Source of the DNA: Mobula hypostoma
Taxonomy: Eukaryota
Assembly (NCBI RefSeq): GCF_963921235.1
Contig: NC_086097.1
Location: forward strand, 50,718,001 to 50,782,000
Length of the DNA: 64,000 nt
Direction: 5' to 3'
The first letter of the stretch is position 1; each line of letters starts with the position of its first letter. A program made the position numbers and the translations under genes. Positions 1 through 64,000 of the stretch are shown piece by piece. A model generated the notes under the pieces. The model was not told the origin of the DNA and searched no databases. It saw only the letters and a program-made list of their open reading frames with translations.

Positions 1-500
1 AGTTTTGGTCACCTACCTACAGGAAAGACGTAAATAAGGATATTGCCAGGACTTGAAGACCTGAGTTATAGAGAAAGGTTGAATAGGCTAGGATTTCATT
101 CACTTGACTACAGCGTTGAAGAATGAGGGGAGATTTAGTGGAGGGATACAAAATTATGAGGGGTATAGATAGGGGAAATGCAAGCATACTTTTTCCACTG
201 AGGTTGGGTGAGAGGTTTCCACTAGAGGTTATGAGTTAAGGTTGAAAGGTGAAATGTTAAGAGAACATGAGGGGAAACGTCTTCACTCAGAGGGTGTTGA
301 GAGTGTGGAACAAACTGCCAGCAGAAGTGGCAGATACGAGTTCAATTTCAACATTCAAGAAAAAATAGGGTAGGTACATGGATGGGAGAGGAATAGAGGG
401 CTATCATCCAGGTGCAAGTCATTGGGACTGAGTATATTATTTGTTTGGCATGGACTAAATGGGCCAAAGGGCCTATTTCTGAGCTGTCGTGTTTTATGAC
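1..500 (+). mobile_element. CR1-type LINE, 3' fragment
   Basis: Decayed ORF2 C-terminus (gaatgaggggagatttagtggagggatacaaaattatg, RMRGDL-like) and CR1 3' UTR (gggccaaagggcctatttctgagctgt); similar copy at 57510-57910. Confidence 0.8.
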
Positions 501-3500
501 AATGACTTGAGTTGGTCTCACAACTTGTGCTACACCCAGTCTAGCAGCTATGTTCCACAAAACTCAAACATTTTGCCATTGAAGTTGTTCACTAGAACTC
601 TTCCTGCACCTTTGTTGCAGCCAGTGCACTTCAATACAGAAGAGAAATAATCCATCAGGTAGCAATCAATCAATAAGCAACACACACAAAATGCTGGAGG
701 AACTCAGCAGGTCAGGAAATGAATAAACTGTTGGCTGAGATCCTCCTTCAGGACTGAGAGAGAAGGGGTGAGGTACCTGAATTAAAAGGTGAAGGGAGGG
801 GAAAGAGGCTAGCTAGAAGGTGATAGGTGAAGCCAGGTAGATGGGAAAAGGTCAAGGGCTGGAGAAGAAAGAATCTGATAAGAGGGGAGAGTAGGCAATA
901 GGAGAAAGGAAAAAGTTAGGAGACCCAGGGGGAAGTAATAGACACGTGAGATGATGTAAACGGTCAGAGTGGGGAATGGAGGGGTAGAGTGGGGAAATTT
1001 TTGTTCACCGGAAGGTGAAATCGATAGTCATGCCATCAGGAATAAATTTCTTTGCCCATATTCAACCATATGCCACATGACTTCATGGAGATTGACATCA
1101 ATATTAGGGTTTTCCTGGCCCACTCTCTCCCAAATAAATATCCCTGTGCCACCACTTTTGTTAGGTTACTTATGTCAATGAGACAGGGCATATCCAGGAA
1201 TTGTGCCAAAAAAATGAAAAGACAGAATTCTGTAAGACAACATGTCTAATTTTGGTACATATTAGAAAGGACAATTCCACACATGACAGTGTATCTTTCT
1301 TGTCTCCTAATCAAATACATGGTTGATGCCAAATTGTCACACGAATTCATGTTTATAATGCTTAGTTGTAGAGGTTTCACATGTCGAATGACTTACTAGT
1401 TCATTTCAAAAGGCTTGCAAGGAGTCAAATCACATTCCATTTTTTAGCCTCCTTGTGTGGTCGAAAAAGTGTAAATGACTATAATGAACCATTAGTAAAA
1501 TAAATCTCTTCCAGTTTAGGAGTCATAACCGTTCAACACATTACTATTTACATATAGATTCCAAACATTAATTCCTTGACAGAAATTATCACCAGCTCTG
1601 AAAAAACTAAGTGAATATTATGAGCCATTAAATCTCTTAATATAGTAGTCATGACCCTTCAACACATTACTATTTACATATAAATTCTATACAGATTAAT
1701 TCCTTGACAGAAAATATCAAACTATGAAACATTGCTATAATTATTCATATTGATGTCATCGCTATCAAATCAATTAAGAAATAGTATTATGCTATTGATC
1801 ACTGCCAAAATTTTTAACATCTGACACATCAAGTACTCAATTAGTAACAACCCTATAAAAGATCAGCTACCAAAAATAACAATGACTACTTGTTACTTAT
1901 GTCAAGGCATTTTTAAAGTTAATGCTTTTAAATTATGTCAGAGGGAAACACCTGTTGACAAAATACAGATAACATATTGATAAAGCAGTTTATTATTGTA
2001 AAATGCCCAAAAGTGCTGCAAAGGAATATTATCCACAAAATTTGACAACCAACCAGAAGGAAGCAGTGAGGCAGATTACCAAAACCTCTGAGAAATAGAC
2101 AATGTGCAAGAATCATCTTAAAAAAGGAAAGAAAAAAAATGAGGGACTTAGTAGGGAATTTCAGACTGGATGACAATATTTTAAAGTCATGGCATTGCCT
2201 AATCCAAGTAAATGAATAGGACTTGGTACCATACAGGCACAGGGAGCAGAGCTTTGAATGATTCACTTTTGCGGACAGTAGAACATGGAAGGTCAGCCAG
2301 ATATCCCTTTGAATAGCCATGAGAAGAGGTCACAGTGGAGTGGCTGAAATCTTCAGTAACAGGATCGCTAAGGCAGGAGTGGGTTAGGCATTGTTGCAAA
2401 GAACTGAAATTTTTTTTGTAGTAATACTGTAGATTAGATCAGAAGCACATCTTTGGATCAATTATGAATTAAAGTGAAAACCACCTCTTGCAAGGAAAAG
2501 GATAGGGTTAGTGGTTTGAGAACAGTGTTTTCCCAATGTACCATTTAGAGGAAATTCACGATTGCCCAGAATGTCAGTCAAGCAGGTTTAAAATTTGGAA
2601 ACATTTTAAGAGTTAAAACGAGAGTGGTGACATTGAGCAAACACACAAAAACAGATTCTTTTTCAGATTATCATGGCTGAGGGTCAGACAGCACATAGCT
2701 GGGAAATAGGAAGGCATGATTGCTTGAGACTACCAGAGAAAATAGAGCAAGAAGTCATTGCAATGGATCTTCTAATTACAAATGGAAAATCTGAACAAGA
2801 CAAATAAACCCCCTCAGAGGGGGAAGAGAGGAGGAAATTGTGATCAATCTTTTCAGCAATTTGGCACATTAGTAATCTAACTGAGATCTCCAATCTTTTT
2901 ACTTAAAGACTTCACAGAAACTGCAATATATGCTGGAAAAGCATTTCAGTAATTCAGCAGTATTGTATTCTTTAAAATGCAAATTATAAAGTGTTTTTCA
3001 AAAAGTGTTGATTTTTTTTAAGTTTTAACATCTCACACAGATATGATTCTCCACTTTTCACTGGCTAACACAATAACATCTTTGATAAAATAACAATAAT
3101 TCTTACCCTCATTGTTAAAGAATTAATGCACATCATTACCCCAATTAATGCATATTACCCCAATGATAACAACACAAAGTCTTTATAAGATCACAAGACA
3201 TAGGAACAGATTTAAGCCATCTGACCCATTGTCTGCCCCTCACCTCAGGGTAGTCTGCATGTTCTCCCTGTACCCACATCTGTTTGCCCTCAGTACCCTC
3301 ACTTCCTCCCACATCCCAGAGGTGGGTGGATTGGTTTCCCCTAAATTACCCCATTAGATAGGTAAATGTCAAATAATGAAAGGAGAGTAAATAGGCACAA
3401 GAGTGAGAAAGAGCAAGTTGCAGTCATACAGCAATCTCACCTTTGACCCAACCTGTTCATGTTGACAACAGTGCCCACTCAGCTAGTCCCAATTTCCTGC

Positions 3501-4305
3501 TTTTGACCCATATTCCTAAATCCTGCCCCTCCATGTACTTGTCCAAGTGCTTCTTAAATGAAACTGTTGTACCTGCCTCAAACACTTCCTCTGGCCGCTG
3601 GTTCCATATACTCATCACCCTCTGCATAAAAATGTTACCCCTCAGGTCTCTTAAATCTTTCCCCTTTGATGCTAATTCTATGCCCAGTGTTTTTGGACTT
3701 TCCTACTGGGGAAAATACTATTTTACAGTTCACTTATGCATGCCTATGACATCTATTTACAAAATATATGCATGGGCACCAATAAATTAAACCAAAATCT
3801 ATAGCAGTGATTAACAGAATTTACTTGTTATAATGCTTATTAAATTGCTTCAGATTTATAGTTTTAACTATAAATACCGGGTTTCCTTACACCACAAGTC
3901 AAATCCAACAACTTGGCAAATATAGTTTACTTCTAATTTATTGAGCAATTCAATTTTTTGACTGAATTTTCTCATCAATATAGATAGACTATAACCACAA
4001 AATAGTTTTACATTTTCAAGAAAAGTATACAAAGAAACAAATAAGCAATAAAGATAAAGAACTATGCAAACCTGATTTGTGTAGTCAAAAATCTGTGCAC
4101 ATAATTCAATTTCATATTGAAATATTTCGCGGGTACCTGCTGGAAATTTAGATTACGTGATACACTTAAGACCAGTGACAAGAATGAACATGCAATGTAC
4201 AAGTTGCACTTCCAACCCACAGTTTGCCACCATTATCTTGTGTTCCTTTTTAAAATATCGACACTGCATATTAAAGATGTAAAGTCGTACACTGGATATA
4301 ATTAC

Positions 4306-4383
4306 CTTGCCTAACGCTGGGACAAACAGACCCCGCCATTTCGGACTGTTCTCCTCACTGAAGAAATCATAAGGCTGCTGCAT
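4306..4383 (-). CDS. SOS2: Son of sevenless homolog (Ras GEF), first coding exon, [26 protein letters not shown]
   Basis: Peptide closely matches the SOS1/SOS2 N-terminus (PYEFFSEENxPKWRGLL). Kozak-like GCCATG at 4383, donor AAG|gtaatt at 4306/4305 in phase 0, CpG-rich context. SOS2 is preferred over SOS1 because of the EENSPKW motif and adjacency to the L2HGDH 3' end, as in human. Confidence 0.92.
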
Positions 4384-5110
4384 GGCTTTTGGACATAACA
4401 CTCAGCATCGGCCTCAGTTCCAAACGACGGCGACCACACTTGAATCTCAAAACAAAAACAGAAACACTTCCCTTCGGTTTGTTTTTTTTTACACGAAATA
4501 ATCATTCATATCGAGTCCTCGTAGCTCATGCATGATTTAGCATGGTAGTCGCAGACGGGAAAGACAGCAGGAAAATGAGAGTTGATTGATCGGTCGGCCG
4601 TGCCGACAATTCACAGACATCCCTGGGTAATTCCCCACAGGCCACGGCTCTAACTTCACCCCGCTCCTCTGCTCAGCGAATTAGTCTCCTCCCAGTTGAC
4701 TCCAAGTCTTGGTTGGACAAACAATAGCATTAATGTGAACTACGCACATATCATGATCATCCATTGAAGTGCTCACGGAGGTCTCCGTGCTGCTGAGAAG
4801 ACTTTTCTGCTGGGGCTGGAAGACTCCTACGGCTGCAGCCAGTGGAGATCCCAGGGCCTGGTCCTGTCCACGCACCGCTTCATGCTCTCTCGCAAGCTCC
4901 CGACTCCATTGAAACCCAAATAAAATCACGACCCGTCGCTCGCGCCCCCGGGGTATTCTATTTACTGCAGAGGGCCCTGCGCGCACGCGCGTTCCGGGCG
5001 GCCCCTTCTTACGCACCCCAGCCAAATGCGGAAAGAGCTGAGGATCCAAGCACAGAGGACATAAGAAGCGGATTGTGGAATCGGGCTCCCGCCTCGCTTG
5101 ACTCAATCAC
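4310..5110 (-). promoter_or_regulatory. CpG-island-like promoter / 5' UTR of SOS2
   Basis: The only non-repeat stretch with dense CpG, strongest at 4930-5100 (cgtcgctcgcgcccccggg, tgcgcgcacgcgcgttccgggcgg, ctcccgcctcgc). It lies directly upstream of the SOS ATG. The TSS cannot be located. Confidence 0.75.
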
Positions 5111-6075
5111 TGCTGCATTTATTTTATTGCTCTGAAGTTTTAAGCGGTATTGCAATGCCAATATTGCATTTCCAACGAATATTTAAAGCAACAATCCCTT
5201 ACAGTATATTTGCTAGTGTTTTCAGCCAAAAATGCCGAGTGGTTAATCCACTCAATTACTTTCTCAGATCCAGCCGTCACAGAATATTACAGGCAATTCG
5301 AAGTGCTGGGTGATAAAAGAACAAGCGAAGGCAAAGGGGAGCACTAACATCTTGGCTTTGATTCTTAAAGGCTTACATTGTATAACTAGGCGTGTCAAAA
5401 ACAAGCTGTTCCAGTGCAGTTACAACGATGACATCTACCTGACAATATGGAAAATTGCTAGCTTTACTCTGCCCATAATACAAATTCCAATATAATACAC
5501 AAGCCCAGAGGCTCCATTCATTTTCCTTGCTCCAGTGCATTCTCCCACATTCTCTGAAAGGCTCTGACATTTTTGTTCTGGTCATGAGATTTTCCACATC
5601 AGTGCTTCCTTTTCCCTTAACCGTGGATTCCCTTTTAACTATAGTCACATTGCTCCCAATAGCATATCTCCTTTTCCCACATTTCTGTTTTCACTCTCTG
5701 CTTCCACCAGAACAAGGCTAGGGATCCTGCCTTCCTCACCTTCCCGAAATAAACATTCATGGAACCATTTTCTGTTACTTCCACAACCTTCGAAAGATGC
5801 CAACCCCTGGGTGCATTTTCCTTACCTCTTTCCTTTCAGCAGTTCCCTCTGAGACCCCCTTTTTCATTCTTCTATCTTCACTATCCACTCTCCTTTTCAA
5901 AGCAGTTTCATAATCAACTACAGGACATGCCTTGTCACTATCCAAGAACTCAAACAATCTTTCCAAGTGATGCAATGAGTAACCTACATTGTCTCCAATG
6001 TACTCACAATGTGATCTTCTCTACAGAAAGCAAACACAGATTAGGCGAACAAGGCTTGGAAAAACACCTCAGTTC

Positions 6076-7355
6076 AATTGTATTACATAGGTCAAAGTCA
6101 GCATGGTTTTCTTAAGGGAGAATCTTGTGTGACAAATCGGTTGGAATTCATTGAGGAAATAACAGACAGAGTAGACATTGGTGGATGTTGTGTATTTGGA
6201 TTTTCAGAAGGCCTTTGACAAGGTGCCACATGTGAGACTGCTAAACAAGGTAAGAACGCATTCTATTACGGGAAAGATACTAGCATGAGGGAAGCTTGAC
6301 CCACTGACAGAAAGGAGGTGGTTGGAATAAAGGGGGCCTGTTCTGGTTGGCTGCCAGGGACAAGTGGTGTTCTGCAGGGGTCGGTGCTGGAACTGCTTCT
6401 TTTCACATTATATTGTATGTCAATGACTTGGATGGCAGAATTTACGGCTTTGTGGCCAAGTCTGAGGACGTTACAAAGATAGGTGGAGAGGCCAGTAGTG
6501 TTAAGGAAGCAGTCAGTCTGCCGAAGGACTTGGACAGATTGGAAGAATGGGCAAATGAAATATAGTGTAGGAAAGTTTATGGTCATGCACTTTGGTAGAT
6601 GGAATAAAAGTGTAGACTGTTTCCTAAATGGGGAGAAAATTAAAAAATCAGAGGTGCAAAGAGACTTGGGAGTCCTTGTGCAGGATTCCCTAAAGGTTAA
6701 CTTGTAGGTTGAGTCAATGACAAGGAAGACAAATGCATTCATTTTAAGAAGACTGGAATATAAGAGCAAAGATGTGATGCTGAGGCTTTATAAGGCATTG
6801 ATCAGACTGCACGGAGTATTAGAAAAGTTTTGGGCCCCTTATCTAAGAAAAGATGTGCTGGCATTGGAGAGAGTCCAGCTGAGGTTCATGAGAATTATTC
6901 TGGGAATGAAAGGGTTAATGTATGAGGAGCATTTGATGGTTCTGGACCTGTACTCGGTGCAGTTTAGAAGAATGATGGGGGATCTCATTGAAACCTACCA
7001 AATATTGAAAGGCCGAGACAGAGTGGATTTGGAGAGGATGTTTCCGATAATAAATGAGTCTAGGACTAGAGGGCACAGCATCAGAATAGAGGGGTGTCCA
7101 TTTAGAAACAGAGATGAGAAGGAATTTCTTTAGCCAGATAGTGTTGAAACTGTGAAATTCACTGCTATGGATGCCAAGTCATTGAGTGTATTTAAAGCAG
7201 GGATTGATAGTTGTTTGGTTAGTCGGGGCGTCAAAAGTTATCGGAAGAAGGCAGGAGAATGGGGTTGTGAGGCTATTATGTTCAGCCATGATGGAATGGC
7301 AGAGCAGACTTGATGGGCTGAATGGCCTAATTCTGCTCCTACGTTTTAGGGTCTT
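6076..7355 (+). mobile_element. CR1 LINE, 5'-truncated, frameshifted RT
   Basis: Motifs HGFLKGxSC, DVVYLDFQKAFDKVPH, LYVNDLD, LYKALIR, RRMMGDLIETYQ; CR1 3' UTR. Confidence 0.9.
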
Positions 7356-7364
7356 GTTATACCA

Positions 7365-8235
7365 TAGGAATTAGTGCAGGAACTTCCACTATTTACAACT
7401 AATATTAATTTTTTGGAGGAAGGGATCAAATCGTCTCCAGCTAAATTTGCTGATACAATAATAAGTAACCTAACTGGTTATCCAGAGAACCCAAAGAACT
7501 TGAAAAAGAATTTTAAAAAATGTTTAAGTGAAGATGGCAAATGCAGTGTAATGTGATAAAATGTGAAATTATCCAATTAAGAGGGAACAACAAAAACTAT
7601 ATTATTTAATTAGAATGAGGCTAAACACTGTCATGTTAAAGATATAGAGATCCTAGTATAGGAAATACAAAAGTAGCATTAAAGTACAGTAGCAATTAGA
7701 AAGGCTAATCCAATGTTGGTGTTTATTGAAGGAGGTATAGACTGTAAAACTAGAGAAGTTTTGAGATCACACATGAAATACTGCATATGCTTTGCTCTCC
7801 ATATGTTAAGAAGGATATAGTTGTTCGGAGATATTGTGGTATAGGTTCAGATGTTAACTCTTGGAATGAACTGGTTGCTGTATCAAGTTTGAGCAAGTTG
7901 GCCATCACTGAAAACCTATGAAATCCTGAGAGCTATTCACAGGGTGGATATTGAGAAGTTAGAACTAGTAACTATAACTTCAGAAAAGGTGTTGCCCATT
8001 TTGGAAGCACGGGAGAAGGAATTTTTTCTCTCCAAGAGTCATAAGTCTTATGGAATTTTTAAACCCAAAGAGCAATGGGGCATATTCACAGCAAAGACTG
8101 ACCCACATTTAAACCGCAGGGAAGTCAAGGAATATGTGGATAGTGTGGGCCAAGATTGGATTGCCAATGAACTCATGGAATGGCCAAGCAAGCATGATGT
8201 CCACAAGACCTATTCTACTCTTGCTTCTTATGGCA
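7365..8235 (+). mobile_element. Older, highly diverged CR1 fragment
   Basis: AKFADT motif, KCEIIQL-like remnant and decayed 3' UTR. Confidence 0.65.
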
Positions 8236-8759
8236 CGCTCCCTCTTCTGCACATACGGATTCTCCTTTATTTACATGTTTTCTGGACAGTGCAGTTATAA
8301 CTAACAAGCATTTAATTCCATCTCTTAAAAAGGCACTGATTGCATTTGCGTTACTAGAAACCTCTTGGTCTCCACCCTATCACAGGCTTTCAGTTTGTTG
8401 TCTCCACCCCATCCATTAATTGCAAGACAAAACTTGATTATTTTCCAACATTTCCAGGATTCATCAATCTGAATCATTAACCCCGTCTTTTATCTCAACA
8501 GCTGCTGCTTGACCTGGTGACCATGCCCAGTTTTTCATACTGATATGTCAAATTTTCAACATTTGCTTTAGTTTTAGTTTTTTTGAAGACCAATCCAATT
8601 TTCTTTTTATCAACCAATTAGTCTACTTTCAATAATCAGTAAAGGCAGACAATGAGAGTGATGATCTCAGCAATACTGATACTCAGTTTGGATTCTGCCT
8701 CTAATACTAGGAACCAGTCCTCATCATAACAAACATGAATTGAGGAGCTGAACTGCAGG

Positions 8760-10690
8760 ACTGAAGTTTAAGTTATTTGTACATATTCACAGGATATAAT
8801 TGCCGTGAAAATTAGCATTTTTGCGGCAGCAATGACAACATAATACATTACCAACATAATTTAACCTAAACTTAATTTAACATGAATTATACATAACTTA
8901 CTTGTCACAAACTGAACAAAAAGATAATGACACTAGTGTAGTATTAACAGAGAGAAATATTATATATAATTCAAGGTAGTGTTAGGATTTTTCAGATTAA
9001 TTCAAGAACCAGATTGCAGTGGTTAAGCACCTGTTCTTGAACCTGTAGGTTTAGGTCTTCTCGTTCCTTTACCTCCTGCGTGATGGCAGGATTGAGAAGA
9101 GGGCTTGGTTCAGTTGGTGGAGCAGAGATCACTGATGATGGATGTTGCCTTCCTGAGATGTCCTTAATGGTAAGAGGAGCTGTACCATCATGGATCAGGC
9201 TGTGAACCACACTCTATATTCTCACATATTCCTGTGCATTGGATTTTCCATTCCAGGCTATAATCCAAGCAGTTAAAATACATTTCTTTGTACATCTGTA
9301 GAATTTTGTCAGAGTTTTCAATGGCATGCCAAAGCTCCTTAAACCTCCAAGAAAACTGTATCCTTGACATCAAATAGATATAGTATATGAAAGTATATAA
9401 AGTATATGCTAATTTCATGACATATACCAGTGATATTAAACCTGACTCTGAGTATTCCAGTTGAGGTCTCAAAACTTCCCTAACTTTATACTTCATACTG
9501 TACCTTCTGCAAAAAAGAGTTTATCAGCCATGACTGGACGTATTCTATAGCAAATGGGAAGTATATGGGGATGCAGATTTGGAGGAAAAGTGCAAAGATG
9601 TGCAAACGGCTTTGAGTATTGATAATTGAGTACTTTATCCAGGAATAGACTGAGAACAAGTAACACAAGGGGCAAAGATGAGGAGGAGCCTCTGCTACCT
9701 TCAAAAAGTTCTGACGTGGTAGGAAGATGACAATTCTAATCTCAATTATTTGAAGTATGTAATTTCAGGTAGGGAAATTATTATTGAGGAAATGTCAGAA
9801 TCAGAATCTGCTTTATTATCACTGACCTATATTGTGAAATTTGTTGTTTTGCAGCAGTACAGTGCAAGGCATAAAAATGATTATTAAGTTATAAAAATAT
9901 GCAAAAGATGAACAATGAGGTAATGTTCATGGGTTCCGGGACTGTTCAGATATCTGATGGTGGAGGGAAGAGGTTGTTCCCAAAGCACTGAGTGTGGATC
10001 TTCAGGTTCCTGTACTCCACCCCAAAGGGAGTAACGAGAGAGGGCCTGTCCCGGATGGTGAGGCTCTTCAATTATGGATGCATTTTCTTAAGCATCGTCT
10101 CTTGAAGATGCTCTCAATGATGAGGAGCGTTGTGCCTGTGATGAAGCTTAACTGAGTCTATAATGCTCTGCAGACTCTTGTGATCCTATGTATTAGAGCC
10201 TCTATGCCAACCTATGATGTAACCTGCCAGAATGCTCTCCACAGTAGAAATTTGCTGAAGTGTTTAGTGACATAACAGTCTCCTCAAATTCCTATTGAAG
10301 TAGTCATTAGCATTCCTTCTTTGTGATCAGATCAATGTGTTGGGCACAAGATAGATCCTCTCAGTTGTTGTCACCAAGGAACTTGAAACTGCTCACCCTT
10401 TCCACCTCAATAAGGACTGCAGTGTGTTCTCCTGACTTTCCCTTCCTGAAGTCCATAATCTAATCCTTGATCTTTCTGGCTGTGAGTAAGAGATTATTGT
10501 TGCAACTACACTCAAGCAGCAGTCTATCCTAATCCAGTGTGCCTCCTCTTCACCACCTGAGGTTCTGCCAACAACAGGCAAGTCATTGCCAAATTTATAG
10601 ATGTCATTTGACCTGTGCCTAGACACATATTCATGAACATAGAAAGAGGGCAGTGGGCTAAGAATGCATCCTATGTTGATTGTCAGCAAT
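8760..10690 (-). mobile_element. Two decayed Rex/Babar-type LINE 3' fragments (about 8760-9340 and 9790-10690)
   Basis: Minus-strand GCILSPL...IYKFGND.PVVGRTSGGEEEA motif; short-repeat tail (tcagaatcagaatc at about 9795); similar to other copies in the window. Confidence 0.7.
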
Positions 10691-12442
10691 GAGGAGAGAG
10701 AGAGAGAGGGAGAGAGGGGAGGCGGGGAGAGAGAGAGAGAAGAGTTACAAATACAAAACAATTATAGTAAGGTCATAATACTTAGAATAGTAACATGAAA
10801 TGACAGAACACTCTAAGGTAAAAATGGTTAATTGGATAAAGGACGATTTCAATGAGATGAGAACAGATCTGACCCAAGTAAATAAAAATCAAAAGTGGAT
10901 GGCAAAAAGATATAATTGTCCAATGGAAGGTTCCAGGAAATCACAGCATCAGTTCCACGAGGGACTCTGTTAGGCTCCCCTGCTAATGGCCTTCCTTCTG
11001 TCATAAAGTCAGAGGTTGGATGTTCACAGATGATTCAGTTCTGTTTGCAGCCATTTAACAAATGGAGCACTCCATGCCCACATACAACATATATGGGCTG
11101 ACAATGGTAAGTACATTCACACCACACAAATACCAGGCAATAATCATCTTTGACATGAGAGAATCTAACTACCTCCCATGACGTTCAATGCCATTGTTAA
11201 CACTGAATCTTCTATCATTGAAATCCTGGGAATCATCATTGAAGTCTATTGTTATAGATGCACTGACTGGAGGCACTGTAATCCAAAAGAAAAATAATGC
11301 AGATGCTGAAAGTCTGAAATAATAACAGAAAATGTCATAAATGGTCGTCCGGCCAGGCAGCAAGTGTGGAGAGAGAAACAGAGTCAACTGCTCAGATTGT
11401 ATTAGAGGTCATTGATTTATATTAGCCTAGGCAAGCAGCTGCAGTCCTTCTGTAGATGGTGCACTCTGCAGCCAGAGTACTTGCTGACAGACAGGGTGAA
11501 TGTGTAGCGTGCTGGATAAAATACCAGTCATGTGGATTGTTTTCTCCTCCTTATTGCCAAACTTTCTGAGTGTTATTGGAGTAGCACTCATCCAATACAT
11601 GCTCCTGACTTGTGCCTTATGGATGGTGCAAAGCCTTTTTGGAGGCAGGGACTGTGTCATACACCAGAAGAATTCCTCCCACCGAAATGATAATAGGTAT
11701 TGATGGAAATACTCAGCAAGTTAAACAGAATCTGTGGGGAGAGAAAGAGTTAACTCTTCACATTGATGAATATTAGACAAAGTTAGTTTTTGCGTATCAG
11801 AGAAATAGCATGTTTTGTGGTTTCTATATATAACTTTAAGATTGATTAGTGGGGACTCATTCTTTCTAAAACGGATTAGTTTTTATGGGCTCTAGTTAGA
11901 TGGTATCTTTAATGGTAGTTATTATCATTTAGTCACTAACATCTCATTGTGAAGACTTCTGCTTAGTGTAACAGTTTGGGGCCCAAAAAAGGTAAGCTTG
12001 CCAAGAAAGTGCAGCAACATTTTAATTTGCCAATAGTGGCTGCAGCTTCAGAGAAAAACAGGCAGAAGCAATATGCTCATGAATGTAGAACTACCACTTT
12101 ATATAAGAGTGTTACTCAAACAAAATACAACCATCTATGAAAAATATCAATTTTTATTGAGTTGATACCTTATATTTGTGAGTTTACAATTTACATCAAG
12201 GGCTGAATAATAAGAAATGGGACAACTTTTAAAAATCTATTCACATATCTGGAATATTGAATATAATTGGAGCTTACTAATAAGCCTTTAATTACTTTTT
12301 AAATTTCTTCAGAGATAAAAACTGCATTCACATAATTTATAAATGAAACAAGAAAAGTGAATTTTAAGCTGTTGGATCTTCTTGTGAGAGCATGGACTGA
12401 ATTTCATCTCATTCACCAAAAGGAAGGATGTTTGCTTCTTGA

Positions 12443-12578
12443 GCAACAAACACACAAAATGCCGGAGGAACTCAGCAGGTCAGATGACATCTATGGAAAT
12501 GAATAAACAGTCGACATTTCAGGCTGAGACCCTTCTACAGGACTCAAGAAGAAGGGTCTTGGCCCGAAACCCGAACTG
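12443..12578. repeat. Short fold-back Penelope pLTR-derived element, left part (resumes at about 16240-16330)
   Basis: Minus-strand pLTR end (cacacaaaatgccggaggaactcagcagg...cagtcgacatttcaggctgagacccttc) is followed by the plus-strand mirror (gaagggtcttggcccgaaac). The mirror continues after the CR1 as ttattcatttccat...ctgacctgctgagtctctccagcgttttgtgtgtgttgc. Confidence 0.7.
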
Positions 12579-14688
12579 GTATTGGGAAATGAACCCGGTC
12601 AGGTGTCAGATCTCTCAGTGGGAAAGCATTTTGGAGATAGTGATCATAATTCTATCATCCTTTACAATAGCGTTGGAGAGAGATAGGAACAGACAAGTTA
12701 GAAAAGCATTTAATTGGAGTAAGGAGAATTATGAGGCTATCAGGCAGGAAATTGGAAGCTTAAATTGGGAACAGATGTTCTCAGGGAAAAGTACAGAAGA
12801 AATGTGGCAAATGTTCAGGGGATATTTGTGTGGAGTTCTGCGTAGGTACATTCCAATGAGACAGGGAAGTTATGGTAGGGTACAGGAACTGTGGTGTACA
12901 AAGGCTGTAATAAATCTAGTCAAGAAGAAAAGAAAAGCTTACAAAAGGTTCAGAGAGCTAGGTAATGTTAGAGATCTAGAAGATTATAAGGCTAACAGGA
13001 AGGTGCTTAAGAAGGAAATTAGGAGAGCCAGAAGGGGCCATGAGAAGGCCTTGGTGGGCAGAATTAAGGAAAACCCCAAGGCATTCTACAGGTATGTGAA
13101 AAGCAAGAGGATAAGATGTGAAAGAATAGGACCTATCAAGTGTGACAATGGAAAAGTGTGTATGGAACCGGAGGAAATAGCGGAGGTACTTAATGAATAC
13201 TTTACTTCAGTATTCACTATGGAAAAAGATCTTGGTGATTGTAGAGATGACTTGCAGCAGACTGAAAAGCTTGAGCATGTAGATATTAAGAAAGAGGATG
13301 TGCTGGAGTTTTTGGAAAGCATCAAGTTGGATAAGTCACCGGGACCGGATGAGATGTACCCCAGGCTACTGTGGGAGCAAGGGAGGAGATTGCTGAGCCT
13401 CTGGCGATGATCTTTGAATCATCAACGGGGACGGGAGAGGTTCCGGAGAATTGGAGGGTTGCGGATGTTGTTCCTTTATACAAGAAAGGGAGTAGAGATA
13501 GCCCAGGAAATTATAGACCAGTGAGTCTTACCTCAGTGGTTGGTAAGTTGATGGAAAAGATCCTGAGAGGCAGGATTTATTATGAACATTTGGAGAGGTA
13601 TAATATGATTAGCAATAATCAGCATGGCTTTGTCAAGGGCAGGTCGTGCTGTACGAGCCTGATTGAATTTTTTGAGGATGTGACTAAACACATGATGAAG
13701 GAAGAGCAGTAGATGTAGTGTATATGGATATCAGCAAGGCATTTGATAAGCTACCTAATGCAAGGCTTATTGAGAAAGTAAGAGATCCAAGGGGACATTG
13801 CTTTGTGGATCCAGAACTGGCTTGCCCACAGAAGGCAATGTGTGGTTGTCGGAGGGTCATTTTCTGCATGGAGGTCGGTGACCAGTGGTGTGCCTCAGGG
13901 ATCTGTTCTGGGACCCTTACTCTTCGTGATTTTTATAAATGACCTGGATGAGGAAGTGGAGGGATAGGTTAGTAAGTTTGCTGATGACACCAAGGTTGGA
14001 GGTGTCGTGGGTAGTGTGAAGGGCTGTCAGAGGTTACAGTGGGACATTGATAGGATGCAAAACTGGGCTGAGAAGTGGCAGATGAAGTCCAACCCAGATA
14101 AGTGTGAAGTGGTTCATTTTGGTAGGTCAAATACGATGGCAGAATATAGTATTAATGGTAAGCCTCTTGGCAGTGTGGAGGATCAGAGGGATCTTGGGGT
14201 CTGAGTCCAAAGGATACTCAAAGCAGCTGCACAGGTTGACTCTGTTGTTAAGAAGGTGTATGGTGTATTGGCCTACATTAATCATGGAATTGAATTTAGG
14301 AGCTGAGAAGTAATGTTGCAGCTATATATGACCCTGGTCAGACCCCACTTAGAGTACTGTGCTCAGTTCTGGTCGCCTCACTACAAGCAGGATGTGGAAG
14401 CCATAGGAAGGGTGCAGAGGAGATTTACAAGGATGTTGCCTGGATTGGGGAGCATGCCTTATGAAAACAGGTTGAGTGAACTCGGCCTTTTCTCCTTGGA
14501 GCGACAGAGGATAAGAGGTGACCTGATAGAGATGTATAAGATGATGAGAGGCATTGATCATGTGGATAGTCAGAGGCTTTTTCCCCAGGGATGAAATGGT
14601 TGCCACAAGAGGACACAGGTTTAAGGTAACATACATCAAAGTTGCTGGTGAACGCAGCAGGCCAAGCAGCATCTATAGGAAGAGGCGC

Positions 14689-14724
14689 AGTCGACGTTTC
14701 AGGCCGAGACCCTTCGTCAGGACT
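14689..14724 (-). ncRNA. Minimal type I hammerhead ribozyme motif
   Basis: Reverse complement reads AGTC-CTGACGA-AGGGTCTCGGCCT-GAAAC-GTC-GACT. Confidence 0.75.
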
Positions 14725-15835
14725 AACTGAAGGAAGAGTGAGTAAGGGATTTGAAAGCTGGAGGGGGAGGGGGAGATGCAAAATGATAGGAGAAGACAGG
14801 AGGGGGAGGGATAGAGCCGAGAGCTGGACAGGTGATAGGCAAAAGGGGATACGAGAGGATCATGGGACAGGAGGTCCGGGAAGAAAGACAAGGGGGGGTG
14901 ACCCAGAGGATGGGCAAGAGGTATATTCAGAGGGACAGAGGGAGAAAAAGGATAGTGAGAGAAAGAATGTGTGCATAAAAATGAGTAACAGATGGGGTAC
15001 AAGGGGTAGGTGGGGCCTTAGCGGAAGTTAGAGAAGTCGATGTTCATGCCATCAGGTTGGAGGCTACCCAGACGGAATATAAGGTGTTGTTCCTCCAACC
15101 TGAGTGTGGCTTCATCTCTACAGTAGAGGAGGCCGTGGATAGATATGTCAGAATGGGAATGGCCTTACACTTCCTCCCTTACCACCATTCCGGGCCCCAA
15201 ACAGTCCTTCCAGGTGAGGCATCACTTCACCTGTGAGTCGACTGGGGTGATATACTGCGTCCGGTGCTCCCGATGTGGCCTTTTATATATTGGTGAGACC
15301 CGACGCAGACTGGGAGACCGCTTTGCTGAACATCTACGCTCTGTCCGCCAGAGAAAGCAGGATCTCCCAGTGGCCACACATTTTAATTCCACATCCCATT
15401 CCCATTCTGACATGTCTATCCACGGCCTCCTCTACTGTAAAGATGAAGCCACACTCAGGTTGGAGGAACAACACCTTATATTCCGTCTGGGTAGCCTCCA
15501 ACCTGATGGCATGAACATCGACTTCTCTAACTTCCGCTAAGTCCCCACCTCCCCCTCGTACCCCATCTGTTACTCATTTTTATGCACACATTCTTTCTCT
15601 CACTCTCCTTTTTCTCCCTCTGTCCCTCTGAATATACCTCTTGCCCATCCTCTGGGTCACCCCCCCCCTTGTCTTTCTTCCCGGACCTCCTGTCCTATGA
15701 TCCTCTCGTATTCCCTTTTGCCTATCACCTGTCCAGCTCTCGGCTCTATCCCTCCCCCTCCTGTCTTCTCCTATCATTTTGCATCTCCCCCTCCCCCTCC
15801 AGCTTTCAAATCCCTTACTCACTCTTCCTTCAGTT

Positions 15836-15871
15836 AGTCCTGACGAAGGGTCTCGGCCTGAAACGTCGACT
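15836..15871 (+). ncRNA. Minimal type I hammerhead ribozyme motif
   Basis: Stem I AGTC/GACT, core CTGACGA, stem II hairpin, GAAA, loop-less stem III AC/GT, GTC cleavage triplet. Confidence 0.75.
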
Positions 15872-16424
15872 GCGCCTCTTCCTATAGATGCTGCCTGGCC
15901 TGCTGCGTTCACCAGCAACTTTGATGTATGTTGCTTGAATTTCCAGCATCTGCAGAATTCCTGTTGTACAGGTTTAAGGTGCTGGGGAGTAGCTACAGAG
16001 GAGATGTCAGGGGTAAGTTTTTTACTCAGAGAGTGGTGAGTGCATGGGATAGGCTGCCGGCAATGGTGGTGGAGGTGGATACGGCAGAGTCTTTCAAGAG
16101 ACTTTTGGATAGGTACATGGAGCTTAGAAAAATAGAGAGCTATGGGTAAGTTTAGTAATTTCTAAGGTAGGGACATGTTCAGCACAACTTTGTGGGCTGA
16201 AGGGCTTGTATTATGCTGTAGGTTTTCTATGTTTCTATGCTTATTCATTTCCATGTCTGACCTGCTGAGTCTCTCCAGCGTTTTGTGTGTGTTGCTCTGG
16301 ATTTACATCATCGGCAGACTTTCTCATGTAATAGATTGCTTCCTACTGGTTGTAGTATGAAAAATGTGATTCCTCGAGACAAGATTTTAGACACTATTGC
16401 ATTAATATTGGAAAAGAATTGTTA

Positions 16425-17066
16425 TTTGGGTTGAGAAGGTGAACAGCTTTAAGTTCCTCGGCATACACATCACCGAGGACCTCACGTGGTTTGTACACAC
16501 CAGCTGTGGGGTGAAAAGGGCACAACAGCACCTCTTTCACCTCAGACAGTTGAAGAAGTTTGGTATGTGCCCCCAAATCCTAAGAACTTTCTACAGGGGC
16601 ACAATTGTGAGCATCCTGACTGGCTGCATCACTGCCTGGTATGGGAACTGTACTTCCCTCAGTCACAGGACTGCAGAGAGTGGTGTGGACAGCCCAGCAC
16701 ATCTGTAGATGTATACTTCCCATGATTATAAAGACAGGAGCATAAAAAGGGCCTGAAGGATTATTGGGGACCCGAGTCATCCCAACCATAAACTGTTCCA
16801 GCTGCTACCATCTGGGAAATGGTACCACAGCATAAAAGCCAGGACCACCAGGCTTCGGGACAGCTTCTTCCATCAGGACATCAGACTGATTAATTCACGC
16901 TGATGCAATTGTATTTCTATGTTATATTGACTATCCTGTTGTACATACTATTTATTACAACTTACTATAAATTGCACATTCCACATTTAGACAGAGACGA
17001 AATGTAAAGATTATTACACCGCATTTATGTGAAGAATGTAAGTAATAAAGTCAATTCAATTCAATC
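16425..17066 (+). mobile_element. Rex/Babar-type LINE 3' fragment
   Basis: SFKFLGIHITEDLTW...FYRGTIVSILTGCITAWYG; ends aataaagtcaattcaattcaat. Confidence 0.85.
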
Positions 17067-18187
17067 CATTTATAAACACAATGTCCTATGTAAGTAATTG
17101 CAGTATTTTGTGTATCAGTAAATAAACACAAAATATACTTTACACATGCAGACTATGAAAGACTATGAAAAATGTCATTGTGCATTGACCACTGAAATTT
17201 TGAAAACCAATGTTAAAAATGATTCAGATTGCTTTAGATAAAATTTTCAGGACAAATCAGAACCACTCTATTATTTTAGCTCGATCAAATCTGCCCCAAT
17301 AAAGGTCTCTCCATGTACAGTGAACTTGGAAGACATTCAGAGGAGAGTCATGAGAATTTACAAAGAACATTAGTTACTCAGATAAGCTTGAAGAGCTGAA
17401 TCTGTTTACACTAAAGCAGCAAGGACTTAGAGATAACCTTATATAGATATTTATAAATTAATGAAAGGTCTGAATAGAATGTTGGTTTACAAATTTTCCA
17501 GTGTGATGGATTTGAAAGGGGAGATTTCCATGCATTTAAACTATGTTAAAGTAGGAATAGCCTGAATGTTTTTACCCAAAGTGTAGTGAGACTCCATAGG
17601 GTGTTGCCAGCTGGTGCATTGTGTTCTTGCTGTATGCCTTCAAAAGGGGCCTAGATTTGACAGAGATTGCATAACAAAGGAAAGACATGATTACCACATT
17701 CCATCAACTGGTTTTGAATATATGAGGGGTCAGAGAAATAGCTCGAGTGTCAAAGACACAAGAGCTACTGCAGATGCTGGAAATCTAGAGCCATACACAT
17801 AATGTGGTGGAGAAGCTCAGCAGGTTAGACAGCACCTATGGATGGGAGTAAACAGTCAACATTTCGGGACTGCTACTTCTTGTACTGATCCTGGATTTTT
17901 CTGCGGTTTTAAACTTTCCTTGGTAAGGTAGTACTGCATGGTGGTAGAGAGGTCAGGTCATGATTCTCAAGCATCATGGTTTAGTGGAAGCTGGAATGAT
18001 TCTTATACACAATTATCATAAAAACTATTCTGCAGTGCTATAGCTATTGCTGAATAAACATGTCAGCCCTGACTCAACAGTGATTTTCTTACCTGTGAGA
18101 TTGAGTGATCACAACTCCACTCCAGAGATTCAAACATAGAATTTACACTTACTTGAGCATCCGAGATGCTGTGCTTCATTAGTCCTT

Positions 18188-18830
18188 AGTCATAGTCATA
18201 GTCATACTTTATTGATCCCGGGGGAAATTGGTTTTTGTTACAGTTGCACCATAAATAATAAATAGTAATAGAACCATAAATAGTTAGATAGTAATATGTA
18301 AATTATGCCAGTAAATTATGAAATAAATCCAGGACCAGCCTATCAGCACAGGGTGTCTGACCTTCCAAGGGAGGAGTTGTAAAGTTTGATGGCCACAGGC
18401 AGGAATGACTTCCTATGACGCTCTGTGCTGCATCTCGGAGGAATGAGTCTCTGGCTGAATGTACTCCTGTGCCCACCCAGTACATTATGTAGTGGATGGG
18501 AGACATTGACCAAGATGGCATGCAACTTAGACGGCATCCTCTTTTCAGACACCACCGTGAGAGAGTCCAGTTCCATCCCCACAACATCACTGGCCTTACG
18601 AATGAGTTTGTTGATTCTGTTGGTGTCTGCTACCCTCAGCCTGCTGCCCCAGCACACAACAGCAAACATGATAGCACTGGCCACCACAGACTCGTAGAAC
18701 ACCCTCAGCATCGTCCGGCAGATGTTAAAGGACCTCAGTTTCCTCAGGAAATAGAGACGGCTCTGACCCTTCTTGTAGTCAGCCTCAGTGTTCTTTGACC
18801 AGTCCAGTTTATTGTCAATACGTATCCCCA
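18188..18830 (-). mobile_element. Rex/Babar-type LINE 3' fragment, relatively young
   Basis: Uninterrupted 162-aa ORF2 C-terminus (GIRIDNKLDWSKNT...RLYFLRKLRSF...HPLH...RKSFLPVAIKLYN); (GACTAT)n tail. Confidence 0.85.
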
Positions 18831-19722
18831 TTACGTATTCAAATATAACTGGGAATAATAATAGTTATCTGGCCAAAACTCAACTCCATTCACTTCCATA
18901 CAGATTATGGAATCTTGTGTGCAAGCTACCTGTTGCATTTAACTACAAAGCATTAATAGCTAGATTCGAAATGCTTTCGTTAGTCTGAAATGCTATAAAA
19001 TGTTCTGAGAGGGCAAAATCTGGTTCTTTTTTTTACAAAACAACTACAAGCAAGGATTACTTAAACAGATTAATTACTTCATTAATGTTATATCAGGTTG
19101 ATTTTGAATAAAGGACATAGAATAGATTTATGTCAAGATGATGTAAAACATTACTGTGATTATTAAATGTGTAAGATCATGAACGAATTACTGGCATTCC
19201 ATGGGTTACGTAAAGGCTAAGAACTTTCTGTAGCCAATTTCGCTGTAAATCAGTTTTCTAAAGAATTCACAAACATTCTTTTTCTAAAGTTTACCATATG
19301 TTATCGCTCTGCATACATTTGCTATAATTCTTTTATTTTATTGAATAATCACAGAAACACTACACTTGATTCCCTGATGAAACATTTTTTGAAATTAATG
19401 AAACATTTTATCATAATTGTTCCGAGTGTGAAAGTACTTTAAAAATGTTTGGTCAGATTTTTAATAGAGTTGGAACAAGGCCACTTGTTGATTTGTTTTA
19501 TTAATGCTTTGTGTGTTATATTTTAGTTGGCTTCTAACCTTAGTGTTAACCATTTGGATTTACCTGGTCTTGCAACAACTGACAGCCTAGGAGAGGGGAG
19601 GATGAGGTGATGGAAAATGTAAATATCTTCAACATACTTTTATCTGGTTTTGGACCAGGAATTTCCCTCTCTTCTCCTCACTCAGTCTCACCATTCTGAA
19701 TTGCACTCAACATGCCCTAGAG

Positions 19723-19802
19723 CAGGGGTTCCAAACCTAGGGTCCACAGACCCCTTGCTTAACAGCATTGGTCCATGGCATGAAAAGGTTTGGGAACCCC
19801 TG
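19723..19802. mobile_element. 80-bp non-autonomous hAT (Charlie-like) MITE
   Basis: TIRs caggggttccaaacct and aggtttgggaacccctg; perfect 8-bp TSD ccctagag at 19715-19722 and 19803-19810. Confidence 0.9.
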
Positions 19803-22677
19803 CCCTAGAGAAATTCCGTGCATCGTTTACCTCCCCGGCACTTTCCTATTTCCTCACAAACTGATGCCCTCAGATGTGCTTCTGTTTCTTGTCTTCTTCC
19901 CAGATGCTTGTATCCTCCTTGGCCTGAATGGTTCGTCGTAACTCCTGCCACGCAATCTCTCTCTGATCATGCCTTCTCTCCCAATCTCTTTCACGGGCAC
20001 TCTGATAACATTTTCTCTGCATTACCTTCCTAAACTACAATCTCTTCAACTCTTTTCCGACAAACTCTCTCTGATCCACAATCCCTTAGTTCTGTCTCTG
20101 CTTTCCTTGCCCGGACTCTTTTGCCCCCAAAGTCCACCCTGCCTGCCAGGCACTTCACAACCCGATGAACAGCAATTAGGAATTATATCTGAAATACGAA
20201 TGGTCTGCCTTTGTGAAAAGAGCAGAAGGCAGCCATCTAGTGTTACGGTTCAGATTCTCCACCAATTTAGGGCTGGTGTCTGGAAGGGTGATTAGAAAGA
20301 AAACCTGTCAGATCTTTTAATGAGAGATTTTAGTTCCATTGTGTATTATCTAGACTGGCTTTACCGAGAGCAATTACTGTCATTCCTTTCCCTTTCCTGA
20401 AAGGAAATAAAATTTATGGAGACACAATGTTTCAAGACAATCTCAACAGGTCAGATTTTGGAATTCTGAAACAAAAGCAAAACAGGAAGCCATCAGCAGG
20501 TAAGACAGCATCCATGTATATAGAAACTAAGTTAACATTTCAGCCTGGAGATGCTCTGTCAGGTTTGAGAATTGCTTAATATAGATTTTGACAAGAGAAT
20601 CTACCAATATAAACTCAAGGAATCACTTAAAATAGGACCAAACTGTAGCATCAAGCACTTTTCTTCTTTTCACACCATCAAAGGACCAAATCTCAAATAA
20701 CTTTGAATTCAGTAACCTTGTACAGATCCCCAGACGGTTCAATGAATAACATTGGGATTCAAAGTCAGAGCACTTGATTCAAATAATAAACAGCTACAAG
20801 TACCTAGTGGGTCAAACAGCATTTGTGGAGGCAAAGGATTGGTGAAATTTTAGATAAAGACTCTGTGTAGGAATGCGACAGGCATCCTTCAGCCTCCATA
20901 TGCACTTCTTTAGCTGCTGTATACTTTGAGCTGTTAATGTTTTTGTTTCACGTTCCAGCATCCACAGTCTCTTGTGTCTCCATAAATTTGATTTCCTTCT
21001 AGGGAGGAAAGGAAAGACATAAATTGCTCTTTGTGAAGCCGGGCAAGATAATACAGAATAGAACTAAAGTCTCCCATTAACATGTCTGACGTTTTTGAAT
21101 TCTGAAACAACTCAAGGTTTCTTGACTTTGAATCCTGAAATAAATGTTGCATTTGACTAAATGAACAGAAGTTAAATGAATCCATTATAATGAACAATGA
21201 AATATGGGGCATATATTATCATCAGCAAGAAGAATCAGTTAATATATGGGGACATTGTCATTTTCTTCATTTTAGTATGAATAGGATATGTTTTTTTCAA
21301 GCATTAGTAAAAATTTTCACTTCATCATCACCATTTATTTTATGGTAAATAAAGCAAATAAAACCTTTGCAAAATGGAGCAGATAAATTTCATTGTTACT
21401 AGCTGAAGTAAAATAATATTATTTCCCTGGAGGTATTTATTGATCTGATCTTGAAGAATGCAGAAAGCTTATTGACCTCTGTTTTATTCTAAGAATGAAC
21501 ACAAAACATAAAGTTATTGCATAACTCAGTAATTACATCATGCTTCTGTGTCATTTTTTCCTCTATTAGTTTCTGCATGTACTTTAAAGATAGGCAGCTG
21601 TTCAAAAGCCACCCTGCCTTGCTATATTTATATTCTAACATTCTATTATATTCTGAATAGGTTATTTAATATTTTACTGAAATCACAATTACCAATAGAA
21701 AAGAAGAAATCCAGCAAAGGGAAGAAGATGAAGTATGTCTTGAAGATACAAGTTCATTTCTTAAGCTTTACAAAGTACAAAACTTCTTCAGTTTGACAAA
21801 ACCAAAATATTCAAATTCCTTCCAGTGAAATTGTAAATGTATATGCTGTGACTTGTGCTACTAAATCACCATTAGATTTTCTGTGTGTAAACTTGAAGCA
21901 ATCGTCTTGTAATAGTCACAGTATAATCAAGAAAATACCATGAAATAAAATTACAAACAAGAAAAATTGAGATTTGGAGTATTTTTTTAAATGGATATAT
22001 TGGATGGTAAATATTAATTCATTTCTTTGCACAATTGACACATAATTATACGGTATGTGAGGTTAATTATAATGCATATCCAGATTTTCACTTCAACATA
22101 CCTGATGGCTTGTTGCAGTTCTCATAGTTTTTGTATTGGTGGCAATGGAAGCTTATTGAAACTTGGTTTCAAAGTAAACTGGAAAGGAATTGAAGCAAAG
22201 CCTATTAATTTCTAGGACAGGTTGCAGGAATTAATTTATAAACATCTCACCACCCAATAGTATAACACATTACTGAGGTCATGCTCCACTATTGGTATAA
22301 TCTCAGCCATTTCAATCAGAGCCATTACACACGTGGAGAATGAGTGCTTTCCAGTTGGCCACTTCGTATTTCAACAGACTAGAGAAGCACTGTAGAAAAG
22401 ATGATCATTTTGCTGTACCTGTGAACTAACTGACCCATTCAGATAGTAGCTATTAGTGTAACAATTTGTCGTTTTATTGACATATTTCTATCTTTGTTAT
22501 ACAATAGTTTGTACCAGTTATATTAAGAAAAAACTTCTCAACATCTGGAAAACCCAAGCAAGTTTTTGTTACAACACAGGTGGCTAGTTAACCCACTGGG
22601 CTCTTTAAGCATTCACATCAGTCCCACTCCTCACATTTCCCTGTGATCAAATCTCTCTCACAAGCCTATAAATTCCC

Positions 22678-22919
22678 TGTTGTGGACTTAATATTTGAGT
22701 AATATTGTAAATATATTGTTTGGTTAAGCATTATTGTTTATCTAAATAACATATTACAAATTATATGTAAAAATATGTAAATTGCATACGTCATGATGCT
22801 ACCATGTGATAAGTGCGCACTTCACTGAAGTAAAAATGGAATGCACACGTTTATCTCTCGGCTCTGTGTTTTCCTAATTTTCAATGAGTTTTTATGTTTT
22901 GGAGTGACAAAACACAACA
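22678..22919 (+). mobile_element. Solo LTR (242 bp)
   Basis: Termini TGTTGTG...CACAACA, 5-bp TSD ttccc on both sides; homologous copy at about 35260-35489. Confidence 0.85.
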
Positions 22920-22981
22920 TTCCCCACCAACTCTCCAGGCAGTAACACACACTAGGGACTTTACTGCAGCTAACTAACCGA

Positions 22982-23558
22982 TGTAACACCCTGGGAAAGG
23001 TTTCACCGCTAATGTAATGGGTTTTCTGTAGAAGCAGTGTTTGGGTTATGGTTAGAGATAATGGGTGCTTTGGAATATGAGCTGTCGAATGAAGGGAGTG
23101 TGTTTTCATGTTGTGTGCCTGACACTGAGGCGATCTGGGACTTTTATTTGGCGGGAGATGGAGAGAGAAGATGCCAGAAAGGAGAGGTCATAGACAGCAG
23201 AAAGGAGTGGACTTGGAGAGGAGCTGGGAGTTGACGAAGCCTGGGGAAATCGATGGAGGATCGGCGAAAGGGAAACCCTGAGCTCCAACATGTGCACATT
23301 AGACTGTTTCATTAAAATGGGCCCTCTTCTTTTTGTTTTACTTTACTAACCCTTTAGTCAAATTTAGAATTATAAAGCTAAATCGTTTAATTGTCTATGG
23401 TGTGCTGTCTGTTATTTCGTGGTACTGATGTGTAACAGGGTGAGACATCACACAGTATCCACACAAACAGGGGGTTTTGCATCTCAATCTCACACGTTTG
23501 GTGAGGCCAGAGATTGTCTTCCCTGGATTTACGCAGCCAGCAGAACCAAAGTGTCACA
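22982..23558. mobile_element. Probable solo LTR (577 bp)
   Basis: Termini TGTAACAC...GTGTCACA with flanks ccga/ccta (4-bp TSD with one mismatch); interrupts a SINE. Confidence 0.65.
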
Positions 23559-26199
23559 CCTACAAGTACATCTTTGGGTGTGAGAGGAAAATGCATGTTG
23601 TCACAGGGCAAATCTGCAAACTCCACTCTGATAGCACCCACAGTCAGGATTGAGTCCAAGTCAAACTGCTCGACTGTCTTCTATTTCATCCCTGCAGTAC
23701 ATCACTGACTGGGTCATACTTCAACCACATAGGCTATTAGTGAGACAATATCCCAAGTGCTGTGCACCGTATTTGTCCCTGTATGTAAGAAAGAGAGTTA
23801 ATGCATTGGAATCAAGTCAGCGGTTTACTAGGTTACTCTATTCCATCTACTACCAGATTAATACCTAGAATGGGTAGATTGTCTTTCAGTAAATAGGGTG
23901 TGAAATAAAAGCAAGAAATACTGGAACTACTCAACTGGTTAAACAGAATCTATAGAGTAATAGCACTAATATTTCAGATCAAAAACCTTATGACTCAAAG
24001 CATTAATACTATATTTTTCCCTTTACAAATGCTGCCTGACTTTCTGAGTATTTCTAATACTTTCTGCTTTCATGTCACATTTCTAGTATCCATGGTGTTT
24101 TGCTTTTGTATTATTGTCAAAGGGTTGGGAATAAGGAAACAAGGCTATAGTACTTGACTTTACCATATTGCAATGTATGCATGACCATGTTCAAAGTTCA
24201 AAGTACATTTATTACCATGTGAAACAAAACCTAAAAAACTTCACTCTTGAATTGAAATTGTGTATTCTAATTCCACTTTCATTTTCCCAATACATCTCTT
24301 TTTTACTCTTTTGCAAAATCATCTCTGGAGTGCCTTTCCCACTCCACCAACCAAGTAATTATCAACATGTGGGTATTGTGCTATAATGCTTAAGTTAATG
24401 GATTGGGAGTCGGAGTTGTAGACCAGCTGATCAAGAGAGAGGAATGCATCCGTGACGGTTGCGAGGAAGCTTAAATTCAAGTAATTAAATAAATCTAGCA
24501 ATTAAAAGAATATTGGTCTCAGTAGCAGTTATTATGAACTGTAGTAGATTGCTGTAGAAACAATTTAGTTCACTAATATTGTCAGAGGATGATATCTGCC
24601 ATCTTTACCCAGACTAATCTACTGCATGCATGACTCCAGGCCCATAATAATGGCTGATTCTTAGCTGTGCCAGAGTTGATAGGTAATGGAAATCCAGTAA
24701 CATCCACATATTTACTTCATCCTATGATACATCATGACAAACAACCATTGATTCTGTCAAGCTCACACTGGCTACTTAAGAACATAAGATATAGGAACAG
24801 AACTTGTTCCACTGTCTGCTCCACTATTTTGATGTGGCTGATCCATTTTTCCTCTCAGTCCTAACTTCCTAGCCTTTTCCCTGTATCCATTCATACCCTG
24901 ACTAATCAAGAATTTATCAACTTCTGCCTTAAGTATACCCAATGACTTGGCCTCCACAGCTGCCTGTTCCACAGCAAAGAATTCCAGAGATTCACCACTA
25001 TTTAGCAAAAGAAATTCCTCCTCATCTCTGTTCTGAAAGGATGCCTCTATTCTGAGGCTGTGTCCTCTGGTATTAGACTCCCCCACCATAGGAAGCATCC
25101 ACTCCACATCCAGTCTACTGAGGCCTTTCAACATTTTATAGGTTTCAATGAGGTCACCTCTCATTCTTCTGAATTCTAGTGAGTAGAGGCCCAGAGCCTC
25201 ATATGACAAGCCATTCAATCCAGGTATAATTTTTGTGAACCTCCATTGAACCCTCTCCAATGTCACACATCCTTTCTCAGATATGAGGCCCAAAACTGTT
25301 CACAATACTCCAAGAGAGGCCTCACCAGTGCTTTATAATGCCCCAACATTACATCCTTGTTTTTATATTCTAGTCCTCTTGAAATGAGCGCTAACATTGC
25401 ATTTGCAGACATCCCACTTCTCCCGGAAGTTCCGGAGTCTTCCGCATATTGATAGCAGCTCCCTGACACCCGCAATTTATATACAATATCCCGGAAATCG
25501 ATTTTTTTGAGAGTGAGCGAGCAAGAGGGAAAGAGAGAGAGACAGAGAGAGGGAGTGACAGGCGTACCAAGAGAGTGACAGAGAGAGCATCCTGATTGGT
25601 CTCTCTTTGTGCTAAGTAGACCTCTCTCTCTCTTTCATTGTCCATCAGTTCAGTTTAATGTCCTGCAGCGCCATGGCAGAGTATTCCGAAAAAAGAAAAT
25701 ATAAAATGTACGTCACCCCAGACTACACTAAAGTGTACCCCTGCCTAATAGGGGTCAAAAATAATGACAGTGTTGCTCGCTGCACTGTTTGCAACAGCGA
25801 CTTTTCTATCACCCATAGTGGGTTCAATGACTGTAAAAGACATGTTGAGGTGAGTTTAACAGGTATCATTCATTCATTAGCATAGCTAATGTTATTTAAA
25901 CTAGCTGGCTAGCTGCCAAGGAGCTACTCTATTGATGTCCACGTGAAGTGGCCAAACTCCCTGTAGACTTGCTTAAAGTTGTAATAGAATAAAAAAATGA
26001 CTCCATGATAATATAATATAATATAAGTACATATTTTATGAGGTTGAGACTGCCAGCAAAATGCTCAAATCTGCCAAGCAAGCCACATCACAGTACAAGG
26101 GAAATTTGCAAAAGAAATAGAAAAGCTATTTGTATTAGCATTTAGCTATTAGCATTGAGACTGCCAACAAAATACTCAACAAGGAATATATACATAGAA

Positions 26200-26458
26200 A
26201 GAAAGGTAGGTCGCATCTGGAGTTTCTCTGGTTAGCGGATGATTTCCCTCCACGCCTCTCTGATCTTGTGGGGAACCACGTACGAGGCAAGTTACAGCAA
26301 TGGTTTGCCATTGCCTTCTGTCGGGTGTGTTTCCAAACAGATCACCAGCTTGTAACCCAGCACAGATGGAAAGCATGCAGGGGGGGCCAGCTGACTGGAT
26401 TCGAACCTAGGACCTTGCGTCTCAAAGTCCGACGCTGATGCCACTATGCCACCAGCCG
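26200..26458 (-). mobile_element. tRNA-derived SINE with RTE/Bov-A-like body
   Basis: Minus strand has A-box TGGCATAGTGG and B-box GGTTCGAATCC, followed by gaaggcaatggcaaaccattgctgtaacttgcc. Confidence 0.7.
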
Positions 26459-26461
26459 GTT

Positions 26462-26462
26462 T

Positions 26463-26501
<39 letters not shown>
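26462..26501. repeat. (TA)n(TG)n microsatellite
   Basis: Seen directly. Confidence 0.95.
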
Positions 26502-28959
26502 TTCAATATGTGATCAAATAAATTGTTGTTTTTTTTCATAATCAAATGTCCTGTATACATACACCCTTGGAGGTTGACCTGGGGAGTGGGGGGGGGAAAT
26601 TAACCTTTAGTGAACCATGCAGGAGGACTTGCAAGCCCCTTTGCACCTCAGATTTTTAAATTTTCTTTCCATTTAGAAACAGTCTATGCTTTTATTTCTT
26701 CTAAGAATGTGTGTGCCCGTACACTTCCCAGCACAGTATTCCATCTGTCACTTCTTTGCCCATTCTCCTAATCTGTCTAAGTCCTTCTGAGCCTCCCTAC
26801 TTCCTCAAAATTACCTTCCCCTCCACCTGTCTTTATATCGTCTGAGAACTTGGTCATAAAGTCATCAATTCTTTTGTCCAAGTTATTGACATATAACATA
26901 AAAAGAATCGGTCCCAACACAGACCACTGTGGAACACCACTAGTCATCGGCAGCCAACCGGAAAAGGCTCCCTTCCTTTCCACTCTTTGTCTCTCACTGC
27001 TTTACCCATGCTAGTATCTTACCTGTAATACCATGGGCTTTTAACTTGTTAAGCAGCCTCATGTGTTGCACCTTGCAATTGTCCTCTGAAAATCCAAGTA
27101 CTCAACATCCACTGATTCTCCTTTGTCTATCCTTCTCGTTATTCCTTCAAAGAATTCCAACAGATTAGTCAGGCAAGATTTTCCCTGAGGAAACTGTGCT
27201 GGTTATGGCCTATTTTATCATGTGCCTCCCAGTACCCTGAAACCACATCCTTATCAATCGACTCCTATAATGACTAATTGGCCTATAATGTCCTTTCTTC
27301 TGCTTTTTTCCCTTCTTGAAGAGTGGAGTGACATTTGCAATTTTCCATTCCTCTAGAACCATGCCAGAATCAATTAACTGTTGAAAGATCATTGATAATG
27401 CCTCCACAATCTCTTCAGCCACTTCTTTCAGAATCCTGGGGTATATAACATTGATCCAGGTGACTTATCTACTTTCAGACCTTTCAGTTTCCCACAAACT
27501 TTCTCCCTATAAAGCCAACTTCACTCTGTTCCCTGACATTCTTGGACCTCCGGCATACCACTAGTATCTTCCACAGTGAAGAGTGATGGAAAATACTTAT
27601 TCAGTTCATCTGTCATTTCCTTGTCCCCCATTACTATCATTTTGCAGCAGTCTGTTATCTATTCTCCCCTCTCTTTTACACTTTATGTGTCTGAAAATAC
27701 TTTTGGTATCATCTTTAATATTATTGGCTAGCTTACCTTCATATTCCATCTTTACCTTCTTAATGCTTTCTTTAGCTGTCTTCTGTTGGTTTTTAAAAGC
27801 TTTCCAATCCTCTAACTTCTCACTATTTTTTGTTCTATTATATGCCCTCTCTTTGGCTTTTATGTTGGCTTTGACTTCTCCTGTCAGCCACACTTGTGTC
27901 ATCCTGCCATTAGAACACTTCTTCCTCTTTGGGATGTATATATCTTGTGCCTTCTGAATTGCTTCTGGAAATTCCAGCCATTGCTGTTCTGCCATCACCC
28001 CTGCCAGTGTTCTTTCTCCATTCAATTTTGGCCAGCTCCTCTCTCACGCTTCTGTAACCCCCTTTACTCCAATATAATACTGATACATCTGATTTTAGAT
28101 TCTCTTTCTCAAAATTTCAGGATGAATTCAATCATATTATGATCACTGGCGCCTAAGGGTTCCTTTATCTTAAGCTTTATAATCAATTCCAGTTCATTGT
28201 ACAACACCCAATCCAGAATAGCTGATCCCCTTGTGGGCTCAACCATGAGCTGCTTTAAAAACGCTTCTCACAGATATTCTAGAAATTCCCCCTTTTAGGA
28301 TCCAGCACCAACCTGATTTTTCTAATCTACCCACATATTGAAATTCCCCATGACTATCATAATATCACCCCTTTGACCACACCTTTACTATTGTTTTTGG
28401 GTCTGTATATACTGTAACTCCCATCAGAGTCTTTTTGACTCCTTGCAGTTCCTTAGTTCTACCCACAACGATTCAACACTTTCCAACCCTAAGTCATATC
28501 TTTCTACTGATTTGATTTCATTTTTTACCAATAAAGCCACACTACCCCCTCTGCCTTTCTGCCTGTCCTTTCCATACAATGTGTATCCTAGGACATCAAT
28601 CTCCCAGCTATAATCTTCTTTCAGCCATCATTCAGTAATGCCCACAATGTCATACATGTTAATCTGCAACTGTGCTATACGTTTAACTACCTTATTCTCC
28701 TGGCTAGGAATCTCACTACACAGCCTCTGCTTGTAAACCAACTACCTCACCCTCAGCTCTATAACTCTTGCTCCTATCTCCCTACCAAATTAGATTAAAC
28801 CCTCCCAAACAACTCTAGCAAACCTACCTGCAAGGACTTTGGTCCGCTTTGAGTTCAGGTGTAAGCTGTCCCTTTTGCACAGATCATACCTTCCCCAGAA
28901 GAGATACCAATGATCCAGAAATCTGAACCCCTACCGCCCGAACCAGCTGTATACAGTAT

Positions 28960-29353
28960 AGGCCTTTTCTCTTTGGACCAAAGGAGGATGAGAAGTGATT
29001 TGATAGAGGTGTACAAGATGACAAGAGGCGTAGGACAGTCAGAGACTTTTCCCAGGGTGGAATTGGCTAATATGAAAGGCTAGTCCTTGAAGGAGATTAG
29101 AGGAAATTAAAGGGAGGATGTCAGAGGTAAGGATTTTACACAGAGTGGTGGTTGTGTGTAATCCCTGCCAGGGATGGTGGTAGAAGCAGATACATTAGGA
29201 ACATTTACAAAACTCTTAGATAGGCACATGGATGGCAGCAATTAGAGCGCCATGTAGGAGGGAATGGTTAGATTGATTTTAGGGTAGTTTAAAAGGTTAG
29301 CACAACATTGTGGGCTGAATGGCCTGTACAGTGCTGTAATGTTCTATGTTCTA
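28960..29353 (+). mobile_element. CR1 3' fragment
   Basis: RRMRSDLIEVYKM motif; tail atgttctatgttcta. Confidence 0.8.
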
Positions 29354-32309
29354 CAGTGTGTACTAAAATACCATGATCAATCTTCTCCATTATCCTAATA
29401 AATTCACTTTATTTCATCAGATGCAATTTGCCTTTAACATATCAAGCACGGCACCTGATTAACCCTGGGCTTTCCAAGTGAAAGTTTATTTTGACCCTGT
29501 CAGATTAGAGACATATTGATCAAAAATATTCTCCTGTACACAATTTAGAAATTCCTTTCCTTCATTGGCCTTAGCATGCTCATTTCCCAATCTATAAATC
29601 TGACATTAAAATTTCCCATTGTTTATTCTTTTTCCATAGTATAAATTAAACAATATTAAGAGTGGCCTCTGTGTTTAAAAATTGAGTTTCAAGTATTATG
29701 TTACTACAAATAAGCTCTGCAAAATTCCTCATTTTTGACCCAACCTACATCTGTTAGTGTTGAGATGATTATCCACAACATATTCACTGTGCTACACTAT
29801 AGTGTTCAACTTTCCATGGACAGTGACCGATGTAAAGCACAGCACCTGAAAGATAATCTGGAATAGCAAACCTGACGCCTATCACCCCCTTCCTTCTGAG
29901 CTGCATGGGTTGTTCATCCAGAAATTTATCAGTTCCATTCTCCACATGGCTTTGCACAGGCTCACTTCACTCGCTTTGAGAAGTCTTACATTTCTGCCAT
30001 GTCCCACAGCTTGTAAGCATGCAGCAATTCTGCGGCAGAATCTTCAGCAAATCAGGCTTACTCTAATAGCTTATTCAAAATCATTTGATCACATTTTCAT
30101 CCCTAATTTCTTCCTCCTAATTATTCCAGTATTTTTAATTAAGACGTTCTCCTGAATGTTCACAATAAGATTTGCTAAGTTGTAATCAAGATATTGCAAG
30201 GTGTTAGCTCAGACACCAGTTAAACTTTCGCATCACTGATTTTACAGTGATATCCAATAAGACAAAAACATTTTTTCTTTTGTTTTACTACATGTTTAGT
30301 GTGATTTTAATGTATTTTTGTTTCTATTTTTCAGAAAATGTTGCTCTTTAACCATTTTATCCATATTTCAACAAGGCAGGACATTGAATATTTTGTTGCA
30401 AAAAACCCTCCAGTTTTATTGTGTCCACTACTCTGACACAATATAATCCAGGATGACTGTCTGCTGTGATCATCTTTGCGGTCAAAGAACATTTAATGTG
30501 TCAGCATGTCTTTTAGGTCTGCAGAAAAAAGCAGTACTTTACAGAAGAAACAGGCATGAATGAAGGCTTTCTTATTTTAGCCTTGGTTAATCAAGGAGCA
30601 TCATTTGAAGGCAAATGGGTCTGAGTAAATGGGTAGATTTTTTTGAGATACAATAATAGAAAGGTTTAATCAAGGTAATTTAGTTAAATGTTGGATACAG
30701 CAACATATCAGAATAGGCCAAAAATGAAGCAGAATACCTCCCCCAGAATCCAGGACTAGCACGAGACTCTTGTTGCACTTTCACTCTCCTGGAATGGAAA
30801 ACTAGTATGAAATAACAGAAGCACATCTCTAGAGAACAGAAGCAAGTCTCTCAAGACTGAAGTCCCAAATCTTACTTAATTATCTCTCACAAATGCTCTG
30901 GATTTCTTAAATTCCAGTCTCTAAGAAAGGAATCAGTCTGTAAGGAATCTGTATCACTGTCATTATACAGGATCTTACTACCATCTTTAACGTGAAGAGG
31001 CTTGCTTACTCAGAAACCTCCAGATATACTTAGCAGCCCGCGCAAGATTAGAATAGATAGAATCAAAGCAGTTGTTAATTATGCTGACAGGTAACTTAGC
31101 TCTTTAATCAAATAACAAAAGCCGTGAACCCAAACAGCTTTTTTAGTGCTGTATGTGGTAATATTAGTTGCAGTCATTTCATCATTCTTTGAAAGGAGGC
31201 GAATGGCTCGGTAATCCAAAGAAGCATCCACTGTCAACAGTTAGCCAAATAATTTACCCCTGCCATTCTGGGAATATCTAGAGGTGCAATGCACTACACC
31301 GCAAAGAAAATAGGCAAATAGAAAAAGACAAGACACATCAACAAACAAGTAATGCACAATAATACCTGGCTGTTCCAGATGATGTTACACCCATCCTGTC
31401 AGTTCCCCTCCCCCATTAGAATCTAAAAATGAATAACACAAGGAAATCTCAACAGGAATCCTTTCACCATTAATAACTTCCTCTATCTGCTTAACACTCA
31501 TGTCTTTCTGGAAGTGAGTTTTTTGAAGTATGTAGGAGACATGGCCTCTAAGATTCTGATGAGTGTATATTGTAAAATACTTCCAAGCCTGTTCATCTTG
31601 TTTTGTTTATTAGTGTTTTTATCCCATGTATATTTAGCTTTGATTGCTGTTAATAGATGACATTTGTTTCCTATTGCCACTCTCCATTTCCTGTATTATT
31701 TTCGATTGCTGTTGTACCTCAGTAAAATTCATGGCACACTAATGACAGTCAATGGAGATTTCTTTAACATTTTTTCAATGATTGGGCCAAATTTGTGCAC
31801 CACTGCTTTCTTATTATCCTCAAAAAGTGCCCAAACACATAAAAATGGAAAATTCTGTAAACTATTTTGCTTTCACTTTCCCAGTTTTGAGAAGTCTTCA
31901 GCTTGAAACTTTAATTTTATTAGGTGCTGCCTAACCTGCTACAGAGGAGTGTTGCCAACATTTTCTGATTTATTTCTGAATTCCAGCATCTTTTGTTGCC
32001 TTTTAATTGTTATGCTTTGTTTTGCTGCTTTACTACCTCACATTTTTTTGGCAAGTAAGGACAATAACATTTACAGTAACATTACTAGCTCCATATAATT
32101 ATGACTAAAACATTATCATAACTATGACTAAAATAAGACATAGGCATTTGTGCTGTCTTTAGTCATTTCCTCTCTGGAAGTCATCTGACTTATTTTTTCC
32201 CAGAATTTTAAGTCAGATATTCTTTTTTAAGAAACTGGAGCAAACTCATTGATCTTGACACCGATAAATAATTATACCCCCAAATATTAGTTAAATCCAG
32301 ACTGATGCT

Positions 32310-33035
32310 CAAACAAAGGAGCTGGTTGTGGACTACAGGAGGAATGGCTAGCCCCTATTGACATTAATAGATTTGGGGTTGAGAGGGTGAACAGCTTTAA
32401 GTTCCTCGGCATACACATCACCGAGGATCTCACGTGGTCTGTACATTTTGGCTGTGTGGTGAAAAAGGCACAACAGTGCTTCTTTCACCTCAGACAGTTG
32501 AAGAAGTTTGGTATGGGACCCCAAATCCGAAGAATATTTCTACAAGGGCATGATTGAGAGCATCCTGAGTGGCTGCATCACTGCCTGGTGTGGGAGCTGT
32601 ACTTCCCTCAATCGCAGGACTCTGCAGAGAGTGGTGCAGACAGCCCAGCGCATCTGTAGATGTGAACTTCCCACTATTCAGGGCATTTACAAAGACAGGT
32701 GTTTAAAAAGGGCCTGAAGGTCATTGGGGACCTGAGTCACCCCAACCACAAACTGTTCCAGCTGCTACCATCCGGGAAACGGTACCGCAGCATAAAAACC
32801 AGGTCCAACAGACTCCAGGACAGCTTCTTCCACCAGGTCTTATTACACCAATCAGTCTGTTTAATTCATGCTGATACAATTGTATTTCTATGTTATGTTG
32901 GCTGTCCTGGTGTACATACTATTTATTACAAATTACTATAAATTTAGACGGAGACGTAACGTAAAGATTTTTACTCATGTATGTGAAGGATGTAAGTAAT
33001 AAACTCAAAATTCAATTCAATTCAATTGAATTCAA
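32310..33035 (+). mobile_element. Rex/Babar-type LINE 3' fragment, same family as 16425-17066
   Basis: Collinear with the 16.4 kb copy; (ATTCA)n tail. Confidence 0.85.
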
Positions 33036-33099
33036 TATTTGAGATCAAGCTAACAGATTCATATTCGATATGTATAAATTCATTTAATATATTAGCTAA

Positions 33100-35245
33100 C
33101 TGAGGAATTGATGCAGCGGGCAGAGTTTCAGATTTCTGGACCATTGGGATCTCTTCTGTGGAAGGTTTGACCTGTTCAAAAAGACACAATTACATCTGAA
33201 CCCAAGGGGGATCTATATCCTTGTGGGCAGGTTTGCTTGAGCTGTTGGGAGGGTTGAAACTAATTTGGCAGGGGTAGGGAACTGGAATGATAAAGCTGAC
33301 AATGGTGCAGTTGGTATACAAGTAGATGCAGTTTGCAGTGAGACTGTGAGGAAAGACAGACAGATGATAGGACAAAATTGCAGTCAGTGAGATGAGTTGA
33401 AAAGTAACGTGCAAAACTGAGAAGGTTGAGTACAGGACTGAAGGTGCTATATTTGAATGCACACTGTATATAGAATAGAGCAGATGATGTCTTAGAACAG
33501 TTAGAGATTGGCAGGTATGACGTTGAGGGCATCACTGAGTCCTGGCTGAAAGAAAATCATAGGTGGGAGCTTAACATCCAAGGATACACATTGTGTCAAA
33601 AGGACAGGCAGGTAGGCAGAGAGAGCGCATAAACTTAATAAATATTTTGTGCTATTCTTCACTGTGGAAGATACTAGCAGTATGCCAGAAATTTAAGAAT
33701 GTCAGGGGGCAGAAGTGAGTGTGGTTGCTATTACTAAGAAGAAGATGCTTGGGAAACTGAAAGGTCCGAACTTAAATAAATCATAGAACATAGAACATAG
33801 AAGTTTACAGCACCTACAGGCCCTTCGACCCATAATGTTGTGCTGACCATGTAACCTACTCTAAAAGCTGCTTAGGATATCCCTAGCACACAGCCCTCTA
33901 TTTCTCTAAGCTCCATGTACCTATCTAACAGGCTCTTAAAAGACCCCATTGTATCCGCTTCCACTACTGCTGCCAGTAGTGCATTCCACGCACCTACCAC
34001 TCTCCGTGTGAAAAACGTACCCCTGACAACCCCTTGGTACCTATTTCCAAGCACCTTAAAATGATGCCCCATTGTGTTAGACATTTTAGCCCTGGGAAAA
34101 AGCCTCTAGCTATCCACATGATCAATGCCTCTCATCATCTTATACCCCCCTATCAGGTCACCTCTCATCCTCTGTCGCTCCAAAGAGAAAAGGCCAAGTA
34201 CACTCAACCTATTCTCATAAGGTACGCCCTCCAATCCAGGTAACATCCTTGTAAATCTCCTCTGCACTCTCTTCCAGTAGTGAGGTGGCCAGAACTGAAC
34301 ACAGTATTCCAAGTGGGTTCTGACCAAGCTGTAACATTACCTCATGGTTCTTGAACTCAATCCCACGGTTGATCATATGCGCCTTCTTAACAACACCGTC
34401 AACCTGCGCAGCAGCTTTGAGTGTCCTTTCGACACGGACCCCAAGATCTCTCAGATCCTCCACACTGCCAAGAGTCTTAACATTAATATTATATTCTGTC
34501 TTCAAATTGGACCTACCGAAATGAACCACTTCACACTTAACTGGGTTGAACTCCATCTGCCACTTCTCAGCCCAATTCTGCATCCTATTGATGTCCCGCT
34601 GTAACCTCTGACAACCCTCCACACTATCCACAACACCCACAACCTTCGTGTCAACACAAACTTACTAACCCACCCTTCTACTTCTTCATCCAGGTCATTT
34701 ATAAAAATCACAAAGAAGAGGGGTCCCAGAACAGATCCCCGTGGAACACCACTGGTCACCGACCTCCATGCAGAATACAAACCATATACAACCACCTTTT
34801 GCCTTCTGTTGGCAAGCCACCTGGACCAGATTGACTATAACTCAGGGTTCTTAAAGAGGTAGCTGAGGGGATTCTGGAGACATTAGTAACCTTTCAAGAA
34901 TCACTAGATTTTGGAATGGTTTTGGAGGACATGAAAATTGCAAATGTCACTCCACTCCTTAAGAAGGGAGAGAGGCAGAAGAAAGGAAATTATTGGCCAG
35001 CCTGTCTTCAGAGGTTGAGAGGATGTTGGAGTCATCATTAAAGATGAGATTTCGGGAGACTTGGAGGCACGTGATTTAAAAAAAGCCCACAGTTGACATG
35101 GTTTTCTTAAGGGGAAATCTTGCCTGACAAATCTGTTGGAATTCTTTAAGGAAGTAACAGGCAGTATAGACAAAGGAGAGTCAGTGGATGTTACTTGCTT
35201 GGATTTTCAGAAGGCCTGAGATAAGGTATAGCACATGAGGCTGTT
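33100..35245. mobile_element. Deleted plus-strand CR1 with a second CR1 nested on the minus strand (about 33784-34820)
   Basis: The host KSPGPD-coding sequence is split as aataaatca|...|cctggaccaga. The nested copy starts with a (tagaaca)n tail and encodes [22 protein letters not shown]. Confidence 0.85.
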
Positions 35246-35259
35246 TTACAACAGCTCCT

Positions 35260-35520
35260 AGTTGTAGTGTGTTTGATATTTCAGCAATATTTGAGCAATA
35301 TTATTTGATTAAGCATTTTTTGTTGTTTACATAATTAATTACAGGTTATATGTACAAGTATGTGAATGGCATTCATCATTATGCCACCACATCATATGTG
35401 AGTGCCTCACTGAAGAAAAACCACATAGACCCATTTCTTGTCTCCCGTGTTTTTCATTCAATCAGTTTCTGGAGTTACAAAATATAACAGTAACGACGAG
35501 GAAGATTTAAAATGAACCCA
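35260..35520 (+). mobile_element. LTR of the same family as 22678-22919, with a PBS-like remnant
   Basis: Shares aatatttgag, ttaagcatt, ttatatgta, cactgaag and ggagt.acaaaa.a.aaca; followed by gtaacgacgagga. Confidence 0.6.
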
Positions 35521-35529
35521 CTAGCCATG

Positions 35530-35910
35530 CGAGGTTGGTGAGGTCTGGCGATCAGGCATTCTGCCAGATGATCTCGACATTCTGCTGGAGGAACCACCCC
35601 ACTGTGTCCATCAAATCCTTCTGCTGCCGTGTCTGCAGGGCATTCTGTGCTGATCACTACCTGATGGACTTGTGGTCAAAGGTGTTGGTCAGGAAGAACT
35701 TTTCCACAAAGGATGGATAGCACGGCAAAGTCCAGCTGACTGGGATGTTGCCTGGCAGCAGGGCCAGACCCATCGTTTGCAACACCAGGGACAGGTAGAA
35801 CCCTGGGTACTCTGTGCCCATATATTTAGGTTCCATGCACAGCCTGATGCAGCCATACATGAAGGTGGCCATCAGGGTGGGAGGACGACAATGGGTATCT
35901 TTTTGTCCCT
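35530..35910 (-). mobile_element. L1/Tx1-like LINE ORF2 fragment
   Basis: MATFMYGCIRLCMEP...FYLSLVLQTMGL...SWTLP..SFVEKF..NTFDHKSIR resembles the Tx1-type ORF2 C-terminal region (from memory). Confidence 0.55.
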
Positions 35911-35913
35911 ATT

Positions 35914-38340
35914 GTCAAGTTCAAGATCAAGTCTATTGTCATCTGACTGTACAAGTAAGTGGTCCTCTGGACTGAGGTGCACCCACAGAATATATATCAC
36001 ACGCCACATAACACAAAATATTGCCATAAGTTAATAAAATATAACTTAAAATGCATTTAGTGTGAAACAGTGACGAGACCTCGGTGGCAGCAGGGTACTC
36101 ATTAGTCTCACACCCTGAGGGAAGAAACTGTTACCCAGCCTGGCAGTCCTAGTCCTGATGCACCTGTACCTCCTTCCTGATGGTAGTGGGTCAAAGAGAC
36201 TGTGGGATGGGTGGTAGGGATCCTCAACAATGCTTCAGGCCCTTCGTCTATAACGCTCCCAGTAAATGTCACAAATACTGGGAGTGAGACCTCAGTAATC
36301 CTCTCAGCAGTTTTTATGATCCTCTGTAGGGTCTTGAAGTCTGATGAATTGTGGTTTCTGCACCACACAGTGATACCGACAGACAGGACATTCTTGATGG
36401 TGTTCACGTAGAAAGTTGTCAGAACAGGGGGCAGAGAGGCTTGCACACCTCAATCTCCTCAGAAAGTGCAGATGCTGCTGTATCTTCTTGACTGCGGAGG
36501 AAGAGTCATGGTCCAGTTTAGATTACCCATTGTGTGCACACTGATGAACTCTGTGTTCTTCCCTCTGTTTGTGGCAGAGCTATTGATGCAAAATGGAGAG
36601 TGATTGACCTTGCAAACAAGAGGAAATCTGCAGATGTTGGAATTTCAAGCAACACACATAAAAGTTGCTGGTGAATGCAGCAGGCCAGGCAGCATCTTTA
36701 GGAAGAGGCACAGTCGACGTTTTGGGCCGAGACCCTTTGTCAGGGCTAACTGAAAGAAAAGCTAGTAAGAGATTTGAAAGTGGGAGGGGGAGATCTGAAA
36801 TGATAGAAGACAGGAGGGGGAGGGATGGAGCCAAGAGCTGGACAGTTGATTGGCAAAAGGGATATGAGAGGATCATGGGACAGGAGGCCCATGGAGAAAG
36901 AAAAGGGGGAGGGGGCGTGCCTTCCTGAAATCTGCAATGATCTCTTTTGTTTTGTCCATGTTGAGACTTGAACTGTTATTTTCACACCATCTGGCAAGAC
37001 TCTCTACCTCCTTTCTGTATGCTGACTCATCATTGTTGCTGATGAGGCCAACCACTGTTGCATTATCAGAGAACGTAATGATTTGCTTTGAGCTGGATCT
37101 GGCAGTGCAGCTGTGAGCCAGCAGCATGGACAGCAGTGGGCTGAGCACACAGCCCTGGGGGGCACCAGTGCCTAGCATGATTGAGCTTGAGATATTGCTG
37201 CCAACTCGGACTGACTGGGGTCTTTCCAGCTAGAAGTCCAAGATCCAGTTACAGGGAGGGGTGTTGATTCTCAATGAGGACAGCTTACCCACCAGCACCT
37301 GAGGGATGATTGAGCTGGTCAATGATCAACATCCTGGCGTATGAACCATCAATTTCTAGATGGTATAGGGTGAAGTGTAGTGCAGTGGCTTTGGCATCAT
37401 CAATGGACCAGTTTAAGCAGTAGGCAAACTAGGAAGGGTCCAGTGTACAGTAGATGGAATGTGGAATTTTATACGATCCATTACCAGCTGCTCAAAGCAC
37501 TTCATGATTGTTGAAGTAAGTGTCACTGGGCAGTAATCATTTAGGCCAGCTACTGCCACTCTCTTGGGCACTGGAATGATGGTAGCTGCCTTGATGCTTG
37601 TAGGGACAATGGACAGTTTCAAAGAGATATTAAGGATATCCATTAAGACCTCTGTTAGCAGGGCTGCACAGTTCCTCAGCACTTGACCAGGTATGTTGTC
37701 CAACCTTGCAACTCTGCACGAGTTTACCTGCCTAGGACTCTTCTCGCCTTGGCTACAGGGTGCCTGTTTCTCAGGGGTGAGGGGGCTTTTCTCGATGTCA
37801 CATCATTAACTGTGTCAAATCGCTCATAGAATGCATTCAGCCTATCAGGAAGGGAGGTGTTGCTGTCGTTGATGGTTCTGGCTGGTATACCTTGCCACAT
37901 GTGCAGTGTGTCCCTGGTGTTTCAAAGGCTTCTGTAAGTTTTCTGAGGACTAAGGCTTTACCTTCCTGATGGTAGGGGAGAGCGTAACTTTAACTGGCCT
38001 TAGAGTTGTCCTGGTCCCCCACTCTAAAGGTGGTGTCCCTTCCCTAAGCAGTGCACAAACCTTTGCAGTCAGCCTTAGTTTCTGGTTTGCCCTGGCACTG
38101 TAGAGTTTAATCACGATGACATCCTCAATGCATTTTCCAATGTAGACAGTCACCAATCCCGCATATTCATTATTGTTGATGTGATGAGTGTAGGTCCATC
38201 TTCCAGAATGTAGACCAGTTCTTATTGACATAAATACACAGACCTTCTCCACAGGCTTTGCTGGAGGTCACAGCATTTCTATCTGTCTGGAAGAAAATTA
38301 GGCCTTTTAGCTGGATAGCCAGATTTGGTGTGGTGTCCTG
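35914..38340 (-). mobile_element. Rex/Babar LINE, long decayed copy
   Basis: DNIPGQVLRNCA, KAATIIPVPK, LNDYCPVTLTSTIMKCFE, TGAPQGCVLSPLL, VVGLISNNDESAYR; (CTTGAA)n-like tail. Confidence 0.88.
36613..36917 (-). mobile_element. Solo Penelope pLTR fragment with mutated hammerhead, inserted in the Rex/Babar copy
   Basis: Homologous to 54057-54360; core reads CTGACAA...CAAAAC instead of CTGACGA...GAAAC. Confidence 0.85.
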
Positions 38341-38342
38341 GT

Positions 38343-40200
38343 CAGGGCCAGATTAAGCTGGTGCGGGGCCTGTAGCAGATGTTAGAAGGGGCCCTAAATT
38401 TTAAAAATGCACGTAAGTATTAAAACATAAATTACTTACTTGCATAGTAAAAATAATTCAATTTTTTCATTTGCTATACAGCCAGATAATACGACAATTG
38501 TCTGACACTTCAGTAATAGTATTACTTACATGTAGGTATCAATTTCAAATATCAAAGGTAACAAAACTACAATTTAAATGTTATATTTTCTATATTTAGC
38601 ATGAGCAAATTTGTTGATGATACTGGAAATGTCTATATCACTCAGAAGTTCATGTTCAATGCTCATTAGGGTGAGATTGTTCAATCTGTTTTGACCCATG
38701 GTGCTCCTTAGTTCATTTTTAATCCTTTTTAGTTTTGAAAATGAACATTCTCCACTGCAGTTGGTAACCATGAGTGACAAATAGATGCACAAGGCATTTT
38801 CTACATTTGGAAAACATGACTCCAAAGAATTGTCAGTTATCAAACAGTACAACTGTAACTCTACAAGGTCTTGTTTGGCGCCAATACGAGAAGCAAGATC
38901 AGTTTTCAACAGTTCAGTAAACTGCAACAATTCTTCATTAAGACTTTCTTCCGGATATGATTTAATAAGATTTGATGACCTCTTTAAGATCTCTTCATGG
39001 TGTAAATGACTGTAACTGATGAAGGAATCCAAAAACACCATTCACCTTTAGATAAGCTTTCTGCCTTTTTGACAGGGCAGAAAACAAGCCGTCAGTAATG
39101 GCAAGAAATATTCGGCTTTTAAACTACTGAGAAGGCATTTGAGATTCAACAAGTGGATCAAGAGTGCTGGAACCATTGAAATCATCATACGCACAATTTT
39201 CTTGTGTTTTCTTCGAGTTTGCTGTTGATAATCTTCACACTTAGTCGGATCCTTGGCTTTTTGCTCAATGTCTGAAAAAGTAGACCATATAGCTTGAATA
39301 TATCCATGCAATGATTCATAGGGTGCACAAGCTGTGTTCAAGTCTTGGCCAGAAGATTGCAAAGAAGCACTGGTCATTTGGAAATGCTGTAATACTTGAT
39401 CCCACAATATGACCATTATTCCTGTTTCCAACTTCATCATGGTTGAAAGTAGTCCACAAGCCTGTTGTCGACATTCTGCCTTCTGATCATTGTTATTTGA
39501 AATGTCATCCAAGACTTGTTTTATTGCAGAAAAGCTGTGTAAAAGTGCTTTAGTTGCATCTGCACGAGCTGACCACCTGGTATCTGACATTCTTTTCACA
39601 ATGGGCAAATGAGCACCACCATCAGATAATGCAGCAGAAAGGAGATCCAACCGATAAGTAGAAGCAGAAAAAAATGTGTACAGGCTTTCTACAAATTGAA
39701 AGAAAACTAATGCTTCTTGACAACATTCAGCAGCACATTTTCCAACCAAATTTGGTGAATGTGCAAAACATGGAATGTAATCCGCAAACTCATTCAACTC
39801 TTTAATTTGTGCTTGTAAGCCACTATACTTGCCACTCATGTTGCTGGCATTGTCATAACTTTGACCACGGCAGTCGTTTATATCAATGCCATTTTCCTTT
39901 AAGTCAAGTAAACTTTGAGCGAGCTGTTCAGCACTATGACCCTCCATATCCAAAAACTTCACAATTCTTTCATCTGGTCCAGACAGCAAAACATAGTGCA
40001 CAGTCAAAGTCAGCTGGTCCACATTAGATATATCTGGAGTAGAATCCAATGAAACAGAATAATACTTGTATTTCTACACTTCACCGATAATGTGATCCAG
40101 TATGCTGGATCCAATCAGATTGATGAATTCCTCACATGTTGTTTTACATAGGTATGATTTATGTCTCCTTCCTTGGTTTGCATGAGCATTTATACCATGA
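38343..40200 (-). mobile_element. hAT DNA transposon with disrupted (ZMYM1-like) transposase
   Basis: DSTPDIS, GQSYDNASNMSG, CFAH, SDTRWSAR and the hAT dimerisation domain (FPNV...NCSGECSFSKLKRIKNELRSTMGQNRLNNL). Split by frameshifts. One TIR-like end, cagggccagatta, at 38343. Confidence 0.88.
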
Positions 40201-41725
40201 AAACAGCAAGGATCCAACACACGCCTGCACACACATACTGTACCATGCAGCATGCAGCTCCCCTGACATGAAAACAACAGCGTTGCCAGATCGTCGTTGT
40301 CGTGGCGTGGATGAAATCAGAGTGTTGCGTTACCGGTAGGTACAAGGCAGTTTCTTTATTCGACAAAACAAGGTTACTGCAGGCAGAAACCCCTGGCAGA
40401 ACAGGTCTAACTGCTTTGTGATTGAGGCTCGATGTTTATTTGCTAAACACAAAGGACAGTTCATAATTACAAGTATAGACAATTCTTTGAAGTTTTCACA
40501 TCTTGCCAGGCGTGCTGAATTCCTCCAGCATTTTGTGTGTGATATTAGAAGCATAGTTAATGGCACACCAGAGGCATGTGAAAGAGAGCTAAAAGTGAGA
40601 TAGCAGTATGATACAAAAATTTGTCTCAGCACTTGAGTTATGAGTGTTTACTTTGGCTTCTTAATCAGTAATTAGACAAAATACAAAAGCATGCCATCGG
40701 AGGACTGAAATGGCTGATATGCCTCTTGCCCAAAAACCACACCATCACATTTGTCATTCACTATGAAACCTAAGCCAGTAATATTCAAACACCAAGGGAA
40801 TAAAAGCAAACAAGGAATCAACAAAGACAAGAAGATCTGCAGATGCTGGAAATCCAAACAAGAAATCAACAACTTACAGATAGGAAAGATGAAATCAACT
40901 TCACTTGCCCCAACACTGAACTGGACTCACTTTCAAGGACCCGTCCTCTCAGCTTCTTGTTATTTATTGTTCATTTTATTAATATGTATTTTTATCCTCT
41001 TTCTTTTTGTAGTTGCACAATGTTGCCTGTCCTGCTGCGTGCGGTCTTTCATCGATTCTATTGTGTTTCTTGTATTTATTGTGATTGCCCACAAGAAAAT
41101 GAATCTCAAGGTTGTATATGGTGACACAGATGTACCTTGATAAATATTTTCTTTGAATCTAAATACATACTTGGTTGTAAAGGATCTCCAGCCCTAATAA
41201 ACACAAGCAGCATTATCAACCATCAAATCGCTGTCAATGTGTTTGCAATGGAATTTATATTATGCACAAATACTTCGTAGATCTGTTTCTATCTCAGCTG
41301 TTTTCCATCTCAGTTCAACTCTCTTCCCACCCCCACCCAGCTGATCAGTATATGCTTTTTATTTTCTTGAGTTTACATTCTCTTAAAGCCAAACACACTA
41401 TTTGTCTCAGTCATTCCATTGAGCAAAGAACTACAAAGTACTTTTTCAATACAATACTCAAATACTCAAAGGCAAGGAGTTCAAAGCATGATTTTTAAGA
41501 AATTCATTTTAATATTTCGTACCCGAGTTACAGTACAACAGTAATAATAAATTGCAAACTTTCTTAGTGTCTAAGCTTGTATTAAAAACATACCACTGAT
41601 CAAATTCAGAAATGAAAGTTACATACAATAGTGTAAGAATTTTAAAATCAGAACAATCTGTAGCATTCAAATTTTCAATCTGAGTTTAAGAATTTTGCAT
41701 CTTCCAAAATTAAAGCCATAAAAAT

Positions 41726-41921
41726 CTACAAATTAAATCGTTTCTCTGCTTCATCAGCAATGATTTCTCCAATGGCTAAGGATGAGGTTGCTGCAGGTGA
41801 AGGTGCATTTCGAACATGAAGAACTTGGCTCCCAATAGGTCCAGAGCCTCCATCAAACACAAAGTCATCTACTAGATTACCATTTTTGTCCAAGGCTTGT
41901 GCCCTTACTCCGGATGGGCCT
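41726..41921 (-). CDS. L2HGDH: L-2-hydroxyglutarate dehydrogenase, last coding exon (exon 10 by human numbering)
   Basis: [23 protein letters not shown]...[16 protein letters not shown]...RFNL*; acceptor ctgcag|A; 196 nt. Confidence 0.97.
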
Positions 41922-43799
41922 CTGCAGGAGTACAGCAAATCAAAGAGGTTACATACCATATAGTAACATACAAATCAAATAACTTTAACCGTAATTCTCT
42001 TTAAACAGTCTAATGTTATTGTGTCCTAATAAGTTCAAACATTAGATTATACCAAATGATGCATTACGTTTTCTGTTTCAGTGAATCTGAGAGTTTTAAT
42101 TTGAACTATATTGTGGACATTAATTTTATGTTCTTTTATATTGACTCAGCTGTGAATTAAATTTATAGATCAGTTTGAAGATAGCTTCAACATAAGAACA
42201 TGACATTAAAATTGAACAAGATATTAATATTGAGCTTTTATGTTGCAGATTTGAAAACTTAGTCTTTGAAAAATCTTATTTTCATCTACATTGGTTCTTA
42301 AATATGCTCTTATATTCTGGACAACAGGATAATTTAGGTCAGGCACTCCTAATAGAACTCAATGTCATGACGATATCAAATACAGACTGCGTAGTTTCCG
42401 AAGTGTGACTAGTTCTCTAAACTTCTCTTTTCAAGGTTGTACTACTACTCTAAGTCTGTAGGTGGCTAGAGAAAAACCAGCAAAGCCAATTAATTCATTT
42501 GTGCCTCATAATGAAATGCAGTGTATATATTCCTCAATACCATTTGAACAATGACAAAGAGCTCTCACAGTGATATTCCTCTAAATACAACCTGCCTGGT
42601 TATTCACTTCCACTTCAATATTAGTTTCATCAAAACCCCGACATATTTTGACAAGGAACCCATATTAAAGAAGGTTCAAACTCATGTTTTGGCTTTGGCA
42701 CAGTATCAAAGTCATATTCAAAATCACAAATTATATTCATTGTGCCCATCTCTTAGAATGTGTTGATGTTTGAAGTTAGTCAGGTCTATTAATCTTTTCT
42801 TTTAGCATTTGTAGTTAGTGTGTACATTAACTAGTTTGGGAATTTAATGCAGCACTCTGACAGTTCCAGCTATCAGCTGTTAAGCAGTTAGCTTACCTTC
42901 TTCTACTGTCAGGACTAGCAAGAGCTGCTCATTTCCTGCTGAGCCCAGTGTTCTAACCCTATCTGCTTGTGAAGCTGATCTCTCACACACCCAACTGGAA
43001 TCTCCTAGACCTTGTCCATGAGTGACACCTGCTGGTAACAGTCCTGCCATTGCTGCAAATTTTCAATGCACTTGTACTGCTAAATGGTAGAAAGCTTCTT
43101 GAGATTAAAACTTCGGGAATGAACTTGCTTAGTTTGGCACTCCAGGGTAGGATGATGCTGGACACTACATTTTATATTATATCTTACTTCATGGATTCTT
43201 TATTAATTAATTGGCAAACAAATAATAGTGACCACAAGAGTTCTTCTACTCACCAGAACACAGTAAGAGCACTGTTCATGAAATTAACATTAATTGTAAC
43301 ATACACAGACAATAGGCATATCCTGCTCATCACACAGATTTAGAATTTTTAAAAATTTCTGTAAACACTCATGTAAACAAAAATATATGATTGAAGTTAC
43401 CTTTCCTTTCAATAACAGTCCCCACTTATATTACAAAATCTGTAAGACTATCCTAGCTGTACCACAGTTATGGCTGAAACCAACTAATTCAACAAAACTG
43501 TTGAATGGTCCTTGCTGTTCTAACACAACAAATGATGCTTATATGCATCTTGCCAAAAGAAAAACCTTGACAAAAATCTATAAAGTTTGAGTGAAATCAT
43601 ATTCACCAATATAGACTAATTTGCAACATTAATGATGGACACTCAGACTCTTCCAAATCAATCGCTTATCCAGTTTGATACAGATTTTTCCATGAGGAAA
43701 ACATATTTTTGGGAAGGATAAGTAGGAGGTGCTTTTCAGGCTTGTATCATCAGCATGCATAAGGGCCAATCATGTTAGCTCCTGTTTGCATTCATCAGA

Positions 43800-44280
43800 A
43801 TAGTGAAGCACAAGATTCACCATAGGGGGACCCTACTGAGTTCAATCAGCACTCTGCATATTTGCCAACTGCATAAGATACCTACAACTCTAAGACAAAT
43901 ACCCAGCTCATGATGACCTGGCCTCATCACCAGATATGCATCTGGGAACAATGTAAACATCTGGTATAAGCAAACACAACCTGCAGCACAGAAAGTCTGG
44001 AAATACTATTATCGTAAGGGCAGACATTAATGATGAAGCGTAGCAACACCTTTAATGTGCCTATACACACTCTGGTCAATTGGGAGAAAAGATTATTTGA
44101 AGATCTAAATGTCAGATCTGACAAACTCATGGTCTACAGGGCGGCAGCATTCTTTGCCCTCCTATAATCTTTTGAGACCTGGATAACCCGCAGCATAGGT
44201 ACCATACATTTCAAGGCACTGAAGAATTACCACAAATATTGTCAGTTCATTTCCATGTTACTTACACGCCTAACACCAGA
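43800..44280 (+). mobile_element. Old RTE-type LINE fragment
   Basis: Remnant KLMVYRAA..ALL...ETW...HFKALKNYH. Confidence 0.55.
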
Positions 44281-44487
44281 CTCCTGAAATAGACAATCTA
44301 TTCCAATCCATGTCATGGAAGCAACTATAAGATTCAAGGATGTGCTCAAAGTCCTTGAAGAAATACAACATCTTAACTTACTCTGGGGGGCCTCTGACTC
44401 AAACACTGAAAGTGGAGGAGGAGTAAGCAAACCGTACTGAGATCCTCAAGGACATGTCTCTGGGATGTCTCTGGCATGCATGTCTCT

Positions 44488-47400
44488 GGGAGCTGAACAT
44501 CCAAGGATACACGGTGTATCGGAAGGATAGGAAGGTAGGCAGAGGGGGAGGCGTGGCTTTATTGGTAAGAAATGATATTAAATCTTTGCCCTCCTATAAT
44601 CTTTTGAGACCTGGATAACCTGCAGCATATGTACCATATATTTCAAGGCACTGAAGAATTACCACAAATATTGTCACTTCATTTCCATGTTACTTACACG
44701 CCTAACACCAGACTCCTGAAATAGACAATCTATTCCAATCCTTGTCATGGAAGCAACTATAAGATTCAAGGATGTGCTCAAAGTCCTAGGCAGAGGGGGA
44801 GGCGTGGCTTTATTGGTAAGAAATGATATTAAATCATTAGAAAGAGGTGATATAGGATCGGAAGGTACAGAATCTTTATGGGTTGAGCTAAGAAATCGCA
44901 GGGGTAAAAGGACCCTGATGGCAGTTATTTATAGGCCTCCAAACAGCTGCAGGGATGTGGACTACAAATTACAACTGGAAATAGAAAAGGTTTGTCAGAA
45001 GGGCAGTGTTATGATAATTGTGGGGGATTTTAACATGCGAGTAGATTGGGAAAATCAGGTCAGCACTGGATCTCAAGAGAGAGAATTTGTAGAATGTCTG
45101 CGAGATGGCTTTTTAGAACAGCTTGTTGTTGAGCCCACTAGGGGATCGGCTGTACTGAATTGGGTATTGTGTAATAAACTGGAGGTGATTAGAGAGACTG
45201 AGGTGAAGGAACCCTTAGGAGACAGTGATCATAACATGATTGAGTTCACTGTGAAATTAGAAGAAGAGAAGCTGAAATCTGATGTGTCGGTATTTCATGG
45301 AGTAAAGGAAATTACAGTGGCATGAGAGAGGAACTGGCCAAAGTTGACTGGAAAGGGACACTGGTGGGAAAGACAGCAGAGCAGCAATGGCTGGAGTTTA
45401 TGCGAGAAATGAGGAATGTGCAAGACAGGTATATTCCAAAAAAGAAGAAATTTTCGAGTGGAAAAAGGATGCAACCATGGTTGACAAGAGAAGTCAAAGC
45501 CAAAGTTAAAGCAAAGGAGAGGGCATACAAGGAAGCAAAAATTAGTGGGAAGACAGAGGATTGGGAAGTTTTTAAAACCTTACAAAAGGAAACCAAGAAG
45601 GTCATTAAGAGAGAAAAGATTAACTATGAAAGGAAGCTAGCAAATAATATCAAAGAGGATACTAAAAGCTTTTTTAAGTATATAAAGAGTAAAAGACAGG
45701 TGAGAGTAGATATAGGACCGATAGAAAATGATGCTGGAGAAATTGTAATGGGAGATAAGGAGATGGCAGAGGAACTGAATGAGTATTTTGCATCAGTCTT
45801 CACTGGGGAAGACATCAGCAGTATACCAGACACTCAAGGGTGGCAGGGAAGAGAAGTGTGCGCAGTCACAATTACGACAGAGAAAGTACTCAGGAAGCTG
45901 AGTAGGCTAAAGGTAGATAAATCTCCTGGACCAGATGGAATGCATCCTCGTGTTCTGAAGAAAGTAGCTGTGGAGATTGCGGAGGCATTAGCGATAATCT
46001 TTCAAAAGTCGATAGATTCTGGCATGGTTCCAGAAGACTGGAAGATGCAAATGTCACTCCGCTATTTAAGAAGGGAGCAAGGAAGCAAAAAGGAAATTAT
46101 AGACCTGTTGACATCGGTGGTTGGGAAGTTGTTGGAGTCGATTGTCAAGGATGAGGTTACAGAGTACCTGGAGGCATATGACAAGATAGGCAGAACTCAG
46201 CAAGGATTCCTTAAAGGAAAATCCTGCCTGACAAACCTATTACAATTTTTTGAGGAAATTACCAGTAGGCTAGACAAGGGAGATGCAGTGGATGTTGTAT
46301 ATTTGGATTTTCAGAAGGCCTTTGACAAGGTGCCACACATGAGGCTACTTAACAAGATAAGAGCCCATGGAAGTACGGGAAAGTTACATACATAGATAGA
46401 GCATTGGCTGATTGGCAGGAAACAGAGAGTGGGAATAAAGGGATCCTATCCTGGTTGGTTGCCGGTTACCAGTGGTGTTCCACAGAGATCAGTGTTGGGG
46501 CCGCTTCTTTTTACATTGTACATCAACGATTTGGATTATGGAATAGATGGCTTTGTGGCTAAGTTTGCTGACAATACGAAGATAGGTGGAGGGGCCGGTA
46601 GTGCTGAGGAAACGGAGAGTCTGCAGAGAGACTTGGATAGATTGGAAGAATGGGCAGAGAAGTGGCAAATGAAGTACAATGTTGGAAAGTGTATGGTTAT
46701 ACACTTTGGCAGAAAAAATAAACGGGCAGACTATTATTTAAATGGGGAAAGAATTCAAAGTTCTGAGATGCAACGGGACTTGGGAGTCCTCATACAGGAT
46801 ACCCTTAAAGTTAACCTCCAGGTTGAGTCAGTAGTGAAGAAGGCGAATGCAATGTTGGCATTCATTTCTAGAGGAATAGAGTATAGGAACAGGGATGTGA
46901 TGTTGAGGCTCTATAAGGCGCTGGCGAGACCTCACTTGGAGTACTATGGGCAGTTTTGGTCTCCTTATTTAAGAAAGGATGTGCTGACATTGGAGAGGGT
47001 ACAGAGAAGATTCACTAGAATGATTCCAGGAATGAGAGGGTTAACATATGAGGAACATTTGTCCGCTCTTGGACTGTATTCCTTGGAGTCTAGAAGAATG
47101 AGGGGAGACCTCATAGAAACATTTCGAATGTTGAAAGGCATGGACAGAGTGGATATGGCAAAGTTGTTTCCCATGATGGGGGAGTCTAGTACGAGAGGGC
47201 ATGACTTCAGGATTGAAGGGCACCCTTTCAGAACAGAAATGCGAAGAAATTTTTTTAGTCAGAGGGTGGTGAATCTATGGAATTTGTTGCCATGGGCAGC
47301 AGTGGAGGCCAAGTCATTGGGTGTATTTAAGGCAGAGATTGATAGGTATCTGAGTAGCCAGGGCATCAAAGGTTATGGTGAGAAGGCGGGGGAGTGGGAC

Positions 47401-47494
47401 TAAATAGGAGAATGGATCAGCTCATGATAAAATGGCGGAGCAGACTCAAGGGGCTGAATGGCCTACTTCTGCTCCTTTGTCTTATGGTCTTATG
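44488..47494 (+). mobile_element. CR1 LINE, about 3 kb, best-preserved copy; in L2HGDH intron, antisense to the gene
   Basis: APE endonuclease (GGGVALLV, YRPP, GDFN, SDHN) and RT (KSPGPDGMHP, YLDFQKAFDKVPH, KFADN) in three long ORFs; (TCTTATGG)2 tail. Confidence 0.95.
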
Positions 47495-48520
47495 GACATG
47501 CATCAAAAGCCCTGTGTCTGACCACCTCCTGAAGTACTTACTCACCTTCACACTCCATCAGCCTCAATCCGCACCATCTCTGGGAGAGTTTGCATTTTTC
47601 TCATTAGCCTCTTTAGGGTTAGAATTAGACTTTCACTCAGGTTTTGTAGATTAAGTCATCCTTGATCTACAAAGAGCTGTCTTAATAAAAAACTAATGCA
47701 CCCAAAGGAATGCAAACATAGGAGTGAGGAGGACACAGTTTGTAAAGCAGACATATGCAGGTTAAGTCAATGGACAAAATACTGGGAAATGGAATACAGC
47801 ATCAAGGAGTGTGAAGTTATTCACTATGGTTAGAAAAAGAGAAAAGCAGTGCAAGGCTATATTTAGAGAACAAAGTATACTCATAGGGGGTTAGAATGTA
47901 GATACAACATGTAATTAATATGGCAAATTAAATATGGCCATATTCAGTAGTGTTGATCCTTCAATAACTCATCCACTTATTGTCTCCAAGTGCTACTCTT
48001 GAAAATACAAACTTGTCTATTATTTTGATATTGACCCAGTCTGACTGGTCGTCTGCTTTGCTGGTCGTATATACAAACATCCATTGGCTTTATTGATTGC
48101 TGATTTAAACCTGAAATATTAGCCATCATGCATGCCAAGATCTAAAAGTCTCTGAACTTCATCTATTCAATACAGATCTGAAAATGGCACAGGATACAAA
48201 TTTAGCTTTTGAAAAGAAAGCAACATTTAATATTTAGCTATCACAACCAATTACGTAAATCTTTAACTCAGTATGCCAACGTTAAATATGGCCTCTTTTC
48301 ACATAAGAATACTGTGGAAAAATAGTAATTAATTGAAACAGTAACAGTTTATTTGTAGACTGCATAATCTCCAACATTTTTGAATACAATTAACTTAACC
48401 CAACATTTTTATAATACTATGTGATCTTTGGATTATAATTGAGAAATACAAAAGAAGCAGAGAAGAAGCAATAAGTCAAAACATGCAAGACTCAATGTGC
48501 TAAACAATCTTTCTCCTTAC

Positions 48521-48652
48521 CTCATAACGTCATTGACGGTAAGCTGTGGAATATACCGCTGAAGCTGTTTCACTTGGGCACTGATAATGATTCCTCTATA
48601 CATTTCATTTATACCAAATACAACATGTTTCATGGCAAGTTTTTGAACCCCA
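48521..48652 (-). CDS. L2HGDH: L2HGDH exon 9 (132 nt)
   Basis: (S)GVQKLAMKHVVFGINEMYRGIIISAQVKQLQRYIPQLTVNDVM(R); ttaccag| and |gtaagg; phases fit both neighbours. Absent from the ORF track. Confidence 0.93.
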
Positions 48653-49074
48653 CTGGTAAAGGGAGAGTGAAGAGTTAGTTTTTACGCTTCTGGAAGTGTA
48701 CAAATCTGAAGATACCTATTAGAAACCACGTTCAAACTTAAAACACCAAGAAGTGTTTTTTAATTAACATATGACCAATTTCTGCTTTAAGATTAAAATT
48801 TTAATTCAAAATACATGTTTAACACCACAGAAACAAAATATGTGATATGAACTTGAAGTTTTGTTACATCTCTGAAATACAATCCAAAATAGAAGGCTTA
48901 CGTTTTGTATATGCGAATGACGTTACTTGCGGAAGCCGGGGCATAAAAATAACAAACACCTCAGAGCCATTTATGTCAAGTAATTAAAATGACTATTGCA
49001 ATGTGTTTTCACATTTCCATTTTACCACTAATGAGCAGGTACGTTCAAGAATGTGAACAGGAAACTTAACCATA

Positions 49075-50353
49075 TTGTTAGATGATAGGAAGGCCAGGAA
49101 GGAGATGAGGCATAATCGTAGCCAGTGGGATGATTTACAACAGAAAGCAACAAATACTGGACTGAAAGTGTTTTATTTAAATGCACGCAGCATAAGAAAT
49201 AAAATGAACGATCTTGAAATTCAGCTACGGATTGGCAAGTATGACGTTATGGCCATCTCTGAAACTTGGCTAAAGGATAGCTGCCATTGGGAGCTGAACA
49301 TCCAAGGATATACGGTGTTTCCAAAAGATAGGTTACTAGGCAGAGGGGGTGTTGTGGCCTTGTGTATAAGAAATAATAGTAAATCATTAGAAAGGGATGA
49401 CATAGGATCGGAAGGTGTAGAGGCTCTTATGGGTTAAGTTAAGAAATGGCAAGGATAAAAGGACCCTAATGACAGTTGTATACAGGCCTCCAAACAGCAG
49501 CTGGGAAGTGGATTACAAATTATAGCAGGAGATACAAAAGGCATGTCAGAACCACTGACATCAGTGGTTGGAAAGTTGTTGGAATCAATTGTTAGGGATG
49601 AGATTATAGAGTACCTGTAGGCACATGATAGGATAGGCCAAAACCAGCATGATTTCCTGAAAGGAAAACCCTGCCTGACTAACCTATTGCAATTTTTTGA
49701 GGAAATTACAAGCAGGGTAGACAAAGGAGATGCAGTAGATGTGGTGTACTTGGATTTTCAGAAGGCCTTTGACAAGGTGCCACACATGAGGCTGCTTAGC
49801 AAGAGAAGAGCCCATGGAATTACAGGGGAGTTACTAGCATGGGTGGAGCATTGGCTGATCAGCAGAAAACAGAGAGTGGGAGCATAGGGATCCTATTCTG
49901 GCTGGCTGCCAGTTAGCAGTAGTGTTCCACAGAGGTTGGTGTTGGGACTGCTGCTTTTTAACACTGTGTGTCAATGATTTGGACTATGGTATTAATGGAT
50001 TTACAGCTAAATTTGCCAATGATACAAAGATAGGTGGAGAAATGGGTAGCGTTGAGGAAACAGAGAGCCTGCAGAGAGACTTAGATAGTTTAGGGGAATG
50101 GGCAAAGAAGTGGCCCATTAGTCAGAGGGTGGTAAATCTGTGGAATTTGTTGCCATGAGCAGCTGTGGAGGCCAAGTCATTGGGTGCATTTAAGACAGAG
50201 ATAGATAGGTTCTTGATTAGCCAGGGCATCAAAGGGTATGGGGAGAAGGCAGGGGAGTGGGGATGACTAGAAGAATTGGATCAGCCCATGATTGAATGGT
50301 GGAGCAGACTTGCTGGGGCAAATGGCCTACTTCTGCTCCTATATCTTATGGTT
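49075..50353 (+). mobile_element. Internally deleted CR1
   Basis: EN start (YLNARSIRNK, ISETWL) joins directly to RT at about 49550 and to the 3' end at about 50113. Confidence 0.9.
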
Positions 50354-50444
50354 TTATATTGTCAATGTTGAAAAATATGCTTTCATATTATGGATTTCAT
50401 AGTTTTGTTCTACATTCAACATATATCTGAAATCTTGGGCATAC

Positions 50445-50602
50445 CTATAACATATTGCTTCTCTAAAATCATGCAGGTCAAAATCATAAACATTGTAACC
50501 TTCGCGTTTAAATGCCAAAACTGCATTGGGTCCAAGCCAGACGCTCCCATTCATTCTCGGTGTAAAGTGTACACCAAGAAAAGGAAACTTTGGATCTGGA
50601 AC
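50445..50602 (-). CDS. L2HGDH: L2HGDH exon 8 (158 nt)
   Basis: [36 protein letters not shown]...; ttttag| and |gtatgc. Confidence 0.97.
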
Positions 50603-50869
50603 CTAAAAAATAAAGGACAGCTTAAAGGATTATTATAGATATAGACAGGGAATTAAACAAAGACTTTCCATTTCGATAATCTAGTTCAATATTAAAAAAA
50701 AATCAAAGAACTGGACACAAGTTCAGAGAAAATGCAGTTAGTTAAATGGCATGGAGTTTAGCAGGTTAGAGAGCAAAGGCTGACAGCCTTTGTCTCTTAC
50801 TGCAACAAACCTTCCTCTTGTCTATAAAGGTTCTGCCCTTCACTTGAAAGTAAATATTTTCTAAACTTA

Positions 50870-51677
50870 AAAATTGGTAGAATTGCTGATAATGCGATAA
50901 TGAAGAAGGTTGTTGAAGGAATTAGCAGGCAACAGATCTGATGCATATATGGGCAGAAATATAGCAGATTAAGTTTAATCTGGACAAGTGTGTGATGTTG
51001 CACTCTCAGAGGTCAAATGCAAGGGGAAAGTATACAGTCAATGGCAGGATGTGCCGAGGGATCTTGGGGTCCAAGTCCATTGCTCCCTGAGAGTGACAAC
51101 AGAAGTAAGAGAGTGGTAAAAATGGCATACAGCAACACTGTCTTCAGTCTGGCCATGGAGTACAAGAATCAGAAAGTCATGTTTCAGATGTATAAAACTT
51201 TGGTTGGGCCTCATTTGGAGCATTGCGTGCAGTTATAGTCACTCCATTACAGAAAGAATGTGGAGGTTTTGGGAAGGGTGTGGAAGAGAGTCACCAGGAT
51301 GCTGCCTCGATTAGTGTGAGTATTAGCTATAAGGCGAGGTTGGAGAAACTTGGATTGTTTTTTCCTGGAGCGTTGGAGGCTAAAGGGAGATCTGATAAAG
51401 ACTTATAAAATTATGAGAGGCACAGATGAGAGTCTCCTTTCCCATACAGTAGAAATATTAAGTACCAGAGGACAAAACTTTAAGGTGATAACGGCAAGGT
51501 TTAAAACAGATGTGCAGGGTGGTAGAATAGTGACATTTAAGAGGCATTTAGACAGGTACATGAACATGCAGGGATTGGAGGGACACATATCATGTGCAGG
51601 TTTAGTTTAACCTAGCATCATGGTCAGCACTGCTATCGTGGGCTGAAGGGCCTGTTTCTACACTCTATTGTTCTGTT
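50870..51677 (+). mobile_element. CR1 3' fragment
   Basis: YKTLVGPHLEHCVQ and RLKGDLIKTYKIMRG. Confidence 0.8.
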
Positions 51678-52092
51678 AACAACAATTCAGTACGAAAAAC
51701 ATAATTAACCCAAGAGACACCAGATTCAAGTGCACATTTCTATTTACATTAACAATTTTAAGATCAAGAATATTTGTAATTCAAATATATAAACTCAATA
51801 TACAATTCCACAAGTACATATGTGCATCCAATTATTGAAATTTATAGTAAGCTTCAAGGAGTATAAAAGAGTAGTATGAAAACAATGTACAAAAATGAAC
51901 ACCAATTTATTTCAAAGATATATTTAAACTAAGAAATGGAACAGAATGTGAAACTACAATCAAACTATGCCATTTGTGAATGTTGAACAAAATGTGGAAT
52001 TGTAAGAATTTTAGAAGAATGTAAAAATATGAAATCTTTTATGAAATTAATCAAATCTAATTAGATTTATTAAGTGTATCTTAAATACTTAC

Positions 52093-52260
52093 AGGATAAA
52101 TGTTCCCTTTTACTAAATAGCGCTTCTCTGGTTTTAGCACCAGGTAATCTCCTCGAAAAGGCACTATACTCGGATCATAGCTACAACCAGATTTCTGTGA
52201 AAGCCTATCTGAATGGAGACCTCCACATGTCACAACATACCTGCACTGTATTGCAGTTTT
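52093..52260 (-). CDS. L2HGDH: L2HGDH exon 7 (168 nt)
   Basis: [21 protein letters not shown]...[25 protein letters not shown]; aagcag| and |gtaagt. Confidence 0.97.
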
Positions 52261-53067
52261 CTGCTTAAAAACAAAAAAACACCAATGAAATATACCAAAC
52301 AAACTGACATTGTGGCAAGTGTATTTAGATTAGCTTTTTTTGCAGACTTTTCCCTTAATTGTTTTTCAATTAGCTTTGAATTGTAATGAAACTAATACAA
52401 GTTCTTATTTATTAAGACCTATAGCACATTGGGTCCATACTATCTCCTAGCAAAGCAAAAGCATCAGTTTAATTTGCCCTCTCTATTTTCCCTGTAACCT
52501 TCCAATGTATTCTCTCTCAAATGCCCATTGACGCCTCTTTGATCGATGGATTCTTACCTACATAGTGAGTTGATTTACAATAGCCAGTTAATCTACCAGT
52601 ATATTTTTGGAATGTGGAAAGAAATCCACATGGTCATAAGGAATATCACTTTTGGGATTACCCAGAGCCCCATCACTGGTGAAGCTTTCACTCGTACCTC
52701 TGTCCTCTCCAGTCCATCAATTTGCAGCCTTCACCCCACCCCCACAATAAATTTCTGCCAGCCTTTCTAGTTCTGAGCTCTGCAAACAGCAATCCCCATC
52801 CAAACTGTGCTCACCTATGACCTCTTTTCTTGATGACTTCCACTGATTTGGTACCTTGCAATATGGTCTCAGGTCACACTAAATTTGCAAAACCCTAGAA
52901 GTCCTTCATTGAAAATGTAATTCTATGGAATTTGCCGTGAATCCCTCTTCTCAACTTGCACCAGCTCACCACCTGCTCTTATGAATTTTCTTGCAAAATT
53001 TAACTACATGCGTAACCATTGTCCTGATCTTCTAATGTCTCCTCAAAGCCTGAATTCTTGATTTATA

Positions 53068-53540
53068 GCCATAGAACACTATAGCAGAGAAAAAAAGACC
53101 TTCAGCCCATCTAGTCCATGCCAAACTATTAATCTGATTAGTCCCATTGACCTGCACCCAGACTGCCCTACATACTGCCCTCCATCCATGTACCATGTAA
53201 ATTTCTCTTAAATGTTGAAATTGAACCTGCATCCATCACTTCCGCTGCCAGCTCATTTCACACTTTTACCACCCTCAGAGTGAAAAAGGTTTCCTCATGT
53301 TCCCCTTAAACATTTCACCTTTCACCCTTAACCCATGACCTCCAATTCTAGTCTCACCCAATCTCAATGGAAAAATCCTGCATTTACCCTATCTATACCC
53401 CTCATAATTATGTATACCTTATCAAAGCTCATTCACCTATGCTTTAGGGAACAAAGTTTTATTCTATTCAACCTCTCCTTATAACTCAGGTGGTCAACTC
53501 CTGGCAAAATCCTTGTAAATTTTCTCTGCACCCTTTCAAT
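53068..53540 (-). mobile_element. CR1 3' fragment
   Basis: Reverse-complement homolog of 1-500. Confidence 0.75.
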
Positions 53541-54152
53541 TTAGCCCTTGTTGTGTATCAACTTGCAACAGGTTCTGTAAATTTATAACTCATTGTGATA
53601 CCTGACAGAAATTTACCCAAAAGTTCACACTTGCTCAAATACTAATGATCAGGTATATAGTATTTTCAGAAGCATTCTCAGACGAAGCACATCAAATATA
53701 AAAATATAAAATATTTTTTATAAAATATAAAATATTTTCAGATATAAAAATACCTACTTTCTAACAACTTGCTTCAACACCTACCACTGCAGTATGAATA
53801 TTTTTGCTTACTACAGCCATGATTGTTTGCTTTCTGTGGTAAGATGGAAAACCTGCGCTGAATAAAGTTCAAACTTTATCTTCTGTTTCGTGACAAGCAC
53901 ATTCCAACTGTCTTTACATAAAAATGAAGTCCTTTGAAGAAGGAAACTTTAACCACATACTGCATTTATGTTCCGATCTAAAAGTCCAAAATACATCCCT
54001 ATTTAGCATTCTTTGATGAAGATTCATTGTGGAGTTACTAGAGAAAAATAAAAAAAACAACAGGAATTCTGCAGATGCTGGAAATTCAAGCAACATACAT
54101 CAAAGTTGCTGGTGAACGCAGCAGGCCAAGCAGCATCTATAGGAAGAGGCGC

Positions 54153-54188
54153 AGTCGACGTTTCAGGCCGAGACCCTTCGTCAGGACT
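54153..54188 (-). ncRNA. Minimal type I hammerhead ribozyme motif (sense in L2HGDH pre-mRNA)
   Basis: Same 36-mer as 15836-15871, reverse complemented. Confidence 0.75.
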
Positions 54189-55544
54189 AACTGAAGGAAG
54201 AGTGAGTAAGGGATTTGAAAGCTGGAGGGGGAGGGGGAGATGCAAAATGATAGGAGAAGACAGGAGGGGGAGGGATAGAGCCGAGAGCTGGACAGGTGAT
54301 AGGCAAAAGGGGATACGAGAGGATCATGGGACAGGAGGCCTAGGGAGAAAGACGGGGGGGGGTGACCCAGAGGATGGGCAAGAGGTATATTCAGAGGGAC
54401 AGAGGGAGAAAAAGGAGAGTGAGAGAAAGAATGTGTGCATAAAAAGGAGTAACAGCTGGGGTACGAGGGGGAGGTGGGGCCTAGCGGAAGTTAGAGAAGT
54501 CAATGTTCATGCTTTCATTTTTTAAAGAAAGGGGCTTCCCTTCCTCCACTATCAACTCTGCTCTTAAACGCATCTCCTCCATTTCACGTACATCTGCTCT
54601 CACTCCATCCTCCCACCACCCCACTAGGAATAGGGTTCCCCTGGTCCTCACCTACCACCCCACCAGCCTCCGGGTCCAACATATTATTCTCCGTAACTTC
54701 CGCCACCTCCAACGGGATCCCACCACTAAGCACATCTTTCCCTCCCCCCCCTCTCTGCATTCCGCAGGGATCGCTCCCTACACAACTCCCTTGTCCATTC
54801 GTCCCCCCCATCCCTCCCCACTGATCTCCCTCCTGGCACTTATCCGTGTAAGCGGAACAAGTGCTACACATGCCCTTACACTTCCTTCCTTACCACCATT
54901 CAGGGCCCCAAACAGTCCTTCCAGGTGAGGCATCACTTCACCTGTGAGTCGACTGGGGTGATATACTGCGTCCGGTGCTCCCGATCTGGCCTTTTATATA
55001 TTGGTGAGACCCGACGCAGACTGGGAGACCGCTTTGCTGAACATCTACGCTCTGTCCGCCAGAGAAAGCAGGATCTCCCAGTGGCCACACATTTTAATTC
55101 CACATCTCATTCCCATTCTGACATGTCTATCCACGGCCTCCTCTACTGTAAAGATGAAGCCACACTCAGGTTGGAGGAACAACACCTTATATTCCGTCTG
55201 GGTAGCCTCCAACCTGATGGCATGAACATTGACTTCTCTAACTTCCGCTAGGCCCCACCTCCCCCTCGTACCCCAGCTGTTACTCCTTTTTATGCACACA
55301 TTCTTTCTCTCACTCTCCTTTTTCTCCCTCTGTCCCTCTGAATATACCTCTTGCCCATCCTCTGGGTCACCCCCCCCCCGTCTTTCTCCCTAGGCCTCCT
55401 GTCCCATGATCCTCTCGTATCCCCTTTTGCCTATCACCTGTCCAGCTCTCGGCTCTATCCCTCCCCCTCCTGTCTTCTCCTATCATTTTGCATCTCCCCC
55501 TCCCCCTCCAGCTTTCAAATCCCTTACTCACTCTTCCTTCAGTT

Positions 55545-55580
55545 AGTCCTGACGAAGGGTCTCGGCCTGAAACGTCGACT
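55545..55580 (+). ncRNA. Minimal type I hammerhead ribozyme motif
   Basis: AGTCCTGACGAAGGGTCTCGGCCTGAAACGTCGACT. Confidence 0.75.
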
Positions 55581-55747
55581 GCGCCTCTTCCTATAGATGC
55601 TGCTTGGCCTGCTGCGTTCACCAGCAACTTTGATGTATGTTGCAGAGAAAAATAAAAGCCTTCTTAAATATATAACAAATTCAGTAATATAATAATGAAA
55701 CTCATTCTGCTACCTAGCACAATAATAGAAATTAAACAAATCTTTAC

Positions 55748-55782
55748 CTTTAGACTCCTGATGGTAATTGGATACTTTAAAC
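55748..55782 (-). CDS. L2HGDH: L2HGDH exon 6 (35-nt small exon)
   Basis: (G)LKYPITIRSLK; tttttag| and |gtaaag. It is needed to restore frame between exons 5 and 7 and resembles human GMQYPIVIKNTK. Confidence 0.9.
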
Positions 55783-57509
55783 CTAAAAATAATAATATTG
55801 AACTTGATGCATGGTTTCTAAGATGACAAGTCATGCTCAAGCAATAAACTTAACAATTAAAAATAGCAATGGAGGTTGAACTATTGATCAAGTAAAATAA
55901 AACATTATTTTTTCTTAGCTAAAATTATGAGCAAAATATTATTTTTGAGAAAAACACTTCCTTGAATTTAATTTTCCTCGTTAGAGATTATTAATTCAGG
56001 ATCATATATTGCACAAACTGACAGACGCTTACTTTGTATATAATCTACCTTATGTATTTATATTTATCATGTTTTTTAAAAAATTGTCTTCTTTATTTTA
56101 TTGTGTATTTTTTCTGCTGCATTGGATCCGAAGTAACAATAATTTCATTTTCCTTTCCACCTGTGTACCGGAAATGACATTAAACAATCTTGATTCTTGT
56201 TCCACCTTGCCCTGATGAAAACAAGTTCATTTTACAAGCATTTCCTACCACAATAGTTATGATGTCTTCTGCAGCACACATCATTTACACTGAAAGCTTC
56301 AGTAAAGCTTGTGCCATTAGTCTGCTGTAACCCAGCTTGAAATTTGTAAATAACTGTAAGCAAGAATTCATTAAATACAAAATAGTATACTAGACATCTT
56401 TCTCTGCCACAGCGAGGCCAAAGGCAAACCTGATGAACTCTCACCCAGTGGTAAGAACTATGAATTGTCCAATTTTAGGTAATCTACTCCTTAGGTTCCT
56501 TTTCTACTCCTACATGTCCACTCAGTGCCTTGATCCCCTTGTCCATTCTCCACCACCCCCCTTCTTATTACCTTCCCACATCTGCCTATCATCCCTTCCT
56601 TATTTGGTCACACCTCTCCGTCATTTACACACACTTGTCATCTTCCCTCCACACTCTCAGTCCTGAGACAGGGTCATAATGAGAAATGTCAACCTTCACT
56701 TTGATCCCGTAGATATTGTGCGATTCAGATTCTAGCAGCAGGTACAGTCTTGTGTCCTCATATTAATTTATTGTGTCAGGTGGTCATTTATTTTAAACAA
56801 TACTTTTACAATACTTCTTCATGTGTCAACCTTAATTAGTGTCTGCTAATTTTATATTTTGCATGAATCTCATTTCCTTAATAAACATGGATAAGTGCCA
56901 CAGTAGCTGTAACACCACTCTGACCGGGTAAGAACATCAGGGTATAAACCACTACGATGCCAGAACTTTTCAAAGTGAACAGAGACCCAGGTAATAGATT
57001 TACTTTTTATTTTTTCCTTTTAGGTGGAAAAATTAGATTAGATTAGATTAGATTCAACTTTATTGTCATTGTGCCGAGTACAGATACAAAGCCAATAAAA
57101 TGCATTTAGCATCTGACCAGAAATGCAAAGAATAATGTTATTTACAAAATAACTGCAAATAAAAAGTAAGTGCTACAGCACACAAATATAAAAGTACTGA
57201 GACAGTACAATACGGATGCAATACTGCTTAGTGTACTGCAGTACTACCAACGTTGCACGTAATATTGACAATATCTAAAACCCTCTTGTACATACTAGAG
57301 CACATGCTTATATGGTGTTGTTTCTTTGCAACACTTCCTCAGATCATTAAGGACCTTAGCCACAAACTAATGAATTTAAGTACTTGCACATTCATAAAAA
57401 TTGTGTGTGCATTTCAGAGTCATCAGCTCAGTAGATTCACTCCACAATATAATGTGATTTAGACTATTTAATAACAATTACTAAATTGTAGCTCTCCAAT
57501 ATAAATTAT

Positions 57510-57912
57510 ATCTGGAGTGTAGGAGAATGAGGGGAGATTTGATAGAGGTATACAAAATTATGACGGGTACAGGCAGGGTAAATGTGAGCAGCTTTTTCCA
57601 CTGAGGTTGGGTGAGACTAGAACTAGAGGTCATAGGTTAATGGTGAAAGGTGAAATATTTAAGGGTAACCTTAGGGTGAAATGTCTTCACTAAATGGGTA
57701 GTGCAAGTGTGGTACGAACTGCCAGTGGAAGTGGTGGATGCAAGTTTGATTGCAACATTTAAGAGAAGTTTGAATAAGTACGTGGATGAGAGGGGTATGG
57801 GGGGGCTGTGGACAGGTGCGGCTCGATAGTACCAGGCAGAATAACAGCCTTCGGCATGGACTAAATGAGCCATAGGGCCTGTTTGTGTGCTTATAGTGCT
57901 CTATAATACTAT
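57510..57912 (+). mobile_element. CR1 3' fragment
   Basis: RRMRGDLIEVYKIM motif plus 3' UTR. Confidence 0.8.
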
Positions 57913-58104
57913 AGAACTCTATAGATGTTCTTTAACTGCAGTATAGCTATTTGACAGACTCAAGAGGGACAGTGATATTTGACAGTTTCCTACTTTACTT
58001 CGAAGTATGCTACACAAACTTGATGGTTTGCCTTCTGCATCAAATGGTCAAAAACTGCATTCAAGTTAACCTGTTCAATGGCGTGACAACAAAATTGCAC
58101 TTAC

Positions 58105-58267
58105 CATCTTTACTGCCTTCAGGACTTTCTTTAGTACTCTGGAAGTCAGTTACTTCAAACTGTGTTTCTATATTCCCACCCATTTCACAAAAATCTTTTG
58201 CATACGATAGGGCCACCTCTCTCCAATCTACAATGCCTGTGTTTGGAGAATCCAAGGCCATCAAACC
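58105..58267 (-). CDS. L2HGDH: L2HGDH exon 5 (163 nt)
   Basis: GLMALDSPNTGIVDWREVALSYAKDF...; catag| and |gtaagt. Confidence 0.96.
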
Positions 58268-59276
58268 CTATGTAACAATAAAGAAACAAAGCCAATACAT
58301 AAGAGTTCAATACAACTTATAACAGGTTCTTTTTGTGCCACTAGTACTGCTCACTACTTATCTTATGTGCTTATACATTAAAACTCTATAAAACTTCGTT
58401 TTAGTCCAGTTAATAGGTTAATATTTAAAGCCATGAACTTCCACAAACATCAAAGTATTTAATATTAAAGATAATCAAAACATGCTTCTAACAATACTGA
58501 GAGAAAAGTGTGAAAAAAGAAGCAAGAATGATTAGCTCAGACTTATGAGCTAACAACAAAGTTTAGCAATAATGGAAAAAAATATAAGACTGGAATTTAT
58601 TAGCTTGCTACTGGTTATTGAAATAAAAGTCTCCAGAAACTGCAGCAGCTAATGCACATCATCAAAGAGGATGAACCATGTTTTATTTTTTTTAATCCTG
58701 GGAGCCAGCATTTCAATGTGTTGTTTCTAATCAGAAGAAAAAAATCAGGGACATATACTATAGTGTAGATTCTATGATAGAGAGTCATAGAAAATGGGAA
58801 CGGGCCATTTGGCCATTCAAATATCCTTTCCACATGATAATGGCTGATCCTGTATCTAAATACCATATTTCATTTCTTTTCTCATAATCCTTAATGCCCT
58901 TGTGTCCAATTAACTATCTTTTTCTTAAGTATATTCAGTGACTGTGCCTTCACAGGCTTCTGCAGTTGAAAATTTCACTGGTCCACCATGTTCTAACTAA
59001 GTAACGAATTAATACATCAAACAGAACCCAGATTAAAATTTCAGAAGCGCTTTTGAAAACTTCTATAATTTGAGTTTGAGGAAAAAATACTAATTTCAAA
59101 AATAAGCATTTTCAAGTAAAATGCAAAAAGGATGCAATGTATTTTTTCACTCTTCAGTATACCACAGCATTGGTATATTTGGTACAGCATGGTGGGCCGA
59201 AGGGCCTGTATGGTACTGTAGGTTTTCTCAGTTTTCTATGTTTCTATACCATGCCAAAATATATTGTATTAACCTT

Positions 59277-60000
59277 TGGAAAAAAGTACAGTCGATGTTT
59301 TGCACCAAGACCCTTCAGCAGGGCTGGAGAAAAAAAGACGCGGAGTAGATTTGAAGGTAGGGGGAGGGGAGAGGAGAGAGAAACACCAGATGATAGGTGA
59401 AACCGGGAGGGGGAGGGATGAAATAAAGAGCTGGGAAGTTGATTGGTGAAAGAGATACAGGGCTGGAGATGAGGGAGTCTGATAGGCGAGAACAGAAGGC
59501 CATGGAAGAAAAAGGTAGAAGACGAGCACAGAATGATATTCCGTCTGGGTAGCCTCCAAACTGATGGCATGAACATCGATTTCTCGGACTTCTGGTACTG
59601 ACCCCCCCCCCCCACCATTCTCTCACCTCATTTCCTTGCCTGCCCATCGCCTCCCTCTAGTGCTCTTCCCCCATTTTCTTTCTTCCATAGCCTTCTGTTC
59701 TGTCCTCTCCTCTCACGCTTCCCCTTTTCCAGCCCTGTACCCCTTTCACCAAGTTCCTAGCTCTTTACCTCATCCCTCCCCCTCCCAGTTTCACCTATTA
59801 CCTTGTGTTTCTCTCTCCTCTCCCCTCCCCCCCACCTTTTGAATCTACTCCTCAGCTTTTTTTCTCCAGTCCTGCTGAAGGGTCTCGGCCCGAAATGTTG
59901 ACTGTTCTTTTTTCCATAGATGCTGCCTGGCCTGCTGAGTTCCTCCAGCATTTTGTGTATGTTGCTTGGAATTCCAGCATCTGCAGATTTTCTCTTGTTT
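59277..60000. mobile_element. Older Penelope-like fold-back insertion of a second subfamily
   Basis: Minus arm about 59277-59520; plus arm about 59535-60000 beginning with IFRLGSLQTDGMNIDFS; hammerhead variant at 59868-59903. Confidence 0.8.
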
Positions 60001-60460
60001 GTATTTAGCTTTGATTTGTATCTTGATTTTAAAATGACAGTAAAACACAAAAAATAACCCTTTTCACATAGTATTCTTCAGAAAATTTGTGTTGCAGTAT
60101 TTTAAGAGGGAAGAAACAAATAAACCTCCATAATGTACTCAAATAATTATCCTTTCTTAGCCTGGTTGGAAAAGGCAGTGCACAACAATAAATATTCTAT
60201 ATTTGATTCCTAGTATTGATAACACAAGTCATAATATTAGGTAATTTTTTTTAACCCTTGACTAAACACCCTGCTGTAAAATATCCTATGTGGATACTGT
60301 AGAAAAAATGTCTCTACTATGGCTTTGGCCTTGATGCAATCAATTGCTGTACATTCAAAGAAATGGCTGGTTTCCACCACTCTGGAACTTTCCACCAACA
60401 TGGATCTGTGTATTCAGTGTATAGAAAATTTGGAAGTATTAAAACATTATAAAAATTTAC

Positions 60461-60592
60461 CTTACAATAGGGCTCTCGCTCTTTGATTTCCTTTCCACTA
60501 ATAAGTCTCAGGCCTTGGACATTGTTCTGCTGTCCACGTTCAAACAAAGCTTTTAACTGTGGAACTTCTTCTCGATCAACAGCAACAATAAG
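60461..60592 (-). CDS. L2HGDH: L2HGDH exon 4 (132 nt); upstream exons lie beyond the window
   Basis: [44 protein letters not shown]; ttgcag| and |gtaaat. Confidence 0.96.
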
Positions 60593-61591
60593 CTGCAATA
60601 AAAATGAAATTCACAAATCATGTGAAAATGAAAATCACAAGATCCTGAATGATAAACTACCATTCGATTATAAATTCAACAAGTTTGCTTTTAATCAGTG
60701 GAACTTTTCTGTTGCTATTATAGATTAGTTATCTATGATTCTGTGTCTTTACAGGTGGTGGTGGGGAGGAGGTCGAGAGTGAGATCCTCAAGGAGCTTAT
60801 TTTACATTTTAAAATCTTTAAATCTTATATATTTTTATTCAGTATGTGGAAATCATTACAAATCCAATTGTTCCTTTGGAAATCCCTCACATAGAAATGT
60901 CTGAATTCATCCGCTCTGCCATTACATGTGTATATGTTATGTTGTTTTCCAGATAAATGGTATATTTACAAGATAAATAGTGGAACAGTTTGTCACATAA
61001 TGAGTCGTGTTCATTGACACATAGCAAGCGATCCTACATTGAGGGCATACTGTTCATAATCTATCAAGTCCGATGATTAAAGGAGCGTTTTAAAGTGGAA
61101 AAGCCTTTACACTGGGGCAGTTCCACACTTTTGACCTCAGAAGTCCACATCCAGTGGTACGAACAAGTCTCACAAACTGGGGTCTTCCTTCGTTGCAGTG
61201 GATGACCATGGCGTCTTCTGTGCCTCGTCATGCCCTTTGTTCTCCACAGAGTGTTGCAGAATTGCCTTCCAGGCCGTCCCTATCTCGTGGGGTATGTGGC
61301 ATGTCCCTATCTTACGAGGAACGAGGCCCATCAGCTACCCTCACCTGCTTTAGCTTGCCTGTCGAAGCACTGTACCAGTGTGGTATGCAAACAGCTACTT
61401 GGAGCAACAGGTAAGAACTGAGCGTCTGGTGGGGACCAAAAGTGAGTGAGCTGCCCCAGATTGGACATGACAAGCCCCTTCACCAGAAGCACTACCCCTC
61501 CCTAGAACCCCATACACGCGTAAGCAACAGCAGGCACCTCTGGTTATTGGATTTCCGTGCAAAGCAGTTTCTCACATCTGAAGCACGATTT

Positions 61592-64000
61592 AAGACCATA
61601 AGATATAGGAGCAGAAGTAGGCCATTTGGCCCATCGAGTCTGCTCCGCCATTCAATCATGGGCTGATCCAATTCTTCCAGTCATCCTCACTCCATTGTTG
61701 GTAGAATCTCAGGTGGTGACGACAGGGCATAGAGGAGTGAGATATGCCAACTAGTGGAATGGGGCCACAGCAACAACCTGGCACTCAACATCAGTAAGAT
61801 GAAAGAGCTGATTGTGGACTTCAGGAAAGTAAGACGAAAGAACACATACCAATCCTCATAGACGGACCAGAAGTGGAGAGAGTGAGTAGCTTCAAGTTCC
61901 GAGGTGTCAAGATCGCTGAGGATCTAACCTGGTCCCAACATATCGATGTAGTTATAAAGAAGGCAAGACAGCGGCTATACTTTATGAGAGTTTGAAGAGA
62001 TTTGGCATGTCAACATGTACACTCAAAGACTTCTATAGTTGTACCGTGGACAGCATTCTGACAGGTTGCATCACTGTCTGGTATGGAGGGGCTACTGCAC
62101 AGGACCGAAAGAAGCTGCAGGGGGTTGTAAATCTAGTCAGCTCCATCTTGGGCACTAGCCCACAAAGTACCCAGGACATCTTAAGGGAGTGGTGTCTCGG
62201 AAAGACAGCGTCCATTATTAAGGACCTCCAGCACCCAGGGCATGTCCTTTTCTCACTGTCACCATCAGGTAGGAGGTACAGAAACCTGAAGGCACACACT
62301 CAGTGATTCAGGAACAGCTTCTTCCCCTCTGCCATCGGATTCCTAAATGGACATTGAATCTTTGGACACTATCTCACTTTTAAAAAAAACTATACAGTAT
62401 TTCTGTTTTTGCATGTTTTTTAAATCTATTCAATATACGTAATTGATTTACTTGTTTATTTATTATCATGTTTTTTTTAAATTCATTTTTTTTCTCTGCT
62501 AGACTATGTATTGCATTGAACTTCTGCTGCTAAGATAACAAATTTCACGTCACATGCCGGTGAGAATAAACCTGATTCTGATTCCCTTGTCTTCTCCCTG
62601 TATTCTTTGCTGCCCTGGGCTAATCAAGAATCTATCTATCTCTGCCTTAAATGCACCCAATGACTTGGCCTCCACAGCCGCTCATGGCAACAAATTCCAC
62701 AGATTTACCACCCTCTGACTAAAGTAATTTCTCCACATCTCTGCTGTAAATGGACGTCCTTCAATCCTGAAGTCGTGCCCTCTTGTCTGAGACTCCTTTA
62801 CCATGGGAAATAACTTTGCCATATCTAATCTGTTCAGGCTTTTTAACATCTGGAATGTTTCTATGAGATACCCCCCACATTCTACTGAAATCCAGGGAAT
62901 ATAGCCCAAGAGCTGCCAAACATTCCTCATAGTGTAACCCTTTCATTCCTGGAATCATTATTGTGAATCTTCTCTGAACCCCCTCCAATGTCAGTATACC
63001 CTTTCTAAGATATGGAGCCCAAATCTGCACACAATACTCCAAGTGTGGTCTCACAAATGCCTTATAGAGCCTCAAGGTCACATCCCTGCTCTTATAATCT
63101 ATACCTCAAGAAATAAATACCAACATTGCATTTGCCTTCTGCACCACTGACTCACCCTGGAGGTTAACCTTTAGGGTTTACATCTCTGCATTTTGAATTC
63201 TCTCTCCCATCTAAATAATAGTCTGCCTGTTTATTTCTTCCACCAAAGTGCATGACCATACACTTTCCAATATTGTATTTCACTTGCCACTTCTTTGCCC
63301 ATTCCCCTAAACTATCTAAGTCTCTCTGCAGGTTCTCTGTTTCCTCAACACCACCCACTCCTCCACCTATCTTTGTATCATCGGCAAATTTAGCCACAAA
63401 TCCATTAATCCCATAGTCCAAATCATTGACATACATCATAAGAAGCAGCGGTCCCACCACCGATCCCTGTGGAACTCTATTGGTAACTGGCAGCCAGCCA
63501 GAATAGGATCCCTTTATTCTCACTGTTTGTTTTCTGCAGACCAGCCAATGCTCCACCCATGCTAGTAACTTCCCTGTAATTCCATGGGATCTTATCTTGC
63601 GAAGCAGCCTCATGTACGGCAGCTGGAAAGACCTTCTGAAAATCCAAGTACACCACACCTACTGCATCTCCTTTGTCTACCCTGCTTGTAATTTCCTCAA
63701 AAAATTGCAGTAGGTCTGTCAGGCAGGTTTTTCTTTCAGGAGACCATGCTGGCTTTGGCCTATCTTCTCATGTGCCTCCAGGTACTCCGTAATCTCATCC
63801 CTAACAATCGATTCCAACAACTTCCCAACCACTGACGTCAGGCTAACAGGTCTATAGTTTTCTTTCTGCTGTCTCCCACCCTTCTTAAATAGCGGAGTAA
63901 CATTTGCAATTTTCCAGTCATCCGGTGCAATGCTAGAATCTATCGATTCTTGTTAGTGCCTCCGCCATCTCTCCAGCTACTTCCTTCAGAACCCGAAGGT
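61592..64000 (-). mobile_element. CR1 LINE running off the window, interrupted at 61694-62584
   Basis: VPQGSVVGPLL, KFADDTKIGG and LYKAFVRPHLEYC; 3' UTR split between 61592-61693 and 62585 onward. Confidence 0.92.
61694..62584 (+). mobile_element. Rex/Babar LINE 3' fragment nested in a CR1 3' UTR
   Basis: FYSCTVDSILTGCITVWYG...HPGHVLFSLSPSGRRYR; ends aataaacctgattctgatt. Confidence 0.85.

Follow-up and report, generated by a model that had tools for sequence, protein, structure and literature searches.

What element carries the 36-nt hammerhead-like motif that recurs in a 64,000-nt stretch of the Mobula hypostoma genome (contig NC_086097.1; hereafter the window), and does the motif cut RNA where it now lies? 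We consider it highly probable that the motif is the minimal hammerhead ribozyme (min-HHR) of an abundant Penelope-like element of Neptune/Nematis type from a ray-like cartilaginous fish, and that two young, dead insertions carry the copies seen here as passengers.

Occurrence and anatomy of the motif

A motif search of the whole window recovers the 36-mer exactly four times (Table 1), at the positions and on the strands listed by the initial annotation, with no further copy at up to 3 mismatches and no match in 100 dinucleotide-shuffled windows (0/100). Searching both strands with a min-HHR descriptor finds these four sites and no other. An Rfam scan of the window gave no hammerhead match and one unrelated, weak snoRNA match (E 0.93).

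The parse agrees with the anatomy first claimed, i.e. a CUGAnGA/GAAA core, a GUC triplet, a 4-bp stem I, and a short stem II. Specifically, all four copies carry CUGACGA, GAAA, and GUC, as in the type I pattern CUGANGA ... GAAA ... NUH. In copy 2 (+), stem I is AGUC/GACU, with 4 Watson–Crick pairs and an extra wobble (U15835.G15872), and stem II is GGGU/GCCU (G.U, G-C, G-C, and U.G) with the loop CUCG. A single unpaired A follows A9 and precedes 10.1, which is a published min-HHR feature, and the fold with this bulged A has −7.0 kcal/mol vs. −5.3 and −5.6 for the unbulged registers. Stem III (15.2–16.2) is the palindrome ACGU without a loop, and both the parse and comparison with the class support the earlier view that it closes only between two copies. 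The cut predicted after GUC in copy 2 likewise coincides with C17 of the parse. The 10.1–11.1 pair is G.U in all four copies, vs. G-C in the consensus; of the four older relics in the window, three carry C at position 11.1, and so does 20% of the depth in run X1.

Minimal type I hammerheads are described from the pLTRs of metazoan Penelope-like elements (Cervera and De la Pena 2014, PMC4209133). The min-HHRs of that paper share with the present motif CUGANGA, the unpaired base before 10.1, GAAA, NUH, a loopless palindromic 15.2–16.2, a short stem I, and, within truncated elements, a position in the 3' repeat. For example, the Acropora digitifera Neptune motif (Fig. S3 of that paper) has the same core and ACGU/GUC, and 10.1–11.1 is also G.U in the cichlid, X. 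tropicalis(1), S. mansoni(1), and C. sinensis(1) motifs. By contrast, the stem I and II sequences differ from the published ones, and opposite-strand motif pairs lie ~100–700 bp apart in that work but ~1.1 and 1.4 kb apart here.

Two inverted insertions and their host element

The four motifs do not represent four events, as there are two insertions (A and B) with one motif on either arm. Each insertion consists of two 5'-truncated 3' ends placed head to head between target-site duplications (TSDs), with a ~35-nt tail on one arm only, i.e. the long arm in A and the short arm in B. When the flanks of insertion A are rejoined, they align continuously to another LINE copy (34270–33889, 82%).

Table 1. 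Coordinates of motif copies, insertions, and older relatives in the window.
Feature	Positions	Strand	Details
Old small inverted relic	12430..12577	.	Hammerhead remnants 12509-12544(-), 12542-12577(+)
Left TSD of insertion A	14615..14627	.	13 bp, inside CR1-like LINE; boundary analysis
Insertion A left arm	14628..15162	-	Inverted 5'-truncated 3' end: endonuclease end, 3' UTR, hammerhead
min-HHR copy 1	14689..14724	-	C17 = 14693; motif search and descriptor
Insertion A right arm	15163..15967	+	GIY-YIG remnant to stop 15540, then 3' UTR, hammerhead, hairpin, tail
min-HHR copy 2	15836..15871	+	C17 = 15867, predicted cut 15867/15868; motif search and descriptor
Nested hairpins after hammerhead (predicted)	15887..15955	+	Fold; kept in older copies
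Insertion A tail	15933..15967	+	~35 nt, long arm
Right TSD of insertion A	15968..15980	.	Boundary analysis
Older solo 3' end with tail	36616..36914	-	Same subfamily (86%); alignment
Left TSD of insertion B	54040..54053	.	14 bp, A-rich; boundary analysis
Insertion B left arm	54054..54512	-	Inverted 3' end with tail 54054-54089
min-HHR copy 3	54153..54188	-	C17 = 54157; motif search and descriptor
Insertion B right arm	54513..55643	+	RT-thumb/linker end, CX4CX2C linker, GIY-YIG to stop 55251, 3' UTR, hammerhead
min-HHR copy 4	55545..55580	+	C17 = 55576; motif search and descriptor
Right TSD of insertion B	55644..55657	.	Boundary analysis
Old inverted pair	59280..60001	.	Related subfamily, arms 81% alike; alignment

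Sequence past the cut site is kept throughout. The tail-less left arm of insertion A ends 65 nt beyond it and the right arm, with its pyrimidine-rich 3' UTR, 100 nt beyond; in insertion B the left arm ends at 100–103 nt and the right arm, which is tail-less and frameshifted near 54730–54750, at 67 nt. As all four arms retain 65–103 nt beyond the cut site, the element RNA appears to have been copied uncut. One of the hairpins predicted after the hammerhead closes at 15934, and the tail-less arms end at 15932 and 15934. The hairpin region is among the deepest bins of contig depth and represents a putative RT-binding and initiation region.

Upstream of the motif and on its strand, both insertions match PF01541 (GIY-YIG; E 3.8e-5 in A and 8.1e-6 in B), and the motif lies ~295 nt past the GIY-YIG stop, sense to the ORF, which is a terminal-repeat placement. 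Within the CCHH motif, the CxxC is intact in A, the second C is replaced by S in B, and the histidines are present. A CX4CX2C linker precedes the endonuclease in B and in most relatives, and the truncation of A starts past this linker. The closest proteins come from Mobula and Hypanus (75–90% identical), and the window holds no full or tandem copy of the element. Judged from these sequences, the host of the motif is very probably a Penelope-like element of Neptune/Nematis type; the RT core is missing from both window copies.

According to Craig et al. (2021, PMC8557442), Neptune/Nematis elements likewise combine a C-terminal GIY-YIG carrying CCHH with a CX2-5CxxC linker. The elements in that work also show 5' truncation, an inverted copy, and a tail at one end, as do both insertions here (30–40 bp tail), though the present copies have no microsatellite target and show clean 13- and 14-bp duplications. 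The Penelope association made by the initial annotation is retained, but not its placement of the motifs in pLTRs, as the repeats are inverted arms of 5'-truncated copies without RT core rather than the direct pLTRs that a full element has.

Non-LTR retrozymes (PMC7229834; bioRxiv 10.64898/2026.07.22.740005, whose 2026 survey included one chondrichthyan genome) also carry a type I hammerhead in a Penelope-tied repeat. However, they are ORF-less head-to-tail tandem units, whereas the copies here are inverted pairs with endonuclease remnants and no tandem units, so we rejected this assignment.

In the four-arm alignment, 10 columns split the A arms from the B arms and no column does so crosswise. 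Both arms of a pair are shown, at the level of this alignment, to be copied from the same source sequence, for which gene conversion after insertion could be an alternative origin. Both insertions are young, shortened, and probably inert.

Relatives inside and outside the window

Besides the intact copies, the window contains at least four relatives of the motif that have decayed (12509, 36712, 59290, and 59868). The one at 36712–36747 has changes at G8 and G12 and a C at 11.1, and those at 59290–59325(−) and 59868–59903(+) both read CUGCUGA, with C replacing A6. Around the older copies at 36.6 kb and 59.3–60.0 kb, a search for TSDs gave nothing convincing.

The identity of the four copies is expected from the youth of the insertions, given that 168 of 393 equal-sized windows are invariant too; as such, we discarded the idea of reading selection from it. 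A further set was formed by 80 metagenome loci chosen by protein likeness alone, 57 of which have at least 400 nt downstream. No more than 700 nt from the endonuclease, a strict min-HHR occurs in sense at 12 of these 57 loci and in antisense at none (0/57); among 1140 shuffled windows there was no match either. A relaxed pattern matches 44 of 63 loci in sense but also 11 of 63 in antisense, so only the strict scan is counted as evidence. Two-sided changes are seen at all 4 pairs of stem I, and none of 500 shuffles scores as high on cells, in a set of only about three related families whose sequences were chosen by motif; A15.1/U16.1 is kept in 12 of 12 distinct rows of this alignment.

That the hammerhead likeness of this repeat motif arose by chance is, in our view, extremely improbable. 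Rfam gave no match and the four related copies amount to one observation, as such an origin would have it, but the protein-selected relatives with the motif on the same strand and at the same position, its absence from shuffles, the compensatory changes in stem I, and the fit to the published consensus all argue against it.

The element family is very abundant, and 148,168 contigs of one run match the stretch. In the contig comparison, which covered 4 of the 24 sequencing runs listed, 2 among the 40 listed variants of 85 fall inside the motif, at N7 and 11.1. Hundreds of contigs diverge exactly at the stem I ends (15836 and 15872), and the loose-end consensus of 17 contigs from run X9 has the CTGCT variant of the A6 → C relics. 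Viral contigs searched with a degenerate form of the motif gave 0 matches, and raw-read run X21 contained 0 reads with the sequence.

Predicted folding and cleavage at the two loci

Within an insertion, one motif is on the + strand and the other on the − strand; a cis dimer between them cannot form, and we rejected it on this ground. The only same-strand partners are ~39.5–39.7 kb apart. In read-through RNA of either insertion, the motif is predicted to pair with the antisense arm on both strands, with a probability of at least 0.997. When one arm is considered alone, the predicted probabilities of stems I and II are near 0, because the core is paired by an upstream segment. ViennaRNA gives −11.5 kcal/mol for the double hammerhead vs. 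−30.3 for the best dimer, so the active fold would need help from outside the model. Since the two arms are predicted to pair with each other into long double-stranded RNA, these models make the ribozyme almost certainly silent at both loci. The earlier assignment to a class that cleaves as dimers is consistent with the min-HHR class but, given the opposite strands and the antisense pairing, does not carry over to the prospects of these copies.

That the genomic copies are active ribozymes, cutting transcripts of the host or the element either by dimerising in trans with RNA from other copies or in cis across ~39.7 kb, is a quite improbable reading. The motifs are intact, the contig count means that trans partners could be plentiful if transcribed, and the sequence is present in runs guessed to be RNA. 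Yet in the folding predictions the antisense arm or the upstream hairpin buries each motif. Furthermore, even tandem min-HHRs have shown low activity in published work, as for the S. mansoni dimer (PMC4209133), and Frangieh et al. (2024, PMC11167929) report no anole RNA-seq read ending at the cut site of PAc, the Poseidon element of Anolis carolinensis.

Insertion model and the role of cleavage

According to PMC11167929, PAc nicks and extends both target strands and uses two internal RT start sites that bound a 30–40 nt tail, which matches the anatomy here. By analogy, the RT-endonuclease of the present element would nick both target strands, and uncut element RNA would be reverse-transcribed from two internal start sites; these two features would account for the inverted arms and the one-sided tail. 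In full tandem source elements, the hammerhead may be able to cleave after GUC, but this would require two copies to pair via ACGU and probably the aid of the element's protein. The analogy has bounds: PAc belongs to the Penelope/Poseidon clade without the CX2-5CxxC linker (PMC8557442) that the element here possesses, and the target of insertion A is not AT-rich, unlike in the PAc system.

Whether the family still needs the cut is a separate matter. The hammerhead may no longer have to cut and may be kept as an RT-binding or initiation landmark, or as a hitch-hiker, a view we hold to be less probable but worth weighing. It would agree with the copying of all four arms through the uncut site, and with the old inverted pair, in which both arms have A6 → C and which shares its CTGCT with the X9 consensus. 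In PAc (PMC11167929), the hammerhead cleaves only with its protein, hammerhead mutants leave insertion in vitro unaffected, and the main template in vitro is uncut RNA; Naiads (PMC8557442) spread and form inverted insertions without canonical hammerheads. This view is opposed by the retention of the full core and GUC across coral-type and ray elements despite two-sided changes in stem I, by the many contigs that diverge at the stem I ends, and by the few variants within the motif among the 40 listed of 85.

Alternatively, the palindromic loopless stem III might mainly be a dimerisation signal that keeps two element RNAs together on a dimeric RT-endonuclease, so that both nicked strands are primed at once, each from one of the two internal start sites, with cutting secondary. 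Such a signal would explain the same-source head-to-head arms, the uncut site, the tail on either arm, and the amplification of the A6 → C variant, but we give it only a slim chance. ACGU provides 4 bp only, and the inverted insertions of Naiads speak against it as well.

Significance

The ribozyme class itself has been known since 2014 (PMC4209133), and the gain as a ribozyme find is small. Cartilaginous fish are absent from the species in Fig. S3 and Table S1 of that paper, and our literature search found no publication on this element family in cartilaginous fishes, although Lunse et al. may list such motifs. The favored reading, a min-HHR carried by an abundant Neptune/Nematis-type element, has a modest value of another kind. 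Both insertions are young and exactly bounded, and they preserve a pair of RT start sites, each at a fixed distance from the hammerhead, in a clade that differs from the one assayed in vitro. With so many copies of the family, one could also ask across the genome whether transposition depends on the cut.

Occurrence and secondary structure of the motif

The initial annotation reported four identical 36-mers, and an exact search of the window recovers all four (see table), with no further site at 3 or fewer mismatches and 0 matches in 100 shuffles. A descriptor for minimal type I hammerheads (min-HHR), run on both strands, returns the same four sites and no others, and an Rfam scan of the window gives no model matching a hammerhead. 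In our parse, stem I is AGUC/GACU plus one U.G pair, the core CUGACGA is followed by an unpaired A, stem II is GGGU/GCCU with loop CUCG, and GAAA closes the core 3' of stem II. Stem III is, as proposed, self-complementary and loopless (the palindrome ACGU), and C17 of the plus-strand copy falls at 15867, in agreement with a cut at 15867/15868.

Coordinates of features in the window
Feature	Position (strand)	Observation
36-mer	14689-14724 (-)	
36-mer	15836-15871 (+)	
36-mer	54153-54188 (-)	
36-mer	55545-55580 (+)	
Insertion A	14628-15967	inside CR1-like LINE; 13-bp duplications either side
Insertion B	54054-55643	14-bp duplications
Tail region with flank	15887-15955	tail predicted to pair with segment directly 3' of hammerhead; among the repeat's most widely shared parts
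Old inverted pair	59280-60001	related subfamily
Small inverted relic	12509-12577	arm junction inside hammerhead region
Old tail-region fragment	17768-17839 (-)	same repeat, short; starts within hammerhead
Old tail-region fragment	40823-40861 (-)	same repeat, short
ORF	18346-18864 (-)	PF09004 match; presumably 3' end of another LINE family
hAT transposase fragment	38574-40073 (-)	PF05699 match, 38577-39041
Direct repeat	44151-44355, 44583-44787	205 nt, 98% identical, 432 nt apart
Long LINE ORF2	44720-47403 (+)	broken; RT matches
Pieces related to this LINE	6-7, 12.4-14.6, 34-35, 49-50, 62.6-63.8 kb	

Host element

The window is repeat-rich animal DNA in which fragments of LINE RTs and of a hAT transposon occur, and remnants of a GIY-YIG endonuclease ORF lie upstream of both plus-strand motifs. 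Among 638 candidates, 16 are longer relatives. Mobula hypostoma and Hypanus sabinus supply the best of them, at 75-90% identity, followed by Rhincodon and Stegostoma, which makes a ray the probable host. A CX4CX2C linker and a CCHH motif, which define the Neptune/Nematis type of Penelope-like elements (PLEs; PMC8557442), assign the element to this type, in either clade. Ray gene models named mucin-2, divergent protein kinase domain 1C, and chitinase domain-containing protein 1 (P0003, P0004, and P0012) include the element's protein, through either exonisation or annotation error.

Evidence that the motif is a hammerhead

Metagenome loci were selected solely by endonuclease likeness (the best 80 of 526), and 57 of them extend 400 nt or more past the endonuclease. 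Of these, 12 carry a strict min-HHR within 700 nt on the sense strand, compared with 0/57 on the antisense strand and 0/1140 shuffled windows. Most of the motifs are the one published for Acropora digitifera Neptune. In two loci (L032:1241-1278 and L036:2358-2395), the hammerhead lies ~105-110 nt past the endonuclease and represents another invertebrate-type PLE family, whose stems I and II differ. Across 13 aligned motifs (12 distinct), drawn from about three families with rows picked by motif, 91.7% of cells pair and 4/4 stem I pairs show two-sided changes, while slid-register controls reach 7-42% pairing.

Contigs of the probable source organism gave 148,168 records placed on 15500-15967; sequencing run X1 may be where the window's own DNA comes from. 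Contigs diverge just before 15836 (609) and just after 15872 (529), i.e. at the ends of stem I, and their homology picks up again past a variable linker. Among 40 variants out of a total of 85, the motif is affected by two, a C-to-T change at N7 (15%) and a T-to-C change at 11.1 (20%).

Anatomy of the two insertions

With insertion A removed, its flanks align continuously to another LINE copy. In both A and B, two 5'-truncated element 3' ends meet head to head, so that their 3' termini face the flanks. One arm ends 65 nt (A) or 67 nt (B) past the predicted cut and the other 100 nt (A) or 100-103 nt (B); the 35-nt gap between these end points is the tail. In A the tail is carried by the long arm, in B by the short one. 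The inner hairpin predicted within 15887-15955 closes at the end point of the tail-less arms. The end at 15935 recurs in the family, since 20 contigs of run X9 depart from the repeat there into mixed continuations and several joints also fall at 15935.

Over 428 shared columns, substitutions number 0 between the B arms, 7 between the A arms, and 13 between A and B. Ten columns split both A arms from both B arms and none runs crosswise, so each pair was copied from one source or homogenised later. Selection is not needed to explain the identity of the motif, as 168/393 windows of 36 columns are likewise invariant across all four arms.

In X9, which we guess to be RNA, A-to-G changes affect 13/70 A positions of 15500-15967, whereas two DNA runs show 2 apiece (Fisher P = 0.005 for X9 vs X1); T-to-C changes are not in excess. 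This could reflect A-to-I editing of double-stranded RNA or subfamily make-up; editing is unproven because the X9 sample differs from the DNA samples. Among four A-to-G rows listed, one is family-wide and two are linked to neighbouring subfamily alleles, and 15884 alone stands apart (17% vs 2-2.5%).

Cleavage potential

The motif type fits the dimer-cleaving class as annotated. The window copies have no cis partner, because the two motifs of one insertion are sense and antisense. In predicted folds of read-through RNA from A or B, either strand, the motif pairs with the opposite arm (P ≥ 0.997). In single-arm folds of this part (15822-15851), the core and the 5' strand of stem II are predicted to be taken up by pairing with an upstream pyrimidine-rich segment (P 0.84-0.93), with stems I and II lost; this would keep a lone arm inactive. 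The bare 38-mer is predicted to pair its core with the ACGU/C segment (P 0.98-0.99), and the double hammerhead reaches -11.5 kcal/mol vs -30.3 for the best dimer. All of these folding models leave out magnesium and tertiary contacts. Each of the four arms runs through the cut site; the template was therefore uncut or religated.

A6 is essential for hammerhead cleavage. Both hammerhead relics of the old inverted pair have C at this position, as does a loose-end consensus from 17 X9 contigs, which suggests that the pair's source RNA was already core-changed and that a core variant may have transposed. Pair 10.1-11.1 is G.U in the young subfamily vs G-C in 3 of 4 older relics. Both features argue against the family's ribozyme being functional, although the G.U also occurs in published min-HHR members (PMC4209133).

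Relation to known elements and proposed mechanism

Min-HHRs of PLEs have been known since 2014 (PMC4209133), with no cartilaginous fish among the species of that paper's Fig. S3. Our literature search on Penelope in shark, Mobula, or elasmobranch found no paper; a 2026 retrozyme preprint (bioRxiv 10.64898/2026.07.22.740005) includes one chondrichthyan, and the motif may already be in its supplements or in Lunse et al., whom a review credits with dimer cleavage of many such motifs (PMC6765202). Min-HHRs require a second copy and cleave weakly (PMC4209133).

The motif, its position, the target-site duplications, the inverted same-source arms, and the two end points are observed directly. A one-sided tail with an inverted truncated copy is typical of such elements (PMC8557442). 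The protein of PAc, the Poseidon PLE of Anolis carolinensis, nicks and extends both strands, two internal start sites bound the tail, and uncut RNA serves as template; its hammerhead cleaves only with protein and is dispensable for in vitro insertion (PMC11167929). The same steps probably made insertions A and B, and the role of the motif, if any, would lie in tandem source elements.
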